From a virus (taxonomy: Duplodnaviria; Heunggongvirae; Uroviricota; Caudoviricetes), in the IMG/VR virus record IMGVR_UViG_3300031787_000010, positions 73,429 through 137,428 of that record: DNA of 64,000 bases; one strand, given 5' to 3'. Below, in pieces: positions 1 through 64,000 of this stretch. The notes beneath the pieces are model-generated. The model was not told the DNA's origin. It did not search any database and saw nothing but the letters and a program-made list of their open reading frames with translations. The translations under genes and the position numbers were made by a program. Numbering within the stretch: position 1 is the stretch's first letter; each line of letters begins with the position of its first letter.

Positions 1-209
1 AAAAATCTATACTATATGGGATGGTGTCGTTATAGTTGTAATCGTGGTAGGATTTGTGCGAAGGATCGGTGACCCCTAATTTTTTTCCGGTAAAGTCCCA
101 TGTACTCAAAAAAATATCAGTATTTGTATTCGAGGAGATCTTCATCCATTCTATTTGAAACTGTTCGTATTTACGAAGATTACCTGCTAGGCATATTGCT
201 ATTCGTTTC
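1..209 (-). CDS. hypothetical protein; N-terminus at 209, C-terminus runs off the window edge
   Basis: Manual minus-strand translation from ATG at 207-209 (MKRIAICLAGNLRKYEQFQIEW...) stays open to position 1; preceded by a terminator at 313-348. Confidence 0.35.
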
Positions 210-312
210 ATATCGACTTATTAGGTTTGAAAAGTCATATCTATCTAATAATAAATACTAAACCACCATCGATAACTTTCAAAAGATTATCGGTACAAAA
301 TGAAAAGGGAGC

Positions 313-348
313 CCGTTTGATTTCGGGCCCCCTTTCCTTGTATCATTC
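313..348 (-). terminator. rho-independent terminator on the minus strand
   Basis: Minus-strand RNA GGAAAGGGGGCCCG-AAAUCAAA-CGGGCUCCCUUUUC forms a 14-bp stem with two G-U wobbles that pair only in the minus-strand RNA, followed by AUUUUGU. It lies directly 3' of the 413..598 gene. Confidence 0.6.
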
Positions 349-412
349 GTCTGCCGAAGCGATATACGCGAGGGCGAGAACAATGAGTAGTAATGTACCT
401 GCTGCTTGCATT

Positions 413-598
413 TTATCCTTCCATCATTTCATCGTCGATACAAGTACATTTGGTGTAGGTATCTTCAAGTTCGACCGTATAGAATCGGGTCATGCCATCA
501 TAACCGATTTGAATCTCTTTGATATACCCATACTGCCCATTACATTCGGACTCAGCGTGATTGACGATTTGAACGTACTCACCGATATTGTATGTCAT
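413..598 (-). CDS. small hypothetical protein (61 aa)
   Basis: Minus-strand ORF consistent with the strand polarity of the whole region. The overlapping plus-strand ORF 227..625 is low-complexity. Confidence 0.4.
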   Translation of the reverse strand: MTYNIGEYVQIVNHAESECNGQYGYIKEIQIGYDGMTRFYTVELEDTYTKCTCIDDEMMEG

Positions 599-621
599 TT
601 ATATAACCGTTTATATTGTGA

Positions 622-801
622 TTAGCGTTCGTCGTCGTAATCGTAGTCGAGGTATTCATACCGATCCATCTCATCCTCATCGGGAATGATTTCCTCGTAG
701 CGAGCCGTTCGGTTCTTACGTGGCGTCTTACTCATTCCAGAATCCTCACGGTCACGGTGCTTCTTGTCATACTTCCGCTGGTCCTTAAACGTCTTACCCA
801 T
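622..801 (-). CDS. small charged protein (59 aa), hypothetical
   Basis: Manual translation MGKTFKDQRKYDKKHRDREDSGMSKTPRKNRTARYEEIIPDEDEMDRYEYLDYDYDDER*. It fills the gap between the 413..598 gene and the MoxR gene; too short for the ORF track. Confidence 0.3.
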   Translation of the reverse strand: MGKTFKDQRKYDKKHRDREDSGMSKTPRKNRTARYEEIIPDEDEMDRYEYLDYDYDDER

Positions 802-844
802 TGTTCTTTTGGTCCTCTTATATAAAGTTAAAGTGTGTGAACGA

Positions 845-2095
845 TTACACGTTCATCGCATAATTAGTGTCGGTCCCGTTGGAAACGTGTTCCCACGGAT
901 TGTTCGTACCAGCCGAGACAGCCGGGAGATACTTCTGGACCAGCTGCTTCATATAGGTACGCTCGGAGTCAACACCACCAGCCTCCGAGAAGAACGGATA
1001 GATACACACCTCAGCGGCCTCCGCGAGATTGAATCCATCGTACATCAGCCCAGCCATCTCTACCGTCAGACGGCTCGAGATAGACGTAGTGACACGGGCA
1101 TCATCGGACTTGACCTGCGCTCGAGTATGAGCGGCGATTTCGGCGATTGCCGTGATGTCCTTCTCAGCGAGATTCGGATAGGTCATCGACAGGAGACGAA
1201 CCTCTTCATCCTTCGACAGCGGTTCCATCTCTACGATAGCCGAGAAACGGTCAAGCATCGCTCGGTCAAGAACGCGAGTGGACGTATACTCCGCACCGAT
1301 ATTCGCCGTAGCGATAAAGGTCACACCCTTGGCAACCTTGATAGTCGGCGTGTCCGGCTTTTCGTCGGTACGCAGGTACCGCTGATTCTCGTCGAGCACG
1401 GTGATAAGGATGTTCCACGCGTCCGGCGTGGCTCGGGTCAACTCGTCCATCAGAATGATGGCGTTCTCCTTCTGAATAGCCTGAGCGAAGAGAGCGTCAG
1501 CCACATAGGTACCCTTCTCCTTATTGTAATGCGTATTACCGATAAGGGTAGAACGCGGGTCCGTAGTAGCGCCGAGGTTGAAGTAGTAATACGGGCGACC
1601 ATTGAGTGCCTTAGCGACACTCTGAACAGCGAGAGTCTTACCACAACCCGAAGGGCCGGTCATCATAATGTTCTTACCACGAACAACGGAACGCATCAGA
1701 TACTTCCACTTCAAGTCGCTGAGGATAAGGTTAGTCGGACGGAGCGAAATACTATCCTTGATATACTGCTCAACATCACCATGCTGCTCATCACTACGGT
1801 TATCCACCGCGTCGAGCGGGGCAGCGGTCTTGCTCAGCGAATCATACAGCGACATATCCGCCGAACGCCACTGCTCACCACCCGTCTTGGTATGAACAAG
1901 GCGGAGACACACGCCGTCACGATCCATCACACGGATCTTGTTCTTCGGAATACGCTTCGTAACATCACGGCCGTTCTGGTCAATCACCGTACCGGCGTCA
2001 GTCAGACGAACCACAATCTGCTCAACCGACTTCTTTACCACATTCTTCGAAACCTTCCGAACCATCTTACGCTTAGCCACGTTTATACTCTCCAA
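845..2095 (-). CDS. MoxR-family AAA+ ATPase (CobS-like)
   Basis: Walker A GPSGCGKT, Walker B ILMDEL, and a MoxR-type arrangement (TANIGAEY...DRAMLDRF). Paired with the downstream VWA protein, as in the CobS/CobT-like pairs of phages. Confidence 0.85.
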   Translation of the reverse strand: MESINVAKRKMVRKVSKNVVKKSVEQIVVRLTDAGTVIDQNGRDVTKRIPKNKIRVMDRDGVCLRLVHTKTGGEQWRSADMSLYDSLSKTAAPLDAVDNRSDEQHGDVEQYIKDSISLRPTNLILSDLKWKYLMRSVVRGKNIMMTGPSGCGKTLAVQSVAKALNGRPYYYFNLGATTDPRSTLIGNTHYNKEKGTYVADALFAQAIQKENAIILMDELTRATPDAWNILITVLDENQRYLRTDEKPDTPTIKVAKGVTFIATANIGAEYTSTRVLDRAMLDRFSAIVEMEPLSKDEEVRLLSMTYPNLAEKDITAIAEIAAHTRAQVKSDDARVTTSISSRLTVEMAGLMYDGFNLAEAAEVCIYPFFSEAGGVDSERTYMKQLVQKYLPAVSAGTNNPWEHVSNGTDTNYAMNV

Positions 2096-2134
2096 AATGA
2101 AATAGGGAAATTGGTACTTCTCGAACCTTCTATA

Positions 2135-2163
2135 AATCTAACAGACTTTCTATGGGGTGTCAA
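2135..2163 (-). promoter_or_regulatory. sigma70-like promoter TTGACA-N17-TAGATT upstream of the MoxR gene
   Basis: Minus strand reads cTTGACAccccatagaaagtctgtTAGATTtatagaagg..GGAGAGtataaacATG; an RBS GGAGAG lies 8 nt before the ATG. Confidence 0.4.
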
Positions 2164-2200
2164 GGGACGTAAGGCTTTGACCTGTAATGCCTTACGTCCC
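2164..2200 (-). repeat. conserved 12-bp-stem hairpin (copy A), terminator-like, fused to the downstream -35
   Basis: GGGACGTAAGGC-tttgacctgtaat-GCCTTACGTCCC. A near-identical copy lies at 4543..4581, with a compensatory extra G:C pair in both arms. Confidence 0.55.
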
Positions 2201-2208
2201 TCTGACCT

Positions 2209-4479
2209 TTACACACCCCGATTGGTCAGTGCTTTGTTGAGGGTACGGATTACGTCAGAAGCGTTTTCGACGTTGACCGCCACTGCATCCTCACCATACA
2301 TCCGGCGGAACACATCCATAGAACGTGTCATACCATAACTGGATTCGGTAATGAAATACGACAATACCTTGATGCCGTGGTCCTTCATATTCTGAACCAT
2401 CTGGCGAGTGTGCTTGAATGCCATCTCACCCTGATAACTACACACCGTAGCATCGTCACCCCAATACGTCCGGCGACCACGCTTCTTCTTCAACATAGAG
2501 CGAAGGTCCAGAGAGAAACCCGGCTCACCATCAGAGAAATTGATGAAGTACACATCGTGAGTAGAAGCACATTCCGTAATCAGTTCCATCGTCGCCTTGA
2601 AACACAGACCCTCGGGAGTCGAACCAGCGGGTGACAAACGAGGAGCCCACTTGAGCCACGAAGTGAACTGGTCCTTACGACTATCGAACACAACACACAC
2701 CACGGGAATATCGTTACCACCGCGAATCGTAATCACCGTATCAATATTGCGCATCTTGTTACCAACATACGCAAGAGCGGTAGCGACCGTCAATACCTTC
2801 TCCCACTTTCGGCCACTCATTGAACCCGAAGCGTCAAGCGTCAAGTGCAACATCGCCGGCTTGAAGGTATCGATGCGTGACTTCTGGAACACGCTGGTAA
2901 TATCCATACCCAGCTGAGCCAACAGTCGGCGGTCAAGACCACCGTGCTGAAGGCGAGTGTTCTTCGTCATCACGGGGTCATTTCGAACCTGGAGACGATG
3001 TACCATAATCTGACCCATGCGCTTACCGGCGGCAATAGCCTTCTTACGAAGATCGTTCTCACGGCTACCATCCCACGATGACCAACTACGGAAGATGAAC
3101 CAGTCCTGCGTAAACATAGCCTCTGACATCTTTCGCGTCACCATACACTCACCGCCGGGAATACCATCACCCTTAAGGTCAACCATCTTAGCCTGCGCAT
3201 TCTCCAGTGCATCAGCGGCGAGAAGTTCCGCCTTCTTAGCCTTCCGCTTCTTCAGCTCACCATTGACAACATCCTTGGCCTTCTCGACCTGTGACTTACC
3301 ACGCTTGTCGTTGAAGTTACGGGGCTTCTCCTTACCAGCCTTCGTCTTATCAGCCTCTTCGACTTCCGTAGGAACCATCTGACCCCGAGGAATGTCCAGA
3401 TTCGGAAGATTGTTAGTAGAATCAATCACAGACTGTGCCGAAGGAAATCCATCCATCGGCTGATTGTTATAGGTAGGAACGCCTTCATTGCCCTTATTCG
3501 CATCTTCCATACTACGAGCGACGAAACGAAGAATGTAAGCGTAAAGTTCGTTGGCCGTCTGCCAAATAGCAGGCATGTGGTCATACGAAATAATATCCTT
3601 CCACACCTTATCGGTCGGAGCGATACGCTCAATGTTTCGAAGGTCCATCATCTTGATAAGAGTATCCAAGCCGGGAAGCGCAGTCGGATTCGATGCCGGG
3701 TGAATAACAAACAATAGACGATTGATGTAGTTCTCAACAGTCAGTTCACGCCAGCTCGGATTCCAGCGAAGATTACGTTCAATCTCCGTAGTAAAAAAGT
3801 ACCTTTCATACAGGCTATCGTAGTAAGGACGATATCCACCGCAATTCTGATACACATACTTGTCGATACGACGATCTTCAAGGATGTTCATAATCATCTG
3901 CAGGTCGTGAACATACTGACGAGCAACACGTGCATACAATGTCACATTGTCCGAATGACGGGCATTGGTCATCGCAGGTGGGAGTAGTGCCGCAAGAGAC
4001 GGATGGAGAATCTTCTTAAGGACAGTACTCACTTCAATTTGTTCATCATAGCCGTGATTCTGCTGTGGGAGAACGCGATTGCCCCATCGGGTATCGATAC
4101 CCCAATCGGTGTCAATCTGCTTGGCAACTTCAGCTACAGCGGAAACAAATTCAAAGTCGCTCAGAAGAACGTGACTACCTTCGTGGAGAGCGAGGCCGAC
4201 CATAGAATCGAAATGATTGGGATTGTCGTCAGCGGCGATGATAACTTCCTTACCATCGGTGTAACTATCCTTGCCCGACGAATACCGAACCGGAATATCA
4301 TTACGACCTGTCAGAATGTTGACAAAGTTCGCAGTGGCACGACGAGCGGCACTGAGCCGAGCGACCCGTGCCAGATTGGCAATTTCCTCTGTCTCCTCGA
4401 CACCATCCTGCAGTTCGTTCTCATCGTCGAAGAGGTCAGAGTCCAGCCAGTAGTTAGAATGAGAGGTGTTTTTCGTCAT
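2209..4479 (-). CDS. von Willebrand factor A domain protein (CobT-like partner of the MoxR ATPase)
   Basis: 756 aa. VWA/MIDAS-like region (LTLDASGSMSG), a long acidic/lysine-rich linker, and adjacency to a MoxR AAA+ gene. Confidence 0.75.
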   Translation of the reverse strand: MTKNTSHSNYWLDSDLFDDENELQDGVEETEEIANLARVARLSAARRATANFVNILTGRNDIPVRYSSGKDSYTDGKEVIIAADDNPNHFDSMVGLALHEGSHVLLSDFEFVSAVAEVAKQIDTDWGIDTRWGNRVLPQQNHGYDEQIEVSTVLKKILHPSLAALLPPAMTNARHSDNVTLYARVARQYVHDLQMIMNILEDRRIDKYVYQNCGGYRPYYDSLYERYFFTTEIERNLRWNPSWRELTVENYINRLLFVIHPASNPTALPGLDTLIKMMDLRNIERIAPTDKVWKDIISYDHMPAIWQTANELYAYILRFVARSMEDANKGNEGVPTYNNQPMDGFPSAQSVIDSTNNLPNLDIPRGQMVPTEVEEADKTKAGKEKPRNFNDKRGKSQVEKAKDVVNGELKKRKAKKAELLAADALENAQAKMVDLKGDGIPGGECMVTRKMSEAMFTQDWFIFRSWSSWDGSRENDLRKKAIAAGKRMGQIMVHRLQVRNDPVMTKNTRLQHGGLDRRLLAQLGMDITSVFQKSRIDTFKPAMLHLTLDASGSMSGRKWEKVLTVATALAYVGNKMRNIDTVITIRGGNDIPVVCVVFDSRKDQFTSWLKWAPRLSPAGSTPEGLCFKATMELITECASTHDVYFINFSDGEPGFSLDLRSMLKKKRGRRTYWGDDATVCSYQGEMAFKHTRQMVQNMKDHGIKVLSYFITESSYGMTRSMDVFRRMYGEDAVAVNVENASDVIRTLNKALTNRGV

Positions 4480-4513
4480 AGTCCTATATGAAGGGGTTTT
4501 GGGGATACGTTGA

Positions 4514-4542
4514 AATGTACCTACAAACTACCCCAAAGTCAA
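4514..4542 (-). promoter_or_regulatory. sigma70-like promoter TTGACT-N17-TACATT upstream of the VWA gene
   Basis: Minus strand reads cTTGACTttggggtagtttgtaggTACATTtcaacgtatccccaaaa. A TTTGGGG/CCCCAAA inverted repeat brackets the -10. Confidence 0.4.
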
Positions 4543-4581
4543 GGGAGCGTAAGGCTTTGTCCTGTAATGCCTTACGCTCCC
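4543..4581 (-). repeat. conserved 13-bp-stem hairpin (copy B), terminator-like, fused to the downstream -35
   Basis: GGGAGCGTAAGGC-tttgtcctgtaat-GCCTTACGCTCCC. Same element as 2164..2200, with a covarying base pair. Confidence 0.55.
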
Positions 4582-4593
4582 TTCCCTACGCAT

Positions 4594-4761
4594 TTAGTCT
4601 CTGATTTCCGTCTGTATTAGTACTATTCGACGTTTATTATAACGTATTAATGTATTATATAGTATTATTATAATAGATGATACTACTGTGATAAATAGTA
4701 TTACACCTGCTATAATACAGAATATCGTCCAGAGTAATATACGTTTAAGTAGTTCAATCAT
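4594..4761 (-). CDS. small hydrophobic membrane protein (55 aa)
   Basis: Manual translation MIELLKRILLWTIFCIIAGVILFITVVSSIIIILYNTLIRYNKRRIVLIQTEIRD*. Its ATG overlaps the ThyX stop (ATGA coupling). Lies in the AT-rich gap between ThyX and hairpin copy B. Confidence 0.4.
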   Translation of the reverse strand: MIELLKRILLWTIFCIIAGVILFITVVSSIIIILYNTLIRYNKRRIVLIQTEIRD

Positions 4762-5570
4762 ACTTTCCTATGTAATGGCTTCCATACTCTCATACCATCA
4801 TATACTTCCGACACATAGAAATCGTTGAAATACACAGGCGCCTCGACCTTTAAAATTTCAAGAATCTTTTCAGCCAACCGTCGAATCTCTGGTTCGGCGT
4901 GTTTATCAGAACGTGATTCGATGAACCAACGCCACGCTCTAACATTACCAGTATAAGTAATACGCGTTTCAAGTGCATGTGGTAAAAGATTACGAGCTTT
5001 TCCTCGGGCCCACTTGCGCAAATCGAATCCCGTCAACATCAGCGGATTCATATGCATGAGCCAATTCACATCACGTTGGTATGCATCGATACCCATTTGC
5101 AGTGATGCTAGATGCGAGGCGATAAAATTCAATTCATCTAACTTAAAATCTTCTGTAATGTCATCCTTGTTCGGGTCAACCAACCACGGTTCATACTTTT
5201 GATATAGCTTCGCATAAAATGGCTCTAATACAATTGCTGCATCTTCTTCAGCTGTATATCTGGTAGAACGTTGGGACACTGCTAACTGGCGATGCCGATT
5301 GCTTTCAAGTGAAAGTCCACGGGTGATTCCTTCCACAAACAAAGTAAATGTCACGTGCTCCAGTACAGAACCGTGCTGATGTTCGAGGATTGCTTCTTGA
5401 TTTTTAATGTTTGCCCTACCATCAGCACCGAAACTATCATAACATCCCTTTGCTGCGAATGCACCAATCTTGACAGCATCGTTGCCGTCAGATGGAATAT
5501 CATAGTCTGGGTGTCCGAGAAATACTTGTTTAGCAATTAGTGTAACTTTTGGTTCTGTAATAATACGCAT
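4758..5570 (-). CDS. thyX: FAD-dependent thymidylate synthase ThyX
   Basis: ThyX signature RHRQLAVSQRS (RHR...S) and an appropriate length of 270 aa. Confidence 0.85.
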   Translation of the reverse strand: MRIITEPKVTLIAKQVFLGHPDYDIPSDGNDAVKIGAFAAKGCYDSFGADGRANIKNQEAILEHQHGSVLEHVTFTLFVEGITRGLSLESNRHRQLAVSQRSTRYTAEEDAAIVLEPFYAKLYQKYEPWLVDPNKDDITEDFKLDELNFIASHLASLQMGIDAYQRDVNWLMHMNPLMLTGFDLRKWARGKARNLLPHALETRITYTGNVRAWRWFIESRSDKHAEPEIRRLAEKILEILKVEAPVYFNDFYVSEVYDGMRVWKPLHRKV

Positions 5571-5609
5571 TATAACTCCGTTTAGTCTTGAAAGATAACA
5601 ATACTATGT

Positions 5610-5638
5610 AATCTACTCACATCATTCACATTTGTCAA
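5610..5638 (-). promoter_or_regulatory. candidate promoter TTGACA-N17-TAGATT inside the 3' end of the upstream gene, driving thyX
   Basis: Minus-strand TTGACA at 5638-5633 and TAGATT at 5615-5610. The leader carries ACGGAG 8 nt before the thyX ATG. Confidence 0.3.
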
Positions 5639-6461
5639 TCACTCGTTGAATTATATCCCGTGTATCATATTCAGGCGTATATCCAAGTGATTGCAATTTA
5701 CTATTGTCCATATACATCGATTTTACTTGTACGATTTTATGAAAGTTGGGTGCATCTACATATGTAATCTCGCTCGTTGAACCTAGCATTCTACGTGCGT
5801 CCATAACAATATCATATAGTGAAACAGCTTTACCGTTTCCTATATTGTAGATCTCATTCACTTCACCCCTTGTCAATACCATATCAATAGCTCGGACACA
5901 ATCATCTAAATCAATAATGTCTCTATACAACTGTCCACCATCATATAAAGGTACTGGTTCATTTTTGTGTAAAGACTTTATCATATGTACGATTGCATTT
6001 TTCTTTGTAGATGCTTTTCTATCTGACAGTCCTACTACGTTTGCCAATCGAAGTATACGATATTTTATCCCAAACGTTTGACAATACGATATGAGCATCT
6101 GTTCCGCTGTACGTTTCGTGATTGAATAGAACCCCTTCGGATTACAATAAGACGTTTCTTTTGCCGGTAAATCCGTGTCTCCGTATACGAACCACGACGA
6201 TATGAAATTGAATACGGTATTTTCTCTATCTTGTATGTTTTGAAGTACGGTGATCAACGTAGTTAGATTCGTGTTTATATCAATAAACGGGTCATAGAAT
6301 ACATTGTAGTTATCTACCGTAGAAATGAAATACAGAATGTTGTTTGTTTTCGGTGAATAATCGTTTCGTTGGTTTACAACACAATTCGGATATAGTTCAA
6401 CATAACGTGAACCGACAAATCCCTTCCCACCAAAAACGTTTATTGATTCCATTTCGCACAC
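5622..6461 (-). CDS. NAD(P)-dependent sugar epimerase/reductase (SDR family; abequose-synthase-like)
   Basis: N-terminal GGKGFVGS Rossmann motif, about 280 aa, located in the sugar-nucleotide cluster. Confidence 0.65.
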   Translation of the reverse strand: MCEMESINVFGGKGFVGSRYVELYPNCVVNQRNDYSPKTNNILYFISTVDNYNVFYDPFIDINTNLTTLITVLQNIQDRENTVFNFISSWFVYGDTDLPAKETSYCNPKGFYSITKRTAEQMLISYCQTFGIKYRILRLANVVGLSDRKASTKKNAIVHMIKSLHKNEPVPLYDGGQLYRDIIDLDDCVRAIDMVLTRGEVNEIYNIGNGKAVSLYDIVMDARRMLGSTSEITYVDAPNFHKIVQVKSMYMDNSKLQSLGYTPEYDTRDIIQRVIDKCE

Positions 6462-7741
6462 ACTTCATCAATATAGTTCAATACTTCTTCCGTATAATGT
6501 GGTGGACATCCCAAAAAGAACACGTTACTCAATGCTAGATTGGCAAGGGGATACTCCTTGTAATTACCCAAGTGTGAATACCCTGGGTGTAGTAAGATGT
6601 TACCAGCGAAATAGTTTCGAGTCTGGATTTTGTTATCCTCGAAGTGCTGTTGGAGTTTCGTTTTCATTTGCGAATCTTCAACATAAATCGGAACACCAAA
6701 CCACGAAGTTTCGGCGAGTTCACTTTCTTCAACCACACGGACGCCCTTGATGTGTTTCATAATACTTTCGTGAATACGTTGCTTACTGTTTCGACGCCCA
6801 CTATGAATCGTATCAAACTTTTCTAACTGTGCCATACCGATTGCGCCTTGAAGGTCAAGCGGCTTGAGATTGTATCCCATCTGTGTGAATACATACTTGT
6901 GGTCCACGACGCCATTATATCCTTCGAGCCACGTATCAAATCGTTTCCCACACGTTCCGCATGCAAGAAGGTTTGCTGCTCCGACACAATAACAATCACG
7001 GCCCCACCACGAAATACTTCGAGCAAGGTCAATCAATTTTTCATCATTAGAACACACCATACCACCTTCACCTGTCGTAATATGATGTGCTGGATAGAAC
7101 GAACACGACCACGCGTAGTAGTATTCGTTGATAAGTTTATCGTTCCAATGTGAACCCAGACTATCGCAATTGTCCCCGAGTAGAATCAGGTTGTGTGATT
7201 CACAGATACCTTTCAGTATATCCATATTAGGCGGATTACCGAGTACGGGAGAAACGAAAATGGCTTTGGTGCGTGGAGTAATCTTTTTGACAATCTCCAT
7301 CAAATCAAAGTTTAGCGTATCTATTTCGATATCGACGAATACCGGCTTCAATCCATTCTGAACGAGCGGGGCTATCGTCGTAGGGAATCCAACGGGTGAC
7401 ACAATAACCTCATCACCATCTTCCCAACCTAAATACTTCTTGACTGCAGCAACTAGTACAAGATTTGCCGAAGAGCCAGAATTTACCATATGGGCAAACC
7501 TTACCTTGAATAATTCAGCAAATCGTACTTGAAACTTGTTGACGTATTCACCAGACACTAACCACTTCCCCGTAAGGAATGCAGTCAATGCCATACGGAT
7601 TTCATTGTCATCAAAGAATGGACCAGAATAATAGACGGGTGATTTACCCGGCACAAAGTCCTTACTATTATACGCCCACTTCGGTTGGACTGCTTTTGTC
7701 AATTCATCTATAAGCAGCTCTATACGTTTATCGTCTGTCAT
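6440..7741 (-). CDS. DegT/DnrJ/EryC1-family PLP/PMP-dependent sugar 3-dehydratase/aminotransferase (RfbH/E1- or ColD-like)
   Basis: 433 aa with the DegT fold pattern. A Cys cluster CYCVGAANLLACGTCGKRF is reminiscent of the [2Fe-2S] site of CDP-4-keto-6-deoxyglucose 3-dehydrase E1. Confidence 0.8.
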   Translation of the reverse strand: MTDDKRIELLIDELTKAVQPKWAYNSKDFVPGKSPVYYSGPFFDDNEIRMALTAFLTGKWLVSGEYVNKFQVRFAELFKVRFAHMVNSGSSANLVLVAAVKKYLGWEDGDEVIVSPVGFPTTIAPLVQNGLKPVFVDIEIDTLNFDLMEIVKKITPRTKAIFVSPVLGNPPNMDILKGICESHNLILLGDNCDSLGSHWNDKLINEYYYAWSCSFYPAHHITTGEGGMVCSNDEKLIDLARSISWWGRDCYCVGAANLLACGTCGKRFDTWLEGYNGVVDHKYVFTQMGYNLKPLDLQGAIGMAQLEKFDTIHSGRRNSKQRIHESIMKHIKGVRVVEESELAETSWFGVPIYVEDSQMKTKLQQHFEDNKIQTRNYFAGNILLHPGYSHLGNYKEYPLANLALSNVFFLGCPPHYTEEVLNYIDEVCAKWNQ

Positions 7742-8640
7742 AATTCCTCTCTATCTAAAACCGTTTTGAGATACTTCCCATATTCTGTCTTACTGCATAG
7801 TTCAATAAATGGCGTGACACCTTCTCTTGTTACCCATTTCTTTGTAATTGCAATTTCGTGCGGACTACCAACAAGATAGTTTTGATGTTTCTGTACATTG
7901 TGAATGAAATTTGCTGCTTCTAACATTGCTTCAGCATTTCCCGTATCAAACCACACCATACCTCTCGACAATTGTACAGCTTCCATCTCTCCTCTATCAA
8001 GATAATACTTGTTTAAATCGGTGATTTCAAGTTCACCACGTTTGGACGGTGACAACATCGTAGTATAAAGATACACGCTTGTGGGATAAAAGTAAAGGCC
8101 GGTAACTGCTAAATTACTTTTTGGTTTTGTAGGCTTTTCTTCAATCGATATAACTTTATTATTCATTACTTCAGCAACACCAAACAACTCTGGATCTCTG
8201 ACAGGGTATAGGAACACTTCTGCTTTCTTTCTGATTCCTTCTTTATTCACCTCATCTAACAATCCCCGCAATCCAGAACCATAAAAAATATTATCTCCAA
8301 GAATTAATGCATGTGCATCATATTCGAAAATTTCATTTTGAATAGTATTGTGTACGATATTGAATGCATCAGCTATACCGAGAGGAACTGGTTGTACTAG
8401 ACATCGTACAGAAATTCCTAACTCTTCTTTTGCGTTAGCAAACAACTTATTGAAACTATCTAATTCGCCTGGAGAGCTGATGATTATAAAATCTCGAACA
8501 CCTGCCAACATCAATGTCGAGAGTGGATAATAGATAAGGGGTTTATCGTATACCGGAAGTAGTTGTTTGGTGGCAACTAACGTAGAAGGATACAAACGTG
8601 TTGACTTTCCACCAGCTAATATTATACCGAGAGTTCGCAT
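7738..8640 (-). CDS. rmlA: glucose-1-phosphate thymidylyltransferase
   Basis: MRTLGIILAGGKSTRLYPSTLVATKQLLPVYDKPLIYYPLSTLMLAG is a near-canonical RmlA N-terminus. The start was moved to the Met at 8640; the ORF track's 8673 start would overlap rmlB. Confidence 0.85.
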   Translation of the reverse strand: MRTLGIILAGGKSTRLYPSTLVATKQLLPVYDKPLIYYPLSTLMLAGVRDFIIISSPGELDSFNKLFANAKEELGISVRCLVQPVPLGIADAFNIVHNTIQNEIFEYDAHALILGDNIFYGSGLRGLLDEVNKEGIRKKAEVFLYPVRDPELFGVAEVMNNKVISIEEKPTKPKSNLAVTGLYFYPTSVYLYTTMLSPSKRGELEITDLNKYYLDRGEMEAVQLSRGMVWFDTGNAEAMLEAANFIHNVQKHQNYLVGSPHEIAITKKWVTREGVTPFIELCSKTEYGKYLKTVLDREEL

Positions 8641-9596
8641 TGTTCCATCCAAGTAACATTTGAAAGATACCATTCGACAGTTTTATATAACCCTTCCTCG
8701 AATGACACGGAAGGTTTCCATCCTAATTCTTTTTCTATCTTTTCTATGGACATCGCATATCTAAAGTCATGTCCCTTTCTATCCTCGACATATTCAATCA
8801 AGGATTCATCTCTGTTCATTATATGAAGAATCAATTTGACTACATCGATGTTTGCCCGTTCAGAATTGCCACCAATGTTGTATACCGAACCAATCTTCCC
8901 ATCCAACAATACACGATATAGAGCTCTACAATGATCATCAACGTGTAACCAATCTCGTATATTCATTCCCGTGCCATACACCGGAATACGTTCATTCTTC
9001 ATTGCCTTTCGAATCACAGTCGGTATCAGCTTCTCTGGATATTGTCGTGGTCCATAGTTGTTGGTGCAATGGGTGATGATAGCTGGTAGATTGAATGTCT
9101 TGTTGAATGCTCTGACTAAATGATCCCCACCTGCTTTCGTAGCGGAGTATGGACTATTCGGTGCGTATGGTGTGGATTCTGTAAACGGAGGGTCATCAGT
9201 TGATAAATGTCCGTACACTTCATCGGTTGAGATATGAATGAATCTAAACCGTGCTCCAGTTTCGTTATATCGTCGAAGAGCACAGAGGAAGTTATAAGTG
9301 CCCATCAGATTCGTTTTGACAAACGCATCGGGGTCAGCGATGGAACGATCAACGTGTGTTTCAGCAGCAAAGTTGATGATGAAATCTGGTTTATGGTTCA
9401 ATATAATCGTATCGATGATAACTGGGTCACCGATGTCTGCTTGATAGAAGAGATACCGTGAACTCTTTGGATGAGAGGTCACGCCTGCGTATGTCAACGC
9501 ATCGACATTGATAATATAATAATCAGTATGTGTCAGTAGAAACTCTATGAAGTTGCTACCGATAAACCCACAACCACCCGTAACTAGTATTTTCAT
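8622..9596 (-). CDS. rmlB: dTDP-glucose 4,6-dehydratase
   Basis: MKILVTGGCGFIGSNF...VDALTYAG and a YxxxK catalytic motif, the classic RmlB pattern. Confidence 0.9.
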   Translation of the reverse strand: MKILVTGGCGFIGSNFIEFLLTHTDYYIINVDALTYAGVTSHPKSSRYLFYQADIGDPVIIDTIILNHKPDFIINFAAETHVDRSIADPDAFVKTNLMGTYNFLCALRRYNETGARFRFIHISTDEVYGHLSTDDPPFTESTPYAPNSPYSATKAGGDHLVRAFNKTFNLPAIITHCTNNYGPRQYPEKLIPTVIRKAMKNERIPVYGTGMNIRDWLHVDDHCRALYRVLLDGKIGSVYNIGGNSERANIDVVKLILHIMNRDESLIEYVEDRKGHDFRYAMSIEKIEKELGWKPSVSFEEGLYKTVEWYLSNVTWMEQCELSV

Positions 9597-10450
9597 AAAT
9601 TATTGATATACTCCCGTAACCTATCGTTTGGTACCCAACCTAGTCTATCTACTGCATCATTATTCTCTCGACGCGTTTCCTTATAGTTTCCTTGTTGGTC
9701 TGGAAGTCTTATGAATCCGACTTTGAATTTATCGCGGAACATATGATACACTTCATTTAGTGAATAGTTATTTCCCGTTCCAAGTTCCCACGCATCGTGG
9801 TGACGTTCATTTGATTGTCCGATTCGAATCAATCCATCTACTATATCGTCAATATGTGTGAAATCTCTACGTTGTTCCCCGTCTCCGACAATAGTAATTA
9901 ATTCACCTCGTTCTACTTGTCCTCTCCATTTACCAATAACTGCCGCCCAATCACCTTCTGTAATCTCACGCGGTCCATACACATTGTAGAATCTGGTTAT
10001 TTCTATTTCCATATTATAGATTGTACGATACGTCTTACACAACTCCTCACCCATATGTTTAGATAAAGCATATGGAGATATAAACGGGTTGTGCCATCTG
10101 GACGAAGAGCCGGCATATATCACCTTTATATTTCTAGAACGTGCCCATTCTAATACGGAAAGAGTACCATTTGTATTTACTTCGACAGTTTCAGTTGGAT
10201 TTTCAAACGATGGTTGTATTCTAGATAATGCCGCTAGATGATACACTACGTCTATATCATATGGTTGTAACGCCGTAAATAAATCATCCCGTACATCAAA
10301 CTGTAGGTATGTCGCACCGTCGTGTTCATTTTCAACCGTACCAACTTCGTAATTGTCTACTGATATTACTTGACATCCTTCGTTCAATAATCTACGAATT
10401 AAGTTAGTACCGACAAAACCAACACCGCCCGTAACCAATACACTTTTCAT
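9593..10450 (-). CDS. NAD-dependent epimerase/dehydratase family protein (possible 4-ketoreductase)
   Basis: VTGGVGFVGTNLIRRL Rossmann motif and YALSK (YxxxK). Confidence 0.7.
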   Translation of the reverse strand: MKSVLVTGGVGFVGTNLIRRLLNEGCQVISVDNYEVGTVENEHDGATYLQFDVRDDLFTALQPYDIDVVYHLAALSRIQPSFENPTETVEVNTNGTLSVLEWARSRNIKVIYAGSSSRWHNPFISPYALSKHMGEELCKTYRTIYNMEIEITRFYNVYGPREITEGDWAAVIGKWRGQVERGELITIVGDGEQRRDFTHIDDIVDGLIRIGQSNERHHDAWELGTGNNYSLNEVYHMFRDKFKVGFIRLPDQQGNYKETRRENNDAVDRLGWVPNDRLREYINNL

Positions 10451-10459
10451 AACTACTCC

Positions 10460-10711
10460 TCAATAACCATCACCATAGATAGAGAACTGCTTCGGCGGAA
10501 TAACTGGATCCGCTTCTTCCACTACTTTAAATATCGTACCTTGAGCGGCATCGATATAATACTGACGATTGCCCGTCTTTTGAAAATAATGTTCTAATGA
10601 TTCTGTGAGACTTGGAAACACCCGCGTTCCAATCGGTTGTTCACGATCATCTAACTCCATCCATCTATCACCAGGCGGGACTCGTTTAAATATTGGTTTT
10701 TTTACTTCCAT
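10460..10711 (-). CDS. hypothetical protein (83 aa)
   Basis: ORF in operon context. Confidence 0.4.
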   Translation of the reverse strand: MEVKKPIFKRVPPGDRWMELDDREQPIGTRVFPSLTESLEHYFQKTGNRQYYIDAAQGTIFKVVEEADPVIPPKQFSIYGDGY

Positions 10712-10714
10712 AAC

Positions 10715-12649
10715 TTATCCTAGAATATCTCTGTTAGCTTGTTGTAGTAATTTAGCGAAGTCATCGTGTACTGCCATAATTAATTTCCACGTTGAACCAT
10801 ATGCAATACCGTCCGGTCTGGATACAATTTCTGCTATAGGTATTGCCGATCCTCCTGTCTTTGCTTGATACACAATAGACGGAGGAGGTGGTTCATCACG
10901 AATAGTTAATTTCTGTTCAATCTCGTCGAAATTATCTGTACCGAATACTTTCTTCAGAATAGTTCTGTCTGCGATAGTATCACCTAGTGCCATACTTTCT
11001 TCACCCTCGAATAAAGCACGCAGAGGAAATGCATCACGAATAGACTTTAAAAGTCCAGTACGCGCTTGTTTATCTGTCAATAAGAAGTCACGAACTGCTC
11101 TAGAATGTTTATGTGAGTTAGCCACTAGCTTGTCAGCATATCTACCACTTTCTGTATTCTTACCGATACCACGCATGATTGACAACATAGTTTTGTTCTG
11201 GTCGGCAGTGTTTCCACCAACGACACTTGTAAGCGCCGCTTTAAATTCATCACCATTCTTAAATGATTGTTTGGACAACTTATTCAGACGGTCTGCTATT
11301 TGTTTAGCATATGCTTCTTTTTGATTTAGACTTTTCGCAATCTCTGCTGCGATTGTGGCTTTTTCTTTTACACTAGCCTTTGCCCACCTACCCATAAAGG
11401 ATTTAACTTCCTTCATAGCACCTTGGTCATTTAGAAAATCATCGTACAACTTTTGTTGTCTTTGAATTGCCTTTTCAACCTTTACATCATCTGGAACATC
11501 TGCGTTATACTTTTTAACCATCTCATCACGTTGCTTAACCAAAACAGCACGTTCACGTTTGTTTTGTGCAGTTGGTTCTCTGCCAAGAGCATCTATACGA
11601 GCGTTCAAATCTTCGTAAACTTCAATATCTTCTTGACTCGCTCTACCATATACCATAATGTCGGCAACGCGACCCGAAGTTGCATTAAGAAGATTTGCTC
11701 TCAATTCCTTTTTCAAAGAAATTTCGTCAAGAACTGTCTTTCCCCCAACTTTTACTTTTGCGTATACGTCTGTAGAGAATCCCTTATTATTTTTATAGTC
11801 TGCTAAACCGAGTCCTTCGACCTCATCCTTAATGTCCCAGGCCATATTATCTAATTCCCAATTGCCCTTCCCATATTTTTGATCATATCTCTTGAACATT
11901 GCAGTTCTTACTCGTTGAGCCGACTTGACCCAGGCCGAATCGATGATACTTTCCTTTCCTTTTTCCATTGCCTTAACGTGAGATGAAACCAACTGAAAAA
12001 ATTCCGTAGCTTTCTTTTCATCTTTAATAGTCAATGCCATCATAGTCAACAATTCACCCGTAGTCGATGATAATGTACCTGCTCCAGAAGCATCAGTAAA
12101 ATCCGTGATGGTAAGCGCACCAGGCTTCGTACTTAATAGTCTGGATAGTACTTTGACATACTTACGAGGGAACCGCGTTTTTCCGTTTTTATCTAAAAAG
12201 AATGCTTCTATTTCTTGCGGTTTAATTGATTTACTTGTAGGTTTTACTTTTGGATTCTTTCTGAAATCCGCATCACTTACGCCGTCTTTAGCAAATCTAC
12301 TATCGGTATTGAACTGTTCTGTAGTTTTTACTTTCTGATCCAAATCCTTTTTCTTTGGAGTACCACGACGCTTTTTTGGTTCAGCGGATGTTGATGTTTT
12401 CGATGGTTGTTCTGCTGGTTTAACTTTGGCAGCCTTTGCTGTGGTTTTTTTCGGTGCCTTTGCTTGTCGTGACTTAAGTAATGCCTGATATTGATTCCAC
12501 GCTGGATGTTTTTCACCCTTGGTTCGAATGGTTTTTACGGTTGCCTCACCTTCCTTCCCCTTGGCATCCTTATATTTAATAATTTGTTTATCGAGTTCTT
12601 CATCTTCATTTAGGATTGATGCAAAAAACTCCACAAGTAATTCTTTCAT
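10715..12649 (-). CDS. large lysine-rich protein with a histone-H1-like low-complexity segment
   Basis: 644 aa. AKAPKKTTAKAAKVKPAEQPSKTSTSAEPKKRRGTPKKK segment. No enzymatic motif recognised. Confidence 0.5.
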   Translation of the reverse strand: MKELLVEFFASILNEDEELDKQIIKYKDAKGKEGEATVKTIRTKGEKHPAWNQYQALLKSRQAKAPKKTTAKAAKVKPAEQPSKTSTSAEPKKRRGTPKKKDLDQKVKTTEQFNTDSRFAKDGVSDADFRKNPKVKPTSKSIKPQEIEAFFLDKNGKTRFPRKYVKVLSRLLSTKPGALTITDFTDASGAGTLSSTTGELLTMMALTIKDEKKATEFFQLVSSHVKAMEKGKESIIDSAWVKSAQRVRTAMFKRYDQKYGKGNWELDNMAWDIKDEVEGLGLADYKNNKGFSTDVYAKVKVGGKTVLDEISLKKELRANLLNATSGRVADIMVYGRASQEDIEVYEDLNARIDALGREPTAQNKRERAVLVKQRDEMVKKYNADVPDDVKVEKAIQRQQKLYDDFLNDQGAMKEVKSFMGRWAKASVKEKATIAAEIAKSLNQKEAYAKQIADRLNKLSKQSFKNGDEFKAALTSVVGGNTADQNKTMLSIMRGIGKNTESGRYADKLVANSHKHSRAVRDFLLTDKQARTGLLKSIRDAFPLRALFEGEESMALGDTIADRTILKKVFGTDNFDEIEQKLTIRDEPPPPSIVYQAKTGGSAIPIAEIVSRPDGIAYGSTWKLIMAVHDDFAKLLQQANRDILG

Positions 12650-12693
12650 ATGTTATCTCTAGCTATTGGACTTATATAAATATTACCACAAAC

Positions 12694-13074
12694 TCACTTT
12701 GCCCACTTTCTACGAGTAACTAACTGGCAAATAATACCGTAAACCGACAAGTCTTGGAACGTATCATCTACGCTTTCACCAACAGCATCCGGCTTACCCA
12801 ACACAACCATTTGCTTTAATCGTTGAATCTTATCATTCATACGGAACCAGAGTCCAGTTAAAGACAATTTAATATCATCTTCAGTCTGTAACGAAGTACC
12901 TACTGAAATGTTGGATGGTCCGTAGTTTAATTGCTTGGAACAAAATGTGTCGTACTGTTCCATACAAATCTTTAAGAACTCCGCAGTCATTCCCGGATAT
13001 TCGTTCTCAATCTGCTCTATTGCTGCGTTGTTTCGTGCTTCAAATTCTACTGTAATAACCTTTTTCATATACAC
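12694..13074 (-). CDS. hypothetical protein (126 aa)
   Basis: ORF in operon context. Confidence 0.4.
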   Translation of the reverse strand: MYMKKVITVEFEARNNAAIEQIENEYPGMTAEFLKICMEQYDTFCSKQLNYGPSNISVGTSLQTEDDIKLSLTGLWFRMNDKIQRLKQMVVLGKPDAVGESVDDTFQDLSVYGIICQLVTRRKWAK

Positions 13075-13080
13075 CTCTTA

Positions 13081-13938
13081 TTATGTTGATATTGGCCGAA
13101 CGCCACAAATCATTCCGTATTCATCAAACATCGGCAATCCGCCCCATTTCTTGATGAATAGTCCAGCGTTTCTATTTTCAAATGCTAATAATCTATTAGA
13201 ACGAGTCATTACATCATTTGGAAAATTACTATTAAAACTTCTACTAGCAAAATGATACACCATAGACGAACCCGTGAGTACAAATTTAAACCCTTTATGT
13301 CGCATTGTCAAGAACAAATCGTGGTCCTCAAACGCAGCAGGATTATACTGTGGATCGTTTCCACCTGATTCATCCCAATCTGACTTGCGGATCATAAATG
13401 AACACCCCCATGCCAAAGGAATTTCATACTCTTCGTTTTCTTTGGTAAACTCGGTTGCCCATTCATCAAATACGTCCTGTCGGAAATCGTGGTGAAACGC
13501 ACCAAATTCATTATTAGGAGTTATGATAACTCCAGGTCGAGATGATGTACCAACAAAGACGTTTGGTTCTACACGATGTGATGTTACAACCAATTTTTCA
13601 TTTGGATACTTATCAAATAGTTTCAAGAGTGCTAAATCTTGATCAGGAGCAACGTACATATCGGCGTGTAAGAAATGTATAAATTCAGTTTCTACAACCT
13701 TTGCCATTTCATTCATACCATAACCGATACCACAGGTGTCATCTGGACAATCGATAATGATAGGCTGGATGTTCAGTCTTTCCTTATTCTCTTCTAGCCA
13801 TTCGTTTGTACCATCCGTACAATTTTCTGCTGCTACAATAATCTTCGTATCTTTGAAGTGATGATTCTTCTTGATAGATTCAATCGCCAACTTTAGATAT
13901 GGTAGATTGTTATTTGATCCTATGCATGTTGTAATCAT
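13081..13938 (-). CDS. glycosyltransferase family 2-like
   Basis: GT-A-like N-terminus (KIIVAAENCTDGT) with DxD-like acidic motifs. Confidence 0.55.
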   Translation of the reverse strand: MITTCIGSNNNLPYLKLAIESIKKNHHFKDTKIIVAAENCTDGTNEWLEENKERLNIQPIIIDCPDDTCGIGYGMNEMAKVVETEFIHFLHADMYVAPDQDLALLKLFDKYPNEKLVVTSHRVEPNVFVGTSSRPGVIITPNNEFGAFHHDFRQDVFDEWATEFTKENEEYEIPLAWGCSFMIRKSDWDESGGNDPQYNPAAFEDHDLFLTMRHKGFKFVLTGSSMVYHFASRSFNSNFPNDVMTRSNRLLAFENRNAGLFIKKWGGLPMFDEYGMICGVRPIST

Positions 13939-13941
13939 AAA

Positions 13942-14805
13942 CTAATTCCTTTGTAAATCCATTACAAACTTGGTGAATATTTCTAACGACTCTTGTGCGT
14001 ATTTCTTGTACACATCATCATGTCGAGTTGACGATGTGTTTGTTCTTTTATTAGGATGACCGTAGTTGTGTCCTTTTATTCTTGTACTCACAAGATATTG
14101 TGGCCATCCTTTTGATTCAAAGAATCTCTCGGCACTAGTATCATCATATATGAAATGTAAATTTTCTGGTATGAACTTTTCGTTTATACCGCCCGACAAT
14201 GCGAGTAACGAACCATCAAACTTACAAACTGGAAGCTGTATGATTTCTATATCATATTGATTGTTGAACGTATTAAGTTGCTCTAGATTGATGATATCAG
14301 AAGAATTGAGAGGATACGGGGCAGTGTATATCTGTTCCCGTGTTCTCTGATATTTCACAATGTCTTTGTGCTCCACAACATCCCACGTGCTATCCCACAT
14401 CTTCCTAGAAGATAGTGTAAGAGCGTGAGGATTCTTGAAGTCAACTTCCGATAGTATGTAAAAATAATCTTCAGGCATCAAACAGTCTGATTCACCCCAC
14501 ACAGTATACTTTGCGTTAGGGTCATATACATCTCTACGCCAATCAGTTGCATTATAGAACCCATCATCGTTTGTTTTATATATCAGTTCCGCATCTTTTA
14601 ATAGATTGTGATGTAGAAACATATTAAACATTTCTTCTGGTTCGCCCATTTCGGGAGATTCTATAAACGTTTGTGCGTTTAAACAAAACTGAAGCTTAAC
14701 CGGCAACTTGCTATGTTTTAGTGCACGTTCTACAGAAGTAAGCGTTTCATATATCATACGAGACTCATACCACATAATATGCATTTGAAACAATATGTGT
14801 GACAT
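13942..14805 (-). CDS. hypothetical protein in the glycan cluster
   Basis: 287 aa, no clear motif. Confidence 0.4.
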   Translation of the reverse strand: MSHILFQMHIMWYESRMIYETLTSVERALKHSKLPVKLQFCLNAQTFIESPEMGEPEEMFNMFLHHNLLKDAELIYKTNDDGFYNATDWRRDVYDPNAKYTVWGESDCLMPEDYFYILSEVDFKNPHALTLSSRKMWDSTWDVVEHKDIVKYQRTREQIYTAPYPLNSSDIINLEQLNTFNNQYDIEIIQLPVCKFDGSLLALSGGINEKFIPENLHFIYDDTSAERFFESKGWPQYLVSTRIKGHNYGHPNKRTNTSSTRHDDVYKKYAQESLEIFTKFVMDLQRN

Positions 14806-14806
14806 A

Positions 14807-15490
14807 CTATACCTCGTTACTCCAATCTACCAGAGGTGCTGCCCAATAAGGTTCACAGTGCGTATTTCTCGAAGGTATCGGTGTTGCTAATGCTCTTCCT
14901 CTTTTCAACAAATCCGTAAATGTTGCGAAATCATTTGACAATCCGTGTTGCGAGTGTCCTATGAAAACATCTGCGTCTTGTCTAATTGTACCAACTAATG
15001 TAGCAAATGTATATGTTGTACTGTTGGTAAGTTTCCAGTGCGAACTTTTAGTTAAGAATACTTTTGTTATTTCCGAACCATCTTTTTCTATGAGAGGATT
15101 TGCTCCTTGTTCTGGTAACAAATACTTGTCAATGTGGTCATATAAAGATACATAATGCGCTCGAGTCAATCCTTCTAACAAAATCTTTCTAGAATCTTCT
15201 CTGTGAATGTAATCATCTTCTACAAAGTATACTACCTCGTCATCCGATAGAGTCAGTACTTCATTTAGAATAGCTTTAAATCCAGCAGCGTTTCCTAGTG
15301 CGGTTCTCCTTAACTCACAACCAAACGATTTAAGCCAGTCAAAAAATTCATCAGAGACATTATCAGCCCAGATAATAGTTTCCTCTTTTGGAAAATGCCG
15401 TAGAAAATTGTTCAAGCAGTTTTCTTTTGTTGCAAAAGGAAATCTTTGTTTATTGTTTGAATGTTCGGAAATTCTGTAGAAGTTTCTCAT
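14807..15490 (-). CDS. hypothetical protein in the glycan cluster
   Basis: 227 aa, no clear motif. Confidence 0.4.
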   Translation of the reverse strand: MRNFYRISEHSNNKQRFPFATKENCLNNFLRHFPKEETIIWADNVSDEFFDWLKSFGCELRRTALGNAAGFKAILNEVLTLSDDEVVYFVEDDYIHREDSRKILLEGLTRAHYVSLYDHIDKYLLPEQGANPLIEKDGSEITKVFLTKSSHWKLTNSTTYTFATLVGTIRQDADVFIGHSQHGLSNDFATFTDLLKRGRALATPIPSRNTHCEPYWAAPLVDWSNEV

Positions 15491-16242
15491 ATACTACCCG
15501 TGTATTGATAGGTCATTCCAAAATGTCGCATCCGTTCCAGATCATTCATTCTATTAATTTTACCAAAGAAACCATACATTCCAGACTCCGCGTTTCTTGC
15601 ATAATCGGACATAGTAAGATTTGCTTTATTATCTTTCACGGTTTGTGCTGAAAAATGTATTAGGCTTAACGTATCCGTCACACCAGTTTTCCATCCTTTA
15701 TCTTCACACACAACGCCTGTGTATATATCCAAACCCCATCCGTATACTAAATCCATATCATATTGTCCAATAGTATCCAGTACATCACGGCGTATTAATG
15801 GACACATGAAGTCTACCCATTTCACCGTTCTGGTTTTAGAAGCACCCCAATTGTGCATTTGCTTCCAGAAACATTGTCCTTCTTCTGGTTGTGTGACGGA
15901 AGATGCTACTACTGCATAATCTTCATCAAACATTATACTACGCAACTTTGAGATATAATTGTATCCGTGTAAGATAATATCATTACTCATAAACAACATA
16001 GAATCATACTGCTCGTTTTGTTGCATTAACTGCATGGCTAGATTAAATCCACCACCAAAATAACAATTTGTTTCCGACTGATACATGGTGTATTGCGATA
16101 CTTCGGATGTATCGGTACTACCATTATCTAGAACTACCACATCATATTGATCTTTAGCATATGGTGCAACCATTCTATAAACACGATCGGTATATTCACG
16201 TCTATTGTGATTTAAAATAACCGCTAATGTTTTACCCATCAA
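15487..16242 (-). CDS. glycosyltransferase family 2
   Basis: YDVVVLDNGSTD GT2 signature. Confidence 0.6.
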   Translation of the reverse strand: MMGKTLAVILNHNRREYTDRVYRMVAPYAKDQYDVVVLDNGSTDTSEVSQYTMYQSETNCYFGGGFNLAMQLMQQNEQYDSMLFMSNDIILHGYNYISKLRSIMFDEDYAVVASSVTQPEEGQCFWKQMHNWGASKTRTVKWVDFMCPLIRRDVLDTIGQYDMDLVYGWGLDIYTGVVCEDKGWKTGVTDTLSLIHFSAQTVKDNKANLTMSDYARNAESGMYGFFGKINRMNDLERMRHFGMTYQYTGSI

Positions 16243-16555
16243 TCACCTCATGCCATTTACCAACAGGACAATACGTTTTCTTGAACATAGATTTCGTATT
16301 CATAAAGCACCCACACTGCGAACAACGTTCGGACCTATTATCAAAAAACTCACAACTATGACATTCTTTGAGTCGGTCATTACGAATATCTTCAGTTACA
16401 AATGCACCTTCTCCAGCCATAACGCCACCGACTATATCTTTAGCACTACTTAAAAATCCTTTTAATTGATTATAAGCTGATGGCATGTTCTTGGGTGGTT
16501 CGACTTCATCATTACACTCCGGTTCTGCACATACGCCAAACGGGTCTTTAGTCAT
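16232..16555 (-). CDS. small Cys-rich (zinc-binding) protein
   Basis: CHSCEFF...CSQCGCF...CPVGKW cysteine pattern. Confidence 0.35.
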   Translation of the reverse strand: MTKDPFGVCAEPECNDEVEPPKNMPSAYNQLKGFLSSAKDIVGGVMAGEGAFVTEDIRNDRLKECHSCEFFDNRSERCSQCGCFMNTKSMFKKTYCPVGKWHEVIDG

Positions 16556-16558
16556 ACA

Positions 16559-16981
16559 TTATTCCTCATACATTTTGTACTTTTTAATTTCTTCCTTCTT
16601 CTCTTCCTTCTTTACTTTCGGTGTTGGTTTTGGTTTTACCGGCGGTAGTGTGAGATACACCTTACGAATGTTGGAAATTTTATCTATAGTATATGTACGA
16701 TACGGTCGATCCTTGACGTATCTACTTTCTTTATACTCTGCTAAAATCTTCTTCTCATCATTATTGTCGCCAATCAATCGCAACAATTGTTGAAGAGTTT
16801 GTGTAGCAATGTTCCGTAATCTTAACGCATGTAACTTTCCATTCCATTCAGGATTTAAAACAATTGCGTGTTTCTGTTTACCATCGTAAATAAATTCTAC
16901 AACAGAACCGACTTCCACTTCTGAAATCGATGCTACAGGTTCTACTATATACGTTTCTGGATTGGAATCTATATATCTCAT
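16559..16981 (-). CDS. hypothetical protein with a lysine/glutamate-rich C-terminal tail
   Basis: 140 aa ORF. Confidence 0.4.
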   Translation of the reverse strand: MRYIDSNPETYIVEPVASISEVEVGSVVEFIYDGKQKHAIVLNPEWNGKLHALRLRNIATQTLQQLLRLIGDNNDEKKILAEYKESRYVKDRPYRTYTIDKISNIRKVYLTLPPVKPKPTPKVKKEEKKEEIKKYKMYEE

Positions 16982-18303
16982 GCATCACTCTTCAAAGACG
17001 GTAATTCAACTTTCTTTAATTTAGGTAACACTACAGCCACTTGTTTCGGGAATTCCGGTACATACTTATCCAACAATTCAAACGTTTTCTTTTGTATATT
17101 CTCATACGAAAATTGCTTTCTATTTTTAACAGCCAAATCGTATGCTCTATCTTTAAATTGTTTGTAATCCATAAATACCGCTGCTATTCCGTTAGCAGTT
17201 TGATTCGGGTCTGGTGCAAACCAACTTGCTTCCTTCATAATTACGTTTTCCCATGCCGCAGTTGGATGAACATTCTTCAACTCACCACCAATTAACAAAG
17301 CGGTTTCCTTATCAAGAAAATCCAAATGTCCGCTCCAACCAGAAGCAATAACAGGCTTCCCACTCACAGATGCTTCTAGTAAAGGTCTACCAAAACCTTC
17401 ACCCTTTGTCAAACTGATATGTGCCTTTACCTTCGGGTGATTGTATATAGTATTCATTTCTTTTTCTGTTAACTCTCCGTGGAGCAGATAGATGTTTGGT
17501 AATGACTGTCCATGCTCCAACGTAACCGTAGAACGTATCTGTTCTATACGATTCAATATTTCTTCTCGGTCTAGAATAGAGAATCCCGCATTACTTGTCT
17601 TAAGAATAAGTGCTGGTGGATTTTTTGTCTGTATCTGTTTAAACGTTTCTAAAAACATTTTAACAAGGAACCCAACATTCTTTCGATCCTCCCCAAGAGC
17701 ACCTTGTAACCAATGTCCCACAAATAGATAACAGAATGATTCTGGGATAGCGTCTAGTGCTTTTACCATAGATGGTTCAGTCGGAGCGTTCTTTCCAAAT
17801 ATTGTCGTATCAATACAATTATGCAGAACTTCGATAGGTTTAGTCAGCTCTAACAATCCTTCCGTTCCGTCTGGATTCTTAAATCCATACTTACTGTTTT
17901 CAAATATACGCTTCGAGTGTTCAGAGATTGTAAACACCACATCCATCTCATTACATCCCTTTACCCACGGTGGAGAGACTGCGGTTGTTTCTATACCTGC
18001 AGTGATACCGATATTATACTTTCCAATACGTTGAAATTCGTTCGGTACGGAAACTACAACGAATAATTCTGGTTGCTTGTTTACTGTACTAGTTAGAATT
18101 CTATCCAAAATCATTTTATCTTTTGGATTGTTTTCATCCAACGCGTTCATTGGAGTATCACCCCACGGTACACTATGAACGCGTACATCGTACTTATCAT
18201 ATTCTATTAAGTGACGAATGATATCACGGCTCATATCACCGTATCCTGAACGTGTGGCACATGGTGCTCGAACAATACACAACGGTTTAATTTCTTGTGA
18301 CAT
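16978..18303 (-). CDS. glycosyltransferase family 4 (GT-B)
   Basis: GEGFGRPLLEASVSGKPVIAS E-x7-E motif. Confidence 0.7.
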   Translation of the reverse strand: MSQEIKPLCIVRAPCATRSGYGDMSRDIIRHLIEYDKYDVRVHSVPWGDTPMNALDENNPKDKMILDRILTSTVNKQPELFVVVSVPNEFQRIGKYNIGITAGIETTAVSPPWVKGCNEMDVVFTISEHSKRIFENSKYGFKNPDGTEGLLELTKPIEVLHNCIDTTIFGKNAPTEPSMVKALDAIPESFCYLFVGHWLQGALGEDRKNVGFLVKMFLETFKQIQTKNPPALILKTSNAGFSILDREEILNRIEQIRSTVTLEHGQSLPNIYLLHGELTEKEMNTIYNHPKVKAHISLTKGEGFGRPLLEASVSGKPVIASGWSGHLDFLDKETALLIGGELKNVHPTAAWENVIMKEASWFAPDPNQTANGIAAVFMDYKQFKDRAYDLAVKNRKQFSYENIQKKTFELLDKYVPEFPKQVAVVLPKLKKVELPSLKSDA

Positions 18304-18306
18304 ATT

Positions 18307-19269
18307 TTACTCCGTTAACATTGAATTGACAAGGGAATTTAAATCATGCTTTGGCTCCCATCCTAAAACTTGACGGGCTTTGTTTGAATCACCTTTTAAG
18401 TGATGAACATCTTCCGGCCGCATGAACTTTTGATCAACTTCTACCCACTCACGCCAATCTCTATCACCAAACGCAGCAGTTAAAAAGTCTTTAATGCTAT
18501 AAGTCATACCCGTTGCGAGTACATAATCATCTGGTGTATTATGCTGTAACATCAACCACATGCCATGCACATAATCTTCGGCGTGTCCCCAATCACGACG
18601 AGCATCCAAATTACCCAACTTTAATTTCTTCTTGGTGTAATGGTTCCAATTCAATTCTTTCATTGCCTTTACGAAATTAGTAATCTTTTTGGTAACGAAT
18701 AGATCTCCACGCATTGGTGATTCGTGATTAAACAGGATACCAGCACATGCAAACATTCCATATTGTACTCTATACACGTTTACCATTTGGTGAGCATATA
18801 ACTTTGCTACACCATACGGACTTACTGGACGCATCGTAGTAGTTTCACGTTGAAACCCGTCGAGGTCAACGCTGTTACCGTACATTTCAGACGTTGATGC
18901 TTGATAGAATCGTGCGTATGGAGTAATACGACGAACTGCATCTAACAACTGTGCAACTCCGATAGCATTTGCTTGCGCAGTGTATACTGGAGAGTCGAAA
19001 CTTACTTTAACGTGAGATTGTGCCGCCAGATTATAAATTTCCGTTGGCTTTACTCTATGAACTATTGCTTCCATAGAAGATGCATCAGTCAAATCACCGT
19101 AATCAAAACTTACCATCGATTCGAATTCTTTGACTGTACCCAATTCATTCTCTACTCGGTTGTGTCTACGAATGACACCGAACACTTCATAGTCTTTTTC
19201 TAAAAGTAACTTGGTAAGATAGTGACCATCTTGGCCAGTAATACCAGTAATCAATGCTCTACGCTTCAT
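18307..19269 (-). CDS. gmd: GDP-mannose 4,6-dehydratase
   Basis: MKRRALITGITGQDGHYLTKLLLEKDYEVFGVIRR closely matches the Gmd N-terminus. Start set at the Met at 19269, which gives a TAATG overlap with the upstream GT4 gene. Confidence 0.85.
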   Translation of the reverse strand: MKRRALITGITGQDGHYLTKLLLEKDYEVFGVIRRHNRVENELGTVKEFESMVSFDYGDLTDASSMEAIVHRVKPTEIYNLAAQSHVKVSFDSPVYTAQANAIGVAQLLDAVRRITPYARFYQASTSEMYGNSVDLDGFQRETTTMRPVSPYGVAKLYAHQMVNVYRVQYGMFACAGILFNHESPMRGDLFVTKKITNFVKAMKELNWNHYTKKKLKLGNLDARRDWGHAEDYVHGMWLMLQHNTPDDYVLATGMTYSIKDFLTAAFGDRDWREWVEVDQKFMRPEDVHHLKGDSNKARQVLGWEPKHDLNSLVNSMLTE

Positions 19270-20675
19270 TATGCCCTCACCAAAGTATAACGTTCCCGTG
19301 GAGTCCAATTCTCCAATAGGGTATTAATGTGTTCAATAAATAGCTCTCCCATCTTTTCAGCGGTAAACATTCCCGGCCCCATTGCATATTCACGACCAAG
19401 CATTCCACGGCGTTTCCGTTCTTCACGACCCATCTTATATAACTCCAACAATCTATCTCCAGCCTCTTCCCACGAACAACGGTCGTCAAAAATATATGGA
19501 GTCAACGGAGAACCTTGTAGTGACCGTGAGGTTGGGAAGCACGGGAATGCCCATTCACCATGTCTATTATAGCGACCATCGTGGTTACTACCCCATTCGT
19601 AGGTGAAATGCTTTTCTGGATCGAGATAGTTTCCTTCTTCGTCCATAAATCCACATTGGTCTTGTAATCCACCTGTGACGTTTACAACGATAGGTGTACC
19701 CGCTAACATACTTTCACACGTTCCCAATCCAAATCCTTCATTACTAGCGAGATTGATAGTAACGTCAGCAATATTATACATCGCATTGAGGACCAACGCA
19801 TCAACTCTTGTGTTAGAGAATACTGCTTTGATATCGGGTGTAACATCACGAATAACTGCTGGGAGGTCCGTACCGTTTTCGTCAACGGGTTGTGTATGTA
19901 ATACGATACGACACTTTTCTTGTTCTTCTTTTGTCAACTGTTTTAAGAAATGGTTATACGCAAGTAGTACATCCGAAGTCATCTTACGACGAAGATTGCG
20001 TGCATTATAGAACACTACGAAATCTACATCCTCACCACGGAACAATTCATTTTTTGTATTGGTCAATAATTCTTGACCCACGGTGTCATCGTTCTGAATT
20101 GGATAGTATTTCTTTTTATGATCAATTCCATGTGGAAGATATGTCAACGACCACGGCTTTCTCGGTTCTTTACGAGATACGTGTTTAACAATATTGTATG
20201 TTTGCTTACTGATACAGAAGATTCCGTCATCTGATCTATAAAAGTTTTCGTTGTAATATGGATATGGGAGATCATCCCAAATAGCATAAAACATCATCGG
20301 AATCTTCTGACGAATTTCGTGCTCAATTTGATAAAGCCAAATCCAATAACGAGGATCGGTAAAATGAAGAATGGCATCTGGCTTTTCCGTATCCATAAGA
20401 TACCGAATTAACATACTGTTGCCATATCCATTCTGTGCATAAATCTTTACAGACGCGTCTTGAATACCAGTTTGTTCTGATACTTGTTCGCTTATGTCTG
20501 CAACTTTTCCTTCTTCTGGATGGTTGATAGCCGCACCAACCTGCACCCAATTAAAAATTCCCGCAGTCTGTTCTACGATTTCCCTTGACATTACTCCGAT
20601 ACCAGAATGAACTCGTAAGTCATCCGAGAGTAAAAGTATTTTCTTTCTTTGTTCTTTAGGTAACCATTGCTTCAT
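19269..20675 (-). CDS. glycosyltransferase family 4 (GT-B)
   Basis: NEGFGLGTCESMLAGTPIVV E-x7-E motif. Confidence 0.65.
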   Translation of the reverse strand: MKQWLPKEQRKKILLLSDDLRVHSGIGVMSREIVEQTAGIFNWVQVGAAINHPEEGKVADISEQVSEQTGIQDASVKIYAQNGYGNSMLIRYLMDTEKPDAILHFTDPRYWIWLYQIEHEIRQKIPMMFYAIWDDLPYPYYNENFYRSDDGIFCISKQTYNIVKHVSRKEPRKPWSLTYLPHGIDHKKKYYPIQNDDTVGQELLTNTKNELFRGEDVDFVVFYNARNLRRKMTSDVLLAYNHFLKQLTKEEQEKCRIVLHTQPVDENGTDLPAVIRDVTPDIKAVFSNTRVDALVLNAMYNIADVTINLASNEGFGLGTCESMLAGTPIVVNVTGGLQDQCGFMDEEGNYLDPEKHFTYEWGSNHDGRYNRHGEWAFPCFPTSRSLQGSPLTPYIFDDRCSWEEAGDRLLELYKMGREERKRRGMLGREYAMGPGMFTAEKMGELFIEHINTLLENWTPRERYTLVRA

Positions 20676-20690
20676 GTATATAATCCTCTA

Positions 20691-20984
20691 TTATGGTGCG
20701 TTTAAATCAAATTTTGGTACGTTCTCATGTACGTGGACAAGTCCACCTGAATTCAGCGTTGGTTGAGTTATGGTTTTCACTGTCTCATTTAGATATTTCT
20801 GGACACCTTTTGCTACTCCCTCTGATATTGCGTCTGCTAATCTTTGAGCAAAATCTTTTTGTGCTTGACATGGATCTGTGGATTGCTCATATCCTTCAGC
20901 ACATCCATACCAGTTAATCGCTGTAAAGATTCTTTGTTCTAGCGTACCTGCTCCTAGAATGTCACTCTTTAAAGTACTAGACAT
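20691..20984 (-). CDS. hypothetical protein (97 aa)
   Basis: ORF preceded by a GGAG RBS. Confidence 0.4.
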   Translation of the reverse strand: MSSTLKSDILGAGTLEQRIFTAINWYGCAEGYEQSTDPCQAQKDFAQRLADAISEGVAKGVQKYLNETVKTITQPTLNSGGLVHVHENVPKFDLNAP

Positions 20985-21174
20985 AATTTCTCCTTATAGG
21001 ATAACACTACCACTCATACTCGCCGATATTAGACCCAACCAATATTTTTCGGTAATAGTCGCAGCAACCCATCCGTTCTGGTCACAAATTGTGCGAACAT
21101 ACTCATTAATATCTTTACGAATTTGAATTGTAGTATATTGTTTTTTATTTTTCTTAGCCATAATATTCTCTACG

Positions 21175-21193
21175 TTCTATAGAGTTCTATAGA
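21175..21193 (-). promoter_or_regulatory. tandem operator-like site: two 10-bp repeats, each containing the palindrome TCTATAGA
   Basis: TTCTATAGAG-TTCTATAGAT with a period of 10 bp, upstream of a coupled small ORF (20994..21152) and the 20691..20984 gene. Confidence 0.4.
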
Positions 21194-21219
21194 TAAGTAT
21201 CATTCAAAGTCACCAAACA

Positions 21220-22287
21220 TCAAATTCCATTTGGAGTTTCTGACCAAACAATAGTAAATCCACTTGTACACGTTTCTGTTAATATACCATTAACAAAATT
21301 TCTAAAGTTATCGAAGCTGGAAAACTTCTCCAGTTTCCCGTCAAGAATGATACCAAAATGTCCTACCTGTTTCAATACATCTGCTTTGTTGATAATGACT
21401 TGTGTAACGCCATTGATATTAGCAGCCATTATCACTCGGTCAAGATTCATCCAATTTACTTTACGTGGGCGGCCTGTAGTTGCTCCGAACTCAGCACCGA
21501 CGCGTTGAATTTCTTGGAAGATAGGGTCAGCTTCGTTTGTATAGTCAGTTCTGTTTCCGACATATGTTTCATATGCTTTCATCGTACCAATTACTTTTCG
21601 AATACGACGAGGTGGTATACCATTTAGAACAGATGACCCAACTGTACAATGTGAACTGGTGACGTATGGATAATCACCCCAATCAATATCAAGATGAAAT
21701 CCTTGCGCACCCTCACACAACACACGATACTTGTGAAAATCTTCGTGGAGTAATTTATAAACATCGATAACTTGAAATAATTCAGATGGTCTAACCTGTA
21801 AATCTCCCATACGAACACCACTACGACCGTACTTGTCACGATACGCAGGACCGATACCTTGGCGTGTTGTACCAATCTTTACATCAGAACCATCCTCTTC
21901 AAGATGTTTATCTAACACTAGGTGAGCGCGTTTATCAACGAATATCAATCCATCTGTTTTAAATCCGGCATCGTTTAGTTCTTTAATTTCTGATTCTAGC
22001 TTGGGTATATTTACAACACAACCAGGCCCAATCACACTTTTTTTACCGTAGAGCACACCAACAGGCACCTGATGCGTCACAACCTTTTGTCCGTTGTGGT
22101 ACACCGTGTGCCCAGCGTTTGCTCCACCATTGTATCGTAGCACTATATTATAATCATCTGATGATGCTAATGCATGTGCTACTTTCCCTTTACCAGTATC
22201 TCCGTACTGAAGGTCTACGATTACATCTGCGTATACTAATCCCATATCACCCTCTACTGTATCTATCTCGTACTCGAACCAAATCAT
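21220..22287 (-). CDS. adenylosuccinate-synthetase (PurA) family protein, short form; candidate PurZ
   Basis: P-loop YGDTGKGK (PurA has GDEGKGK); GGANAGH (PurA has GGHNAGH); GTTRQGIGP, CEGAQG, YPYVTSS, GATTGRPRK, NKADVL. 355 aa versus about 430 for PurA, with the C-terminus truncated. Confidence 0.8.
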   Translation of the reverse strand: MIWFEYEIDTVEGDMGLVYADVIVDLQYGDTGKGKVAHALASSDDYNIVLRYNGGANAGHTVYHNGQKVVTHQVPVGVLYGKKSVIGPGCVVNIPKLESEIKELNDAGFKTDGLIFVDKRAHLVLDKHLEEDGSDVKIGTTRQGIGPAYRDKYGRSGVRMGDLQVRPSELFQVIDVYKLLHEDFHKYRVLCEGAQGFHLDIDWGDYPYVTSSHCTVGSSVLNGIPPRRIRKVIGTMKAYETYVGNRTDYTNEADPIFQEIQRVGAEFGATTGRPRKVNWMNLDRVIMAANINGVTQVIINKADVLKQVGHFGIILDGKLEKFSSFDNFRNFVNGILTETCTSGFTIVWSETPNGI

Positions 22288-22606
22288 CCAGATGGTTCGT
22301 TGATGCTTCTAAAATTTCCATATCCGTAATTGCTTCTACGTTATGAATTTGTGTGGGAGGAATATGCACCGCATCACCTTCCGATACAATCATTTCCTTG
22401 GTGACCACAGGACGTGCATCTTCCAATTTATAGAAACGAATATATCCCTTACCCGACAATACATACATCGTTTCATCCTTGTGGTGATGATACTGAATAC
22501 TCAATGCTTCCCCACAATTGACCTTCAAAATCTTTCCCACATAATGTTCTGTATGGGCCCAAATTGTTTCGGAACCCCACGGCTTTTCTACAAATTTAAC
22601 TTGCAT
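22247..22606 (-). CDS. cupin-domain protein (type II phosphomannose-isomerase-like)
   Basis: WGSETIWAHTEHYVGKILKV..G..LSIQYHHHKDETMYVLSG cupin motifs. Confidence 0.6.
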   Translation of the reverse strand: MQVKFVEKPWGSETIWAHTEHYVGKILKVNCGEALSIQYHHHKDETMYVLSGKGYIRFYKLEDARPVVTKEMIVSEGDAVHIPPTQIHNVEAITDMEILEASTNHLDDLVRVRDRYSRG

Positions 22607-22897
22607 TTATACCCCCAAAAATGTTGCTGAAATCCAGATACCTACATAACTCCCCACGACACTACCCATAGCATAACCAGCCCATTGGTGAAAATTATCT
22701 TGACCATGAGCAATACGACGAATAACAAAGAATTGAATAGACGCTAACATGAAATCACTCATTGCTGCGGTGTGATAGTGTGTATCTGCTACAGCACGAA
22801 AGTTAATACACCAGATTGCATAATTCAAGACCTGAATTACAAATAGGATTCCCGCTTCTTTTAGTTTAGTGATAATCATACGATTCAAACGCCTCAA
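22607..22897 (-). CDS. small membrane protein
   Basis: Hydrophobic 96-aa ORF. Confidence 0.35.
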   Translation of the reverse strand: MRRLNRMIITKLKEAGILFVIQVLNYAIWCINFRAVADTHYHTAAMSDFMLASIQFFVIRRIAHGQDNFHQWAGYAMGSVVGSYVGIWISATFLGV

Positions 22898-23282
22898 TTA
22901 TAAGTTCTTCATTAATATCTGTATATTTGTTTAATAGTTCCATTTCTTTTCTGACAAACTTTTTATCGTGGTAGTCGAATCCCATGCCGTGTACTAGTTC
23001 GTGAATCAATGTTAGAATATCCCTTTGGGTTTTTACTAACTCAATTGTTTCACCATCACACCAACTATATCTTACACCACCGTGAGGAGTGCCAATGCCA
23101 AATCGGATTTGTGGCATGTCGGATTTGATGTTTTCTTTCTTCCAAATTTTCTTCGCCAGACTCAACAAAAACTTATACGGACGTTGCTTGGTGATATTAC
23201 TATATCGCCGGTCACAATACATGTCACCTTCTAACTTATAAAGACGGCGAGTATCTATCATTCTACGATATACTAATTTCAT
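22866..23282 (-). CDS. small HExxH zinc-metallopeptidase-like protein
   Basis: HELVHGMGFDYH motif. Confidence 0.45.
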   Translation of the reverse strand: MKLVYRRMIDTRRLYKLEGDMYCDRRYSNITKQRPYKFLLSLAKKIWKKENIKSDMPQIRFGIGTPHGGVRYSWCDGETIELVKTQRDILTLIHELVHGMGFDYHDKKFVRKEMELLNKYTDINEELIIEAFESYDYH

Positions 23283-23292
23283 AAATAACCTC

Positions 23293-24657
23293 TTAATTAT
23301 TTTCCATAAAGAACTTCAAATCTTCCGGCGTTCCCAATCCCCACATCACAGGGACATCGAATGTCTTGATCTTCTTTCCAGCACCAATCGCTTCATTGAA
23401 TACAGGACACACATAAAACTCGTTATTAACCCGAATATTCTTTTCAATCATTTGTTCTGCGAACCGAACATAATCGCTTCCATGCTTCCAGTAATAGATA
23501 CCCACGGTCGCAATATCGGAGATAGGATTCTTCTCTGCAACTTCGGTGACAAATCCATGTTCGTTAATCCTAGCAAACGACCACTTTGGATGGGTTGATT
23601 TGAATGTCACAATCCCACCATCAAGGTTCTGTTCAACCATCTTATACATAAACTCATTGCTATCCCATTCAACATACTGGTCAGAATTAGCCATCAACAA
23701 TGGTGCGTCGGTATTAATATGTTCTCTTGCCAATAGTGTAGTACATGCCGCACCCTCGGTAATTCCATCGACCTCCACAATCTTACAGTTAGGCGTGATA
23801 AGATTCAACAGCGTATCAAGGTTATACTTGGTACGATGTTCTTTCTGTACGACATAAATGAAAGTTGCCTCAACGTTCAAGTTTTCCGCAACAACCTGAA
23901 TCATTGGCTTTCCCCGTACATCAATCAATGGTTTTGGGAAAGTATATCCTGCTTGCTGGAAGCGACTTCCCGCACCAGCCATCGGTATCAATACGTTCAT
24001 CTTATCACCTTGCCACTTTGGCATCACCATTATACTTGTTTGATTTAATTTTTCGTATATCTTTTCTTCCGTCAAATCTTTTGGATTATTGACACGTAGT
24101 ACATTAGCTCGACTACGTGCAGCTGCCAACAATCCCGGCGGACTATCTTCGACAATTAATGTTTCTTCCGGCAAAACCCCCATCGTACTCATTGCTTTCC
24201 AGTACATTTCAGGATGGGGTTTACTGTTCTTTACATCTTCATTTGAAATAATCAAGTCCATATACTCAATTAATCCCATCTTAGCCAAGACTGTCAATAC
24301 AGTCCGGCGGATGGAATTAGAACAACATGCAATCTTATATTTTTCACTGATCAATCTTTTGAACAGCAGTTGCAATCGTGTATCAATCGTAAGACCACCT
24401 AACGCTTCTAACGTTTTACTCTGTTTACATTTCCAAATTGGTTCGTGGAATCCCTCTGGCAATCCTTTATTTGCTGTAAGTATTTCCAACTTTTCATTGG
24501 TTTTACGACCATCATATACCGACAGATGTTCTTCCCATCCAATCACCCACTTGGGATTATTTGTGACTTCAAGTATTGCGTTGTTGAGGGATTGATAATG
24601 AATCTCTTTGGCCTCTACCAACACCCCGTCCAAATCAAATATAACTAACTTAATCAC
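23293..24657 (-). CDS. bifunctional HAD-family phosphatase/phosphomutase + sugar-phosphate nucleotidyltransferase
   Basis: N-terminal HAD motif I MIKLVIFDLDGVLVE. C-terminal NTP-transferase motif MNVLIPMAGAGSRFQQAGYTFPKPLI. Confidence 0.75.
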   Translation of the reverse strand: MIKLVIFDLDGVLVEAKEIHYQSLNNAILEVTNNPKWVIGWEEHLSVYDGRKTNEKLEILTANKGLPEGFHEPIWKCKQSKTLEALGGLTIDTRLQLLFKRLISEKYKIACCSNSIRRTVLTVLAKMGLIEYMDLIISNEDVKNSKPHPEMYWKAMSTMGVLPEETLIVEDSPPGLLAAARSRANVLRVNNPKDLTEEKIYEKLNQTSIMVMPKWQGDKMNVLIPMAGAGSRFQQAGYTFPKPLIDVRGKPMIQVVAENLNVEATFIYVVQKEHRTKYNLDTLLNLITPNCKIVEVDGITEGAACTTLLAREHINTDAPLLMANSDQYVEWDSNEFMYKMVEQNLDGGIVTFKSTHPKWSFARINEHGFVTEVAEKNPISDIATVGIYYWKHGSDYVRFAEQMIEKNIRVNNEFYVCPVFNEAIGAGKKIKTFDVPVMWGLGTPEDLKFFMENN

Positions 24658-25265
24658 AGATGCGTCTCCTTAATATAATCCCAACACATAATATTCATTG
24701 CCGCACTGACGTTAAACGAACGAAGGACTCCACGTTGCGGAATACTCAACTTATAGAAGTGTGGATTGTTTATTACTACTTCTGGTAGCCCGTGACTCTC
24801 CGAACCGAACACGAACAACGGATTCTTCAATTCCTTATACATCGGCGTGGACATATATGAACCAATTTCAACACCACCATGTTCACACAAGACCACGCTA
24901 TTCCACTTCAGCAAATACTCCAATCGTTCGTTGATTTCGGTATCCGCGTGTATCGGGTCATCAAACGTATACTGGACGATATTAATGTATTTCTCAGCCC
25001 CTACTGTGGACCGCTTATCGAATTTCTTTCGTCCAAAGATATAAAAGTTCTCTGCACCCAATAGACACGCAGACCGAATCATCATTCCGATATTGAGTTC
25101 ACCCGTAATGTTGATACACGCCACGGAGAACCGACGCTGTTCACTCATCGTGATAGCGACATTCTGTTCGTAGGTATTCGTCTTATACTCATCACGAACG
25201 TTGTAATGATTACTAGCCGTATCGGCAATAATCTTACTATAGTTCACCATTGGATTTTCTTTCAT
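24654..25265 (-). CDS. SpoU/TrmH-family RNA 2'-O-ribose methyltransferase
   Basis: SPOUT motifs LVFGSESHGLP and IPQRGVLRSFNVSAAMNIMCW. Start moved to the Met at 25265 (MKENPMVNY), which has a GAGG RBS and the promoter immediately upstream. Confidence 0.75.
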   Translation of the reverse strand: MKENPMVNYSKIIADTASNHYNVRDEYKTNTYEQNVAITMSEQRRFSVACINITGELNIGMMIRSACLLGAENFYIFGRKKFDKRSTVGAEKYINIVQYTFDDPIHADTEINERLEYLLKWNSVVLCEHGGVEIGSYMSTPMYKELKNPLFVFGSESHGLPEVVINNPHFYKLSIPQRGVLRSFNVSAAMNIMCWDYIKETHL

Positions 25266-25293
25266 AGAAATGACCTCGCAGAAGTATACTCTA

Positions 25294-25322
25294 AATATAC
25301 CATCTGCGAGGCCACTTGTCAA
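25294..25322 (-). promoter_or_regulatory. sigma70 consensus promoter TTGACA-N17-TATATT upstream of the SpoU-like gene
   Basis: The -10 is bracketed by the 9-bp inverted repeat CCTCGCAGA/TCTGCGAGG (25274-25282 and 25303-25311). Confidence 0.5.
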
Positions 25323-25327
25323 GTCTA

Positions 25328-25654
25328 TTAAATACCATTTAATTTGGTACATTCAAAGTTTAGCCCATACGAAATCCTATAATAAGGATATATTAGTCTG
25401 TCTATAAGGGGGAAACAATATAAATCTTTTTTATAGCCCCGTAGGATTACTTCAACCGTATCAGCTTTTCTAGCATACCCAATATCAGTTGAATCAATAT
25501 CGGCGAATAACGTATGATTTTTGTGGTAAATCGTTTTTTGATTTTTGTTGACAATGACTTCCAAACTATCATATGTTTTTCTGTCGTAGGAATAAACGAC
25601 TTTAATTTGACTTGTCTGTAGAGCGAGACTAAACGTTATAGCTTTTATGAACAC
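25328..25654 (-). CDS. hypothetical protein (108 aa)
   Basis: ORF between the secreted protein gene and the SpoU promoter. Confidence 0.3.
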   Translation of the reverse strand: MFIKAITFSLALQTSQIKVVYSYDRKTYDSLEVIVNKNQKTIYHKNHTLFADIDSTDIGYARKADTVEVILRGYKKDLYCFPLIDRLIYPYYRISYGLNFECTKLNGI

Positions 25655-26262
25655 ACTTCGTTCTCAATCGTTCCGCCCGTAGTTGTCCACGACAAACACA
25701 TTTTATTTGCCACTCGTTGCTTTGCTCCACCAGTAGAACGTTGGTCCACGGGAATTGTATTGTAGTATTCAATACACTTTGGAATAACCAAATCTCTATC
25801 TCGCATTACTGTAGTACCATCTGCAAACTTAATGAAGGCGCAAAACTGTACTTGACGAGTGACGCTCGTTGAATCAATAGTGACTGTTTTAGGATACACC
25901 GACAATCCGCTGGGTACATAGTATGCATCTGCGTCGAAATAGAAATTCACATTTGCCGGCGGACTTACAATATTTCTACGGACGTTTACCAACAAGAATC
26001 TGTATGTGGTTGTGTCGGTTGGAATAGTAAATCGAATAGTGTCTGGTGACTGTGTTCGTCTGTATAAGATTGGAACCGTATCACTCGACAGAAAGACTGC
26101 TACCATCGTACTATCAACCGCCTCTCGTTGTGTCCAAGTCAATTGAAATGCAATTTGTCGAGAGGCGGTTAACATACTGACCGATGCGACCGGTCGGGTT
26201 GGTTGTGCATATGCTGTAGTGGAAATCACTAATGTTGCAAGAATACTAGATAACCATTTCAT
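25645..26262 (-). CDS. secreted protein with a Sec signal peptide
   Basis: MKWLSSILATLVISTTAYA|QP signal peptide. Thr/Ser-rich. Confidence 0.5.
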   Translation of the reverse strand: MKWLSSILATLVISTTAYAQPTRPVASVSMLTASRQIAFQLTWTQREAVDSTMVAVFLSSDTVPILYRRTQSPDTIRFTIPTDTTTYRFLLVNVRRNIVSPPANVNFYFDADAYYVPSGLSVYPKTVTIDSTSVTRQVQFCAFIKFADGTTVMRDRDLVIPKCIEYYNTIPVDQRSTGGAKQRVANKMCLSWTTTGGTIENEVCS

Positions 26263-26278
26263 AGTAACCTCGTAAATA

Positions 26279-26941
26279 CTATTGTGGAATAATCGTTAAG
26301 TAGGTGGTGTTTCCTAGTTTGTATATACTAACTCCATTTTTGTAACTTCCAAACATAGAGTTGTACGATTGTTCATTTATCAATCTTGTATTTGCATTAT
26401 TTTGAAATAGGACAGATGACATACTTCCTATTACGGGCGCAGCTGGTATTACAATGGTATCCACCTTAATAGAGTCAGGTGGTAACGGTGCTCGGTCGCC
26501 TCTTCTTACAAAGAGCTTTCCAATTCCAGGCGTTGTGGATTGTAAACTACGACGAACTGACCACACGTTCGACGTAAGTGTAACCGTATCGTTTATCTTT
26601 TTTAGGGAAATACGAACAGTATCGGCCAATCCATTTACCTGCTTAAGTGTAGGTAAATTTCCAGTAGTAGAGTCTGTTACGACTTTTGATGATACCATCG
26701 TGTGTCTGTAAAATTCTGGTGCACCAAATGGGTCATTTGGAGCTTTCCACGAAACACGAATATTGATGTTCGTGTCCGTGGCGGTGATGATACTAGACAA
26801 CATCGAAAATGATACTCCAGCGTCATCCGGCGGTATTACTGGGTCTACCGCTTGTGTTGATGAGTCTGAACACGCATACAGAACCGTAATTGCAATAAAA
26901 AGAATACCTTTGAGCTTTGCAGAAACTCCGTTGCGAGTCAT
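26279..26941 (-). CDS. putative lipoprotein
   Basis: Lipobox LYAC after an N-terminal hydrophobic region. Confidence 0.5.
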   Translation of the reverse strand: MTRNGVSAKLKGILFIAITVLYACSDSSTQAVDPVIPPDDAGVSFSMLSSIITATDTNINIRVSWKAPNDPFGAPEFYRHTMVSSKVVTDSTTGNLPTLKQVNGLADTVRISLKKINDTVTLTSNVWSVRRSLQSTTPGIGKLFVRRGDRAPLPPDSIKVDTIVIPAAPVIGSMSSVLFQNNANTRLINEQSYNSMFGSYKNGVSIYKLGNTTYLTIIPQ

Positions 26942-26984
26942 ACAATAAACCTCTGGTCATTTTGTGGAAATAACCATTAGTATC

Positions 26985-27006
26985 TATAAATAGTAATGTA
27001 TTACTA
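26985..27006 (-). promoter_or_regulatory. plus-strand TATAAATA motif overlapping the 7-2-7 palindrome TAGTAAT-GT-ATTACTA, upstream of the lipoprotein gene
   Basis: Seen directly in the sequence. Confidence 0.3.
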
Positions 27007-27042
27007 TCTAGTCCTATACTATGTTTATTATATTTTCTTAAT

Positions 27043-27918
27043 CTACTTTTTCACCCCAACGGAACACAATTCTTTCTTATCCCGATATACACACCACCGA
27101 CATGCCTCTTTACTCGGGGTTGCTTTCTGTTCCGTGATGTAGTTACCCTCCTCGTCGAAAGCCGTGTCTACGAATTGCTGGAATCGATCCCAATTCTTGT
27201 TTAGCGAAGGCGTCTTGTTGGGTGGTTCAAACTTACTGACGCGTGGGATTGGATATGGAGAGTTCTCGAAAATCGTACGCTTGAGAATAATAAACTCTAC
27301 CGAAATACTGTCAATATCGACTCCCTCTTGTTGTGCGAAGAACGTCTTGTATAGAAGCAACTGTCCAACCTTATACGGGTCAGTCTTTGTTTTTTGGTCC
27401 CAGCCAGCCCGTGACGTTTTCAAATCATATAGAACATACTTGCCCGTCAGTTCGTTATACGTCACGATGTCAATGTATCCGATATAGTTTACGCCAGGTT
27501 TGATTTCGGCATGAAGTTCGTATTCGATACCAAAGAGCCGCGTATTAGACGTAGGAAAGATTTTCTTATAGTTCTGTTGGATGTAAGTAATAATCTGACA
27601 GCCTTGTTCGTAATACTCCATCAACGTTTTCTTATCGGACAGAAAGGTTTTCTCCCCATTAGCATCAATAATTACATTTTCCTTAAACAAGGTAATGAGC
27701 TTATCTTTGAACGTGTCATGTAAATACACGGACTTGGCAACAGTCTCACTCTTGTTATACAATGTGTCTAGCCACTCTTGCACCACTTCGTGAATAGCTG
27801 TACCGAAGATGGTATTGATAGACGTATCATCAAACTTGTGTCCATCAATATACTTCAACTTCCACGCTTGGGGACAATTCGCCCACATTGTATATTGACT
27901 ATAACTAATCTTGTTCAT
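27043..27918 (-). CDS. Cas4/RecB-like PD-(D/E)XK exonuclease with a C-terminal Fe-S cysteine cluster
   Basis: GYIDIV...YDLKTS nuclease core, N-terminal Cys (ANCPQAW), and C-terminal CRWCVYRDKKELC. Confidence 0.7.
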   Translation of the reverse strand: MNKISYSQYTMWANCPQAWKLKYIDGHKFDDTSINTIFGTAIHEVVQEWLDTLYNKSETVAKSVYLHDTFKDKLITLFKENVIIDANGEKTFLSDKKTLMEYYEQGCQIITYIQQNYKKIFPTSNTRLFGIEYELHAEIKPGVNYIGYIDIVTYNELTGKYVLYDLKTSRAGWDQKTKTDPYKVGQLLLYKTFFAQQEGVDIDSISVEFIILKRTIFENSPYPIPRVSKFEPPNKTPSLNKNWDRFQQFVDTAFDEEGNYITEQKATPSKEACRWCVYRDKKELCSVGVKK

Positions 27919-28148
27919 TCGATACCATCCAGTATTTTCTGCATCGTTTTCTGTTCACGCTTGCCGTATGAATTTACGGGTGTTTTATTATTTGTGTGGT
28001 CTAGTATAATTTGTACAGCATCCTTCACCACTTGTAAATCATTGACTCGAAATTCCAACGGACCATGACCTTCCAGTTCAATAAGGATACTCATCTTGCC
28101 CGTAAACTTCAAGTGGAACTCTTCTGGTTTAGTTTTCTTCTTTGGCAT
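27915..28148 (-). CDS. hypothetical protein (77 aa)
   Basis: Start overlaps the upstream gene. Confidence 0.4.
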   Translation of the reverse strand: MPKKKTKPEEFHLKFTGKMSILIELEGHGPLEFRVNDLQVVKDAVQIILDHTNNKTPVNSYGKREQKTMQKILDGIE

Positions 28149-28536
28149 CGTTATCGTCCTTTAGGGGAAGGTCACCGTTTTTAGCGTGTTCGTCGCAAGA
28201 AGTATAATACCAATGCCGACCACGAACAGCACCAGGCTTTCCGCAGGCTTCACAAATCTTAAAACTACGATTCTCAACTTCATGTAGAAATTTTTCAAAC
28301 TTATAAACAGGATGGTTTTCATCCATCTCATAGCCATCAATATATACACGGAGTCCACCATACTTCTCTTTGACCTGAACAATCTTGACGGTGTTCAGCT
28401 GTAGCTTTTCCTTCTTGTCAAAGATTTCGTCAATCAAACCAACCCACCCCGTACCAACACTACGTTTGGCAAGGTCACGGTCGTATCCGCCATCTTCGTA
28501 AATTACAAAACCAGGAAGTCTAGGTTCTTTACTCAT
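28129..28536 (-). CDS. hypothetical protein with a C-terminal zinc ribbon
   Basis: Start set at MSKEP (GAGGA RBS 7 nt upstream). CEACGKPG...CDEH. Confidence 0.45.
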   Translation of the reverse strand: MSKEPRLPGFVIYEDGGYDRDLAKRSVGTGWVGLIDEIFDKKEKLQLNTVKIVQVKEKYGGLRVYIDGYEMDENHPVYKFEKFLHEVENRSFKICEACGKPGAVRGRHWYYTSCDEHAKNGDLPLKDDNDAKEEN

Positions 28537-28564
28537 AAAAATCCTCATATCTGTGGTATTTTGA

Positions 28565-28593
28565 AATATAACATCTAGTAATTTAGAAGTCAA
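28565..28593 (-). promoter_or_regulatory. sigma70 promoter TTGACT-N17-TATATT in the divergent region
   Basis: Minus strand cTTGACTtctaaattactagatgtTATATT. A minus-strand TATAAATA lies just upstream at 28613..28606. Confidence 0.5.
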
Positions 28594-28657
28594 GTCGAAC
28601 TATTTGATATTTATACTAGGAGTTAATCTTGTATTTTCATATTAATAAGGTAATAAA

Positions 28658-30025
28658 ATGTCCCAGCACAAGATAGTCAAGATACCAGATTGGGTATTGC
28701 CAGATGTAGAGGGGTATTTAAATGATGTTGGTAAGGAAGGATGGGAATTAGTCCATCTATATAACCAACACGCATATCTAAAGTCTACCGCAGTAGGGTC
28801 TATATCTAGCGGTTCTCTGAATGCAGCCGTTGATGCGTTCGGACGTACCCGTATGTCGGAACCATTTACGTTGGGTGATTATAAACACACCTATGGAATT
28901 GAAGATGTATTCCTCAATAAATTAAACGGTGATGGTTCTGTGACCAATAATATTAATCGGTCATCCGTCACGATTGCCGCAACAAGTAGTACAAGTTACG
29001 CTATTCATCAAACTAAAATGTATCACCATTATATGCCTGGCAAGAGTCAATTGATTCTTTCCAGTTTCATATTTGGTTCACCAGTAAGTGGGTCCACCAA
29101 ACGTACAGGATATTTTGACGACTACAATGGTATTTTCTTGGAACAAGACGCAACCGGTAGTTTACAAATCGTTATTCGTTCTGCTACCAACGGCACGGGG
29201 TCGGTAACAGAACAACGTGTCAAACAAGAAAACTGGAATGTGAATACGTTATTGGATGGTGACTTCACATTAGATGTAACCAAGACGCAATTATTCTACG
29301 TTGATTTCCAATGGTTAGCAGTCGGCCGCGTTCGTTGTGGGTTCGTACACAAGGGTATTACAGTTCTTACTCACGTATTTGACCACACGAATATTTTAAA
29401 TGTGGCATATATGCAGAATCCCAATCTTCCCGTTCGGTGTGAAATTAGAAACTCGGTGACTACCGCATCATACATGGAACAAATCTGTTCTACGGTCGCA
29501 AGTGAAGGTGGGTATAGTGAAGCAGGTAAAGCATACTCCATATCTAACGAATCATTCCGTACCTTATCAAGTGGTTCCACATTACCCGTACTTGCAATCC
29601 GATTAAAGAACTCGGTGAACGGATTACCAAATCGTGCATTTATTCGTATTCAAGAAGCGGCAGTGTTTACGGACCAACAAACGATACGATACACCTTAAC
29701 GAAACTACCAAGTGGGTCAATGTTAACCACTAGTAGTGCATGGGTATCGGTAGATAACAATACTTCTGTTGTGGAATATAATGTAAGCGCTACAGGATAT
29801 AGTGATGGAAAAACTTTATTGACCGGATTTGTTGGAGCAAACTCGTTGAATATCAATCAAGCAAATCCATTAGTACAAAATCAATCCGGTGTTACCAACA
29901 AACAAAACTTTATCGCACAAAATTACGATAGTACAGATAGTGAAATCTATGTATTAATCGCAAAGAATATGACTGCCGACTCAACAAATGTTGGTGGAAC
30001 GATGTTATGGTCCGAAATTTATTAA
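28658..30025 (+). CDS. hypothetical protein, possibly structural (455 aa)
   Basis: The only long plus-strand ORF; Ser/Thr/Asn/Gly-rich with a beta-rich composition; no enzymatic motif. Confidence 0.5.
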   Translation: MSQHKIVKIPDWVLPDVEGYLNDVGKEGWELVHLYNQHAYLKSTAVGSISSGSLNAAVDAFGRTRMSEPFTLGDYKHTYGIEDVFLNKLNGDGSVTNNINRSSVTIAATSSTSYAIHQTKMYHHYMPGKSQLILSSFIFGSPVSGSTKRTGYFDDYNGIFLEQDATGSLQIVIRSATNGTGSVTEQRVKQENWNVNTLLDGDFTLDVTKTQLFYVDFQWLAVGRVRCGFVHKGITVLTHVFDHTNILNVAYMQNPNLPVRCEIRNSVTTASYMEQICSTVASEGGYSEAGKAYSISNESFRTLSSGSTLPVLAIRLKNSVNGLPNRAFIRIQEAAVFTDQQTIRYTLTKLPSGSMLTTSSAWVSVDNNTSVVEYNVSATGYSDGKTLLTGFVGANSLNINQANPLVQNQSGVTNKQNFIAQNYDSTDSEIYVLIAKNMTADSTNVGGTMLWSEIY

Positions 30026-30044
30026 CCCTTGTAGAGTATAAAAT

Positions 30045-30248
30045 ATGCCATTTCAATATTATGTAGCACAAATGCCATCTGGGTCTATGAACAGAACGTG
30101 GTTGAACAATGTAGGTTCAAATGTATCACATTCTTTTACAGGTGCACCGACCGGTAGCTGGAACCTTGTAAATGTAATTCCTATGTCACCTATCAACGGT
30201 GAAGGTGGTGGTACTGTTATGTGTTATTTTGTGTCTGGTTCTTATTAA
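30045..30248 (+). CDS. small Gly-rich protein (67 aa)
   Basis: Follows the 455-aa gene after a 19-nt gap. Confidence 0.4.
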   Translation: MPFQYYVAQMPSGSMNRTWLNNVGSNVSHSFTGAPTGSWNLVNVIPMSPINGEGGGTVMCYFVSGSY

Positions 30249-30441
30249 TTAATTCTAGTTCCAGCTCATTTATTTTGTTTCGAACCTCGTCTATACTACT
30301 TGGACGTTCGAGGTGTTCGTAAATTAAATTGTCACCAACGGCAACCGTTATATGAAACGATACTGGGGAATCCTGCAATATTGCATAGTGATTCCCCATT
30401 GTCGTTTTCCCTGACTCTTTACCAGTATACAGTTGATGCAT
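30217..30441 (-). CDS. hypothetical protein (74 aa)
   Basis: Supported by a TAATG coupling with the upstream small ORF (30441..30569). Confidence 0.35.
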   Translation of the reverse strand: MHQLYTGKESGKTTMGNHYAILQDSPVSFHITVAVGDNLIYEHLERPSSIDEVRNKINELELELINKNQTQNNT

Positions 30442-30569
30442 TACTTACCTTCTTGTCGGGCGATTTGCTCCTTCAATGCTTGTACATATTTGTCACCAAG
30501 CGATTCTGCAAGAGCGAATAACATATCCCGATTAGACTCTGTAACTCTGACTTCATTTGGATGTACCAT
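30441..30569 (-). CDS. small ORF (42 aa)
   Basis: Manual translation MVHPNEVRVTESNRDMLFALAESLGDKYVQALKEQIARQEGK*. AGGAGA RBS; stop overlaps the next ATG. Confidence 0.3.
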   Translation of the reverse strand: MVHPNEVRVTESNRDMLFALAESLGDKYVQALKEQIARQEGK

Positions 30570-30570
30570 A

Positions 30571-30816
30571 TTATTCTCCTTCGTTGTATGATGAGGTAGC
30601 AGGTAGTCCGCTATACTCGCAATTATCTAATTTTTCTCGGACTGCATTAATATCGTTTTGTAACTCTTGAATACGTTGCTCCATTTTTGTTTTCTTCGAC
30701 CCGAATGTACGTTCAAAATTATTTGCATATTCCTCCACGCTTATGCTAAGCGGGCGAGGATTGTCACCTTTTCCATTACTACTCATAGTATTCAACCTCC
30801 ACTCCAGCTTCTTCAA
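30571..30816 (-). CDS. hypothetical protein
   Basis: 81-aa ORF; the true start may be the internal Met (MSSNGKGDNPRP). Confidence 0.4.
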   Translation of the reverse strand: MKKLEWRLNTMSSNGKGDNPRPLSISVEEYANNFERTFGSKKTKMEQRIQELQNDINAVREKLDNCEYSGLPATSSYNEGE

Positions 30817-31225
30817 ACATAATCAGACTACGTTTTGCATGCTCTTCCCAAATACTCCCATGTGCACCGAATGATGGATCAATCTCACAAACTACCTTGG
30901 TAATACCAGCATTGATAATACCGCGAGCGCAATCAGCACAGGGTATACCACAAGTAAGGTACATCGTACAACCTTCAGTAGAGACACCAATACGTGCCGC
31001 ATTGTAGATAGCATTTCTTTCGGCATGTTCAAACCAATAATATTTTTCCGGTCGTTCTTGTCGTTCAGAGTGTGAGTCATCTATACCCCGTGGAAAGGAA
31101 TTGTATCCAGTTGAAACGATTTCGTTATTCTTTCCAACAACTAACGCACCAATCTGTGTGTATTTATCTTTTGACTTTAACTTTATCGTGCGAACTATAG
31201 TTCTAAAATATGTTTGCCAGTTCAT
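30779..31225 (-). CDS. dCMP deaminase
   Basis: HAERNAI...CGIPCADCARGII zinc-binding deaminase motifs. Confidence 0.85.
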   Translation of the reverse strand: MNWQTYFRTIVRTIKLKSKDKYTQIGALVVGKNNEIVSTGYNSFPRGIDDSHSERQERPEKYYWFEHAERNAIYNAARIGVSTEGCTMYLTCGIPCADCARGIINAGITKVVCEIDPSFGAHGSIWEEHAKRSLIMFEEAGVEVEYYE

Positions 31226-31698
31226 AGTTTTGCCTTCTTAAGTTGCTTGGAATCGATACCGTGGAGTTCACATAAAATCCGAAGAGCGCCTCTATTGTGT
31301 TCATAATAAATGTCAAGATATGTTGTTGCTTCTACCGTAGAGACATTAAAATATTTAGAAACCAATTCCACAAGCCACGACTCATAGGTATCTTCTTTCT
31401 GTCCTTTGATGTACTTATTAAACTGTCTACCCTTCGGTAACATAGAAGTTAAAAACATATAGTGTACACGTTCTGGTATACTGGTATATTTCTGTAACGC
31501 ATTTACTATCGGAGCATATGATGGGTTCATAGAAAGAAATCGATGAATCATATACTTCGAGTTTTTATACTTCTTCTTTTCAGCGTCGGTCATCTCATCA
31601 AAAGATTCCATACGCTGATCTTGATATATCATATTGATGAAGTCAAAGAGTTCTTTTCCCTTTGGTGCATCCGTTTGTGTTTTCTTCTTTGGTGGCAT
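31222..31698 (-). CDS. hypothetical protein (158 aa)
   Basis: ORF in operon context. Confidence 0.45.
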   Translation of the reverse strand: MPPKKKTQTDAPKGKELFDFINMIYQDQRMESFDEMTDAEKKKYKNSKYMIHRFLSMNPSYAPIVNALQKYTSIPERVHYMFLTSMLPKGRQFNKYIKGQKEDTYESWLVELVSKYFNVSTVEATTYLDIYYEHNRGALRILCELHGIDSKQLKKAKL

Positions 31699-32246
31699 TA
31701 GTTAAATCTCTCTTCTTCTGTAGGTAACACTTTTGTACCTGTACCATCGCCAAGGATACGATAGGTTTTAACGATACCCAAATCAGTAATCGTTATACGT
31801 TCAATAGAAATTCCCCATCGTTTTACAAATGTTTTTACCTTTTTGGTAATAGTATTGTTAACGTCAACGAGATTTACCCAATCAGTAACCTCGACAATAT
31901 CACGAATCATTCCTTGTGTGGTATCAACCAATACAACGTTAGCGTGTTCCACTTCTGTTAAATACTTTTTAACATCAGAAACGTGGTATCTGATGATTGC
32001 TTTAAGAACAATAGTTTGTTCGTCTTGTGTTGTCAAGGTCTGTGCTGGTAGACTGACCGATTGTGTAATCACGGTAGTTTCAAATATCCCATCGAAGAAT
32101 GGTAGCTTTAGATGAATACCCGGCTTCAAGTCCTTATAGAATTTCCCGAAACGAGTTTGTACGGCACCGTTCCACTGCTCCACAATAACATATGGAAGAG
32201 CGTCTTTACCAATTTTAATAATGAAATCTATAAGTTTGTCGAACAT
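31698..32246 (-). CDS. SPFH/band-7 (prohibitin-homology) domain protein
   Basis: PGIHLKLPFFD...QTLTTQDEQTIVLKAIIRYHV pattern. Start set at MFDKL, which overlaps the upstream stop. Confidence 0.5.
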   Translation of the reverse strand: MFDKLIDFIIKIGKDALPYVIVEQWNGAVQTRFGKFYKDLKPGIHLKLPFFDGIFETTVITQSVSLPAQTLTTQDEQTIVLKAIIRYHVSDVKKYLTEVEHANVVLVDTTQGMIRDIVEVTDWVNLVDVNNTITKKVKTFVKRWGISIERITITDLGIVKTYRILGDGTGTKVLPTEEERFN

Positions 32247-32247
32247 A

Positions 32248-33066
32248 TTACATAACCTGTTGTTTGTTTGCCCAGCCGTTATCCACACCTTGTAGCACTT
32301 CTATCTTGTCCATCTTCCCATCTTTTACATACACCTTCTGGATAAGTTGTGTGTATTCTTTAATATCCTTATACGACATAATAGGAATCTTCAAATCGTT
32401 TAGTATCCGTTTCTTCTCTTTCTTATTACAGAGGAAATAGATGTATCGATGTTTTGCCGTTTCTTCTTTACGCCAGAATGTATGTCCAATCGTACTGGCA
32501 AGGTTCTCTACGTTTTTATTTCCGTATCGCTCCCCTACTGTACGACTATGAATCCAATCACTATGTTCAAACAATCTGATGGAATAATCAGGCATCAGCT
32601 TCGATACACCACATCCTTGATATAACCAATTCGTTGCCCGATAGATAGTTCCCGTGTGTTCTTGTTCTGGGTCAGCGTAACTCACCAAGACTTTCACTTC
32701 TGGCGCGTTGTACTTTAACCACCGAAAGGATTCCCCAAGAAAATGACTTTCCAAGTTCTTCCCATATCCATCCAAACACACTAACCGAGTAAGTTCCAAC
32801 ACCTCATCCAGTTCTAACGGATGAGTTTTTGTAATAGAAGCTACTGTGCGATTACTTACGGGATGTCCATATGTCATTACGCCAATAAGCTTTTCACTCT
32901 GTCCTTCAAAGAATGAATGTGATTCTTCGATATGATAGAGCCCTAACGCATATCGACAACTAGACGACTTATGCGTGTAATGATGTTTAATGATAAACGA
33001 CGCCGCCACATCTTTGTTGATATGGCGGACAATCGTTTTACCAGTATTGACGTAACCTTCTTCCAT
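32248..33066 (-). CDS. conserved hypothetical protein (possible acyltransferase-like fold)
   Basis: 272 aa with a YADPEQEHTGTIYRATNWLYQG motif; function not recognised. Confidence 0.4.
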   Translation of the reverse strand: MEEGYVNTGKTIVRHINKDVAASFIIKHHYTHKSSSCRYALGLYHIEESHSFFEGQSEKLIGVMTYGHPVSNRTVASITKTHPLELDEVLELTRLVCLDGYGKNLESHFLGESFRWLKYNAPEVKVLVSYADPEQEHTGTIYRATNWLYQGCGVSKLMPDYSIRLFEHSDWIHSRTVGERYGNKNVENLASTIGHTFWRKEETAKHRYIYFLCNKKEKKRILNDLKIPIMSYKDIKEYTQLIQKVYVKDGKMDKIEVLQGVDNGWANKQQVM

Positions 33067-33068
33067 AT

Positions 33069-33647
33069 TTACCTCAAGCTTCTAACTTGATCAGCTAGAC
33101 CATACTCCTTAGCTTCCTCTCCACTCAACCAGACATCTTGTGCTGGAAGTAACTTTGCTCTAATTTGCTTGTCAGTTAGACCCGTACACTTCTTATAATG
33201 TGAAATCATACGCTTGGTGGTTAAATCAAACTGCTTCTGACTTGCCATTAGTTCGTGTTCCTTTCCGTAAGTACCAGCAGACCATTGGTGAGAAAGGATA
33301 CTGGTATTTGGTGTAATAATTCGATGTCCCTTTTCTCCTGCAATAAAGGTCATCAATCCTGCACTTGCGATAATACCCAATCCAATTGTGCGAACTGGAA
33401 TTGCACTTCCACGCATTACATCAATGAGAGCAAATGCTGAAAACAAATCGCCGCCATAACTACTGATAATAAGCGTAAGTGCTTCATATTGTGTCTTGTC
33501 TTGAAAGTTTGCGTCAAGAATCCAAGTAATACAATCCTTCACACTACCTTGGTTGAATTCCCCAGCAAAATAATAAATACCTTTATCTGTTAGTGAACTG
33601 GAACGCATGTCGGGAATTCCATATCCCTGCATATCCTCATTATTCAT
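33069..33647 (-). CDS. ClpP-family serine protease
   Basis: SYGGDLFSAFALIDVMR...GIIASAGLMTFIAGEKGHR is a ClpP-type Ser/His region. Confidence 0.75.
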   Translation of the reverse strand: MNNEDMQGYGIPDMRSSSLTDKGIYYFAGEFNQGSVKDCITWILDANFQDKTQYEALTLIISSYGGDLFSAFALIDVMRGSAIPVRTIGLGIIASAGLMTFIAGEKGHRIITPNTSILSHQWSAGTYGKEHELMASQKQFDLTTKRMISHYKKCTGLTDKQIRAKLLPAQDVWLSGEEAKEYGLADQVRSLR

Positions 33648-33648
33648 T

Positions 33649-33930
33649 TTACTTCTCTAAAGTAAGAGACGGCTTGCTGGTCGCATGTTCATTTGCCGCG
33701 AGTTCTTCTTCACGAATACGAACAGGTAGGAATTGCTTGTTGATAAATCCACACGCGTTACATGCAAATGTAGGAATCGGAACAATTGCTTCCTTACCAG
33801 TTGGAGAAACAAGAGCGGAAATACGCTTCATCAGTGCAACTTCTTGGAAAGTATAGTTTCCGCAGTTATCGCACGTGATATCTTGTGCATTAGTTAAATC
33901 CAAATTCATCGGTGGTTGCTGTTGTGACAT
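33649..33930 (-). CDS. zinc-ribbon protein
   Basis: CDNCG...CNACG pairs. Confidence 0.4.
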   Translation of the reverse strand: MSQQQPPMNLDLTNAQDITCDNCGNYTFQEVALMKRISALVSPTGKEAIVPIPTFACNACGFINKQFLPVRIREEELAANEHATSKPSLTLEK

Positions 33931-33939
33931 ATAATCCTC

Positions 33940-34866
33940 TTAATTTAAAATTGTATACAAAGTTGCTACGAAATTAATTTCTCTATCGGGGACTTGACCA
34001 TCTCTATACAATCCTTCAGCGATAGCTATTACTGCTTCTGGTACTTTATTCGGAGCGTATGTTTCTACATATTGATATAATAGTTGATACAGTTCCGTAA
34101 AATCTTGAATTTGTTGGTCTGCAACAATCTGTCGAATCTGATTGATTTTTTCCTTTAGTGGAATTGAGTTGGTAAGCACATCCACCACTTTCAGTTTCAT
34201 ATCCTGGCCAATCAGTTCCTCAACGCTGACATGCAGATTTCCGTCACGGGTTTGGAGTTGTGCGGTATTGATAATCTTCCGAAGGTCGGGATAATACGCG
34301 TTGACGATCTGTACGACAGTCTGTTTATCATATTCAACGCCTTCATTCTTAAGTATCTCGGTAAGTTTCAATGCCGCATCTTTCTTACTGGGCGGAGTCA
34401 ACTTATAGACCTGCGTTCGTGAAACAAGTGGGTCAATAATCCGTTCGATATAGTTTGCCGTCAAGATGAATCGGGTCGTAGCCGAATACGCTTCCATCAA
34501 GTTACGAAGAGCGGGTTGTGCTTCTCGACCCAAAAAGTCTGCTTCATCCAACACCACAATCTTCAACGGTTTAAATCCAATCGTAGAAGCAAATCCCTTA
34601 ATCTTGTCACGAACTGTATCGATACCACGTTCGTCTGAAGCATTGATAAACATATAATCACACTCAATATTTTTCACCAAGAGCTTTGCCGCAGTTGTCT
34701 TTCCCGTTCCGGCCGTTCCATAAAACAACAGATGAGGAATATCCTGTGTTTCAATATACTGTGCAAGCTTTGCCTTGACAGCATCGTTACCAACATATCC
34801 TTCTAATGTATCAGGTCGATATCGTTCAACCCAAATCGTATGTTCAGTCTTTCCACTCATAACCAT
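33940..34866 (-). CDS. clamp-loader AAA+ ATPase (RFC small-subunit/gp44-like)
   Basis: FYGTAGTGKTT Walker A, VLDEAD Walker B, and an SRC-like region. Confidence 0.75.
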   Translation of the reverse strand: MVMSGKTEHTIWVERYRPDTLEGYVGNDAVKAKLAQYIETQDIPHLLFYGTAGTGKTTAAKLLVKNIECDYMFINASDERGIDTVRDKIKGFASTIGFKPLKIVVLDEADFLGREAQPALRNLMEAYSATTRFILTANYIERIIDPLVSRTQVYKLTPPSKKDAALKLTEILKNEGVEYDKQTVVQIVNAYYPDLRKIINTAQLQTRDGNLHVSVEELIGQDMKLKVVDVLTNSIPLKEKINQIRQIVADQQIQDFTELYQLLYQYVETYAPNKVPEAVIAIAEGLYRDGQVPDREINFVATLYTILN

Positions 34867-36169
34867 CCGCCGTTAGTTTAATGTTTGGGTGTTCTCGTAA
34901 CGTATTTCGATACGGGCTCCATTTAATTTGAACACCCCATCCGAGTTCATTCAATAAGTCATACTTTGAAATATACTTCCGAGTATGGATAATGTCAATG
35001 ATGTTATCAATTGCTTTTGAGTTTAACATCTTCTTAAACGTAAATACTTTATCCCACTTATCAAACCATTGGTCAATTCTAATACCCCATAACATATTAT
35101 ATGACAGTTCTTTAGTATTATAGGTTAATGGGTTATCTAGCATTTCTTCAAACTTCTCTACGAATTCCGCTCGGTTCTTATAGAAGTATGGATAATCAGC
35201 GGGAACCATTTCGGGATAGCAGAGTTTCTTCGGGAGCAAGTATGGAACGTTCATTGACAACCCATCGGTGGTGCTGATACTCCATGCCGAATATCCTTCA
35301 AAGCACGCAACCCCAAACTGCATCCGTTGCATCTGTGCCATATATCCTTCACGCGTTGGTTCATCAATCTGCTTATTCCACGGACGGTCAATCTTGGCAT
35401 AGGTCGTATAGACGGTAAAGTCTTGACGCTTCTGCCAGAGATCATCCATTGCTTTCACAAACCAATTCCAGCCCGTGTAGTCATTCGCACGATGATTGAA
35501 GATAACCGACTTGGGAATAATGTTACTGACATCTCGTACTTCACTTCTATCTACGCCCAAGTAATGTGGCTGAATAATCTTGTCAAGCTGTGCAATCACA
35601 TTGTCGTTGAAATGTTCTTTTGCATATTCAATCACAAAGTTCTTCAACCACTTACTATTTACCCCACATTCTTCCATTTCCAGTATGCCCAAAATGTTGT
35701 TAAGGAACATTGTCTTGGCGTAGGGAGCGTTCTCCGCTACTTCAAACCAATGACAATATCCGATAATCTTTGGCATGAGATGTGTGCTGTTATGAATGAC
35801 GTTCGCAATCTGTGAGGTATGTTCTGGGAGATGACTATAAATAATATCATAGTCATTGTGTCTCCAATCAATTACCTTCAAGAACTCCGTTGCATCAAAG
35901 TGTGTCCGCATCAGATTGGGATACGTGGGCAACTTGTAAATGACTTGCTTGACGTTGGGCTTGTTCAAACTTTTAATCGTGGATGGGGTCAGCAACGTAT
36001 AATGAATTTTATGCCGGTCATCCATATTGGTAAGCACGGGTTTCAATACTTGAACAAAACTATCTCGTTCAAGGTTTTCAATATCGGTGTAGTTACCATA
36101 AATCAACACACGATAATCATACTGCTGATGAGCATCGTATGTTGATTCTAAAAAGTTTGTAATATCCAT
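34844..36169 (-). CDS. hypothetical protein (441 aa; possibly GT-B-like)
   Basis: No firm motif. Confidence 0.45.
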   Translation of the reverse strand: MDITNFLESTYDAHQQYDYRVLIYGNYTDIENLERDSFVQVLKPVLTNMDDRHKIHYTLLTPSTIKSLNKPNVKQVIYKLPTYPNLMRTHFDATEFLKVIDWRHNDYDIIYSHLPEHTSQIANVIHNSTHLMPKIIGYCHWFEVAENAPYAKTMFLNNILGILEMEECGVNSKWLKNFVIEYAKEHFNDNVIAQLDKIIQPHYLGVDRSEVRDVSNIIPKSVIFNHRANDYTGWNWFVKAMDDLWQKRQDFTVYTTYAKIDRPWNKQIDEPTREGYMAQMQRMQFGVACFEGYSAWSISTTDGLSMNVPYLLPKKLCYPEMVPADYPYFYKNRAEFVEKFEEMLDNPLTYNTKELSYNMLWGIRIDQWFDKWDKVFTFKKMLNSKAIDNIIDIIHTRKYISKYDLLNELGWGVQIKWSPYRNTLREHPNIKLTADGYEWKD

Positions 36170-36420
36170 TAGTCGCCTTTTGTTTGTGGCTTTAGTGTAT
36201 CAACGAATGTTTCAATCCGATATGAAATCTGTGCAAGATACAAAAGTATCCCATCCAGTATCTTCATAAAAATAGCAACCGGCCAAAAAATCCAGTAGAA
36301 CAACGACGGTTCATACTTTCCAATCAATCCCATTTTAGCACAGATAATCATAAACAGAAAACCAAATGCGAAATATGCTGCAAGACCAATAATAAATCCC
36401 ATAGTAGTAACAGTAATCAT
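36169..36420 (-). CDS. small membrane protein
   Basis: Two predicted transmembrane helices. Confidence 0.4.
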   Translation of the reverse strand: MITVTTMGFIIGLAAYFAFGFLFMIICAKMGLIGKYEPSLFYWIFWPVAIFMKILDGILLYLAQISYRIETFVDTLKPQTKGD

Positions 36421-37598
36421 CGTCCGACATCTCCTAGATAAGTTTCTTTTGCCTCATCCCACGACAGATTAATCAAATTATTATAATACAAAATCTCTGG
36501 CTTGATACGTCCCTGCTCATAGAGATTAAGATACCGCTGAATGGCCTTCGGCCTCCACCAATCTAACACAGCGTCCACATCCTTTTCAAGTTTCTTCAGC
36601 GGTACCAATTGTTCCTCTGTAATCTCTCCCTTCAAGAACTCCCGTGTATTCTCATACAACGGAGCATAATACACTCCACGTTCAAATCCATGCTTATACT
36701 TGGACTGACTTATTCCCACAGCCTTAAAGATGATAGAAAGGATTTGCTGTTTAATTCCAGTAACAGGGCCGTGAGCCGTATCTTTCGAACGAATCTTTTT
36801 ATCGTATTCATCTGCCATATTCTCCTTAATCCACTGGTGCCATTCATCGTATACATCATCATCGGGTTTGATAGCGATTGCTCCCTTACTCAAACCCATC
36901 TCCTTCCAGAACGGAATACGTTGGTACATACTGTGACCACCATACAAAGACGTTGTGGTGAGTCCCGCCAGTTTATTATTGTACAGTTTTTCCCATACAT
37001 CAGCAACAACTTTTGTAGTCAACATTGATGCAACAAGCTTCCCACCCAAGAAGTTATATCCGAATGGCTGGGTTGCCATAATACACGTGCCAATAGCAGA
37101 GTTATTCAACTTTCCCTTCAGCTTGGTGTCCTTGTCCCAACCAATCCAGCTGTCACGGCACGTAATCGCAATAACATCACTACCCAACGAGACAGCACCA
37201 AGATACTTTCCAGTAGGTTCATCATAAACAAGAAACTTCAAGAAACGACCGGGGTTCTGGTCGAACTCCATTGTATGTGAAAACACTCGAAGCATCAACC
37301 AATCTACTTCATCATTGCTCTTGGGTACAACGTAACGAATCCGTGGCTGAAGAGCGTTGATTTCAGCCACGGTCTGTTCTTTATTCATAATGTCGGTGGG
37401 CGTCCAGATTTTTGCTTTCACAATTCTGGACGGGTCCACCTTATTCGCATAATATCCTTTGACTTCCTTCCACTTCTTGTAGAGCGTCTGTTCCTGCACG
37501 GGCATGGTTTTAAGCATGTCCATATTATCAACGAAGCGTTTCTTCGCATCGTCAATAGAAATTTCTGGTACATCAAAGAATTCAGCGAATTTAGTCAT
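36417..37598 (-). CDS. hypothetical protein (393 aa)
   Basis: Start placed at ATG (MTKFAEF); the ORF track used an upstream TTG. Confidence 0.5.
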   Translation of the reverse strand: MTKFAEFFDVPEISIDDAKKRFVDNMDMLKTMPVQEQTLYKKWKEVKGYYANKVDPSRIVKAKIWTPTDIMNKEQTVAEINALQPRIRYVVPKSNDEVDWLMLRVFSHTMEFDQNPGRFLKFLVYDEPTGKYLGAVSLGSDVIAITCRDSWIGWDKDTKLKGKLNNSAIGTCIMATQPFGYNFLGGKLVASMLTTKVVADVWEKLYNNKLAGLTTTSLYGGHSMYQRIPFWKEMGLSKGAIAIKPDDDVYDEWHQWIKENMADEYDKKIRSKDTAHGPVTGIKQQILSIIFKAVGISQSKYKHGFERGVYYAPLYENTREFLKGEITEEQLVPLKKLEKDVDAVLDWWRPKAIQRYLNLYEQGRIKPEILYYNNLINLSWDEAKETYLGDVGR

Positions 37599-37709
37599 TA
37601 TTATTTCCAAAAAGTTTTTTAAGAAGTTTGTGCATACCCATCACGAACAATCCAAATCCAAACACGAACAATCCCCAATACTGGTCGATGTCATTCTGTT
37701 CGGTTGTCA

Positions 37710-38435
37710 TTATTCCTTCGTATCAATCTGTACGAGATAATAGGTAGACTTGATATTGTCTACGTTGAACGAGGTACGAGCCAATCCCTTTGAAGATATT
37801 TCCAGCTTACCACCCTTCGCGTCCTTATTGGCAACGAGGATTTCACGGAGATACTTGGCGGAGAACGAAGTGGGCTTCAGTTCCGTAGCTTCAGTCGTCT
37901 TAGCCTTGAGCTTCACACGATTGGTATTAAGCGACGAGAACCCAAGAACAACGTTTGCCGTTTCATCCTCACCCTCACTCATTACAGCGAATGTATCAAC
38001 ATCGGCAAGAGCACCCTTAGCCTTAACGAACGTGTTGATAAACTGTTCATCCATCTCAATTGTCATCTCAAATGGCGGAAGCTTCTTTAGATCGGGAACA
38101 GCTGGAATTACGGTAGCGTCAGCGAGAACAAACGTGACTTCCGTATTCGTATCATCAAACGTCATACCAACAGCCTTATCACCAGACTTCTTTACGTTCA
38201 CAGAAAGCGTCTCACCAAGAACCCCAAGGAGTGAACGGAGCTTGGCGGTTTCATAGACGGCATAGTTACCATCCTTCAATCCCATCGACGGGGCAATTAC
38301 TTCACAGAGTACATTCTTGTCATCGGAAATAGCACGTGTCGTGATAGAAGAGTTCTCTACGTTATAAAGAACACTCTCACACGAACCACCCAGATTATAT
38401 TTTCCAATGAACTTTTCAAACTTTGACTTTTCCAT
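37710..38435 (-). CDS. probable sliding clamp (gp45-like)
   Basis: 241 aa, acidic, with gp45-like length and N-terminal pattern. Located in the replication module near the clamp loader. Confidence 0.5.
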   Translation of the reverse strand: MEKSKFEKFIGKYNLGGSCESVLYNVENSSITTRAISDDKNVLCEVIAPSMGLKDGNYAVYETAKLRSLLGVLGETLSVNVKKSGDKAVGMTFDDTNTEVTFVLADATVIPAVPDLKKLPPFEMTIEMDEQFINTFVKAKGALADVDTFAVMSEGEDETANVVLGFSSLNTNRVKLKAKTTEATELKPTSFSAKYLREILVANKDAKGGKLEISSKGLARTSFNVDNIKSTYYLVQIDTKE

Positions 38436-38456
38436 AACCTTTAACCTCTTGATTGT

Positions 38457-38819
38457 TTAATATTGTTTATCTTCGTACCAAATACGAGCGAGCCTACCTT
38501 CGGTGAACCTAGCGGTATAATCTCTCCAAACACGGTTCTCTGTAATAGGTTTACTTGTATAAAATATAATATCGCCGTGGAAGTCTGTCAAGTACTCTCT
38601 TGTAAGTGAACCTTCTATTTTTCTAATATATCCTTTTAAGAAATGCTCTGGTTCTTCCACCCACTCGTATTGCCATCTCTCTCTGTATAAATGACCTTTA
38701 ACAGTTATAATATATTTATCCATTAAGTTTTCAAATGATTTTGTTTGAAACTCTTCGTCAGGAATACCTGCGTATCCAGGTATTTTTTGTTGTACTTCAA
38801 GATAGTCAAACATTCCCAT
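38457..38819 (-). CDS. hypothetical protein (120 aa)
   Basis: ORF in operon context. Confidence 0.4.
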   Translation of the reverse strand: MGMFDYLEVQQKIPGYAGIPDEEFQTKSFENLMDKYIITVKGHLYRERWQYEWVEEPEHFLKGYIRKIEGSLTREYLTDFHGDIIFYTSKPITENRVWRDYTARFTEGRLARIWYEDKQY

Positions 38820-38822
38820 AAC

Positions 38823-39695
38823 TTATTCTCCAGAAATTGCTCTTCCTTTTAATTGTTCCCAATCACGTTCTGGTCTATCTACTAAAACATTACGACCCCA
38901 TACCGCACGTAGTAGTGGTGTAGGTGTGTTGTTGTTTTTAGCATAGGAAATTAATGCGGATAAATCTTTGGGAAAACAGGTTCCACCAAATCCTTTATGT
39001 CCATCTGGACCAGGCACCTTCCAGTGCGTTTTTCCTAACCTACTATCTTCAACTAACAACCGTTCTATTTCCTTCCATTCAACACCAGCATTATTTGCGA
39101 TATCTGACATCTCATTAGCAAATGAAACTTTTGTGGCTAGAAACAGATTGGCTGTGTATTTGAATAACTCTGCTGTTGTGGCAGAAACTACTTTTCCTAA
39201 TCGCAAGGTTTTAAGTACTTTGGATTGATTCTCCAATACCCACTGCGATGTCTCTTGGGAAGCCAACGAAGGTTTTCCTATTAACATAACTTCTTGATTT
39301 AGATAGTCGTCTAAATAGTTAGCCTCCGTGAGAAATTCTGGATTAAACAGAATGGTTTGATTATTATATAAGTTTTGTAGTCGTTCTGTTGTACCAGGAG
39401 GAACTGTGGATTTTATGACGATTATTTTTTTATCTTCCGTCATACATAAATCGTGAACAACACTTTCTACTATTCTTGTATCACACTCACCAGTTTCTAA
39501 CATAGGCGTTGGTACAGCGACATATATAACATTTGCTGTATTTAAGAATTCCTCAAATGATTGACACGATGGATTTTTAGATTGATCTATGTCAAATGTA
39601 TGAACGTTATATCCAGCAAGTTTGTACGCATTCAATACGGCACTACCAACATATCCCAATCCCACAACTCCTATTTCAACTTTAGACGGTATCAT
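38823..39695 (-). CDS. UDP-glucose/GDP-mannose dehydrogenase-family protein (short)
   Basis: N-terminal GVVGLGYVGSAV and the catalytic Cys motif GGTCFPKD; only 290 aa. Confidence 0.65.
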   Translation of the reverse strand: MIPSKVEIGVVGLGYVGSAVLNAYKLAGYNVHTFDIDQSKNPSCQSFEEFLNTANVIYVAVPTPMLETGECDTRIVESVVHDLCMTEDKKIIVIKSTVPPGTTERLQNLYNNQTILFNPEFLTEANYLDDYLNQEVMLIGKPSLASQETSQWVLENQSKVLKTLRLGKVVSATTAELFKYTANLFLATKVSFANEMSDIANNAGVEWKEIERLLVEDSRLGKTHWKVPGPDGHKGFGGTCFPKDLSALISYAKNNNTPTPLLRAVWGRNVLVDRPERDWEQLKGRAISGE

Positions 39696-39698
39696 ATA

Positions 39699-40604
39699 TC
39701 AAAACTCAAAGAACTTTTCAGCGTTCTCATTTATAGGGTTTAACGTACAATGTTCAGGTACAACATATTCTCCTTCTTTTCTAAAAACCAACACATATTC
39801 GTGAACTTTACTGGTGTATCGTTTTGCCGCAACCTTTCCGGCTTGAAGTGCGGCAAACGGAGAATTGTTTTTGATAATTACAATATCGTGAAACAGTAGT
39901 CCAGCGTCTTTTGTAAATGTATTAATAGTATCTGAATGGAATGGATAGAATTTGTTCTTCCCACTCCAATCTCTGAAGTCAGCACAGACCCACACACAAA
40001 ACGCACCGGGTTTTAGAACACGTGCAATATTCTTTCCACATACAGTAATCATCTGCATGAACTCATCATAAGACTCTGTACTGGAAAGTTGTGCATCTAC
40101 ATCCTCATACTTTTCAATGTTCCAGTATGGAGGACAAGTCATCACTAAATCAACAGTAGCGTCAGCCGTGTGTTTCAATTGTGTCCCATCGTCAAGATGT
40201 AAACTTGCCGACAATCCAATTTCTTTCATATGCTCCGTTACACGTTTATGGGTACTAGGAGAAATTTCGTACCCTTCATATGTACGGTTTAATGTAGTAG
40301 AAACTACGGCACGTGTGGCACGTCCCATAAATGGGTCAACGATATGTGAGCCGGGTAGGCTCCAGTATTTAACAATGTTTTCGCATAGACCTGCGTGAAA
40401 TTCACTAAATCCCAATCCAGGCAAATATTCCGACGTATCACTTCTACGCTTTTCTTCATCAATTTGATCAATATATGCCACATCCCATTTTGCTTTACTT
40501 TCCCGCGTTGGTTCTATAATAGACAATGGTAGCCAACCAAATTGGTCCGCTACCTTTGCATCTTCATAAAATGGAAGTGTTTGTTTATATAACCGTTTAG
40601 TCAT
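39699..40604 (-). CDS. DNA amino-methyltransferase (N6-adenine or N4-cytosine)
   Basis: Motif I DPFMGRATR and motif IV TCPPYW. Confidence 0.7.
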   Translation of the reverse strand: MTKRLYKQTLPFYEDAKVADQFGWLPLSIIEPTRESKAKWDVAYIDQIDEEKRRSDTSEYLPGLGFSEFHAGLCENIVKYWSLPGSHIVDPFMGRATRAVVSTTLNRTYEGYEISPSTHKRVTEHMKEIGLSASLHLDDGTQLKHTADATVDLVMTCPPYWNIEKYEDVDAQLSSTESYDEFMQMITVCGKNIARVLKPGAFCVWVCADFRDWSGKNKFYPFHSDTINTFTKDAGLLFHDIVIIKNNSPFAALQAGKVAAKRYTSKVHEYVLVFRKEGEYVVPEHCTLNPINENAEKFFEF

Positions 40605-40617
40605 TTGTACCCCGTTA

Positions 40618-40878
40618 TTATGATTTAAAGTGAACCATTCTAGCTATACCGTTTTTAAAATTAGCGGTGAACAAATCGGTTCGCTCATCATAAAATGTAA
40701 TATCACCTGTAAAGTTTTTCAAGTGCTGATAACTTCCAGATATTTCTCTGTATAGTTCTCCACTACTCGACACAAAATAATGTCCTTCTTGTTTTGATTT
40801 TATCTTAAAAGCGTGTCCACATCCAACACCAGGCAAAGACATTTCCCATAGAATATTATCATCTAAGCCCATAAACAT
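40618..40878 (-). CDS. hypothetical protein (86 aa)
   Basis: ORF in operon context. Confidence 0.4.
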   Translation of the reverse strand: MFMGLDDNILWEMSLPGVGCGHAFKIKSKQEGHYFVSSSGELYREISGSYQHLKNFTGDITFYDERTDLFTANFKNGIARMVHFKS

Positions 40879-40910
40879 TATCAGTTGGATGTGTATCTAT
40901 AAATATTATT

Positions 40911-41312
40911 TTAATCCCACAAATGTTCGTAATACTTTCCAAACAATCGAAATCCATTGGCAATACGTTCGTGATGTGCTTCACGATGTTCCCAATCAAC
41001 ATCATCTATTAATTTACTTTCAAACGCAAAAATCATTTCATCCATTATCCAATCCCACCGCTTGAAATGGTTATCGTCTGTATCCCATTCATTTTCGGTA
41101 GGTGGTGCTGCTGATGTACGAAGGTGTTCAGGAACATCTGCATCGTCTGTAAATGGAGCACCATGTTTGGTTTCTCTCAACTGTTTCAGCATAGGAGCAA
41201 CGATATAGGCCAACGTATGGTCCATGCTCCAAGTATCCCACGGATCAATCTTCACAGAAATCTTCCGTTCTTTTTTGCTATTCTTTGGATATCTGCCTAT
41301 GTAGACTTTCAT
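40911..41312 (-). CDS. hypothetical protein (133 aa)
   Basis: ORF in operon context. Confidence 0.4.
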   Translation of the reverse strand: MKVYIGRYPKNSKKERKISVKIDPWDTWSMDHTLAYIVAPMLKQLRETKHGAPFTDDADVPEHLRTSAAPPTENEWDTDDNHFKRWDWIMDEMIFAFESKLIDDVDWEHREAHHERIANGFRLFGKYYEHLWD

Positions 41313-41823
41313 TTCGTAACATCCTATTCAGAAGTTGATAATCAAAAAGCGGACCTGGGTCACGTTTACGTCCTAAAGGCGTTGCCACATCCGAATGCCC
41401 TATGATTGTTCTTGATGTACTATCGGGAAATCGTTCTTGTAACGATAGAATCAACCACGTTAAACTATTATACTGATTCAATGTATATGGCCCACTAATA
41501 CCGTTTTCCAAACATATCCCGATACTATATCGATTAATACGAAGCATTCCATTCCAATATGACAACCCAACGTGAGACGCCTCATATTTTGGATCTAATA
41601 GTTTGACAATCGTACCATTTGCTTGAATATAATAATGATAACTCAATCGACGTTTAATCAAAGTACGCCGTGCTGTATTATAACCAGCGGTCCCACCATC
41701 ATTGTGTAATACTATATAGTTAACCGTTGTATCTCGAATTGTCAAGTGCCGTATTGGTAGCGGCCTATTCAATACTGTAGGAACTGTTAGTTGAAAAAAT
41801 AAAAGTAGTGTGTATACAAACAT
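41278..41823 (-). CDS. N-acetylmuramoyl-L-alanine amidase endolysin (amidase_2/PGRP fold) with an N-terminal hydrophobic segment
   Basis: IVLHNDGGTAGYN...YHYYI...HSDV zinc-amidase pattern. N-terminal MFVYTLLLFFQLTVPTVL suggests signal/SAR-type export. Confidence 0.75.
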   Translation of the reverse strand: MFVYTLLLFFQLTVPTVLNRPLPIRHLTIRDTTVNYIVLHNDGGTAGYNTARRTLIKRRLSYHYYIQANGTIVKLLDPKYEASHVGLSYWNGMLRINRYSIGICLENGISGPYTLNQYNSLTWLILSLQERFPDSTSRTIIGHSDVATPLGRKRDPGPLFDYQLLNRMLRNESLHRQISKE

Positions 41824-41835
41824 ATCTTCTCCTAG

Positions 41836-41939
41836 TGGCGGCGGGAGATTCGAACTCCTATTCCTTGGCCTAGCGTAGTAAAGGATATAACAAGTAGCGA
41901 GCCCAATTTACTACCGTCGTCCCGACCGACTGCGCCGCC
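41836..41939 (-). tRNA. tRNA-like gene, atypically long (104 nt), CCA not encoded
   Basis: Minus strand GGCGGCG...CGCCGCC forms a 7-bp acceptor stem with discriminator A. A canonical T-arm GGAGTTCGAATCTCC and a D-arm GTCG-GTCGGGA-CGAC are present. The central part has an 8-bp stem GTAGTAAA/TTTACTAC enclosing a 24-nt loop, which is not a standard anticodon arm. Confidence 0.5.
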
Positions 41940-41947
41940 ATTTTTTA

Positions 41948-42226
41948 TTATTTTAGATCATCAATCATTCGCATGTGCGTTTCATACAATTTCTCTGTTC
42001 CTCTAAACTGTCCATTCTCGACCAGTTCGTTAAACAGGTTCATCGTATCATTGAACCTCTGATTATAAATAGATTTGATTCCAAACAACATATTCATAAT
42101 CTCATCTTGATGCTTTGCTGGGATCTCACTATCCGCAACATAACTAGCGATGGTATCCACATCATCGGTTACATGCCAACACTGCATAATCATCTCTTCA
42201 AATAAAAATCGGTCACGTTTCTGCAT
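41948..42226 (-). CDS. hypothetical protein
   Basis: Start set at the internal Met MQKRDRF to avoid a 95-nt overlap. Confidence 0.4.
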   Translation of the reverse strand: MQKRDRFLFEEMIMQCWHVTDDVDTIASYVADSEIPAKHQDEIMNMLFGIKSIYNQRFNDTMNLFNELVENGQFRGTEKLYETHMRMIDDLK

Positions 42227-42947
42227 GATACTTCTCCTTTGGTAAATAAACGGTACCACCACACTCTTCAATAAAAGTAACAAACTCATCAACACTTGCA
42301 CCAGCAAACAACGCCTTATCAGGATACTTCATCAACCACGGAGTCAACTTATTGTTAATCATTTCTACAGAGTATCGGCTATTTGGTCCCATATCACCAG
42401 GCGTTTCTGCTCCACAATAGTCATAAGCAACCTTATAGATTTCCCACTTCGGAGTACCATCTTCGTTCCAATCCCTCGGGTCTTTTTCCCTACGTCCATC
42501 TGAATAGTAGAAGATAGTCGGTTCGTATGGCGTTCCAGCATTGTGTTCATATGGAGCATCATTCCAATCATCACCCCATTGCTTGCTAAGCTCTTTAGTA
42601 GTGAAGTAGGCAAACCCGTGCCTATCAATCATACACAACTTGAAATTCTTGGTAGTAGTAACCATACAGTCACACAATGATGCAGTACCATAGTTTAACT
42701 TCCCACACTTCGGACAATCCCACTCTTGACGAGGGTTCATCCAATACGGTTGCCGTAGTGCAATAGATACATCTTCCTTCACCCGATTACATTCGGCCCG
42801 CACTTCATCATACGCCTGAATCAGTTCGTCAAGGTCATATGACGAAAAGTTCTCAAGCGGTCTACGGAGTTTAGTAATAATTTTATGTTCTTTCATAGTT
42901 TCTCCTCTAAAATGCATTACGCGCTTTACCGGTATCCAATAGGTCAT
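42213..42947 (-). CDS. hypothetical protein (244 aa)
   Basis: ORF in operon context. Confidence 0.45.
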   Translation of the reverse strand: MTYWIPVKRVMHFRGETMKEHKIITKLRRPLENFSSYDLDELIQAYDEVRAECNRVKEDVSIALRQPYWMNPRQEWDCPKCGKLNYGTASLCDCMVTTTKNFKLCMIDRHGFAYFTTKELSKQWGDDWNDAPYEHNAGTPYEPTIFYYSDGRREKDPRDWNEDGTPKWEIYKVAYDYCGAETPGDMGPNSRYSVEMINNKLTPWLMKYPDKALFAGASVDEFVTFIEECGGTVYLPKEKYHAET

Positions 42948-43416
42948 CTACACACGGTAAACAAAAGTCTCGACCATTCCACCATTGCCACAAGAACGTA
43001 ATCGTCATCTCTTTGCTGAAAGAGTACCCGATAACTTTAGTGTCTTTCGTTTGACACAATTCACAGGTTCCCTTTTTCAAATCCAGTTGGTGAATATACT
43101 GTTTTAGGCATGATGTACACAGCTGTTTACGAGACGTATTAATTGCGAAATCACTCCGTACATTTGCATACCCCATGTGATGTCCCGTGCGATATTTGTA
43201 ATACACAGGATATTCCACAGGGAGTTTACATTCACACGAACCACAACGGGGAGGAAAGACAAAGAGTTTAACCTTCTTCTTCCACGCTCTCCATTGATAT
43301 CCAGTAGGAATCCAGCGGGGAACTTTGAGATTAAGTGTTAATGTTCGTGTTTTCATTTTCCTTTCCCACCATAGATGGTTGACGTTTGTATGGTAACTCA
43401 AAGACGTAATGCCCAC
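42907..43416 (-). CDS. Cys-rich zinc-finger protein
   Basis: Multiple CxxC pairs. Confidence 0.4.
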   Translation of the reverse strand: MGITSLSYHTNVNHLWWERKMKTRTLTLNLKVPRWIPTGYQWRAWKKKVKLFVFPPRCGSCECKLPVEYPVYYKYRTGHHMGYANVRSDFAINTSRKQLCTSCLKQYIHQLDLKKGTCELCQTKDTKVIGYSFSKEMTITFLWQWWNGRDFCLPCVDDLLDTGKARNAF

Positions 43417-43711
43417 CCCGCTGAGACTGTACCCAAGTAAAAATCCAAATCATATGGTTCTCTTGCAACGCGGCAATCAAACTCTCATTCCCACTCCACC
43501 CACCTGTACTGAAGTCGTAGGTAATCTTTTCTCCGTCATCTGTCTGTGTCCACAACATATCATTCCACCGCCACATCTGACGAACGAATTCAAAACATTC
43601 ATCCGTATGACGCCAATCCCATTTGGCAATCATGTCAAGTGCATGTTCAGTAGGATACCCATCTTCGTCAAAGTATTCATCCATTTCATGAACAAAATTA
43701 TCTAGTTTCAT
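43331..43711 (-). CDS. hypothetical protein
   Basis: ORF in operon context. Confidence 0.4.
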   Translation of the reverse strand: MKLDNFVHEMDEYFDEDGYPTEHALDMIAKWDWRHTDECFEFVRQMWRWNDMLWTQTDDGEKITYDFSTGGWSGNESLIAALQENHMIWIFTWVQSQRGGHYVFELPYKRQPSMVGKENENTNINT

Positions 43712-43968
43712 AAATACTTTACCGCTCTCCGAATGTTATGAATGGTGCGAGTGTCATCGTTTCCCGCAACATTGAGTTCCTTTGCGGCTTTAATGAGTGG
43801 AGCAACATCAGCTTTCAAATTATCATACAACTCTTCAATCTGTTTGCGTTTACTACGTTCATCTGCCAACTCTTCTTTCACCTTATCATACGCTTCCCAC
43901 ACAAGAAGTTCAGTATAACACTTTTTACAGGCGTACCAAAGTTCGTCGTGATGACAAATGTTATTCAT
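43708..43968 (-). CDS. hypothetical protein
   Basis: ORF in operon context. Confidence 0.4.
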   Translation of the reverse strand: MNNICHHDELWYACKKCYTELLVWEAYDKVKEELADERSKRKQIEELYDNLKADVAPLIKAAKELNVAGNDDTRTIHNIRRAVKYL

Positions 43969-44392
43969 CTATTCGTTCCCATGCATACTGTGCGTTAAGT
44001 TTAAACATTCCAACGTATCCACCCCAAAAGGCAGACTGTGGTGGGACTAATGAAAAGAATCTAGTTCCATTGGGTTTCTCATAAAGATGATATGATTGAC
44101 CCATAATCGGTTTAAACCCAATCGATGCTTCATAACACATCTGATTGATGTCATAATCTGAAACTAGTTCTTGAAACTGACGTACTAACTCATTATATCG
44201 TTCGGTATAATAATGCTTAAACGTAGGACTTACATCAGCCTTCCACTTATCAATCTCTACTGGTTTCAGAGATGCTGGAGTGTTGGGTGTAGTTCCATAC
44301 GTTAAAGCATTAGGATTTTTATATTCATCTGTCACATCAGAATTCTCCTCGTTCACGCACCGACACGCCAACAGGGAAAATCGGAATTCCAT
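43961..44392 (-). CDS. hypothetical protein
   Basis: ORF in operon context. Confidence 0.4.
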   Translation of the reverse strand: MEFRFSLLACRCVNEENSDVTDEYKNPNALTYGTTPNTPASLKPVEIDKWKADVSPTFKHYYTERYNELVRQFQELVSDYDINQMCYEASIGFKPIMGQSYHLYEKPNGTRFFSLVPPQSAFWGGYVGMFKLNAQYAWERIDE

Positions 44393-45437
44393 CCTTGCTC
44401 AATTCAAAATAGCGAACGGTCAAGTATTTGCCGATAAGCTTCTTGCGGTTCTTATAAAGTTCACTACGATTTTCCTGCGAACCCTCTGGGCGGCAATTGA
44501 AACGAGCACCCGAATCAGTTTCCAGTTCAAAAATTGCGAGGCCGGAATCACTACCATCGCCGTCAACAACATCAACAATACGATACTCTGCATCTGTAAA
44601 ATCCTTAAGTTTAAGAAGTGAATAAGACCGCTTATTAATTTCATAATTCATACCAGGATCACGCACCATCGTACCCTCAAACCCATCGTGCACGAACAGA
44701 TTGTGTAAGTGCATCACCTGTGACTCATCATCTACCTTCACAGTCTTGACCCGAACCACATTCTCTGGCACATTCTGAAGTAGACTGTCTAGAATTTCCT
44801 TACGGGCACCATACGGAAGGTCTGGTTCCACAATGTCATAAACGTGATAGAGAAGTTTTGGAGACAAGTCTGGACGATACTTCTTGATAGCCTTCATGCT
44901 CTCTTGAAGGAGAACATTATCGGGCAACATCAATTCACCGTCCAAGACGTATCCCATCGTATCAAACTTCAAGTGTTCAATCACTTCGGGAATGACTTCC
45001 TTGTTTCCACGACTCCATCCATTCTCCCCGTCAAACAGCATCCGCATACCATTCAACTTGGGTTGGACGTAAACGGGAAAATCCATCTTACCCTTGTGGT
45101 CAGCGAACTTGTGGGCGAGCATCGGCATCGGACGAACGTTCTTCCGTTCACCCTTGGCACGAAATCCCTTGTCACGCTGCTTCTTAATAATAGCATCGAA
45201 CTCGAAGTCAGCCTGCTCCCGTGAGTTGCGCTCATTCGCACGACCAACGTTAGTAGGAGCTGCGAAATATGGATCAGAGAACTGGCGCTTTGTCTCACGA
45301 CCCGTCTTGCTAATTTGATACCATTCGGTTTGTGTATAATACTCATCACCGTCCCGAACGACATGGAGACGCCAGAACTTCTCACCACCATTCTTGTTTT
45401 CAGAAATCAGCCACTCACTAGATTTAACGTTGTTCAT
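44337..45437 (-). CDS. ATP-dependent DNA ligase
   Basis: Nucleotidyltransferase motifs: I KLNGMR (KxNG), III VLDGEL, IV EGTMVRD, V LLKLK. Confidence 0.7.
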   Translation of the reverse strand: MNNVKSSEWLISENKNGGEKFWRLHVVRDGDEYYTQTEWYQISKTGRETKRQFSDPYFAAPTNVGRANERNSREQADFEFDAIIKKQRDKGFRAKGERKNVRPMPMLAHKFADHKGKMDFPVYVQPKLNGMRMLFDGENGWSRGNKEVIPEVIEHLKFDTMGYVLDGELMLPDNVLLQESMKAIKKYRPDLSPKLLYHVYDIVEPDLPYGARKEILDSLLQNVPENVVRVKTVKVDDESQVMHLHNLFVHDGFEGTMVRDPGMNYEINKRSYSLLKLKDFTDAEYRIVDVVDGDGSDSGLAIFELETDSGARFNCRPEGSQENRSELYKNRKKLIGKYLTVRYFELSKDGIPIFPVGVSVRERGEF

Positions 45438-45645
45438 TGATAGTAAACCTCATAGTACAAAAGGATGTGGGATAATATGCGTTGTCGATACGATACGATT
45501 CTTTTAAATGCCACACATTAGCTCCGGTTACTATCGTATCCGTAAATGTTTCTTGGGGGAATCTACAAGTAACGACATATGTTTTTTCTGCATCTGGGTC
45601 TACACACGACACCAACAGTAACATTGATGTTAGTAACTTTTTCAT
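45424..45645 (-). CDS. small lipoprotein
   Basis: MKKLLTSMLLLVSC lipobox. Start set at the ATG at 45645, downstream of the promoter. Confidence 0.5.
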   Translation of the reverse strand: MKKLLTSMLLLVSCVDPDAEKTYVVTCRFPQETFTDTIVTGANVWHLKESYRIDNAYYPTSFCTMRFTINEQR

Positions 45646-45674
45646 GCATACTCCAAAGAATAGGGGATGAATGA

Positions 45675-45703
45675 AATATATCACTCATCCCCCAATTTGT
45701 CAA
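45675..45703 (-). promoter_or_regulatory. sigma70 consensus promoter TTGACA-N17-TATATT
   Basis: The -10 is bracketed by the 8-bp inverted repeat GGGGATGA/TCATCCCC (45663-45670 and 45685-45692). Confidence 0.5.
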
Positions 45704-45722
45704 GTGTATCTATTATAAAGTA

Positions 45723-46451
45723 TTATTTGTGAAATTCTTTTATTATAATATTATTATTGTGGTCAATAATAACTGCTGTTAAATTCTCCACCCAATCCCC
45801 AGAGTTTACATAATGAACACCTGCAATTTGTCTATTCTCTGGTTTATGGATATGTCCGCATATAACACCAGAACAATTATTCTGGCGAGCGAGTTTTATA
45901 GCACTTACTTCAAAGTCGGTTATATAGTTGACTGCCGCTTTCACTCCATTCTTAATATCCTTGGAAATAGAGTAGTACGGAAGTTTTCTCCACTTTCTCC
46001 ATTTATTATATAAGGTATTAATACGAAGGGCGAGTTCATATCCACTTGCTCCAATCTTTGCAATCCACTTCCACTTGGCAACGAATACGTCCAGAATGTC
46101 TCCGTGGAAGATAAAGTATTTCTTTCCTTCACCCAAGTCAAGGATATAGTTTTCTTCTACTTGGAGTTTTCCCAAGTGCATATGCATGAATTCGTGTAAG
46201 AACTCATCGTGATTTCCACGTATCCAGACTACAGGTATCTTTCTGGAAATGTCTAGTATCTTTGAGATCACCTTCGTGTGTTTTGCTCTCCACTTATACC
46301 CCTTTGCCAACGCCCACCCGTCAACAAAGTCTCCGTTAATAATAAGGATATCGGTGTGATTTTCATTTAAGAATTCCAATAACTCTGCTGCTTTACTTGC
46401 CTCGGTCCCTAAATGCACATCAGAGATGATAATTGCTTTGTGGTGTTTCAT
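45723..46451 (-). CDS. calcineurin-like metallophosphoesterase
   Basis: DVHLG, GDFVDG and GNHDE motifs. Confidence 0.7.
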   Translation of the reverse strand: MKHHKAIIISDVHLGTEASKAAELLEFLNENHTDILIINGDFVDGWALAKGYKWRAKHTKVISKILDISRKIPVVWIRGNHDEFLHEFMHMHLGKLQVEENYILDLGEGKKYFIFHGDILDVFVAKWKWIAKIGASGYELALRINTLYNKWRKWRKLPYYSISKDIKNGVKAAVNYITDFEVSAIKLARQNNCSGVICGHIHKPENRQIAGVHYVNSGDWVENLTAVIIDHNNNIIIKEFHK

Positions 46452-46452
46452 A

Positions 46453-47217
46453 CTAGTTCCAGTAATTTACTTTGGCTTTTTCAAAGTGTTTGAGATTATT
46501 TCTATTGAAGAAGTTGACGGTCATATACCATAGCATCCCCAAGTATCCTAACTTCTTGAATCGACGTTCATCTTGACCGAAGTAGTGGTCACCGATTTGA
46601 AAATATTTAGCATGATATTCTCTGCTCAATATATAATCTTCTGATGTCTCATACTTGTTCGGAAATGCACCGAAGTACTCAAATGCATCTCGTCTAGTGA
46701 GAAAGAATGCCCCAATCGCAAATGGAGTTTTTTTGGTCATAATCTTATTGATAATATTGAATGCCCAGAAAAAGAATGAAGCACGTAAATCACTTCCATA
46801 ATTTTTGATGTTCAATGTCATCAAATCCAGATTGAATGTTCGCATCTGATATAAGGTATCACTAATCGCTCGTGGATGAAAGAATCGGACATCAGCATCC
46901 AAGAACAGTATATACGGAGTAGTAACTAATTTCGCACCGTTGTTTCGTCCAACAGATACATTTCCACCTTTGATGACTTCGATATTGAGGTCACCCTTGT
47001 ACGTGTTTATAAGAGGGACAGTAGCATCGGTACTATCGGCATCTGCGATAATGATGCGGACATCTCCAATATCGTGCTGTTGAAGCAAATCTTCCAATAA
47101 AGGGACAATATAGTTTTCTTCATTCTTACACGGGATAACAATCGTCAGTAAATCTTTCATACGCACCTCATTGGGGGTGTTTATATACATATCAAAACGC
47201 AAACCACTCCGACGCAT
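46453..47217 (-). CDS. glycosyltransferase family 2
   Basis: LTIVIPCKNEE...DADSTD...LDADV GT2 motifs. Confidence 0.65.
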   Translation of the reverse strand: MRRSGLRFDMYINTPNEVRMKDLLTIVIPCKNEENYIVPLLEDLLQQHDIGDVRIIIADADSTDATVPLINTYKGDLNIEVIKGGNVSVGRNNGAKLVTTPYILFLDADVRFFHPRAISDTLYQMRTFNLDLMTLNIKNYGSDLRASFFFWAFNIINKIMTKKTPFAIGAFFLTRRDAFEYFGAFPNKYETSEDYILSREYHAKYFQIGDHYFGQDERRFKKLGYLGMLWYMTVNFFNRNNLKHFEKAKVNYWN

Positions 47218-49714
47218 TCTGATTGACTTCGGTGGGAATGTTTCCCCATTTCAGTGCGGAATAAAAATCATCCAATTTATTTCTTAATTCATTATCGAAC
47301 AAGGCATCGGTATCGATATACTGTTGAATAAAGTCGGTGATTTGTGGAGGATCTTGATATCCCTTAACTGCTACCGCTTCAATCTGTAACGGGTTCTTTT
47401 TCAGATAAACATACTTAATCTTTTCACCATCTGAAATCGGTTCGTATCGGTCATCGATTCCAAAGTGTACCAGCAATCGATTATAGATAATAGCCGACTT
47501 AATGTGGGCGGGAGTAGACTTCTTTGCCGCCTTCAACCCCACCACGTTATCCATTACATATTCAGAGATGTTATTTGCCGCAGTATTTCGAGCAATATCT
47601 AGATAGTTTCTATCATCCAACGATGCCTTGAACTCCAAGATTTTAGTGTCCATTTCCTCTTTATGCATACCCTTCAAAATATCCTTCAACATCTGACGCA
47701 TGAAGTCACCAAATGCTTTCGGGAAACTTGAACGAACTACATCCAATCCCTTAACCACCATCTTACTGACATCTTGACTCGTTTCCAAATCATACACCTT
47801 ATCAAGTGCATATCGCTTCTTTGATACCCAGAACCCCGTAGATGCAACGGATTCACCCTTGATGTAAAAACGATGCGAATTGCAATTAAAAGCACGTTTT
47901 GCGAACGTGTCATAAAATTTATTTAACAATGCTTCCATCTCACGTGCTTTTTCAATCGTAAACTGCTTTGCATCAGCGTCTGGTGGAAGGATAGGTTTTG
48001 CTGAAGCATAGATGGAGTCGGTGTCGATATACGTTACATAGTCCCCCGCCTCTCCCAACAACTTTTCATACTGCTTGTTTACTAATTTGGCACTAGATTT
48101 AATAACGTCTTGTCCTGTAATTGTAACCGCAGCAGCGTTGTCAACGTCATAGAAACGGAACACAGGCAACCCAAGAACACCATACAACGAATTCAAGAAA
48201 ATCTTCTGAATATGTTGGCGTCGGTCATAATAGTCTGCCATTTCCTTGTTTCCTTCGTTGACATACTTCTTCATCGTGTTCTTATATTCGACACGCTGAC
48301 TAAACCACGTATCAAGAACTTCTGGAATAATACCCTTCTTATCGTTCGTATACAGTACACCATTCGAACTTACCGATAGATTATTATCCGTAATGAATTC
48401 CATAAATGTATCGTAGTCCATTTCCATAGAAGAGTCTGTACCCTTTTCCTCAACAACATAAGCAGTAATCTCTTTACGGAAATGTTGTTCCATATTCCAG
48501 TTCCGAACAAATCCAATCTTCGTTTCTGGGCTGATGTTAAGACTCATAATGATGGATGGATACAGCGATTGCAAGTCGAGAGAATATACCCAATCATACA
48601 AACCAGGTACCGGCTCTTTCACATATGCACCGATAAACCCTTCCTCTCCACGGTCAAGTGCTTCCATCTTCTCACGACTATCTTGCGGTTTATCCGTCAC
48701 GATAATTCCCTTACGATGAAGGTAAGTGACGATGGTGCCTTCGAGGAATCGTGACGACATTGGATAGTCCTCATACGGCACGTGTCCGATGTGACAAATA
48801 CCACGCACAAGTTCGATGAGCTTCAACTTCTTGTCAAGCTCAACAATGATACGCACGTCTTGTAGGTTATACTCAATAAACTTATCAAGGTCATCTCGAA
48901 ACAATTGATCGAGAGAACCTTCATATGGAATCTTACCCATATTGACTTCAATGCGACCAATTGTATCAAGTCGATAGTTTGGTTGCTGTGTATAAGTAAA
49001 CTTCTTGTATAGGTCAAGATAGTCCAGCGAACTTACTCCAGCAATTCTATATTTTTCCTGTCGTTCGGAATATTTTACCTTACCGATTGGGGACAGCCGA
49101 TTGGCAACAGAGGGACCGCAGACTTGTCGGATACGATTATACAAATATGGTACGTCGAAATAGTTACTATTCCAACCGGTGATGATTGTGGGTTGAATTT
49201 CTTCGTACAAGGAGATGAACTTATGGAGTAAGTCAACTTCCGTAGGACAGAATATCGTATCCACTTCTTCCGTCATTCTATTGTCGTACAACTTTGTTGT
49301 ATCAAGTACGAACACCGTGTATTTGTTTGTTGTTGGATCATATGCAGCAATTGAAGTGATTTCATTATTAGGCTTATGAATATTTGGAATACCATTTGCC
49401 ATCGACACCTCAATATCGAAAAACATCACAATGTTCCCTTCGGACGGCGTATCCTCGTCTAGATAAACATCCGTCAACACCCGTGTTTCTTTTGGCAAGT
49501 CACTCTCAAACACGTTTGGGTGTCCACGCATAAATCGGCGTGTCTTACTCAAACGTTCACCCGTCATACTTATAAACTTGCCCTTCGGGTCTTTTACATA
49601 TGCATAATTGAAATCTGCCCACGGCAAAATAATCAACCCCTGTTTATCGTCCCAAATATAAACAGTAGGTGATTCATCACCGTGCATATCAACATATATG
49701 TTTTTATAAGCCAT
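47192..49714 (-). CDS. family-B DNA polymerase with 3'-5' exonuclease
   Basis: Exo I FFDIEV, pol motif B KIFLNSLYGVLG, motif C YIDTDSIY; 840 aa. Confidence 0.9.
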   Translation of the reverse strand: MAYKNIYVDMHGDESPTVYIWDDKQGLIILPWADFNYAYVKDPKGKFISMTGERLSKTRRFMRGHPNVFESDLPKETRVLTDVYLDEDTPSEGNIVMFFDIEVSMANGIPNIHKPNNEITSIAAYDPTTNKYTVFVLDTTKLYDNRMTEEVDTIFCPTEVDLLHKFISLYEEIQPTIITGWNSNYFDVPYLYNRIRQVCGPSVANRLSPIGKVKYSERQEKYRIAGVSSLDYLDLYKKFTYTQQPNYRLDTIGRIEVNMGKIPYEGSLDQLFRDDLDKFIEYNLQDVRIIVELDKKLKLIELVRGICHIGHVPYEDYPMSSRFLEGTIVTYLHRKGIIVTDKPQDSREKMEALDRGEEGFIGAYVKEPVPGLYDWVYSLDLQSLYPSIIMSLNISPETKIGFVRNWNMEQHFRKEITAYVVEEKGTDSSMEMDYDTFMEFITDNNLSVSSNGVLYTNDKKGIIPEVLDTWFSQRVEYKNTMKKYVNEGNKEMADYYDRRQHIQKIFLNSLYGVLGLPVFRFYDVDNAAAVTITGQDVIKSSAKLVNKQYEKLLGEAGDYVTYIDTDSIYASAKPILPPDADAKQFTIEKAREMEALLNKFYDTFAKRAFNCNSHRFYIKGESVASTGFWVSKKRYALDKVYDLETSQDVSKMVVKGLDVVRSSFPKAFGDFMRQMLKDILKGMHKEEMDTKILEFKASLDDRNYLDIARNTAANNISEYVMDNVVGLKAAKKSTPAHIKSAIIYNRLLVHFGIDDRYEPISDGEKIKYVYLKKNPLQIEAVAVKGYQDPPQITDFIQQYIDTDALFDNELRNKLDDFYSALKWGNIPTEVNQNASEWFAF

Positions 49715-49728
49715 ATAACCTCGTTTTA

Positions 49729-49777
49729 AGTTTCACTCTTAAATATACAAAAACCCTCAACCGAAGTCAAGGGTTTT
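49729..49777 (-). terminator. composite terminator/promoter upstream of the polB gene
   Basis: Hairpin AAAACCC...GGGTTTT followed by UGUAUAUUU starts at the stop codon of the upstream gene. Inside it lies TTGACT-N17-TATATT (-35 at 49765-49770, -10 at 49742-49747). The polB RBS is ACGAGG. Confidence 0.55.
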
Positions 49778-50198
49778 AGTTTTGGTCTGACATTACTCCA
49801 CACGGCTGTCTGAATGGGAAATCGGGGTGTCCTAAATATCCAATAGCGTGTAAACTTTCGTGTACTAATATCCAGCGTTTATTACGACTTGGGTAAGGAA
49901 GATAAATAGCTGAATCAGTTGGATTAAAAAATCCTGCCAAATCAATACTACCATCTACTGCCTGTACTCGTAATTTCGAAGAGGGAATAACTACCCAGTA
50001 TATATCTTCATATTTCAGTTTAGGCTGTTTTGTATTACTACATTCCACGGCATCATTATAAGCCCGTCGCCTTATAACTTCTAGTTTAGTATTTTCTTCT
50101 GGAGTAATTTCTGGATATGGTTTTGAGCCAAAAATAACAATTAATACTATTAATATAATAGCAGTTAAAACAAGTATTAGTTTAGCTCTAGTTGTCAT
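49776..50198 (-). CDS. membrane-anchored metzincin-like zinc metallopeptidase
   Basis: N-terminal transmembrane helix and HESLHAIGYLGH (HExxHxxGxxH). Confidence 0.5.
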   Translation of the reverse strand: MTTRAKLILVLTAIILIVLIVIFGSKPYPEITPEENTKLEVIRRRAYNDAVECSNTKQPKLKYEDIYWVVIPSSKLRVQAVDGSIDLAGFFNPTDSAIYLPYPSRNKRWILVHESLHAIGYLGHPDFPFRQPCGVMSDQN

Positions 50199-50200
50199 AG

Positions 50201-50620
50201 TTACACTCCCGTTGAACCGAATCCCCCAGCTCCACGTTGGTCAGATGATATTACTTCCGTAACTTCTTCTACACTAAAATTAACTGTAGGGATTAGTACA
50301 AGTTGTGCAATCTTTTCACCAGGAGTAAGATTGATTAAGCTCTCTGTCCCATTATATAATGCGATACAAATTTCACCGATGTATCCATTATCAATAACTC
50401 CTGCAACGGTGAAGAGTCCACGCTTTGTTGCAACAGAAGAACGGTCTTTAATGAATCCACCATATCCTTCTGGAAATTGAATAGCGATTCCCGTTTTAAC
50501 AACTCGCGTTTCTGCTGGGAATATTGCCGTGGCTTCATCACAAAACAAATCATATCCCAAATCACCAGCATGTGCTTTCTGCGGCAGTGTCGCAGTTCTA
50601 GATAACCTTTTTACTTTCAT
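50201..50620 (-). CDS. dut: dUTP diphosphatase (trimeric dUTPase)
   Basis: AGDLGYDL, GVIDNGYIGEI and RGAGGFGSTG motifs. Confidence 0.85.
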   Translation of the reverse strand: MKVKRLSRTATLPQKAHAGDLGYDLFCDEATAIFPAETRVVKTGIAIQFPEGYGGFIKDRSSVATKRGLFTVAGVIDNGYIGEICIALYNGTESLINLTPGEKIAQLVLIPTVNFSVEEVTEVISSDQRGAGGFGSTGV

Positions 50621-51009
50621 TATATAATCTCACTATGATTTCTGAAGGCTGTGTCCACTGCTTCTTGTATAAAACCTAACATTGCGGTTTCATCACCACC
50701 ACCTTCTCTTGTATGTATTTGCTGACCTTTATAGAACACTTTGAAATGTGGAACTCCTTTTACTCCCCAAGTTTCTAAGCAATAATCTTTTTGTTCTTGT
50801 GGTTCCCATGCATTTATTCTGTAAAACTTTATGTTGGCATTAAGTTTATCAAAATACGACGCAGCTGATTCATAATGAGGCATTGTAGCTTTACACGGAC
50901 CACATGTTGCTCCGAAGAACATAAGAACATGCATCGCATCATCTGCGGGAACGCCTGATTCAGGCTGCATGTCTTTCATTGTTATTTCTGTAACCATAAC
51001 TGTCTCCAT
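50620..51009 (-). CDS. thioredoxin-like protein
   Basis: CGPC active-site motif. Confidence 0.65.
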   Translation of the reverse strand: METVMVTEITMKDMQPESGVPADDAMHVLMFFGATCGPCKATMPHYESAASYFDKLNANIKFYRINAWEPQEQKDYCLETWGVKGVPHFKVFYKGQQIHTREGGGDETAMLGFIQEAVDTAFRNHSEII

Positions 51010-51391
51010 TTTTGTTTATCAACTTCTTTATTTTGTTTCTAACTGATTTGGTGTTTCCGTTTATTTCCGATTCCCACAACGATAAAAACTTAAACCCTAG
51101 TGATTCAAAATGAGTTTTTCTACACTCATCTCTCTTCCATATTTGTGCTGCAGTTTTCTTTTTACCTCTATTGAAAAAATCATATGAGTATTTCTGTGGA
51201 TTGCAATGCCAGAAATCTCCATATACTTCTATAATATATTTATCTTCTACTAAAAAGTCAACATTGTATTTGTCAATAGAAGTTTGAATCTTAAAAGAGA
51301 CATTCATCTCTTTTAGCATATTATAAATTTTAGTTTCTATGTTGTTGAGAGAACTAATAGACTGTTTTTTAAGTTTGGGCTTTCGGCCCAT
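50960..51391 (-). CDS. Vsr/DUF559-type PD-(D/E)XK endonuclease (possible homing-endonuclease-like insertion)
   Basis: VDFLVEDKYIIEVYGDFWH ... GFKFLSLWESEI matches the DUF559 pattern. It sits between two thioredoxin genes. Confidence 0.55.
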   Translation of the reverse strand: MGRKPKLKKQSISSLNNIETKIYNMLKEMNVSFKIQTSIDKYNVDFLVEDKYIIEVYGDFWHCNPQKYSYDFFNRGKKKTAAQIWKRDECRKTHFESLGFKFLSLWESEINGNTKSVRNKIKKLINKNGDSYGYRNNNERHAA

Positions 51392-51424
51392 AGTTAAACT
51401 CTACAAGAATTCATTTGACGTATC

Positions 51425-51742
51425 TCAAAATTTTATAGCACGTTCAATTTTACTTTTAATTTTATCTTTTGGAGTTACACCAAAAGCAAATTCTCTTTTA
51501 CGTCCATCTTTGTACACCAACAACATAGGTACCGCCTTTGCTCCTGTGAACGTCTTTGCATCCGGCACCGTGTCGATGTCTACCTTATAAAATTGTAGTG
51601 GAATCTCTTCCGATAACTCTTCAATTACTGGTAGCATCTCTTGACACGGTTGACACCAAGAAGCGTATAAATCTACCACCACTACATCATCAGCAGTAAC
51701 CGCTTCCTTTAACTCATCAATAGTCTGAATACTAGAAATCAT
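51425..51742 (-). CDS. thioredoxin
   Basis: WCQPCQ CxxC motif, 105 aa. Confidence 0.75.
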   Translation of the reverse strand: MISSIQTIDELKEAVTADDVVVVDLYASWCQPCQEMLPVIEELSEEIPLQFYKVDIDTVPDAKTFTGAKAVPMLLVYKDGRKREFAFGVTPKDKIKSKIERAIKF

Positions 51743-51782
51743 ATAATATATTTCCTTGTGTTGAATCCCTTGTGTATAAATA

Positions 51783-54353
51783 TCATCCCATCAATTCTTT
51801 TATGTTAACAAAGGTAATTCCAGAATCAATTAAAGACTGATTGTTCTTTTTGATTTCTTCAAAGAAATTCCATGCCAACACTAAAATAATATCTGGTTTA
51901 TCCTCGTTAATCTTATCCTTTGAGAAGATAGGAATCTTCACACCTGGAACATACTTTCCATGCTTTAGTGTGTTGTCCTCAACGATGTAAGAAATTTCTT
52001 CATTTGTCAATCCGAAATAGTTTAAAGCTGTGGTTGCTTTCGCTGGTGCTCCATATCCAACAATCTTTAAACCGTTCTTCTTCATCATCTTAACATTTTT
52101 AACGATGTTGTTTTTTGCCGATTCCACTCTCTTGGCAAAGTTAACATACGTTTCATATTTGTCAAGACCACATTCCAATTCTTGTGCTAAAAAGTATGAA
52201 ACACTTGCATCCACATTCTCTGGATTCTTTGCGATATAGACTCGGATAGAACCACCGTGAGTATTCACGTGCTCAACCTTATAGACTTTATAACCCAATA
52301 TATTAAAGAAGTTATTGAGTGACAACACACTCCAATAATTGAAGTGTTCGTGATAGATGTTATCGAACGTCAAATCTTGTATTGTGTTTAATAGGTATTG
52401 TACTTCAATAATCAACGAACCATCTGGCTTAAGTAACGTAAATGCGGCGTTTGCCATTTCCTTCAAGTCGTTCGCATGAGCAAATACATTTGATGCAGTA
52501 ACTACATCGGCATGACCGTGAGTACTAACGATTTCATTTGCTACTCCTGTATTGAAGAAGGAACATATTGTAGGAACTCCTGCGTTTCGTGCCAACTCTA
52601 CAATATTTTCAGCAGGTTCTACACCCAAAACTCTTACATTCTTTTCCATAAATGGCTTCAAAGCAATACCATCGTTCGAACCAATATCAACGACCAACGA
52701 CTCTTCTGTCAAATTAAACTGCTTCGTGTATGAATCGGCTGCTTGTACGAAATGTTCTCTAAATGATTTTGATGTTGACGACACATACAGATAATGCTTG
52801 AACATTTTTTCTGATGGTACTGAATATGATAGCTGACAGTTATGACTGTCTGGACTATACATCAACTCTAGTGGAAACATTTCACACGGTTCTTCTGATG
52901 AGTCTAGTAGGTTGTTTGCTAACGGTGACAGTCCCAACGATAATACCGGCTTGATATTATCGTTTCCCGTAATTCTATCTGATGTCTTGTAATCCCGTAA
53001 CAGTTCATCTCTAAACTTCTCGTCTACCAGTACGTATGGAATCGTGTGTGTAACGCCATAGTTTTCATGCTTACGTTCACCACGAACCAGATTTAAAAAG
53101 ATAGAGTCTTTAGTAAACACCATTGTATGTGCAACATTTGGACGGATAACAGACAAGTCACCTTCATTAATTACCTGTGTTTCAATCTTTGCGTTTGGTA
53201 CAGACAAATCTTTGATGACACTAATGTACTGACCCTTAATGAGTAAGCACTTCTGCTCTTGTACAGGATGATAGTGATTTGCCCGAACAGATCCTGCCTT
53301 TGATTCAATGTATCCAATCAAATTAATAGGTTCTGTTAATTCGTAGTTACTAATCTTTCCGCGTGAATCAACATATTCATCACCACCACGAAGAATATAT
53401 TCCAATCGTTCAGGCTGTTCACGTTCCGACCAGTTGGTTACCATCTCTTTAATAGCGGATGTAAGTTTATTTTGGAATGTAAATCCCGTTGATAGCAACT
53501 TTTTGTTTGATAACGTATATCCTACGTTTGGAATCTCATCATCCGTTTCAATGAGATTGGTATCTGGTTCAATCGATTTGACAATTTCTGCTACCTGCTT
53601 AACTGTCATATTCTCATCAGTTAGATGGAAGATTTCATTCTTGATGTCACTACGTTCTTCCATAAACTTAAAAGAACGCACAACATCGTGAATACAAACC
53701 AACGACTTTAATTGTACGCCGCGGCCGAATAGTTTCAATGTAGCATTTTGCGATGCCATCTTTGAAAAGAGATTTGGCATGATACCGATACGCATTGTAT
53801 CCGTAGAGTATCCATATACCGAACCCAATCGTAAGATAACATAATCCTTGCCAGATGATTTAATATCAAGTTCATTCTGGTATTTACTACGAGAATATGT
53901 TAATACCGGAGTAGGTTGCTCTGTTTCTTCAATATCAAACTTTGCGTCGGGGAATCCTTCGAACACAACGTGTGTGGAAGGGAACACAATCTTACAATGT
54001 GAAGGAATGTGTTTCAGAATATTCAGCGTACCCTGAATTGCAGTACGCTGAATCTCGTTATCCTTTTCTGTATTTGATTCGGTTTTCGTATAAGCTACAT
54101 CAGTAATACCGGCGAGATGGTGAACAACATCTGCATCCTTTAAAATTTCAGACATTTTTTCGTCGTCCAAAATACTACATTGAACGAAGTCGATTCCCCA
54201 ATCACGTAATTGCTTAACACGTTCTGAAACGAATCTATTGTCGGTAACTACAATTTTCTTAAATCGTGCTTCACCGGAATATAACTTTGTCAGTTCCGAC
54301 CCGATATATCCCAACCCGCCGGTAATTACTACTTTCTTATGTCCCATATACAT
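51783..54353 (-). CDS. tri-domain sugar-nucleotide modifying enzyme: SDR epimerase/dehydratase + cupin (ketoisomerase/3,5-epimerase-like) + class-I SAM methyltransferase
   Basis: N-terminal ITGGLGYIGSEL; central cupin (ANHYHPVQEQKCLLIKGQY); C-terminal methyltransferase motif I VVDIGSNDG. Confidence 0.7.
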   Translation of the reverse strand: MYMGHKKVVITGGLGYIGSELTKLYSGEARFKKIVVTDNRFVSERVKQLRDWGIDFVQCSILDDEKMSEILKDADVVHHLAGITDVAYTKTESNTEKDNEIQRTAIQGTLNILKHIPSHCKIVFPSTHVVFEGFPDAKFDIEETEQPTPVLTYSRSKYQNELDIKSSGKDYVILRLGSVYGYSTDTMRIGIMPNLFSKMASQNATLKLFGRGVQLKSLVCIHDVVRSFKFMEERSDIKNEIFHLTDENMTVKQVAEIVKSIEPDTNLIETDDEIPNVGYTLSNKKLLSTGFTFQNKLTSAIKEMVTNWSEREQPERLEYILRGGDEYVDSRGKISNYELTEPINLIGYIESKAGSVRANHYHPVQEQKCLLIKGQYISVIKDLSVPNAKIETQVINEGDLSVIRPNVAHTMVFTKDSIFLNLVRGERKHENYGVTHTIPYVLVDEKFRDELLRDYKTSDRITGNDNIKPVLSLGLSPLANNLLDSSEEPCEMFPLELMYSPDSHNCQLSYSVPSEKMFKHYLYVSSTSKSFREHFVQAADSYTKQFNLTEESLVVDIGSNDGIALKPFMEKNVRVLGVEPAENIVELARNAGVPTICSFFNTGVANEIVSTHGHADVVTASNVFAHANDLKEMANAAFTLLKPDGSLIIEVQYLLNTIQDLTFDNIYHEHFNYWSVLSLNNFFNILGYKVYKVEHVNTHGGSIRVYIAKNPENVDASVSYFLAQELECGLDKYETYVNFAKRVESAKNNIVKNVKMMKKNGLKIVGYGAPAKATTALNYFGLTNEEISYIVEDNTLKHGKYVPGVKIPIFSKDKINEDKPDIILVLAWNFFEEIKKNNQSLIDSGITFVNIKELMG

Positions 54354-54368
54354 AACCTCTAAATTGTT

Positions 54369-56234
54369 TTATTGTACTTCACATCCACCACCACCACAAG
54401 CAACTTCACCTTGTAGATTGGTGTTATCTGCTGTTTCTACAACCTTCCGTAAATCGATATTGTGGAGATGTGACACCAATTCTTTATATTCTGCTTCGCT
54501 AATATCTTCGAAGGGTGCCTGCATATAAGTATGGTCTGCAAATGGGAGGACACTTAATGCCGTAAAGTTTTCACGATTTTCCCACATCCACTCACCAACA
54601 CCTTCCCACTCATCTGGCTTAATAGTGACGGTAACGGATACGTTATTCTTGTTTGCTCCACCACGATGACCAGGCTTCACCCATTCCTTCCAAACCTTTG
54701 ATACACGCTTCAAAAGATCAAGTGCCGTTTCTTGGCGTGTTACCGCGCCTTCTGGAGCACGTTGTGGAATACTGATAACCGCCTGTTGATTTGGCTTAAA
54801 GAATTCATCTTCAAGAATCTCTGGATGGTTTTCAATCAAGTAGTTGTAAATACTTTCATTCTTACCAACACGGATGCGACGAATGTAGAAATCGTTATGC
54901 CATGCGTGAATACCAGATGATGTCCCTAGAACTAACGACGAAGTTCCCTCCGGCTTTACTGTAGTACATCTGGATGCACGGTTCGTTCCAATTAGCTCCG
55001 CAACTCGGGCATTTTCCTCCTTCACGATGTTTGCCGCGCTCTTCATATCCAAGTTCAGAACAGCACCCGCTGCAATACCCGTCATACTCACTCCGATGAG
55101 AGCTTCCTTTTCCGTTGTTCTCTTCCATATATCTCTCAAATAGTGAAAGTTAGTATATGATGCTTGAAGTGTTCCAATGAATGCTGCTGCCTTCGCACGT
55201 GCGTTAAAATCATCTTGGTCTTTAACGTCCCCAGCATTAATCGTAGTGAGGTTGCAGAATTGGAATGAACGAAGTGAAATTTCTGCACACGGATTCAATC
55301 CCCACGATGGGTCATTTGTGAAGAAGAAGCCAGGTTCACCAGAACCAGACATTTCAATCTTCTTCCAAAGTTCCAAGAATACTTCCTTCTCTACCTTATG
55401 ACGAACGATAACCGCACTGTTGTTTGAACGACCACGTTGTGGATTGGTTTCCCACCAGTTACCAAACTTACAGGTCAACATATCATCGTCATCTAAATCA
55501 AACAACGAAATCATTGCGGAACGACGAATACCACCCGACAATACTGCATCAGCGATATAACAAAGAATGTCATGCACTTCGAGTGTGGTAAGTTGTTCAC
55601 CGTTTTGCTTACGGTCGAAAATCTTTTGAATATTATGAAGCGCATCCTTGAGCGGTTCTGGACCAGGTGCCTTTCCGCCACTCGTAATCAACATCGCACC
55701 CTTCGGTCGAATGTCAGAGAAATCATAAACAGGCATTGCCTTACCACGCATGTATGCGGAGACAAGTACCTTGACTGCATCCGCCCATCCTTCGATGCTG
55801 TCACCAACAAGGTAACGACGAGTCTTGGTGGGTTTATTGATTTCTGGCAACTTCTCTACGTGGGCACGTTGTACGGAATATCCTACACCGGTACCAGAAA
55901 GTAGAAGGAACATTACTTCACTAAATGCATCTGGGTGGTCGATTGGTAGGAAACAGCAGTTGTACAACCGAGCGTTATTAATTTCAATTGGCTTACCAGC
56001 AAACTGTAGTGAACGCATAGATGGGAGAATCTTTTTGTCATATACAAATTTGTAAGCTTCTTCAATTTCTTTTTCTAAATTTGGGAACTTTTCTAAATGC
56101 ATCTTCTTGTTTCGATCAACAAGCTCCTTCCACGTTTCCCGTCGTTCCTTATTTGGAAGGTATTTTGAGTATTTCATAAATGTCGTGATTTCCGACAAAA
56201 TCTTTGATTCTAGCAACATCTTGCTATTCTCCAC
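54369..56234 (-). CDS. ribonucleotide reductase (likely class II, NrdJ-like)
   Basis: Active-site NPCAEISL (N-x-C-x-E) and a C-terminal Cys tail ACGGGGCEVQ. Operon context with thioredoxins and dUTPase. Confidence 0.6.
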   Translation of the reverse strand: MENSKMLLESKILSEITTFMKYSKYLPNKERRETWKELVDRNKKMHLEKFPNLEKEIEEAYKFVYDKKILPSMRSLQFAGKPIEINNARLYNCCFLPIDHPDAFSEVMFLLLSGTGVGYSVQRAHVEKLPEINKPTKTRRYLVGDSIEGWADAVKVLVSAYMRGKAMPVYDFSDIRPKGAMLITSGGKAPGPEPLKDALHNIQKIFDRKQNGEQLTTLEVHDILCYIADAVLSGGIRRSAMISLFDLDDDDMLTCKFGNWWETNPQRGRSNNSAVIVRHKVEKEVFLELWKKIEMSGSGEPGFFFTNDPSWGLNPCAEISLRSFQFCNLTTINAGDVKDQDDFNARAKAAAFIGTLQASYTNFHYLRDIWKRTTEKEALIGVSMTGIAAGAVLNLDMKSAANIVKEENARVAELIGTNRASRCTTVKPEGTSSLVLGTSSGIHAWHNDFYIRRIRVGKNESIYNYLIENHPEILEDEFFKPNQQAVISIPQRAPEGAVTRQETALDLLKRVSKVWKEWVKPGHRGGANKNNVSVTVTIKPDEWEGVGEWMWENRENFTALSVLPFADHTYMQAPFEDISEAEYKELVSHLHNIDLRKVVETADNTNLQGEVACGGGGCEVQ

Positions 56235-56267
56235 ATCGGTTAAAGTTTATAGGTTCTAATAAGTATA

Positions 56268-57656
56268 TCACTCTTCGTCAGAAAAATCGCTGTGTAATTC
56301 ATTAAATTTCTTCGCCAACGTTTTCTTTAACATACTCTCTCCAGCCTGCATTTGCTTCTTCAACAAAATACCCTTTGAGGAGTTTTCATCATATATTTCA
56401 ATCTTACCGAGGCTAGTATTCATGTATACGGGAAGCGTAATACCGTCAGCCCCAAATCGATTCTTCATTAAGTGTGCACGACCTGTGTGATTGGCTTTAT
56501 CTTCTAGCTTACGGGATAGGGAGATTACGAGGTCGGCGGTCATAATCTTATTGTAGGATTCGGAAATCTTATCGGCCTGAATGATGTCATCCTGAATACT
56601 AGAACGTTGAGTTTGTGAGGCCGTCCAACACGGAATACCCAACTCACCACTCATTCCACGAATTTCTTCATAGATGGCACCCAACTCTTGATAACGGGCA
56701 TCTGCTCTATCCACAGACCGCATCAAATCAGCGTAGTCAATCAACATAATATCCGGCTTCATCTTATTACCGATTAAGTGTTCAAGATGTGCTCGAAGTG
56801 TGTGTACAGTTACACTACGTGCAGGATAATACTTGATAATAATATCGCCAGGTATGTTATCTACCATATCACGCACTTTATCTGGATGGCTTGTGATACT
56901 ACCAGGTTCGATTCCCGTAAAGATGGTATCATATCGAAGCCCAACGTAATTTTCATTTAATTCAAGTGTATAGTGTACAACACGTTTTCCAGCTTTAGCA
57001 GCATTTGCTCCAATCGTAGCAAGCGCCCAACTCTTACCAATACCAGAAGGTGCGGCAATGACTCCAAGCTCTCCAGCAGCCAATCCACCACCCGTGAACG
57101 CATCAATAGCGTCCCAACCCGTTGGTACACAAATACGAGAGACGCCAGCAAGACGCATCGCAATATCTTCTTTCCAATTATGTCCGATATTACGAGGTTG
57201 TCCTGCTCGGAGTGCCCCATCAATAATATTTTTGATTTCACCATATTGACCAACTTGCAAAAGATCAACAGATTTTACAATCGCAGACTTTAATGCTTGA
57301 TTCTTTGCAAAGTCCAAGAAACTATCCTTAACGTATTCCAAATCATCATCGTTCTTTCTTTGGAATGCGGTACGAAGTTGCTCTTTTACAGCAACCTTCA
57401 AAACTTCATCCTTTTCCTTTTCTAACTCAAGCTTAAAAACCTCAAGTGTTGGAAGGGACTTGTAATTACCAAAATAATTTATAGTTTCTTCGACAATCCA
57501 TTTACCAGCATCATTCTCAAAAAAGTTTGGATTCAACACATCAAGTGATTGCTGCAAAAATTCAGTAGATGACAAAATACATGCCATTACCTTTGCTTGA
57601 AATGAAGGACCAAACTTTGCTAGATTGTCTACGTTCGTATCATGCTGTGGAGTCAT
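56268..57656 (-). CDS. DnaB-family replicative helicase (gp41-like)
   Basis: Walker A APSGIGKSW and a DnaB C-terminal fold pattern. Confidence 0.85.
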   Translation of the reverse strand: MTPQHDTNVDNLAKFGPSFQAKVMACILSSTEFLQQSLDVLNPNFFENDAGKWIVEETINYFGNYKSLPTLEVFKLELEKEKDEVLKVAVKEQLRTAFQRKNDDDLEYVKDSFLDFAKNQALKSAIVKSVDLLQVGQYGEIKNIIDGALRAGQPRNIGHNWKEDIAMRLAGVSRICVPTGWDAIDAFTGGGLAAGELGVIAAPSGIGKSWALATIGANAAKAGKRVVHYTLELNENYVGLRYDTIFTGIEPGSITSHPDKVRDMVDNIPGDIIIKYYPARSVTVHTLRAHLEHLIGNKMKPDIMLIDYADLMRSVDRADARYQELGAIYEEIRGMSGELGIPCWTASQTQRSSIQDDIIQADKISESYNKIMTADLVISLSRKLEDKANHTGRAHLMKNRFGADGITLPVYMNTSLGKIEIYDENSSKGILLKKQMQAGESMLKKTLAKKFNELHSDFSDEE

Positions 57657-58692
57657 TGTGGAACCTATTTAATGGTATAAAATTCTGAGCTATCCAACTG
57701 TCGTAATGTTGGAAACCTCCTAGTAACTTATTCTTCATCATCAACTTTGTCAAGTCGTATTTACGCAACTCAACAGTATGATTATGAAACATATTCGCAA
57801 CTTTTAAACGTGCATCGTTTGACATAATTCCTTCATGCAAGTTCATTAATACTATATTACGTTCAACTATATCTTTATTACCTAAAATGTTTTGTATCAT
57901 CTTGGGTACTTTCTTTTCATTTGCATATTTTTGTTCAATAAAATCAATAGAGATGGTTGCCGATGGATCTGCGATTTCTGGAATATACTTCTTTAATGTA
58001 GTTTCTCCAACGCCTTTTACTCCATCAATGTTATCACTCTTGTCACCGTTTAATGCACGGAAGAAGTGAAAGTGTGCGGGATGAATACCATAATCTTCCA
58101 AGATAACATCCACATCAAATGTTTTCTTTTTAACAGGATTATATACCTTGACGTTTTCACTTGCTAGCTGAAAGAAGTCTTTATCCGTTGAATAGATAAT
58201 ACTCTTCCCACCTTCTTGTGTAACCAGTTGTGAAAGATATGCAATCACATCGTCTGCTTCCACGTTATCCAACGCAAGAATTGTCAACGGTAAACATTCT
58301 AACATTTCTATCAGAGTGACCAATTGCCACTTCATATTTTCTTTTTCTTGCTCATCCGTTGTTAAATCATATGCACGATTCAAACGCACTGGTGGCTTTC
58401 GGTTTGCCTTGTACTGTGGGTATATCTTACGTCTGCGTTGACTTCCACCTTTCCCGTCAAACACGACAACACAACGTGTCGGTTTAAAGGTACGGATGGC
58501 AAGACCAAGACTCTTAAGAAATCCCATCATTCCACCAATATGATTACCATCTTCATCCATCGAAGGAACAGCGGCATAAGAACGTATGAATAAATTCATC
58601 GCATCGATTAACAGGACATGGGAATTATATCCCATGCCCTGCTCGTCGTTTTCAAACTTCATATTTTGAAATATATCTTGTAAGTTAACCAT
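57640..58692 (-). CDS. RNase H / 5'-3' flap endonuclease (T4 rnh-like)
   Basis: LLIDAMNLFIRSY and acidic cluster motifs of the FEN family. Confidence 0.8.
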   Translation of the reverse strand: MVNLQDIFQNMKFENDEQGMGYNSHVLLIDAMNLFIRSYAAVPSMDEDGNHIGGMMGFLKSLGLAIRTFKPTRCVVVFDGKGGSQRRRKIYPQYKANRKPPVRLNRAYDLTTDEQEKENMKWQLVTLIEMLECLPLTILALDNVEADDVIAYLSQLVTQEGGKSIIYSTDKDFFQLASENVKVYNPVKKKTFDVDVILEDYGIHPAHFHFFRALNGDKSDNIDGVKGVGETTLKKYIPEIADPSATISIDFIEQKYANEKKVPKMIQNILGNKDIVERNIVLMNLHEGIMSNDARLKVANMFHNHTVELRKYDLTKLMMKNKLLGGFQHYDSWIAQNFIPLNRFHNDSTA

Positions 58693-58906
58693 TTAGTAAT
58701 TGCCTTGTGGTAGTACTTTTTGTTTCAGGAGAATATTTCCATCCGAACAAAAGTCTTACCATAAATTTATGAAACCAATTTGGATGCTTCTTATATACTG
58801 GAAATCGTGTACCACCGATATCCCAATGTCCCACATGCAACGCTGGAACAATAGCGGCATGTGAGAAATTGGAATAGGTCCGTGTATTATTCGTCGTCTG
58901 ATGCAT
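58685..58906 (-). CDS. hypothetical protein (73 aa)
   Basis: ORF coupled between uvsX and rnh. Confidence 0.35.
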   Translation of the reverse strand: MHQTTNNTRTYSNFSHAAIVPALHVGHWDIGGTRFPVYKKHPNWFHKFMVRLLFGWKYSPETKSTTTRQLLNG

Positions 58907-60023
58907 CTGCGATACTCACTGCTTCAGGATCAAACTCACTCTGATACTTCATAATTAACGAATCACAAATCTCGTTGTAGAGTAGTTCCTTACGTTCCAT
59001 ATCTGATTCAAGGAATCCTGCGAACTCCTTCGATTGGAATTTGGTTTCTTCACCCGTTTCAGGATCTTCATAGGTGTACCACGCACCAGCTTGCTTCACA
59101 AGCTTCAAATCCTTCATCATCTTAAGCCACGCACCCGTATCATCAATACCACGATTGAAGTAAATCTCAAACTCAGCAGTACGATGCGGCGGTCCCAAAC
59201 GATTCTTCACAATGTTTGCTTTCACCTTTACACCAATTACATCACCCGATGAGTTATTAATCTTTCCCATCAAATTCAATCGGAGACGAGTCGAAGCATG
59301 GAACGCAATCGCCTTACCACCCGAGGTTGTCCACGGGTCAGAGAATGCCATAGCGTTGAGCTTCTGACGGAGTTGATTGGTAAAGACGAGTGCAATCTTT
59401 TCTCTGCCAAGTAGGCCGGTAATCTTTCGCATCGCCTTACTGATGATGATAGCCTTGTCCGTTGCATACCCATCCTTACCGAAGTCGGCTTCCATTTCTT
59501 TCTTCGTCGAAGCTGCGGCAACAGAGTCCACGACAATCGTAACCAACTTGTCCTTATCCTTTCCAGAACGGACTTTTTCAATAATTGTAGTAATTGCATC
59601 AAAGATTTCCTCAACAGTCTGGAGATGAACATAAACCAGCTTGTTCGTATCAATCCCAACTGCACGGAAGAACTCTGGATTGACTGCGGTTTCTGTGTCA
59701 ATCAGAACACCAACACCACCGCGTTTCTGTGTGTTTGCAATGAGCTGTGCACCGAGTAGAGACTTACCACTACCTTCCAATCCCGTCAATTCGGTAATAC
59801 GACCAACAGCGATACCACCATGCGGACGATTACTAATAGCAACGTCAAGCATCGTAGCACCGGTAGAAATAAAATCTGTAAAGTCGGTAGGCGTTTCTTC
59901 ACGACCATCAAGGAAGAATGCAATCTGGTCGCTGTCTTTGTTTAACTTGTTTAGTGACTCTGCGATAAGAGACGCCAACTCGTCGCGGTCTGGTTCTTGA
60001 ATAACCTTCTTTTCTTTTGCCAT
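58887..60023 (-). CDS. UvsX/RecA-family recombinase
   Basis: GRITELTGLEGSGKSLL Walker A. Start set at MAKEKK (60023), which has a GAGGA RBS and removes the overlap with the gp32-like gene. Confidence 0.85.
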   Translation of the reverse strand: MAKEKKVIQEPDRDELASLIAESLNKLNKDSDQIAFFLDGREETPTDFTDFISTGATMLDVAISNRPHGGIAVGRITELTGLEGSGKSLLGAQLIANTQKRGGVGVLIDTETAVNPEFFRAVGIDTNKLVYVHLQTVEEIFDAITTIIEKVRSGKDKDKLVTIVVDSVAAASTKKEMEADFGKDGYATDKAIIISKAMRKITGLLGREKIALVFTNQLRQKLNAMAFSDPWTTSGGKAIAFHASTRLRLNLMGKINNSSGDVIGVKVKANIVKNRLGPPHRTAEFEIYFNRGIDDTGAWLKMMKDLKLVKQAGAWYTYEDPETGEETKFQSKEFAGFLESDMERKELLYNEICDSLIMKYQSEFDPEAVSIADASDDE

Positions 60024-60061
60024 ATATGTCCTCAAATGTGAAAACGCAAGGGTACCCCACA

Positions 60062-60091
60062 AATATAGTAGGGTACCACCTGCGTTGTCAA
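60062..60091 (-). promoter_or_regulatory. sigma70 promoter TTGACA-N18-TATATT upstream of uvsX
   Basis: The -10 is bracketed by the GGTACCC/GGGTACC inverted repeat (60051-60057 and 60071-60077). Confidence 0.5.
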
Positions 60092-60096
60092 GTGTA

Positions 60097-60879
60097 TTAG
60101 TTAAATACTTCGTCGAATTCGTCAATCATATCTTTGACTGACGTTGACTTCTGCGTAGTCGCAGACTTTGTTGCTGTCACGGACTTTGGTTCGTCCTTAG
60201 CGACAGGCGCCGATACCGTTGCCTTACTATCAGGGTCAAGATAACGCTCGAGAGCGACCTTAAGCTCCTCATAAGTGGGTTCCTTAAAGATTGCACGAAG
60301 GTCGGGCTGATTCTCAAGGCATCCCTTGATCTTGTCAGCGGAATCCGAAAGCGGAGTCTGGTTCGGCTTTGGACGAACCATCGTCTTGGCGAAGTTCGTG
60401 TCGGACTTCTCCTGTGGGATATACTCAACCACAATATCACGACCATTCTTTACGTCTGTGATGTCGCCGTAATCGGGGTCAGCGATGATAGAAAGAAGTT
60501 CCTGATAAACCGTCTTACCGAATGACATAAATCGAACACCCTTCTCTTCCTCACCACGAACGACGATGGGAACAAAGGTACGGAGCTTCGGACGGAAAGG
60601 ACGAGCCTGTGCGTAATCGTCTTTAGTACCTCCCGACGCAATCTCCTCAGCGAATTCCATAATCGGATCGCGATTACCATACGAGGTCGGGGAAAGATAG
60701 GTCTTGTTACCTAGATAATGAAAATACAGTTCAGCAAAAGGATTTTCCTTGTTTTCCTTCCACGGAACAATACGAACGACCGTCTTACCTTCGGTCGGCT
60801 TCCAAAGTGCTTCTGAACGTTCACCCTGGCGATTAAACTGGTTAAGTTTAGCTTTTAGTGCGGCAATGTTTAGACTCAT
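60097..60879 (-). CDS. gp32-like single-stranded DNA-binding protein
   Basis: N-terminal pattern KLNQFNRQGE..LWKPTEGKTVVRIVPWKENKENPFAELYFHY parallels the T4 gp32 N-terminus; an acidic C-terminus is also present. Confidence 0.65.
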   Translation of the reverse strand: MSLNIAALKAKLNQFNRQGERSEALWKPTEGKTVVRIVPWKENKENPFAELYFHYLGNKTYLSPTSYGNRDPIMEFAEEIASGGTKDDYAQARPFRPKLRTFVPIVVRGEEEKGVRFMSFGKTVYQELLSIIADPDYGDITDVKNGRDIVVEYIPQEKSDTNFAKTMVRPKPNQTPLSDSADKIKGCLENQPDLRAIFKEPTYEELKVALERYLDPDSKATVSAPVAKDEPKSVTATKSATTQKSTSVKDMIDEFDEVFN

Positions 60880-60932
60880 TTTACTTCTCCTTAATGTTTA
60901 GTGTTTAGTGAGTTTACAACTCCCTATCAATA

Positions 60933-60961
60933 ATATTAATAGGGCCCTGCTTATATGTCAA
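60933..60961 (-). promoter_or_regulatory. sigma70 promoter TTGACA-N17-TAATAT upstream of the gp32-like gene
   Basis: The -10 is bracketed by CCCTAT/ATAGGG (60922-60927 and 60939-60944). The long 5'UTR contains the AAACACT direct repeat. Confidence 0.5.
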
Positions 60962-60967
60962 GTGTGT

Positions 60968-61792
60968 TTAGCGATTATTTATCCAAAATACTCTTACTTT
61001 AATTTTTGATTGTCGGCCTTCTGGTAATTGATTATTAAGACCGTGAAATTCTTCAATCTTACTACGAAATAAATATACTAACATTTCATTAGTATTCAAA
61101 TTTAATACGATTTGGCTTGTGGTACTCATTTCCGCTGTATCACGTGCCATATTTAACATAGAATTTTTTGGGTAGAACGGTTGTCGAAGAGCACGCGCTA
61201 TATCGTGATAATCATTAACTGCTGATAACTGTTTTTCTGCACTTATCTTACGAATCTTTGAAGATAAATATTTTATACCTTCTGTATATCCTGCGTCGGT
61301 ATATAAGTGCCCGTGATTGGTACGAACAGTAATATCTTCCATATTCAATGGTTTGATGCTCACCGCATGTCTTGACGTATTTTCTATGACCGCTCCTTGT
61401 CGAGCGTTTGCTACAATCGTGTGTCCCTTGATGCCACCGTCAAATCCAGCCGCAGACTTTATGGCTCCTTTTAAATCTTTGTGACCTAACGCAGCCATAA
61501 CGCGTGGAGCGTCTTGGGATTTTTGTCCAGACTTTTTAACTAATTGTTTTTCTTTTTCGTCAAATCCTACCATCAATGCGGTATTTAAAATACCAATACC
61601 GTGTTCATTCATACCTTCAACCCATCCAGTTGTCATATCATGAAATAAACACACCTCGGTATTATCCACCAATCGTCGAACAATTTCAACTTGTGGGTTG
61701 TATGATCTATCACGATTCTTTGCTATAATGACATTAGAACCGATTGTAGATGCGGCTACAATACATTCCCCAAGATGTGATGGTGTGTTCAT
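60968..61792 (-). CDS. hypothetical protein (274 aa)
   Basis: No firm motif; an N-terminal Cys at position 10 could indicate an Ntn-hydrolase fold. Confidence 0.4.
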   Translation of the reverse strand: MNTPSHLGECIVAASTIGSNVIIAKNRDRSYNPQVEIVRRLVDNTEVCLFHDMTTGWVEGMNEHGIGILNTALMVGFDEKEKQLVKKSGQKSQDAPRVMAALGHKDLKGAIKSAAGFDGGIKGHTIVANARQGAVIENTSRHAVSIKPLNMEDITVRTNHGHLYTDAGYTEGIKYLSSKIRKISAEKQLSAVNDYHDIARALRQPFYPKNSMLNMARDTAEMSTTSQIVLNLNTNEMLVYLFRSKIEEFHGLNNQLPEGRQSKIKVRVFWINNR

Positions 61793-61797
61793 ATGTT

Positions 61798-62199
61798 TTA
61801 ACAGTCAATAATTTTAGATAATTTTGTATTAATAGCCTTAAGTTTTCCGTAAGCTGTTACTAACACCATATTTTTTAACTCGGTCCAATCAATTTTGTAC
61901 GATGTATCTAAAACGCCACCATTTTTTTGTTCTATCAATTTGTTGATTGCGTTTATAGTATAAATTGTATTTGTGTGCTTTTTTCTGTGTACTGAAATTG
62001 TTGACGGTGGTGGTGTTAACTTCAAGCTATCACTCTTTGCAACGTTATACGTTAGAATGAGTTGTGAAGCATCTTCAACGTTTTCCAACAAATAGACTTT
62101 ATTAAACATTAATTTATATGTAGCTTTTATGTCGTCTATTGTCTTTTCCAATCCGTCTACCGTTGTAAACGTACACAGTAGTTGGGTTTGTTCTTCCAT
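61798..62199 (-). CDS. hypothetical protein (133 aa)
   Basis: ORF in operon context. Confidence 0.4.
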   Translation of the reverse strand: MEEQTQLLCTFTTVDGLEKTIDDIKATYKLMFNKVYLLENVEDASQLILTYNVAKSDSLKLTPPPSTISVHRKKHTNTIYTINAINKLIEQKNGGVLDTSYKIDWTELKNMVLVTAYGKLKAINTKLSKIIDC

Positions 62200-62250
62200 A
62201 TCTATACCTATTGAAAGAGAAATACTTCCAATAAATATAATTTAGATATG

Positions 62251-63525
62251 TCAAAGTTCCTCTTTTAGAACATCATAATTGATTCCTGAATACAATCTTA
62301 CTGGGAAGTTTTCTTGTTGTAGTATCTCCCGAATATCGTGTTTTATTGTACTTATCTCGTCAGGATGGCAATCTAACAGAATTGCATCATAAGTGTAAAG
62401 AATCAATTTAGATTTCTTATCTTCAAGATATTCCAAAACACTTTTTAGTTTAGGAATTGTTTTTTCAAATTCATAACATTGGACAAAATAATTAAACAAC
62501 TTATGTTCGGAAACATCTTGGTCTTGAACGTGAATTCGTCTTTTACTGATTGGTGCAACAAATCCTCTTTCTTGATAATCTGAATAAATACGGCGTGACA
62601 GTTCCTTAATACTTTTTAGTAGTGGAATGTCAGTTTCTACATCAGCACCATAGAGGATACTAAACGTGATTTGTTTACCTTCCTCATATTCTTCTTTTGT
62701 GAGAAAGTCTTTTTGATAATACTGCTTCGCCAAATACGTGTGAATTGGTTCGATTGGCATATCGATATTCATATAATGTCCAATCAATCTTAAGTGATAT
62801 GCTTCAAAATCCATCTGCACTAGATTTCCACCAGCGAATCTACTTATAAACGCTGCACGACTGCCATCCGTTTTGTTTAACGCGGCAAAATTAATTTTTC
62901 CAAATCTGTTACTAGGTCTACCGGTCATAGTATATGGATGATATTGTGAGTATACCAACCCATCTGTAATCAACCGACTTACCTTATCACCAAAATGTGA
63001 AATCAATAGCTTTTCATCTACAGCCAAACCAGCCGATTCAATTTTTCGTAAAACCGATACAGCAATTTTAATAAATGTATTTTCCATACCAGCTATATCA
63101 TCTGCACCATTTAGTTTATGTAATATAGTGTTATGATATTTTCTAATTACACTAGACCAGACTGTAATAGGAACTATTTTATTCACATCCTTTGTATTCT
63201 GAAACATCATATGCGTTTCTTTTACATACCAAGAAAATACATCTTCAATCTCTGGAAAAGACATATTTGCTACATAACCTAAAGTATTTATACGATCTGT
63301 GTGGAGTGTAAGAAATGTATTTTTAGGTACATCGAATATTGGTGCATCTTGATGTGTAATAGATAATGTATAAAAGTCGCCATTAAAAAATGTATACCCA
63401 ATGCATAACGTCGGATTAGACGCAGGATGTTTATGGATATCACGAAAAATCGGGGTGCATAAATGCATTTCCCGATTCATTCGTTCAACCAATTCATCAT
63501 ACTGTTGTTTATGATTAATAACCAT
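62251..63525 (-). CDS. minimal family-A DNA polymerase (polymerase domain only, no exonuclease)
   Basis: Pol I motif A LVQMDFEAYHLRLIGHY (Klenow LVSADYSQIELRIMAHL), motif B KQITFSILYG (Klenow KAINFGLIYG), motif C LILYTYDAILLD (Klenow MIMQVHDELVFE). Confidence 0.7.
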   Translation of the reverse strand: MVINHKQQYDELVERMNREMHLCTPIFRDIHKHPASNPTLCIGYTFFNGDFYTLSITHQDAPIFDVPKNTFLTLHTDRINTLGYVANMSFPEIEDVFSWYVKETHMMFQNTKDVNKIVPITVWSSVIRKYHNTILHKLNGADDIAGMENTFIKIAVSVLRKIESAGLAVDEKLLISHFGDKVSRLITDGLVYSQYHPYTMTGRPSNRFGKINFAALNKTDGSRAAFISRFAGGNLVQMDFEAYHLRLIGHYMNIDMPIEPIHTYLAKQYYQKDFLTKEEYEEGKQITFSILYGADVETDIPLLKSIKELSRRIYSDYQERGFVAPISKRRIHVQDQDVSEHKLFNYFVQCYEFEKTIPKLKSVLEYLEDKKSKLILYTYDAILLDCHPDEISTIKHDIREILQQENFPVRLYSGINYDVLKEEL

Positions 63526-63930
63526 TTATCCCTCGGACTGCCAATACTCCGTATAGTCTGTAATATACTTGTGGATACCACCAAATGTCAAGTCAGCTTT
63601 ACGAACCGACTCTTTGTTAGTATCCCGTACTCCCATAGAAGTTACCCCGTTAGATAATATAGTATTATCTTTTTTACCGACAATTCTCCACTTTACCATT
63701 GCTGTTATAAATCGTGGATTAGTTTTAAAATCAGAATATTGGCGTTCATCAATTTCCGATACATAATCAATATGATTACTCGGTCTTACAAAATATCGTT
63801 TAAGATATTTATTTTCTACGTCTTGTAATGTGACTATGGGAGGAGTCACTACAGGACTTTTTTCAAACTGTTCTAATATGTTTTTCTTATCTTTTGGGTA
63901 TATCTTGTTTATCAAATTAATGTCAGACAT
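63526..63930 (-). CDS. hypothetical protein; its TAA stop is immediately followed in frame by the ATG of the PolA-like gene
   Basis: 134 aa. TTGACA-N17-TAATAT abuts its ATG. Confidence 0.4.
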   Translation of the reverse strand: MSDINLINKIYPKDKKNILEQFEKSPVVTPPIVTLQDVENKYLKRYFVRPSNHIDYVSEIDERQYSDFKTNPRFITAMVKWRIVGKKDNTILSNGVTSMGVRDTNKESVRKADLTFGGIHKYITDYTEYWQSEG

Positions 63931-64000
63931 ATATTAATCTCGTACCATATCTCTGTCAAGTAATGCGACAATTGCTTCCTTCCACTTGGTGCCTAAATAA

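Follow-up and report, generated by a model that had tools for sequence, protein, structure and literature searches.

T4-type phages carry promoter-early stem-loops (PeSLs), composite cassettes that join a terminator to a promoter (Arbiol et al. 2010, PMC2839356; Comeau et al. 2014, PMC4122927). In these cassettes a stem made of a G-run and a C-run stands just upstream of a near-consensus sigma-70 promoter, and both termination and recombination have been shown experimentally (PMC2839356, PMC4122927). The stretch of phage DNA analysed here (64,000 nucleotides, hereafter the window) contains two near-identical hairpins, at 2163-2201 and 4541-4583, which flank a single gene, that of a VWA protein, as direct repeats, just as the initial annotation had described them. 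Both lie on the minus strand, which carries all genes of the region, and are read on that strand. Judged from sequence alone, the arrangement of hairpin and promoter matches that of PeSLs. The parts of the locus, in the direction of transcription, are as follows.

4594..4761, minus strand: 55-aa low-GC ORF (GC3 0.18), its stop codon (4596..4594) directly before hairpin copy B; also a gene call in L024, L026 and L027
4541..4583, minus strand: hairpin copy B, AA-GGGAGCGTAAGGC-ATTACAGGACAAA-GCCTTACGCTCCC-TT, read 4583..4541; 13-bp stem GGGAGCGTAAGGC/GCCTTACGCTCCC, loop ATTACAGGACAAA
4514..4542, minus strand: sigma-70-type promoter of the VWA gene, TTGACT, 17-nt spacer, TACATT (4519..4514)
2209..4479, minus strand: 756-aa protein with HExxH in its N-terminal region and a C-terminal VWA domain
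2163..2201, minus strand: hairpin copy A, A-GGGACGTAAGGC-ATTACAGGTCAAA-GCCTTACGTCCC-T, read 2201..2163; 12-bp stem GGGACGTAAGGC/GCCTTACGTCCC, loop ATTACAGGTCAAA
2135..2163, minus strand: sigma-70-type promoter of the MoxR gene, TTGACA, 17-nt spacer, TAGATT (2140..2135)
845..2080, minus strand: MoxR-class AAA+ ATPase, 411 aa from GTG 2080, ribosome-binding site GGAGAG
622..801, minus strand: 59-aa highly charged protein; a gene of 58-61 aa stands 3' of MoxR in every relative examined
413..598, minus strand: 61-aa ORF, the last gene ahead of the terminator
302..337, minus strand: canonical intrinsic terminator with a 14-bp GC-rich stem, an 8-nt loop and a U-rich tail

As in PeSLs, the stem-loop stands directly upstream of a sigma-70-like promoter and fills the intergenic space from stop to start codon, the stem pairs a G-run with a C-run, and the cassette is repeated within the genome, with repeats that flank genes and within-genome copies that are alike. 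The stem here, however, abuts or overlaps the -35 box, its C-rich 3' arm leading straight into TTGAC with no AT-rich stretch between, and no U-rich tail follows. PeSLs occur in many copies, in hyperplastic regions and with variable ORFans, whereas only three copies of the present element are known in ~72 kb of this phage, and the two in the 64-kb window flank a conserved gene. Moreover, the CGTAAG..CTTACG in the middle of the stem is conserved far beyond one phage lineage, in contrast to the lineage-specific stems of published PeSLs. A hairpin and promoter composite of this type had not been part of the initial annotation.

The order of parts is the same at both copies: stop codon, hairpin, -35 box, 17-nt spacer, -10 box, ribosome-binding site and start codon. 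Copy A comes after the TAA that ends VWA (2211..2209) and leads into the -35 box TTGACA (2163..2158), the first T of which adds one A-U pair to the stem; copy B follows the stop of the 55-aa ORF and runs into TTGACT (4542..4537), and with the first two T of that box its stem reaches 15 bp. The proposed exact fit between stop codon and -35 box, TTGAC(A/T), was thus confirmed at both copies, as was the additional G on one side of the copy B stem, which pairs with an additional C on the other side (outer stems GGGA/TCCC in copy A and GGGAG/CTCCC in copy B, against GGGGT/ACCCC in the related L067 and L066). The loops are 13 nt long, shortened to 7 nt should the inner A-U pairs form, and differ by one base between the copies. 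RNA folding gave -30 kcal/mol for copy A (z -4.89) and -36.3 kcal/mol for copy B (z -6.05). The likeness between the two intergenic regions is confined to the hairpin and TTGAC, and a stem-anchored pattern found two matches where 0.09 would be expected by chance. Six metagenome assemblies of this phage, made independently (ENA, JGI freshwater samples), agree exactly in copies A and B, so the suspicion that they might be an assembly duplication can be laid aside; the repeated hairpin is a real element. In a search of the whole 64-kb window, with filters off, a covariance model of the wider family described below recovered copies A (E 4.5e-9) and B (E 1.4e-8) only, the next best match having E>1. 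The third copy stands just outside the window in a region of small ORFs, where two strains that are 98% identical overall carry different hairpin subtypes.

Neither stem is followed on its 3' side by a U-tract (tails UUGACACC in copy A and UUGACUUUG in copy B), a terminator scan called neither copy, and the mean T fraction downstream of family members is 0.18. Efficient intrinsic termination at these hairpins is therefore doubtful, and as the stem is present but the U-run absent, they do not qualify as canonical intrinsic (Rho-independent) terminators. The missing U-tract had escaped the initial annotation, which had offered a terminator among several roles. The hairpin at 337..302, with its U-rich tail, probably ends the VWA-MoxR transcription unit. 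In some relatives unrelated hairpins occupy the same sites, upstream of VWA in L001, L154 and L156 and between VWA and MoxR in L155; these replacements are followed by a T-run, enclose the -35 box and are ordinary terminators. A T-run hairpin enclosing a -35 box is also found in the window, at 49775..49715, upstream of a DNA polymerase gene.

Homologous hairpins, 4-6 nt before TTGAC, occupy the two corresponding sites in relatives with VWA protein identities of only 61-66% (L067, L064, L066, L153, L157 and L001, for example), and promoters of the same kind are kept at both places. A sigma-70-like promoter lies within 60 nt downstream of 19 of 20 clade hairpins, compared with 3% of random positions; the MoxR promoter of the window matches the consensus at 10 of 12 positions in the promoter scan and has a TG upstream of its -10 box. 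The initial annotation had argued from covariation to a functional RNA or DNA structure. Its single G/C indel is weak evidence alone, since template-switch correction of palindromic DNA can yield matched changes without selection. The relatives, in turn, point to a kept, non-chance palindrome: 8 of 17 stem pairs show double-sided changes across the clade, and the L067 hairpin (GGGGTCGTAAGGC...GCCTTACGACCCC) has two such changes relative to copy B. Among 19 clade hairpins, compared with 500 shuffles and with slid partners, the paired fraction of cells is 78%, where the shuffles give 73% (reached by 0 of 500), and the covariation score of 0.211 compares with 0.144 in shuffles (again 0 of 500) and with 0.06-0.13 when partners are slid. 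At pair 16-32, 14 sequences have UA, five have GC and none is unpaired. Within a genome, copies share 24.1 of 27 core bases, against 20.4 of 27 between genomes (permutation p = 0.0003).

Strand-specific signals were mixed. In the 10-bp core of the clade hairpins, oriented by the gene strand, G.U outnumbered A.C by 11 to 2 (two-sided binomial p ~0.02), while the whole 17-bp stem gave 18 to 16, and 43 to 30 (p 0.16), with no strand bias. The orientation of the loop relative to transcription is likewise mixed (10 forward and 14 reverse in one tally, 12 and 9 in another) and in L067, L064, L144 and L157 the two copies have their loops in opposite orientations, so that the loop is not readable as one specific RNA sequence.

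From its aligned sequence, the hairpin core is part of a large, phage-specific family of intergenic palindromes, whose conservation across unrelated phages is an observation that goes beyond the initial annotation. The 27-nt core (2169-2195 in copy A, 4549-4575 in copy B) has the consensus cGTAAGTCCTT-N7-AAGGACTTACg, that is, 10-bp inverted arms around a 7-bp asymmetric centre, and the aligned sequences can be read as two 5-2-5 sub-palindromes. The further copies for which a search had been suggested are absent from the rest of the window and present as homologues in relatives, and dozens of unrelated contigs, viral and metagenomic, together yielded 104 distinct copies of the core. Marine, freshwater, sediment and gut samples contain nearly the same core, in dozens of contig groups without any gene in common with the window, and some contigs carry 5-7 copies in 4-12 kb. 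Positions T2, A3, A4, TT 9-10, AA 18-19, T24, T25 and A26 are invariant or nearly so in the 104 copies, and this conservation of the core stem, and often of the loop, across phages without common genes is beyond what termination requires. Family members have no fixed orientation, and different phages combine the core with different neighbouring signals. Matches in 185,579 bacterial and archaeal genomes were at about chance level (14 found, ~17 expected); the family was absent from the cultured or deposited phage genomes searched, no Rfam 15 family reached its gathering threshold (the sole overlapping match was a chance-level miRNA, E 5.6), and a full-text literature search found no record of the palindrome.

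We lean, by a modest degree, towards the view that the two sites are jointly best explained as hairpin/promoter cassettes of PeSL architecture which attenuate or insulate and so give VWA and MoxR separate transcription units. The hairpin would most likely act at the RNA level. Transcripts arriving from upstream would fold it at their 3' end, where it may reduce read-through or form a 3' end that is stable or processed, and it would shield the promoter that begins straight after the stem. VWA and MoxR would then form two separately driven units that run to the terminator at 337..302. These units are probably highly expressed: GC3 is 0.64 in MoxR, 0.54 in VWA and 0.62 in the 59-aa gene against 0.29-0.44 in their neighbours, a trend repeated in relatives that fits codon bias from high expression. 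Since the copies are repeats, they may also recombine with or convert one another within a genome. The RNase III hairpins of T7-like phages offer a partial parallel, being conserved, placed between genes within transcription units and without U-tracts, and the present hairpins would likewise leave a protective 3' stem; their stems, however, are uninterrupted, only 13-17 bp long and without similarity to the T7 R sites. Beyond the window, it is possible, though we advance this tentatively, that the core palindrome is a phage-specific element read by sequence by some protein (a regulator, a recombinase or an RNA-processing enzyme) and a hallmark of horizontally shared mobile regulatory cassettes, of which the window copies would be a promoter-coupled lineage variant.

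Much of the same evidence could suit a double-stranded DNA operator for a dimeric phage or host regulator, which would be a global one with many scattered sites. The palindrome adjoins the -35 box on its upstream side, centred ~55 bp upstream of the predicted start; its core sequence is strongly conserved in the 104 copies, is divided into the two 5-2-5 sub-palindromes and appears to function independently of orientation. In several phages tandem copies stand exactly 53 bp apart, ~5 helical turns, and three contig groups have the motif 140-170 bp ahead of a ParB/KorB-like gene. The closer likeness of within-genome copies would be expected if sites co-evolve with a genome-specific protein, and a homodimer also predicts symmetric covariation at core pair 16-32. 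The KorB OB sites of RK2 and the stoperators of cluster A mycobacteriophages similarly occur in many intergenic copies, some by promoters, in a genome-specific variant, but they are 13-14 bp long and do not depend on long complementary flanks, and the stoperators are oriented sites without symmetry. What makes an operator unlikely in our view is the outer stem, which pairs by G-run and C-run without sequence conservation and differs between copies of one genome, down to the matched G/C indel; a protein site needs neither. Furthermore, many family copies overlap stop codons or stand far from promoter-like sites, and no candidate binding protein common to the window and other motif-bearing contigs was found.

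That the palindrome is a selfish or neutral small repeat, REP- or MITE-like, spread by recombination or by a transposase in trans and tolerated only in intergenic DNA, with promoter adjacency incidental, seems to us quite improbable. Its occurrence in contig groups without genes in common with the window, the clusters of copies on some contigs, the use of either orientation, the concerted evolution within genomes and the strain difference at the third site would all fit such a repeat, and template switching at palindromes can give symmetric changes. Against it, the palindrome holds its place beside the -35 box, give or take a few nucleotides, at orthologous sites of deeply diverged clade members, a promoter lies just downstream of nearly every clade copy, and neither an empty-/filled-site pair nor a target-site duplication was seen. 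REP/BIME elements, which are thought to stabilise upstream mRNA, are likewise short GC-rich repeated palindromes, intergenic, at the 3' ends of genes, in either orientation and subject to concerted evolution; the present family differs in residing in phage contigs. Neither the GTAG head (in the family alignment) nor a RAYT or any other transposase (among the flanking ORFs examined, including those adjoining the copies) was seen, and assignment as a REP element was rejected. The proposal that the direct copies are site-specific recombination sites, as dif, lox or attC, letting VWA be excised or exchanged as a cassette, draws on the 10-7-10 core and on the direct repeats around one gene, and site-specific recombination had been suggested as possible by the PeSL authors (PMC2839356). 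We consider it highly improbable here: the 7-nt centres of the window copies differ (ACAGGTC and ACAGGAC), the mutually inverted copies in L067, L064, L144 and L157 would give gene inversion rather than excision, the VWA-MoxR synteny is ancient and present also in relatives without the hairpin, and no recombinase was found among that part of the window's proteins which was compared with Pfam and PHROGs. No variant without VWA and no deletion variant was seen among the genomes examined, and the single mosaic junction that was mapped is not at a hairpin.

The preferred reading, PeSL-type cassettes that attenuate or insulate, would extend the idea of composite, recombining regulatory cassettes past the cultured T4-type phages. 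It would also supply an expression map, of two promoters, two putative insulating hairpins and one terminator, for the widespread and unexplained phage pair of MoxR and HExxH-VWA proteins. If its core is read by a specific factor, the 27-nt sequence-conserved palindrome, recurring in dozens of unrelated environmental phage contigs, would stand as a new signal for regulation or mobility that many phages share; if none reads it, it is the phage counterpart of bacterial REP elements.

The pair itself belongs to a gene family with more than 3,000 homologues and is NorQ/NorD-like. As in NorQ/NorD, CbbQ/CbbO and CobS/CobT, a MoxR AAA+ ATPase (AAA_5, CbbQ_C) stands beside a protein with a C-terminal VWA/MIDAS domain; here, however, the VWA protein has ~500 N-terminal residues including HExxH, and VWA precedes MoxR. 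The N-terminal ~500 residues had no Pfam or PDB sequence match, and the HExxH motif within them (H99, E100, H103) is invariant. In the structure model (pLDDT 85-92 across most of the domain) the C-terminal part of the 756-aa protein adopts a predicted Rossmann-like VWA fold, with an intact MIDAS, DxSxS...T...D (D549, S551, S553, T621, D650), invariant in 22 homologues. In Foldseek the domain comes closest to the VWA domain of NorD as bound to NorQ (9qh6_G, E 2e-7); other VWA domains follow. The initial likening to CobS/CobT holds only roughly. The closest relatives of the ATPase are midasin, NorQ and CobS; the VWA domain is closest to NorD, and the protein matches CobT_C over 47 residues only, at 18.4 bits against a Pfam cut-off of 21. 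As Pfam and PHROGs scans of a subset of the window proteins showed no CobN either, a CobS/CobT cobaltochelatase was rejected. The ATPase is of MoxR class by sequence, with AAA_5 (73.8 bits, cut-off 22), bpMoxR (45.8, cut-off 27) and a CbbQ/NorQ-type C-terminal region (CbbQ_C 22.7, cut-off 20.6), a match to phrog_249 in PHROGs, and PDB sequence matches to midasin (3.5e-24), NorQ (4.7e-9) and also CobS. Its length, first given as 416 aa, is most likely 411 aa from GTG 2080 rather than from TTG 2095, and 411 aa is also the length given by gene calling.

The two hairpins that flank the gene for the 756-aa VWA-domain protein are best read as parts of two hairpin and promoter cassettes like the promoter-early stem-loops (PeSLs) of T4-type phages, with a core drawn from a family of phage palindromes that is widespread and uncatalogued. 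The element is read on the minus strand, which carries every gene in the window's first 25 kb. The local order is most likely the VWA promoter, the VWA gene (4479..2209), hairpin copy A, the MoxR promoter, the gene for the MoxR ATPase, ORFs of 59 and 61 aa, and a terminator.

Features of the VWA and MoxR region, in window coordinates
4583..4541, minus strand: hairpin copy B, AA-GGGAGCGTAAGGC-ATTACAGGACAAA-GCCTTACGCTCCC-TT, downstream of the stop codon (4596..4594) of a 55-aa ORF
4542..4514, minus strand: promoter after copy B, TTGACT-N17-TACATT
2201..2163, minus strand: hairpin copy A, A-GGGACGTAAGGC-ATTACAGGTCAAA-GCCTTACGTCCC-T, downstream of the VWA stop codon (2211..2209)
2163..2135, minus strand: promoter after copy A, TTGACA-N17-TAGATT, with TG upstream of the -10 box
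2080..845, minus strand: MoxR gene, GTG start behind GGAGAG, start as called in metagenomes
337..302, minus strand: canonical terminator, after the 59-aa and 61-aa ORFs

The initial annotation had placed each copy between a stop codon and a TTGAC(A/T) -35 box, and this was confirmed at both sites, where the 3' arm adjoins a sigma-70-type promoter without a gap. Copy B differs from copy A by one added G, which is paired by one added C, and the loops differ by one base; the two intergenic regions are alike solely over the hairpin and TTGAC. RNA folding energies of the two copies are -30 and -36 kcal/mol (z -4.9 and -6.1). Chance repetition is ruled out by a stem-anchored pattern, which matched twice in the window against 0.09 expected, and by R1, a covariance model built from 90 members of the palindrome family, whose only two matches in the window were copies A and B. 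The window phage is present in at least 39 metagenome-collection blocks, and in all six of the loci examined (freshwater, JGI and ENA) the two copies match the window exactly. Since six independent assemblies agree, and given the pattern and folding statistics, the pair is real, and the assembly duplication that the initial annotation had considered is excluded. The further copies it had proposed to look for exist: a third in the same phage, homologous hairpins in relatives, and 104 distinct hairpins of the wider family. The third copy lies ~6 kb outside the window start and is followed by CCCCC-TTGACA-N17-TATTAT; at this site, a strain 98% identical overall has another hairpin subtype.

No close relative of the window was found by megablast among deposited GenBank phages, and MoxR is only ~48% identical in the nearest two, Microcystis phage Mel-JY01 and a 484-kb uncultured phage. 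At E<=1e-20 the VWA protein family has 3,385 members, of which the closest, apart from identical ones, show 61-66% identity. Throughout the relatives the order VWA then MoxR is kept, and in all of them a TTGAC(A/T)-N17-TATATT-like promoter precedes both genes. Homologous CGTAAG..CTTACG hairpins, lying 4-6 nt upstream of the -35 box, occur at one or both sites in L067, L064, L066, L153, L157, L001, L101/L103 and L144/L150. The hairpin before VWA in L067 has the 29-nt core and loop of copy A, and its outer stem, GGGGT/ACCCC against GGGAG/CTCCC in copy B, represents two double-sided changes. Loops are flipped between the two copies in L067, L064, L144 and L157, each being the other's reverse complement.

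Maintenance of the stem by compensatory change, which had been proposed from the matched G and C of copy B, is borne out by a register-fixed alignment of 19 hairpins from the clade of related phages. Here, 78% of cells are paired against 73% in shuffled alignments, a value reached by none of 500 shuffles, and 8 of the 17 pairs show double-sided changes (pair 16-32 is UA in 14, GC in 5 and unpaired in none). The covariation score is 0.211, compared with 0.144 for shuffles (0/500 reach it) and 0.06-0.13 for slid partners.

More distant relatives carry, at the same sites, unrelated GC-rich hairpins whose arms enclose the -35 box and are followed by a T-run, which is a compact terminator overlapping the promoter. 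The position is conserved across deep divergence, with true terminators substituting in other lineages. This exchange of one hairpin type for another at a constant site makes the strongest indirect case for a requirement there for a hairpin at the transcript end. The same design precedes VWA in L001, L154 and L156. Within the window itself it stands upstream of the DNA polymerase gene (49775..49715, minus strand; AAAACCCTTGAC-TTCG-GTTGAGGGTTTTTG-TATATT), where the -35 box TTGACT lies within the stem and the U-tract doubles as the promoter spacer.

Copies are homogenised within genomes: those from one genome agree at 24.1 of 27 core positions and those from different genomes at 20.4, for orthologous and non-orthologous sites alike (permutation p = 0.0003). 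This implies that the copies either evolve in concert or co-evolve with a factor specific to each genome. A 1.8-kb block containing the third hairpin and promoter copy of the window phage (L023 18799-20631, outside the window) is 97.7% identical to positions 1-1833 of L101, whereas the VWA and MoxR genes of the two phages are ~74% identical, so its exchange was recent. Hairpins were rejected as mosaic breakpoints at the single mappable end of this block, which is a plain gene boundary. This junction adjoins a tRNA gene in L101.

The palindrome extends well beyond this clade. A loop-anchored pattern (GTAAGNNNTTACAGGNCAANNNNTTA) matched 8 IMG/VR loci and 63 metagenome loci, most of them with extended complementary flanks and most without genes common to the window. 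Bacterial and archaeal genomes or MAGs (596 Gb) gave 14 loci against ~17 expected by chance, which lends no support to a host origin. Exact-stem and GC-flanked loop patterns gave only coding or chance matches in IMG/VR. A loop-independent scan of 1.27 Mb returned 160 matches, compared with 4 in shuffled sequence, and these comprise the 104 distinct hairpins, with the consensus cGTAAGTCCTT-N7-AAGGACTTACg and invariant or near-invariant core positions T2, A3, A4, TT 9-10, AA 18-19, T24, T25 and A26. Covariation among the 90 family members is modest (0.180 versus 0.142 in controls, 0/500). The motif is absent from Rfam, and was not found in 50,697 deposited phage genomes at blastn sensitivity, with the consensus and the window variant as queries, or, by full-text search for its sequence, in the literature.

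Of these 104 hairpins, 54% lie within 45 nt past the stop codon of an ORF with 60 codons or more, compared with 27% of random positions, and in 21 the TAA within GTAAG itself serves as this stop. The next 60 nt downstream contain a sigma-70-like promoter for 19/20 clade copies, 10/84 others and 3% of random positions. Some contigs carry 5-7 copies per 4-12 kb of small-gene region, and tandem pairs are often exactly 53 nt apart with a GC-rich hairpin between. Such pairs, seen in the unrelated phage contigs L079, L096, L132, L094, L128, L117, L135 and L071, have four arms that can pair over long stretches in more than one way (down to -75 kcal/mol), and might constitute a structured composite element of their own. 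In L069, a 160-nt cassette is repeated at least seven times: stop codon, hairpin, GC hairpin, GACTTACG-N5-TTGACT-N17-TATAAT and ATG. Its GC hairpin (GTGCCCCGCGAAGCGGGCTAAACC; stem CCCCGCG..CGCGGGG, then ATAAACC), at ~4160-4200 and in at least six more cassettes, resembles a type I-E CRISPR repeat and brings to mind the solitary repeat units and RNA anti-CRISPRs of an earlier study (PMC10651486).

The hairpin in the incoming transcript would act as an attenuator or form a stable or processed 3' end, thereby insulating the strong promoter directly behind it, and the repeats may double as recombination substrates. This reading of the cassettes as expression units is moderately well supported. A plain terminator is disfavoured, as no U-tract follows the stem, and termination leaves the conservation of the core sequence, the 5-2-5 sub-palindromes and the 53-bp tandem spacing unexplained. 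Those same three features keep a protein operator and a mobile palindrome as live alternatives. No protein family ties the window to the other motif-bearing contigs by co-occurrence as a cognate binding protein; gp88-like, L5 gp82-like, ParB-like and small 'GNYC' families recur among those contigs, and 'GNYC' and related members matched no Pfam family, DNA-binding or other.

A loop-specific RNA ligand is disfavoured by the mixed orientation of the loop relative to transcription; the palindrome lies either way round with respect to genes. Comparison of G.U with A.C mismatches as a strand test was null overall (18 vs 16; 43 vs 30, p 0.16). Only the clade's 10-bp core leans towards RNA, with 11 vs 2 by hand count (p ~0.02) in copies that are phylogenetically non-independent. 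Symmetric stem changes could also arise from template-switch correction of the palindrome.

PeSLs are strong sigma-70-like promoters behind stem-loops with G-run and C-run arms; experiments in RB49 and phi1 have demonstrated both transcription termination by PeSLs and their recombination into mini-circles, and similar elements were later reported in T4/PST and KVP40/nt-1 (PMC2839356, PMC4122927). The window cassettes have the same hairpin-then-promoter architecture. Unlike PeSLs, they lack an AT-rich spacer between stem and -35 box and a U-rich tail, their copies are few and flank conserved genes, and their mid-stem is conserved across unrelated phages. Because of these four differences, we regard them, by analogy, as probably working like PeSLs and as a variant of that kind rather than a proven member.

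The ATPase is a MoxR-class AAA+ protein (AAA_5, bpMoxR and CbbQ_C domain matches), with the midasin AAA domain, NorQ and CobS as its nearest solved structures. The 756-aa VWA protein has no above-threshold Pfam match, but its MIDAS motif is invariant. Its AlphaFold model has a mean pLDDT of 74, and the modelled C-terminal domain is nearest the NorQ-bound NorD VWA domain (9qh6_G, E 2e-7). The pair had been called CobS/CobT-like; CobS stands among the relatives of the ATPase, as does NorQ, but the VWA domain is nearest NorD, so that the pair is NorQ/NorD-like rather than specifically CobS/CobT-like. The ~500-residue N-terminal region, which matched nothing in Pfam or PDB sequence searches, contains an invariant HExxH motif (GLALHEGSH, residues 95-106) and may represent a metallopeptidase-like domain joined to the VWA domain. 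A gene of 58-61 aa follows MoxR in all relatives examined. In the window it encodes a highly charged 59-aa protein (622-801, minus strand), basic in its N-terminal half and acidic and Tyr/Asp-rich at the C-terminus, possibly a third component or client.

GC3 is 0.64 in MoxR, 0.54 in VWA and 0.62 in the 59-aa gene, which is as GC3-high as MoxR, against 0.29-0.44 in the neighbours; the interval 845-4479 forms a GC3 island (GC 49-54% versus ~39% overall). As relatives show the same excess, it points to the codon bias of well-expressed genes and not to recent acquisition; a recently acquired GC island is ruled out by synteny and GC3 excess common to the clade.

Elsewhere in the palindrome family, three contig groups (L082, L126, L131, L072 and L120) have the palindrome 140-170 bp upstream of a ParB/KorB-like gene, which in L082, the sole case with both neighbours mapped, is divergent from a primase-like gene; there it could be a centromere-like or operator site. 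In L141 and L152 (Nitrospiraceae MAG) it abuts an apparent tRNA-gene 3' end, read by eye. With genome matches at chance level, this may be fortuitous, or else mark a terminator or one end of an integrated element. One relative of the window phage (L144/L150, CAZXGO010000038.1) is binned in a Chitinophagales MAG, a weak hint at the host that fits poorly with promoters of the TTGACA-N17-TATAAT type, which is not that of Bacteroidota.

No tRNA genes were called in the window. A ~107-nt tRNA-like element at 41835-41941 (minus strand), called by neither ARAGORN nor Rfam, combines an acceptor-like stem, GGCGGCG/CGCCGCC(A), with a canonical T-arm, GGAGTTCGAATCTCC, the two being separated by a long insert. 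The window holds a large phage's module for replication and for nucleotide and sugar metabolism, encoding PolB, RNR, DnaB, UvsX, ThyX, dTDP-sugar enzymes and glycosyltransferases. A long minus-strand gene run at 5600-24700, with NTP transferases, epimerases/dehydratases, a DegT aminotransferase, and GT2 and other glycosyltransferases, suggests extensive phage glycan or DNA-sugar modification.

Follow-up and report, generated by a model that had tools for sequence, protein, structure and literature searches.

A TATTTAT(A) element as a probable sense-strand late promoter in a group of T4-like phages

The 64,000-nt stretch of viral DNA analysed here (the window), from a freshwater phage of ~190 kb, carries a short AT-only motif in the gaps between its genes. 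We judge, at a probability of roughly 0.7, that this TATTTAT(A) element is a sense-strand, -10-like late promoter of a large and mostly uncultured group of T4-like phages. In the mechanism we propose, the core (A)TATTTAT(A/T) would take the place of the bacterial -10 hexamer and would act without a -35 partner. It would define a second promoter class (class II) of a T4-like lineage whose first (class I) is sigma-70-like, TTGAC(A/T)-N17-TATATT. A phage-encoded specificity factor would redirect host RNA polymerase to the box, transcription would begin a few bases 3' of it, and the class II genes would be expressed late. Most likely, class II serves the virion, baseplate and lysis genes of the late phase, together with some metabolic genes, much as TATAAATA serves late genes in T4. 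The motif is concentrated in intergenic DNA, its direction is coupled to that of the genes, it is conserved across the clade and at orthologous genes, it lacks a -35 element, and it is linked to structural and lysis genes.

Placement and direction in the window

An initial annotation of this DNA had drawn attention to TATAAATA on the plus strand at 12675-12682, 26985-26992, 40898-40905 and 51775-51782, and to TATAAATC at 2131-2138, each in a short gap between minus-strand ORFs. All five matches are exact and all five lie in such gaps, although the list was incomplete: it missed plus-strand copies at 35836 (coding) and 42064 (in a gap), and minus-strand copies at 28608-28615 and 63285 (coding). 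One of the five, at 2131, belongs to a different element, described below.

Read on the gene strand, the site at 12675..12682 (minus strand) is aTATTTATAt, intergenic and in the sense direction, 25 nt 5' of the ATG of a 644-aa ORF (10715-12649) and without TTGACA at -35 distance. The minus-strand site at 26985..26992 (cTATTTATAgatac) stands 43 nt 5' of the ATG of a 220-aa ORF (26279-26941) with a lipoprotein-like N-terminus, and a Shine-Dalgarno sequence, AGAGGTT, lies between the two. Another, at 40898..40905 (minus strand; aTATTTATAgatac), is 19 nt 5' of an 86-aa ORF (40618-40878). At 51775..51782 (minus strand) the motif, TATTTATAc, directly adjoins the TGA stop codon of 51783-54353 and is 32 nt 5' of a thioredoxin-like ORF (51425-51742). 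The copy at 42064..42071 (minus strand; cTATTTATAat) occupies the gap 5' of a 31-codon ORF and the endolysin gene; following it are the Shine-Dalgarno sequence AGAGGTT and the 31-codon ORF itself (42043-41948), and further on come a tRNA-like element and the gene for the endolysin (41278-41823). ARAGORN at default settings reported no tRNA, and Rfam gave nothing over the whole window, nor at E≤1 over the tRNA-like region. A variant, ATATTTATt, is found at 62231..62238 (minus strand), 5' of a 133-aa ORF (61798-62199).

The site at 28608..28615 lies on the plus strand (aTATTTATAc), 42 nt 5' of 28658-30025, which encodes a virion structural protein (phrog_1645) and is the only plus-strand gene of the window. 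Here the direction of the motif flips along with that of the gene, so that TATTTATA again reads in the sense of the gene that follows. Across the window the motif is 19-45 nt from the start codon, with Shine-Dalgarno sequences in between, and in many cases it immediately adjoins the gene before it, at that gene's stop codon or terminator. Two copies are coding and were counted as background: TATTTATA at 35836..35843, in the sense direction on the minus strand inside 34844-36169, and a plus-strand TATTTATA at 63285..63292, which reads TATAAATA on the minus strand and is antisense inside 62251-63525. Tentatively, we count TACTTAT at 56259..56265 (minus strand), in the 33-nt gap 5' of the ribonucleotide reductase gene (54369-56234), as a weak class II variant. 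A C-containing variant is present in this gap in two relatives as well (L001 and L002), and the gap upstream of the ribonucleotide reductase orthologue of Microcystis phage Mel-JY01 (CDS 58325) has ATATTTATg.

What is non-random is the placement and direction of the motif and not its overall frequency. Counting both strands, TATAAATA has 8 matches against 5.85±2.6 in shuffled sequence, and 27 of 100 shuffles reach 8; TATAAATC has 4 against 5.05 expected. The earlier view that chance was an unlikely source of the enrichment therefore holds for position and orientation and fails for total count. Intergenic DNA makes up ~3.0% of the window in our ORF map, in agreement with the earlier estimate of under 3%, and TATTTATA is its top 8-mer, with 6 copies intergenic and sense, none intergenic and antisense, and 2 coding (binomial p=4.8e-9). 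The intergenic copies of TATTTAT are likewise divided 8 sense to 0 antisense. A chance product of AT-rich intergenic DNA would agree with an overall 8-mer count no higher than in shuffles, but it is effectively refuted: shuffling the intergenic DNA itself yields a mean of 0.63 copies against 7 observed (P≈5e-5), sense copies outnumber antisense ones by 8:0 in the window and by 20:0 in Mel-JY01, and 17 relatives are independently enriched (p≈6e-34).

Two proposed promoter classes

The gene strand carries 20 matches to the sigma-70-type class TTGACA-N17-TATATT (TTGAC(A/T)-N17-TATATT) and the opposite strand 2, and we presume these class I promoters to be early. It is to this class that the 2131 site belongs: TATAAATC at 2131-2138 overlaps the -10 hexamer of a promoter at 2135..2163 (minus strand, reading 2163-2135), TTGACA-N17-TAGATT, which has a terminator-like hairpin before it and a sister element at 4542-4514. 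The site fits a sigma-70 definition (a TTGACA-like -35 and a TAnnnT -10, 16-18 bp apart), and its grouping with the other four is not upheld. The class II sites are not of this form, having no -35 and a hexamer, TATTTA, without T at -7. In nine of nine sites of this phage no TTGACA-like sequence is present at 16-18 nt, and the upstream columns have no consensus; the Mel-JY01 sites have no -35 element either. By-eye comparison of the bases after each hexamer places TATTTA seemingly where TATATT stands in class I.

Of the readings put forward in the initial annotation, the idea of a promoter class for the minus-strand genes is the one that is supported, but the consensus offered for it, TATTTATAG, is not; the protein-binding site also suggested there is a very general reading. 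The conserved core is (A)TATTTAT(A/T), and the GATAC extension is found at two sites only, those noted earlier as sharing an extended context, where ATTTATAGATAC is indeed exact on the minus strand at 26980-26991 and 40893-40904. A weight matrix built from the Mel-JY01 sites and scanned over the window did no better at picking out sites than the exact core by itself, since the flanking positions are poorly informative.

The box could instead be a -10-like site of a host sigma factor, primary or alternative, with no dedicated phage sigma, perhaps with help from an activator of the phage or from a change made to the polymerase; it would then still be a sense promoter, with no new specificity. 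Hexamers that fit TAnnnT (TAATAT, GATATT and TATATT) overlap the motif at several sites, and we detect no gp55 homologue in Mel-JY01, the window or the related loci. Ma-LMM01, a cyanophage that like Mel-JY01 infects Microcystis and that also lacks gp55 and gp33, reportedly uses SigA-like promoters for all its gene classes, with a late -10 of TATTMT that begins, like the motif here, with TATT (PMC5780444). However, only four late promoters are described there, a -35-like part is retained and T4 core replication genes are missing, whereas the class II motif is longer and has no -35. We consider the host-sigma reading unlikely. The invariant bases are TATTTAT; in the register common to all sites the hexamer lacks T at -7, and in the alternative register two window sites (cTATTTAT) also lack A at -11. 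Eight conserved positions without a -35 are unlike the phage's own sigma-70-type class, and the motif is kept in relatives with GC contents between 0.30 and 0.42, a spread that probably reflects different hosts. A Bacteroidetes-type -7 box (TAnnTTTG) was rejected, by inspection, for a misfit of register.

Conservation in Mel-JY01 and uncultured relatives

The PolB of Mel-JY01 is 45% identical to that of the window phage. Genome-wide, the top upstream 8-mer of Mel-JY01 is ATATTTAT (p=5e-12), and across 66 upstream regions of the annotated first 100 kb the motif occurs 20 times in the sense direction and never antisense. Most of the longer gaps of the structural module carry it, about a dozen of them consecutive, always in the sense of co-directional genes, and a sense-strand terminator (a hairpin and T-run) often precedes it. 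Among the genes that follow the motif are the tail tube gene, the gene immediately 5' of the tail sheath, and unannotated ORFs after the terminase gene and flanking the capsid gene; one baseplate-hub-like and one endolysin-like gene follow it too. The replication genes of Mel-JY01 have TTGCAT-N17-TAnaTT instead of the class II motif.

A near-identity DNA search with 20 kb against a phage collection returned no match. Among 17 diverse uncultured IMG/VR relatives, (A)TATTTAT is again the upstream 8-mer with the strongest enrichment: 31 of 68 copies of ATATTTAT lie in upstream DNA, which is 2% of the sequence (p=5.6e-34), as do 26 of 63 copies of TATTTATA (p=2.5e-27). Neither the window nor Mel-JY01 nor the 17 relatives show enrichment of sense TATAAATA 5' of genes. 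Three relatives (L045, L046 and L063) have no sense copy of the motif in their upstream regions, and ordinary TATATT -10 hexamers account for part of the TATATTTA enrichment seen in early regions of the relatives. The motif is also kept gene by gene. It precedes the orthologues of 61798-62199 both in a relative at 73% identity (L001) and in Mel-JY01 at 33% (CDS 51674-52063), where the flanking DNA differs and the motif stays, and it precedes the baseplate-hub-like gene of this phage (L020:8675-9454, phrog_150) as well as its Mel-JY01 orthologue.

In the phage of the window, late-gene placement comprises the virion protein gene 28658-30025, the endolysin cluster and the baseplate-hub-like gene. 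Some window genes 3' of the motif, such as those for the thioredoxin-like protein and a dUTPase, are not typical late genes; "late" is therefore a probable designation, drawn mainly from Mel-JY01 and from the genes for baseplate, virion and lysis proteins, as judged from sequence.

On its complementary strand the T4-family core ATAAATA reads exactly TATTTAT, and the initial annotation had raised the possibility of antisense late promoters. The opposite strand would then hold genuine late promoters of T4 type (TATAAATA / ATAAATA), sending antisense RNAs into the 3' ends of upstream genes or serving distant opposite-strand genes; the plus-strand TATAAATA at 26985, for instance, is 1.7 kb 5' of the plus-strand virion gene 28658. 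Direction coupling alone does not separate a sense promoter from an antisense one that fires into the upstream gene; context does. The antisense proposal agrees with the sequence of the box and does not fit the relatives, because in Mel-JY01 the motif sits 5' of co-directional structural genes, in most of the longer gaps and often after a terminator hairpin. Those gaps adjoin no opposite-strand genes and hold no other promoter candidate, so an antisense reading would leave the late genes of Mel-JY01 without a promoter and facing about a dozen convergent ones. In the window, moreover, the distance to the start codon is held to 19-45 nt with a Shine-Dalgarno sequence between, and no gp55 that might read a T4-type box was found. 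We regard opposite-strand promoters as quite improbable.

An AU-rich, orientation-specific motif in 5' leaders, 19-45 nt before start codons, might also act in RNA, either as an RNase E-type processing site or as a translational enhancer bound by ribosomal protein S1 on a polycistronic mRNA. This we hold to be highly improbable. Known AU-rich sites of either kind are far less specific than this motif with its 7-8 invariant positions. In Mel-JY01 the motif often lies just 3' of an intrinsic terminator, a place that little read-through RNA would reach, and in low-GC relatives a mere 4-15 nt separate it from the called ORF start.

Recognition and relation to known late-promoter systems

In T4 the late promoter TATAAATA is read by gp55 together with gp33 and the gp45 sliding clamp; transcription starts 6-7 nt 3' of the box and depends on replication and on the clamp. 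The phage studied here has a T4-type replisome, with PolB, a gp44/62-like clamp loader, a probable clamp, gp32, UvsX and a gp41-like helicase. The clamp loader subunits are clear (33940-34866, phrog_168; 31222-31698, phrog_225), and the clamp candidate, 37710-38435, has its orthologue after PolB in Mel-JY01; among PDB entries its profile scores best with the RB69 clamp (E=0.25) and an archaeal PCNA (E=0.36).

We searched for gp55 in the complete Mel-JY01 genome, the window and ~1 Mb of related loci. No match in Mel-JY01, the window or the related loci was obtained by phmmer with T4 gp55 as query, and none by an HMM of 120 T-even homologues, by a second HMM to which the gp55 proteins of cyanophages, ACP17 and Atu_ph07 had been added, or by a regular expression for the NPFAY...F..RI segment; hhalign against 496 ORFs reached a best probability of 8%. 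When 137 Mel-JY01 ORFs (105-290 aa) were scanned against PHROG along with three gp55 proteins as controls, none but the controls matched phrog_234, 34068, 12791 and 19643. Nor were there gp55 or gp33 analogues in the form of small proteins with a PolB-like C-terminus (SEWFAF), which is found only in PolB and a DNA methyltransferase. Two further candidates were rejected. The 756-aa product of 2209-4479 has no DxDGD motif of a phage RNA polymerase and is CobT-like, because it contains a vWA MIDAS-like DASGS motif and adjoins a CobS-like AAA ATPase. The small and highly conserved 12694-13074, considered as the missing factor, is a member of DUF1599 (PF07659) whose homologues number in the thousands.

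T4 late promoters consist of one AT-rich box at -10 with no conserved -35 (PMC2988020; PMC7892883). The class II motif resembles them in being one AT-only box of 7-8 bp at -10 without a -35, lying shortly 5' of virion and lysis genes and alongside presumed early promoters of sigma-70 type. It differs in that the gene strand reads TATTTAT(A), two of eight positions away from TATAAATA in the same register, that a gp55 homologue is not detectable in the complete Mel-JY01 genome, and that no small protein with the PolB-like C-terminus is present. Late promoter variants of the T4-related phages KVP40, 44RR and S-PM2, and one of Aeh1, have been described in silico (PMC2988020). Those, too, are family-specific short -10-like boxes recognized by their position 5' of late genes, but they keep an ...AAATA sense core and the phages encode gp55, whereas the box here has a central TTT and gp55 was not found. 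Our literature search returned nothing relevant on Mel-JY01, or on TATTTATA or ATATTTAT as a phage promoter.

It is tempting to speculate, although we put this forward tentatively and think it rather doubtful, that the T4-like branch including Mel-JY01 and this phage replaced the gp55 system, and that the TATTTAT box is read by a factor unrelated to gp55 or diverged from it beyond recognition. Were this so, late transcription would have been solved a second time, independently, within the T4 superfamily.

The motif provides a usable annotation rule, in that a sense (A)TATTTAT(A/T) without a -35 may mark the transcription units of widespread freshwater and cyanobacterial T4-like phages. It also counsels caution: 8-mer matches should not be named "T4 late promoters" on the match alone with the strand unchecked. 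Mel-JY01, as a cultured member of the motif-bearing group, is open to experiments, and with a different box and no detectable gp55 this clade may serve to test how late-promoter specificity evolves or is replaced.

Position and orientation of the element

The initial annotation singled out a recurrent 8-mer because its core, TATTTAT, exactly matches the reverse complement of ATAAATA, the T4-family late-promoter core. Every coordinate it gave is exact. Overall the 8-mer is not frequent, with 8 matches on the two strands together against 5.85 expected; the non-random signal lies in position and orientation, and in those terms the observation is real. Read on the gene strand as TATTTATA, six of the eight copies are intergenic, in 3% of the window, and all six are sense to the downstream gene (p=4.8e-9). 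TATTTATA is the most intergenic-enriched 8-mer of the window. Two copies were absent from the original list, one at 42071-42064 (minus strand), upstream of a 31-codon ORF and the endolysin gene, and one at 28608-28615 (plus strand), 42 nt before a virion protein gene (28658-30025; PHROG/Pfam scans), the sole plus-strand gene of a window whose minus strand carries nearly all ORFs. A 7-mer search added TATTTAT at 62237-62231 (minus strand). Intergenic copies of TATTTAT in the window number eight sense and zero antisense, and seven were observed against a mean of 0.63 in shuffles of the intergenic DNA itself. Just outside the window, the same phage has two further copies, before a baseplate-hub-like gene (phrog_150; L020:8626) and before a 295-aa ORF (L037:1898).

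A -35 partner was found at none of the TATTTAT sites. From a by-eye comparison of the bases 3' of each hexamer, TATTTA apparently takes the place of the -10 hexamer; the bases that follow begin TAGA in this phage and TGTA in its relative Mel-JY01.

The stretch from the 42064 motif to the endolysin gene includes a 105-nt tRNA-like element (41830-41940, minus strand) with a T arm of canonical form, GGAGTTCGAATCTCC, and an acceptor stem of 7-8 bp (GGCGGCG...CGCCGCC-A). ARAGORN makes no call on it at default settings and reports tRNA-Arg(CCT) with a 23-nt intron at relaxed settings; Rfam gives no match at E≤1. The relative L002 has this element conserved ahead of its endolysin gene as well.

Sigma-70-type promoters and the left end

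The five sites initially grouped as one element do not all belong together. At 2131-2138, TATAAATC overlaps the -10 hexamer of a sigma-70-type promoter, TTGACA-N17-TAGATT (2163-2135), which a strong hairpin precedes, and a near-identical hairpin with TTGACT-N17-TACATT occupies 4593-4514. A search of the whole window for TTGAC[AT]-N16-18-TAnnnT returned 20 gene-strand matches and 2 on the opposite strand, and a sigma-70-type class is therefore abundant in this phage. Its -10 is mostly TATATT and it is presumably early. Several matches fall inside upstream ORFs, at their 3' ends, suggesting that internal early promoters are numerous. The two hairpins, of about 45 nt and containing GGGACGTAAGGCATTACAGGTCAAAGCCTTACGTCCC (2096-2208 and 4480-4593, minus strand), each continue through the 3' arm into the -35 TTGAC; the terminator after the family-B DNA polymerase (PolB) gene (49777-49742) likewise holds TTGACT. 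This arrangement resembles the 'promoter-early stem-loop' cassettes known from T4-type phages.

GC is 0.48-0.49 at 1-4500 and about 0.40 in the rest of the window. Here lie the genes of a CobS-like AAA ATPase (845-2095) and of a vWA protein resembling CobT (2209-4479). The ATPase has no exact product match in the assembly collection and a top IMG/VR match of 78% identity, unlike genes at the opposite end, which are matched at 100%; the left end of the window is possibly mosaic or variable.

Conservation among relatives and the sense reading

Several freshwater metagenomes and IMG/VR contain contigs identical to the window, and one product encoded in it is on record from a 191,683-bp contig. 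PHROG and Pfam scans reveal a T4-type replication and nucleotide module, with PolB (47192-49714), a DnaB/gp41-like helicase, UvsX, gp32, clamp-loader subunits, class II ribonucleotide reductase, dUTPase, dCMP deaminase and thymidylate synthase, together with DNA ligase, endolysin and many sugar-modifying enzymes. The nearest cultured relative is Microcystis phage Mel-JY01, at 45% PolB identity against 34% or less for all other T4-like phages. Close homologues of the DUF1599 (PF07659) product of 12694-13074, about 125 aa long, number at least 8,000 in the protein collection; this protein shares 59% identity with its Mel-JY01 counterpart, above the value for PolB. ORF 36417-37610 has a Pfam match (E=1.3e-31) to DruA, which belongs to the Druantia anti-phage system. 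A DNA methyltransferase-like protein (39699-40604) ends in NENAEKFFEF, closely resembling the PolB end NQNASEWFAF; the PolB C-terminus is the clamp-binding position in T4, and the methyltransferase may be tethered to the clamp.

Among 8-mers upstream of genes in the complete Mel-JY01 genome, read in the direction of the gene, ATATTTAT is the most enriched (p=5e-12) and TATTTATA follows closely; across 66 upstream regions (first 100 kb, deposited annotation), ATATTTAT occurs 20 times sense and never antisense. The motif fills most longer gaps of the structural module, standing before the ORF following the terminase gene, the genes preceding and following the capsid gene, the gene preceding the tail sheath, and the tail tube gene and the two after it. 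It is also found before an endolysin-like gene, and frequently lies immediately 3' of a hairpin and T-run. Replication genes carry TTGCAT-N17-TAnaTT, not the motif, a division that matches T4's known early/late split. A long promoter-like consensus, (a)GTTCTTGCATA-N~12-TTCGTAnaTTTGTA, is also common to the early and replication genes of Mel-JY01 (L006/L007, for example at record positions 63050-63100, 69100-69160, 71900-71960, 76510-76575, 83370-83440 and 98290-98345), and CTTGCATA and AGTTCTTG are among the top upstream 8-mers of this phage.

The same signal emerges from 17 diverse IMG/VR relatives fetched via a 618-aa protein of the phage under study (43-61% identity). Here ATATTTAT is the top upstream 8-mer, with 31 of 68 copies in 2% of the sequence (p=5.6e-34), and 26 of 63 copies of TATTTATA lie in upstream DNA (p=2.5e-27); T4's TATAAATA shows no enrichment in these relatives. 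Loci around the AAA-ATPase gene are enriched in a related word, TATATTTA, and were given less weight because ordinary TATATT -10 hexamers paired with TTGACA contribute part of that signal. The motif is kept despite diverged flanks upstream of 61798-62199 and its orthologues in L001 (73% identity) and Mel-JY01 (CDS 51674, 33% identity), and upstream of the baseplate-hub-like gene of this phage and its Mel-JY01 orthologue (CDS 35136, 43% identity). Upstream of ribonucleotide reductase, the Mel-JY01 gap has ATATTTATg; in the window, L001 and L002 the corresponding gap has TACTTAT, a variant containing a C. Among the low-GC relatives, several carry the motif ahead of a 935-953-aa ORF, and downstream of the motif comes a conserved 56-66-nt leader (TATTTATttacgaaggtaaatgccgacc..attcggtagctaatacaccaaaagtaaata) with a hairpin (L047:12237, L048:14327, L050:18239, L052:14430, L056:4979, L061:3995), which may be a conserved 5' UTR structure.

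Orientation coupling alone is insufficient to tell a sense from an antisense promoter; context decides. T4 late transcripts arise in either polarity (PMC2988020), so the idea of an antisense late promoter is not absurd. In Mel-JY01, however, about a dozen consecutive gaps that separate co-directional late structural genes contain the motif, placed 3' of sense-strand terminators and as far from start codons as a promoter would be; those genes have no other promoter candidate. An antisense reading would leave the late genes without promoters and facing many convergent ones, so we interpret the element as a promoter acting in the sense direction.

Recognition and the probable promoter class

In T4 it is gp55, homologous to sigma region 2, that recognises the late box, aided by gp33 and the clamp (PMC7892883; PMC2988020). 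Neither the complete Mel-JY01 genome nor the window nor the fetched loci gave a gp55 homologue in searches by phmmer, two custom HMMs that took in cyanophage, ACP17 and Atu_ph07 gp55, motif regex and hhalign, and in a PHROG scan of 137 Mel-JY01 ORFs the late-sigma families were matched by the three control gp55 proteins only. No phage RNA polymerase was evident; the large protein at 2209-4479, considered for this role, is CobT-like instead. Clamp-loader genes are present and a sliding clamp is probable. Candidates for the factor that reads the motif are a host sigma, a phage factor unrelated to gp55 and a gp55 too diverged to be detected.

Most likely, with a probability of about 0.7, the motif represents a class of promoters that are read in the sense orientation, resemble a -10 box, lack a -35 and drive late expression. 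The motif is conserved across a broad T4-like clade. Although its box sequence is not T4's and no gp55 homologue was detected in the Mel-JY01 genome, the window or the fetched loci, the motif would work in the same manner as the T4 late promoter.

Follow-up and report, generated by a model that had tools for sequence, protein, structure and literature searches.

Aquatic phages were already known to carry sugar-building islands; the named published examples are those of P-SSM2, S-SCSM1, S-SCSM2R, RN05-S/S-B05/S-B43 and HTVC008M-like phages ("LPS" or cell-wall glycan islands). These cyanomyophage and pelagimyophage islands combine NDP-sugar enzymes (Gmd, SDRs, DegT/E1-like proteins and a small PMI cupin) with many GT-A and GT-B glycosyltransferases (GTs) in hypervariable regions, and the locus described here has the same composition. 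Virus-encoded protein glycosylation is represented by the chloroviruses (PBCV-1 and NY-2A), the fibrils of mimivirus, and the capsid and tail tube of mycobacteriophages, the last of which involves only a few GTs.

The window (the whole stretch of 64,000 nucleotides analyzed here) derived from a freshwater T4-like phage of approximately 190 kb, which is related to Microcystis phage Mel-JY01 and the Flavobacterium "immuto" phages. The identity of PolB was 45% to Mel-JY01 and 31-33% to cyanomyophage PolB. In its gene content (PolB, a gp32-like protein, UvsX/RecA, DnaB, clamp loader, RNR and ligase), the window matched the module for replication and nucleotide metabolism of T4-like myoviruses, which bore out the phage origin proposed previously. 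The glycan island (5622-24657, minus strand) contained approximately 16 intact genes for rare activated sugars and glycan assembly, and was located at the end of the replication module, in contrast to the tail-fibre "host recognition cluster" of cyanomyophages. All of the gene classes named in the preliminary description were present at their positions on the minus strand, including at least two sugar-nucleotide routes (RmlA/RmlB and Gmd) and, where five or more transferases had been proposed, six (four GT-A and two GT4-type GT-B). These genes were not pseudogenes: independent metagenome assemblies of several samples (JGI and ENA) contained the island again, with approximately 100% nucleotide identity and the same gene order. 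The toolkit, previously called very large, was not exceptional, since the islands of RN05-S-type cyanophages, S-SCSM2R (13 GTs, 22 genes) and pelagimyophages are comparable or larger.

The region is a predicted glycan-assembly island with two layers: a lineage-core GT4 pair and a strain-variable cassette. In this phage, four GT-A transferases belong to the cassette, as do a route to dTDP-4-keto-6-deoxyglucose (RmlA and RmlB), which an E1-type Fe-S 3-dehydrase extends together with an SDR, and a route to GDP-4-keto-6-deoxymannose through Gmd, to which a PMI-like cupin is linked. Non-glycan genes were also found inside the span: a 644-aa protein (10715-12649), a DUF1599-like protein (12694-13074), a PurA-like gene (21220-22287) that had been overlooked previously, and several small ORFs.

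The dTDP-sugar block

The genes of this part were on the minus strand. RmlB, a dTDP-glucose 4,6-dehydratase (8622..9596), scored 459 bits with TIGR01181, above the cut-off of 365, and 94 bits with the CDP-glucose dehydratase model. The RmlA-type glucose-1-phosphate thymidylyltransferase (7738..8673) scored 322 bits with TIGR01207 (cut-off, 361) and only 26 bits with the CDP model TIGR02623. The ends of the RmlA gene and the adjoining gene (6440..7741) overlapped; the latter encoded an E1/RfbH/DdhC-type PMP-dependent [2Fe-2S] NDP-4-keto-6-deoxyhexose 3-dehydrase (368 bits with NF011936, below the cut-off of 423). The extended short-chain dehydrogenase SDR1 (5622..6461; Pfam Epimerase, 5e-29; GxxGxxG and YxxxK in the translation) shared 22 nt with the end of the E1 gene, had no specific solved homologue in a structure-database search, and was missing from all 33 related loci. 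SDR2 (9593..10450; Epimerase, 2e-49) was a 4-epimerase/UXS/reductase-like NDP-sugar enzyme, whose best solved matches were UDP-Glc 4-epimerase, UDP-GlcA decarboxylase and WbgU (about 1e-29 to 1e-32). Among the relatives examined, no RmlA/RmlB plus E1 dTDP block was seen.

The block resembled the DdhA-D/AscA-D systems of Salmonella and Yersinia for CDP-3,6-dideoxyhexose in the His residue replacing the PLP lysine, the Fe-S cysteines, and the SDR after E1, which could be a 4-reductase; SDR1 is accordingly proposed as the 4-ketoreductase that would finish the dideoxyhexose. When aligned to Yersinia E1 (3BCX), the equivalents of His220, C193, C251 and C253 were conserved (the CxC...C cluster). The differences from these systems were the dTDP-type RmlA/RmlB neighbours in place of CDP-type DdhA/DdhB, and the lack of an encoded E3 reductase (DdhD/AscD); because of this lack, the electrons for E1 may be supplied by host ferredoxin or flavodoxin systems. 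The protein also differed from DdhC/RfbH in that the score was under the NCBIfam equivalog cut-off and the last cysteine had an 11-residue spacing instead of 7 (CX11 vs CX7). E1-like genes with 59-60% identity were found in Synechococcus phages and a 642-kb uncultured phage, and those of RN05-S and S-H68 were 60% identical.

The preliminary description had compared the combination of Gmd and the 3-dehydrase to colitose-type biosynthesis. This reading was not sustained: the enzyme was of the E1 type (Fe-S cysteines; 250 bits against E1 vs 178 bits against ColD) and was located in the RmlA/RmlB/SDR block, so that a dTDP-linked (or CDP-like) 3,6-dideoxyhexose is more parsimonious than a Gmd-to-ColD route to colitose. 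The products of the island would be a dTDP-3,6-dideoxyhexose and a GDP-6-deoxyhexose, with the nucleotide specificities of E1 and both SDRs being putative.

The GT4 pair and the variable cassette

Two GT4-type GT-B genes formed the conserved core, both on the minus strand and both with the EX7E motif. GT-B A (19269..20675) was most similar by sequence, among solved structures, to the chlorovirus glycosyltransferase B736L; this similarity was low (17% identity). GT-B B (16978..18303) matched phrog_2170 (1.8e-21) and scored 25.5 bits with Glycos_transf_1, just under the gathering cut-off. In 30 of 33 related loci, GT-B B and GT-B A were neighbours; the three remaining contigs were truncated. The two genes were separated either by 8-394 nt (<70 nt in 19 of 21 cases) or by a single Gmd gene. 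The pair was always located just downstream of a PD-(D/E)XK nuclease gene, and its identity to the homologues in Mel-JY01 and immuto phages (43-48%) was near the PolB value. Related loci with the pair included phages of Flavobacterium and Microcystis. In deposited phage records, matches were confined to the immuto phages, Mel-JY01, one uncultured phage, RM378 and, weakly, S-CBS4; neither cyanomyophages nor pelagimyophages were represented among these records. A search of 185,579 species genomes recovered the family solely from short MAG contigs whose synteny was that of phages. The two core transferases are thus kept lineage-wide, and everything downstream is a hypervariable sugar cassette. 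Relatives swapped in other rare-sugar routes (NeuB, PseB-like plus DegT genes, and C- and O-methyltransferases), and when the island ORFs of 13 relatives (146 in total) were assigned to Pfam, the 25 families listed comprised no classes other than GTs, NDP-sugar enzymes, methyltransferases and NeuB.

In this phage, Gmd (GDP-mannose 4,6-dehydratase; 18307..19308, minus strand; Pfam, 381 bits; TIGR01472, 377 bits with a cut-off of 415) was inserted between the two core genes, and the one-gene gap (~1 kb) in nine relatives coincided with a Gmd match. A 119-aa PMI-type (PMI-C) cupin (22247..22606, minus strand; PF01050, 1.2e-10, 42 bits, above the gathering cut-off of 23.6) was present in eight of the nine related loci carrying Gmd, and this co-occurrence suggests that the two are functionally tied. 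In a further protein (23293..24657, minus strand; HAD_2, 2e-25; NTP_transferase, 1e-9), a HAD (beta-phosphoglucomutase-like) domain was fused to a sugar-1-phosphate nucleotidyltransferase; this fusion matched beta-PGM (1e-14) and the NDP-sugar pyrophosphorylase 4EVW (8.5e-20) in the PDB. The earlier proposal that the cupin and the fusion together supply GDP-mannose was not supported for the fusion, which, unlike the cupin, did not go with Gmd and occurred in four related loci with neither Gmd nor the cupin.

The four GT-A genes were contiguous on the minus strand. The first was a GT2 enzyme (13081..13938; Glycos_transf_2, 2e-11). For the second (13942..14805), a GT-A fold was recognized by structure prediction only, and the protein is a putative glycosyltransferase of a new family with no Pfam model. 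The third (14807..15490) is a probable GT-A glycosyltransferase, assigned from sequence by an invariant E91-D92-D93, with weak profile matches to TarS (0.023), SpsA (0.31) and Pfam GT2 (0.016). These three genes travelled together in loci L022-L026. The fourth (15487..16242) was GT2-like but below Pfam thresholds (DUF707, 8e-6; GT2, 4e-4), with a "VVVLDNGSTD" signature. The Cys-rich small DUF6171 protein that followed (16232..16555, minus strand; PF19668, 1.8e-6; phrog_13558, 9e-18) was a conserved neighbour of GT-B B in closer relatives, with 31-57% matches in 13 related loci.

Acceptor of the sugars

None of the island enzymes had predicted membrane-spanning segments. Furthermore, no TM-rich protein was found in the island or the examined related loci, and no flippase (Wzx), polymerase (Wzy), ligase, ABC transporter/exporter or priming phosphoglycosyltransferase in the window or those loci, contrary to the earlier suggestion that the phage could build a complete glycan; priming and export genes are likewise absent among the listed genes of the RN05-S region. 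The genes amount to a complete toolkit only if glycosylation proceeds stepwise in the cytoplasm.

We tentatively consider that the acceptor is a phage-made molecule, most likely at least one virion structural protein, and lean towards virion proteins over host envelope glycans. The GT4 pair would lay down the conserved inner sugar(s), probably from a GDP-sugar, and the GT-A enzymes would then add strain-specific outer sugars singly in the cytoplasm, such that released particles would be coated with a glycan that varies between strains, in the manner of chloroviruses, mimiviruses and mycobacteriophages. Several features argue for virion proteins: the soluble, export-free gene set, the restriction of the GT4 family to contigs with phage synteny, the match of GT-B A to chlorovirus B736L, and the exchange of rare-sugar routes among relatives. 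In addition, the core-plus-variable layout is the expected product of an exposed, diversifying glycan, and the conservation of the GT4 pair across phages with cultured hosts of different phyla suggests an acceptor carried along by the phage itself. Glycosylation of virions by phage glycosyltransferases has a precedent in mycobacteriophages (PMC12619734). We found no literature report of glycosylated cyanophage virions. The position of the island in the replication/nucleotide module, away from structural genes, is an observation against virion proteins. Late-promoter and sigma-70 scans were at chance level.

Remodelling of the host envelope, the traditional interpretation of such auxiliary genes, is only slightly less probable. 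The soluble phage GTs and rare NDP-sugars would act at the cytoplasmic face on host undecaprenyl-phosphate-linked intermediates of O-antigen, capsule or, in Bacteroidota, the general protein O-glycan, with export via the priming enzyme, flippase and either ligase or OTase of the host, and the altered surface would block superinfection or stop progeny from adsorbing to infected cells and debris. RmlAB, DdhC-type E1, Gmd, GT2 and GT4 are families of O-antigen clusters, host O-chain modification is the published (putative) reading of the pelagimyophage and cyanomyophage islands, and the structural neighbours of GT4 included the Und-PP-acting PglA, WlaC and WbnH and the LPS-core enzyme WaaG. The LFG-type O-glycosylation locus of Bacteroidota is similarly laid out: two conserved GTs plus variable GTs, assembly on Und-P by cytoplasmic GTs from cytoplasmic NDP-sugars, and a glycan with a constant core and variable outer part. 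However, the host locus has a Wzx flippase and needs Und-P and an OTase, and at least one cultured relative of this phage infects a cyanobacterium. Near the island, a run of three ORFs (25328-26941) was enriched 7-8-fold in the Bacteroidota sequon D(S/T)(A/I/L/V/M/T), and signal peptides were visible in two of them, which fits a Bacteroidota host and periplasmic glycosylation, but these ORFs were not conserved in relatives. The absence of a priming transferase, flippase, polymerase and ligase from the examined related loci also weighs against an envelope target, as does the GT4 pair being an old phage core, with multi-phylum hosts and no cellular genome context, unlike typical host-derived auxiliary genes.

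DNA, the third target named in the preliminary description, appears very improbable. Under this reading, the GTs would add sugars to hydroxylated bases in the phage genome and so protect it from restriction. DNA-glycosylating phages can encode NDP-sugar synthesis and several GTs; the island also lies within the replication/nucleotide module, near a nuclease, the DUF1599-like "nucleotide modification associated" protein and ThyX. However, no ThyA-type dCMP/dUMP hydroxymethylase, 5hoC synthase or TET/5mYOX was found among the scanned window ORFs, in a window that holds most of the nucleotide-metabolism genes and in which the thymidylate synthase was an ordinary ThyX, accompanied by dCMP deaminase and dUTPase. 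The DNA-modification genes of the window were Mom and an N6/N4 methylase; such genes varied between relatives, with Mom in this phage and 7-deazaguanine DpdA in immuto, against a constant GT4 pair, and DUF1599 was unlinked to GTs in relatives. Moreover, the published cases consulted are glycosyl derivatives of 5-hydroxymethyl- or 5-hydroxy-cytosine, for example cytidine with one to three arabinosyl groups, and none of them is made by six GTs with dideoxy sugars.

Another cytoplasmic acceptor, namely a glycolipid or small-molecule glycoside, or a role of the sugar enzymes mainly in redirecting host nucleotide-sugar pools, is unlikely. Relatives of GT4 include PimA, BshA, MshA, and sucrose-phosphate and trehalose synthases, but a metabolite poorly explains six transferases and strain-varying rare-sugar routes, and the hypervariability of the cassette suggests an exposed, recognized structure.

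Sugar-related genes outside the island

The three scattered sugar genes reported previously were all confirmed by Pfam domains on the minus strand. A GT2 gene (46453..47217; Glycos_transf_2, 2.2e-22) adjoined PolB, and a fusion (51783..54353) combined an SDR (Epimerase, 1e-23) with a TylC3-like NDP-hexose C-methyltransferase (Methyltransf_14, 2e-49; Methyltransf_13, 1e-10). The UDP-Glc/GDP-Man dehydrogenase-like (Ugd-like) protein (38823..39695; UDPG_MGDP_dh_N, 9e-24; central domain, 5e-22) had no C-terminal domain, and this short form was also present in one related locus (L038; 43% identity, 99% coverage).

Sugar-nucleotide routes encoded by the island

Every gene class that the preliminary description had named was found in the island (5622-24657, minus strand). 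Profile scores assigned the dTDP block (5622-10450, minus strand) to RmlA (7738-8673), RmlB (8622-9596), an E1/RfbH-like protein (6440-7741), and two extended SDRs: SDR1 (5622-6461) and SDR2 (9593-10450). RmlB exceeded its equivalog cut-off (459 against 365 bits), and RmlA gave 322 bits with TIGR01207, under the cut-off of 361 but far above other models, including the CDP model (26 bits). Enzymes that make dTDP-glucose and convert it to dTDP-4-keto-6-deoxyglucose are therefore encoded. Among the models run, there was no dTDP_sugar_isom match (RmlC) in the island ORFs, and the RmlD equivalog reached a maximum of 64 bits, solely on RmlB itself. Since the RmlC 3,5-epimerase and the RmlD 4-reductase were not found, the route branches at dTDP-4-keto-6-deoxyglucose.

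The E1 gene lies between those for RmlA and SDR1 and overlaps each of them at its ends. The Fe-S-type Cys cluster previously noticed in this protein was confirmed: aligning it with Yersinia E1 (3BCX; 250 bits) showed that equivalents of C193, C251, and C253 are kept and that the fourth Cys is present after a four-residue insertion (CX11 versus CX7 spacing). The four-Cys [2Fe-2S] motif of Yersinia E1, which we take to be C193...C251-x-C253-x7-C261, agreed in numbering with this alignment. The active site, SFYPAHHIT, was identical to that of 3BCX, with His (His220 in Yersinia E1) in place of the PLP-binding Lys of the DegT/AAT fold; the structure of the H220K mutant (3BB8) served as the marker for the position of the PLP-lysine. 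ColD matched the dehydrase with only 178 bits, compared with the 250 bits of 3BCX, and ColD is not known to have the four-Cys Fe-S cluster. The score with the NF011936 equivalog was 368 bits (cut-off of 423 not reached), and by sequence comparison the protein is assigned to a divergent E1 subfamily common to aquatic phages.

Neither a CDP-type enzyme (DdhA/DdhB for CDP-glucose supply) nor a flavodoxin/ferredoxin-reductase-type protein (E3, DdhD/AscD) was detected in the scanned ORFs of the window, with those shorter than ~110 aa covered in part. Since no E3 reductase is encoded, electrons for E1 would be supplied by ferredoxin or flavodoxin systems of the host; the E1 homologue SpnQ runs on general cellular reductases. 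The E1-type dehydrase would remove the 3-OH group from the dTDP intermediate, and SDR1 would then reduce C4 to give a dTDP-3,6-dideoxyhexose. An E1-type Fe-S 3-dehydrase in a dTDP context suggests an undescribed route to dTDP-3,6-dideoxyhexose. Comparisons with solved homologues gave no single specific reaction for SDR1 or SDR2: SDR2 resembled 4-epimerases, UXS, GDP-mannose 3,5-epimerase, and Rmd-type reductases, without one standing out.

Gmd (18307-19308) scored 381 bits in Pfam, and the enzyme converting GDP-mannose to GDP-4-keto-6-deoxymannose is thus encoded. Chlorovirus GMD is itself able to reduce its own product to GDP-D-rhamnose. A colitose route, from Gmd to a ColD-like dehydratase, had been proposed; Gmd was present, but the dehydrase was of the E1 type and located within the dTDP block, making this reading less likely. 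The Fcl model (ColC-like) gave just 40-65 bits on the island SDRs. The cupin and the HAD-nucleotidyltransferase fusion had also been thought to supply GDP-mannose together. The former (22247-22606; 119 aa) was above the Pfam PMI-C threshold and was found with Gmd in eight of the nine Gmd-bearing loci (co-occurrence among 33 related loci), which supports a link between the cupin and Gmd. On the other hand, the fusion (23293-24657; 454 aa), with a β-phosphoglucomutase-like HAD domain and a sugar-1-phosphate nucleotidyltransferase domain, occurred in four related loci lacking both Gmd and the cupin, leaving its function as a GDP-mannose pyrophosphorylase unsupported. Regarding the outlying sugar genes, the Ugd-like protein (at 38823) was missing the C-terminal domain, a short form that was kept in a marine relative, and the gene at 51783 was an SDR-C-methyltransferase fusion.

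The GT4 pair and the variable cassette

The island contains four GT-A and two GT-B glycosyltransferases (GTs); a seventh, of the GT2 type (46453-47217), was located outside it, near the family-B DNA polymerase (PolB) gene. Pfam on its own supported 13081-13938 (GT2) and 19269-20675 (GT1/GT4; GT-B 'A'), and gave sub-threshold matches for 15487-16242 and 16978-18303 (GT-B 'B'). The product of 14807-15490, with an invariant EDD and weak matches to TarS, SpsA, and GT2, is a probable GT-A. A profile search of the 13942-14805 family against PDB sequences yielded no match, and no relation to the 14807-15490 family was found by profile-profile comparison. The fold of the 13942-14805 product was resolved by structure prediction only, which gives a fold assignment to a large unnamed GT-A family with 262 homologues and no model in Pfam. 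GT-B 'A' and 'B', the GT4 pair, had the GT-B fold, with EX7E as a motif of their C-terminal domains; GT4 is a family of retaining enzymes in the CAZy classification. At least 8000 homologues of GT-B 'A' were found in metagenomes.

Loci with homologues of GT-B 'A' and loci with homologues of the 13942-14805 GT-A were gathered from IMG/VR, deposited phages, and species genomes (33 distinct loci). GT-B 'B' adjoined GT-B 'A' in 30 of these, and the remaining three contigs stopped at GT-B 'A'. The spacing between the two was 8-394 nt (<70 nt in 19 of 21), and exactly one gene, Gmd, was inserted between them in nine related loci, as in the window. A PD-(D/E)XK nuclease gene preceded the pair in 25 of the 33 loci, and this arrangement holds in the Microcystis phage Mel-JY01 (43-48% identity), the Flavobacterium immuto phages (48%), and marine MAG contigs. 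The latter are evidently mis-binned phage DNA, since the clamp loader and nuclease were in the same order, and no cellular genome context was found for the pair in the species genomes searched. The divergence of the GT4 pair was similar to that of PolB, suggesting a core gene of a lineage with cultured members in different host phyla.

Gene content downstream of the pair varied between loci. A Pfam census (146 ORFs, 13 relatives) identified GT2 (16), DegT-type proteins (6), PseB/CapD-like dehydratases (4), epimerases (4), nucleotidyltransferases (4), GT7-like transferases (3-4), and NeuB (3), together with FkbM and C-methyltransferases. The RmlA/RmlB/SDR1 block was found in none of the related loci compared, and the E1-like gene in only three relatives (41-42% identity). 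The GT-A triplet of 13942-14805, 14807-15490, and 13081-13938 co-traveled in five distant loci.

An ORF of ~133-172 aa was located directly downstream of GT-B 'B' in every locus (16559-16981, 140 aa, followed by 16232-16555, in the window; minus strand). The ORF of close relatives at this site matched the 140-aa protein weakly (E ~1e-6) and was followed by a Cys-rich DUF6171 protein, while distant relatives, including the immuto phages, had a CxxC...CxxC zinc-ribbon protein there instead. A possible role for these ORFs is as accessory factors to the GT4 pair.

Islands of sugar genes that match or exceed this one in size are already known: Synechococcus phage RN05-S has ~20 sugar genes (including an E1-like gene 60% identical to that of the island), S-SCSM2R has 22 cell-wall-related genes, 13 of them for GTs, and pelagimyophages have many LPS-type genes. 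New here are, in the Mel-JY01/immuto-like lineage, a hypervariable cassette anchored by a conserved GT4 pair; the predicted fold of the large unnamed GT-A family; and the dTDP context of the E1-type dehydrase.

Possible acceptors of the glycan

DNA, initially listed as one of three possible targets, is unlikely to be the acceptor. Known DNA-glycosylating phages need a ThyA-type hydroxymethylase, a 5hoC synthase, or a TET-type oxygenase. No ThyA-type hydroxymethylase, 5hoC synthase, or C5-MTase with TET/5mYOX was found in the window, where the nucleotide-metabolism genes lie, and its thymidylate/pyrimidine genes were an ordinary ThyX, dCMP deaminase, and dUTPase. The DNA-modification genes consisted of an N6/N4 methylase and a Mom-family protein (32248-33066, minus strand; PF25680, 1.3e-44), the latter of which was 48-71% identical in many relatives and points to a DNA modification of the adenine N6-carbamoylmethyl type in this lineage. 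The immuto phages had a 7-deazaguanine system in place of Mom/methylase and retained the GT4 pair. The absence of a hydroxylated-base enzyme from the window, the ordinary ThyX, and the maintenance of the GT4 pair despite different DNA-modification genes all argue against DNA.

In the literature, such islands have been read as remodeling the host envelope, a view compatible with soluble transferases that act on Und-P-linked intermediates. The hallmark of the 'LPS'-type hypervariable islands of aquatic T4-like phages, namely clustered NDP-sugar enzymes and multiple GTs that vary between relatives, was found here. Und-PP-acting GT4 enzymes were among the close structural neighbors of the GT4 pair, and the Bacteroidota O-glycan locus had a strikingly similar layout, with two conserved and several variable GTs. 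However, priming or export genes were not found in the related loci examined, and the GT4 pair has long been a core gene of these phages, kept across host phyla and without a cellular genome context among the genomes searched. The initiating phosphoglycosyltransferase, flippase/exporter, and polymerase/ligase that mark a Wzx/Wzy- or ABC-transporter-dependent O-antigen/capsule cluster were not found in the island or these loci. On the coding strand of the island and of the related loci examined, a hydrophobicity scan revealed no protein with multiple membrane passes, and no flippase, polymerase, ABC, or priming-transferase family was among the 25 Pfam families, each with more than one member, listed in the census. 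The host envelope is, on balance, only slightly less favored as the acceptor than virion proteins.

The lack of a priming/export gene in the related loci examined, and the long retention of the GT4 pair by phages of different host phyla, with no cellular genome context found, suggest that the acceptor is carried along by the phage. On these points, a slight preference was given to virion proteins, which we tentatively propose as the acceptor. The phage GTs would glycosylate these proteins stepwise in the cytoplasm. Virion glycosylation by a virus would call for soluble GTs and a sugar supply, both encoded by the virus; the island has both, and precedents for virion protein glycosylation are known in chloroviruses, mimiviruses, and mycobacteriophages. 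Literature searches found no report of glycosylated cyanophage virions or capsids, and nothing usable on Mel-JY01 and the immuto phages.

A broader and more speculative possibility is that a widespread aquatic T4-like lineage, including Flavobacterium and Microcystis phages, has its own cytoplasmic protein glycosylation: the GT4 pair would prime virion proteins, and the fast-exchanged rare-sugar cassette would write a strain-specific outer glycan, with 3,6-dideoxyhexose as the rare sugar here and nonulosonic acids in other members. Particles would then come in 'serotypes', the phage counterpart of bacterial O-antigens. Glycan genes make up ~8% of large aquatic phage genomes. The present locus is tractable: the freshwater phage is abundant and repeatedly assembled, the core-plus-variable architecture is clear, and the GT4 pair is also present in two cultured relatives, the immuto phages (host Flavobacterium sp. 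LMO8) and Mel-JY01 (host Microcystis elabens). If the virion is the acceptor, particles would carry diversifying glycan coats, which would matter for adsorption, grazing, the stability of particles, and how 'LPS' auxiliary genes in viromes are interpreted; if it is the host envelope, the locus would offer a concrete example of how the surface is reprogrammed in lytic infection. A demonstration of virion glycosylation would substantially increase the interest of the system.

The phage and other genes in and around the island

Nearly all genes of the window were on the minus strand. They included replication genes (PolB, gp32-like SSB, RecA/UvsX, DnaB-type helicase, 5'-3' exonuclease, clamp-loader subunits, and ligase) and those for class II RNR, thioredoxin, dUTPase, dCMP deaminase, ThyX, and CobS/CobT-like proteins; by gene content, the window is the part of a large T4-like myovirus genome devoted to replication and nucleotide metabolism. 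The GC content was 48-49% in the first 4 kb (1-4500; CobS/CobT-like AAA and VWA genes) and 37-42% elsewhere. When the whole span was compared by megablast with 50,697 phage records, there were no matches, so none of these deposited genomes is close. The closest PolB was that of Mel-JY01 (45% identity), compared with 31-33% for cyanomyophages. The same phage, with ~100% nucleotide identity and identical gene order, was present in several JGI and ENA metagenome assemblies, the JGI sample numbers of which presumably correspond to Lake Erie bloom metagenomes, and one island protein was also found on a contig of 191,683 bp. In two older assemblies (L031:5596-6451; L032:2786-3819, 4364-5713, 6679-7780), the Gmd, PurA-like, or GT-B 'B' ORFs were split in two, and GT-B 'A' was shortened to 449 aa. 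All four genes were intact in the window and most assemblies. The split ORFs are probably assembly errors; alternatively, they may reflect population-level inactivation.

Scans for regulatory sites gave no information on timing or operons: T4-type late promoters (TATAAATA) had 8 matches versus 5.9 expected, sigma-70-like sites numbered 64 versus 68 expected, and terminator-like sites, mainly on the non-coding strand, numbered 18 versus 11.5 expected.

The preliminary description did not mention a short PurA-like adenylosuccinate synthetase (21220-22287, minus strand; 355 aa; ~60% identity in four close relatives). Its assignment as PurZ (2-aminoadenine) was rejected (PurZ model, 154 bits; cut-off, 300); since it scored 213 bits to bacterial PurA and 88 to PurZ, it is probably a purine auxiliary gene and not a 2-aminoadenine enzyme. 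Between the sugar-nucleotide and GT genes was a lysine-rich ORF of 644 aa without a family (10715-12649, minus strand). It was rejected as a polymerase or carrier: there was no family match, and homologues were located in the replication modules of other phages (L027-L029). An otherwise ~100%-identical strain had an unrelated lysine-rich protein at this position (L035:18025-18843), indicating that the slot is variable at the strain level. A DUF1599-like protein was also rejected as a link to DNA glycosylation, scoring 21.6 bits (below the gathering cut-off) and located near the clamp loader, not GTs, in Mel-JY01, L019, and L021. Several small island ORFs had no family assignment.

The SpoU/TrmH-type RNA 2'-O-methyltransferase gene (24654-25352, minus strand) was among the most conserved of its neighborhood (76-88% identity in relatives), with PolB-level genes being far more diverged. 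A hydrophobic protein of 96 aa with one to three predicted TM segments (22607-22897, minus strand; weak DUF5698, E 0.08) was 65-85% identical across relatives, and it is part of the conserved backbone, not of the variable sugar cassette. Three small adjacent ORFs (25328-25654, 25645-26262, and 26279-26941, minus strand), flanked by the genes for the SpoU methylase and the PD-(D/E)XK nuclease, were not conserved in relatives. Two had visible N-terminal signal peptides, one of these with a lipobox-like 'LYAC'. The Bacteroidota O-glycosylation sequon D(S/T)(A/I/L/V/M/T) was denser in the three than anywhere else in the window: 2.3-2.8 per 100 aa, with a window mean of 0.34 (P ~0.002-0.003 for the excess in the two larger ORFs by composition-preserving shuffles). 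These sequon-rich ORFs hint at a Bacteroidota host and exported phage glycoproteins.

A homologue of DruA from the Druantia defense system (36417-37610, minus strand; PF14236, 1.3e-31; 72% identity in L016) could be a decoy/anti-defense gene or a captured defense gene. The ORF at 28658-30025 (plus strand), ~4 kb from the island, matched the 'virion structural protein' family phrog_1645 (1.9e-91), with an L005 homologue of 74% identity, and was the sole long one of the five plus-strand ORFs in the 82-ORF set.
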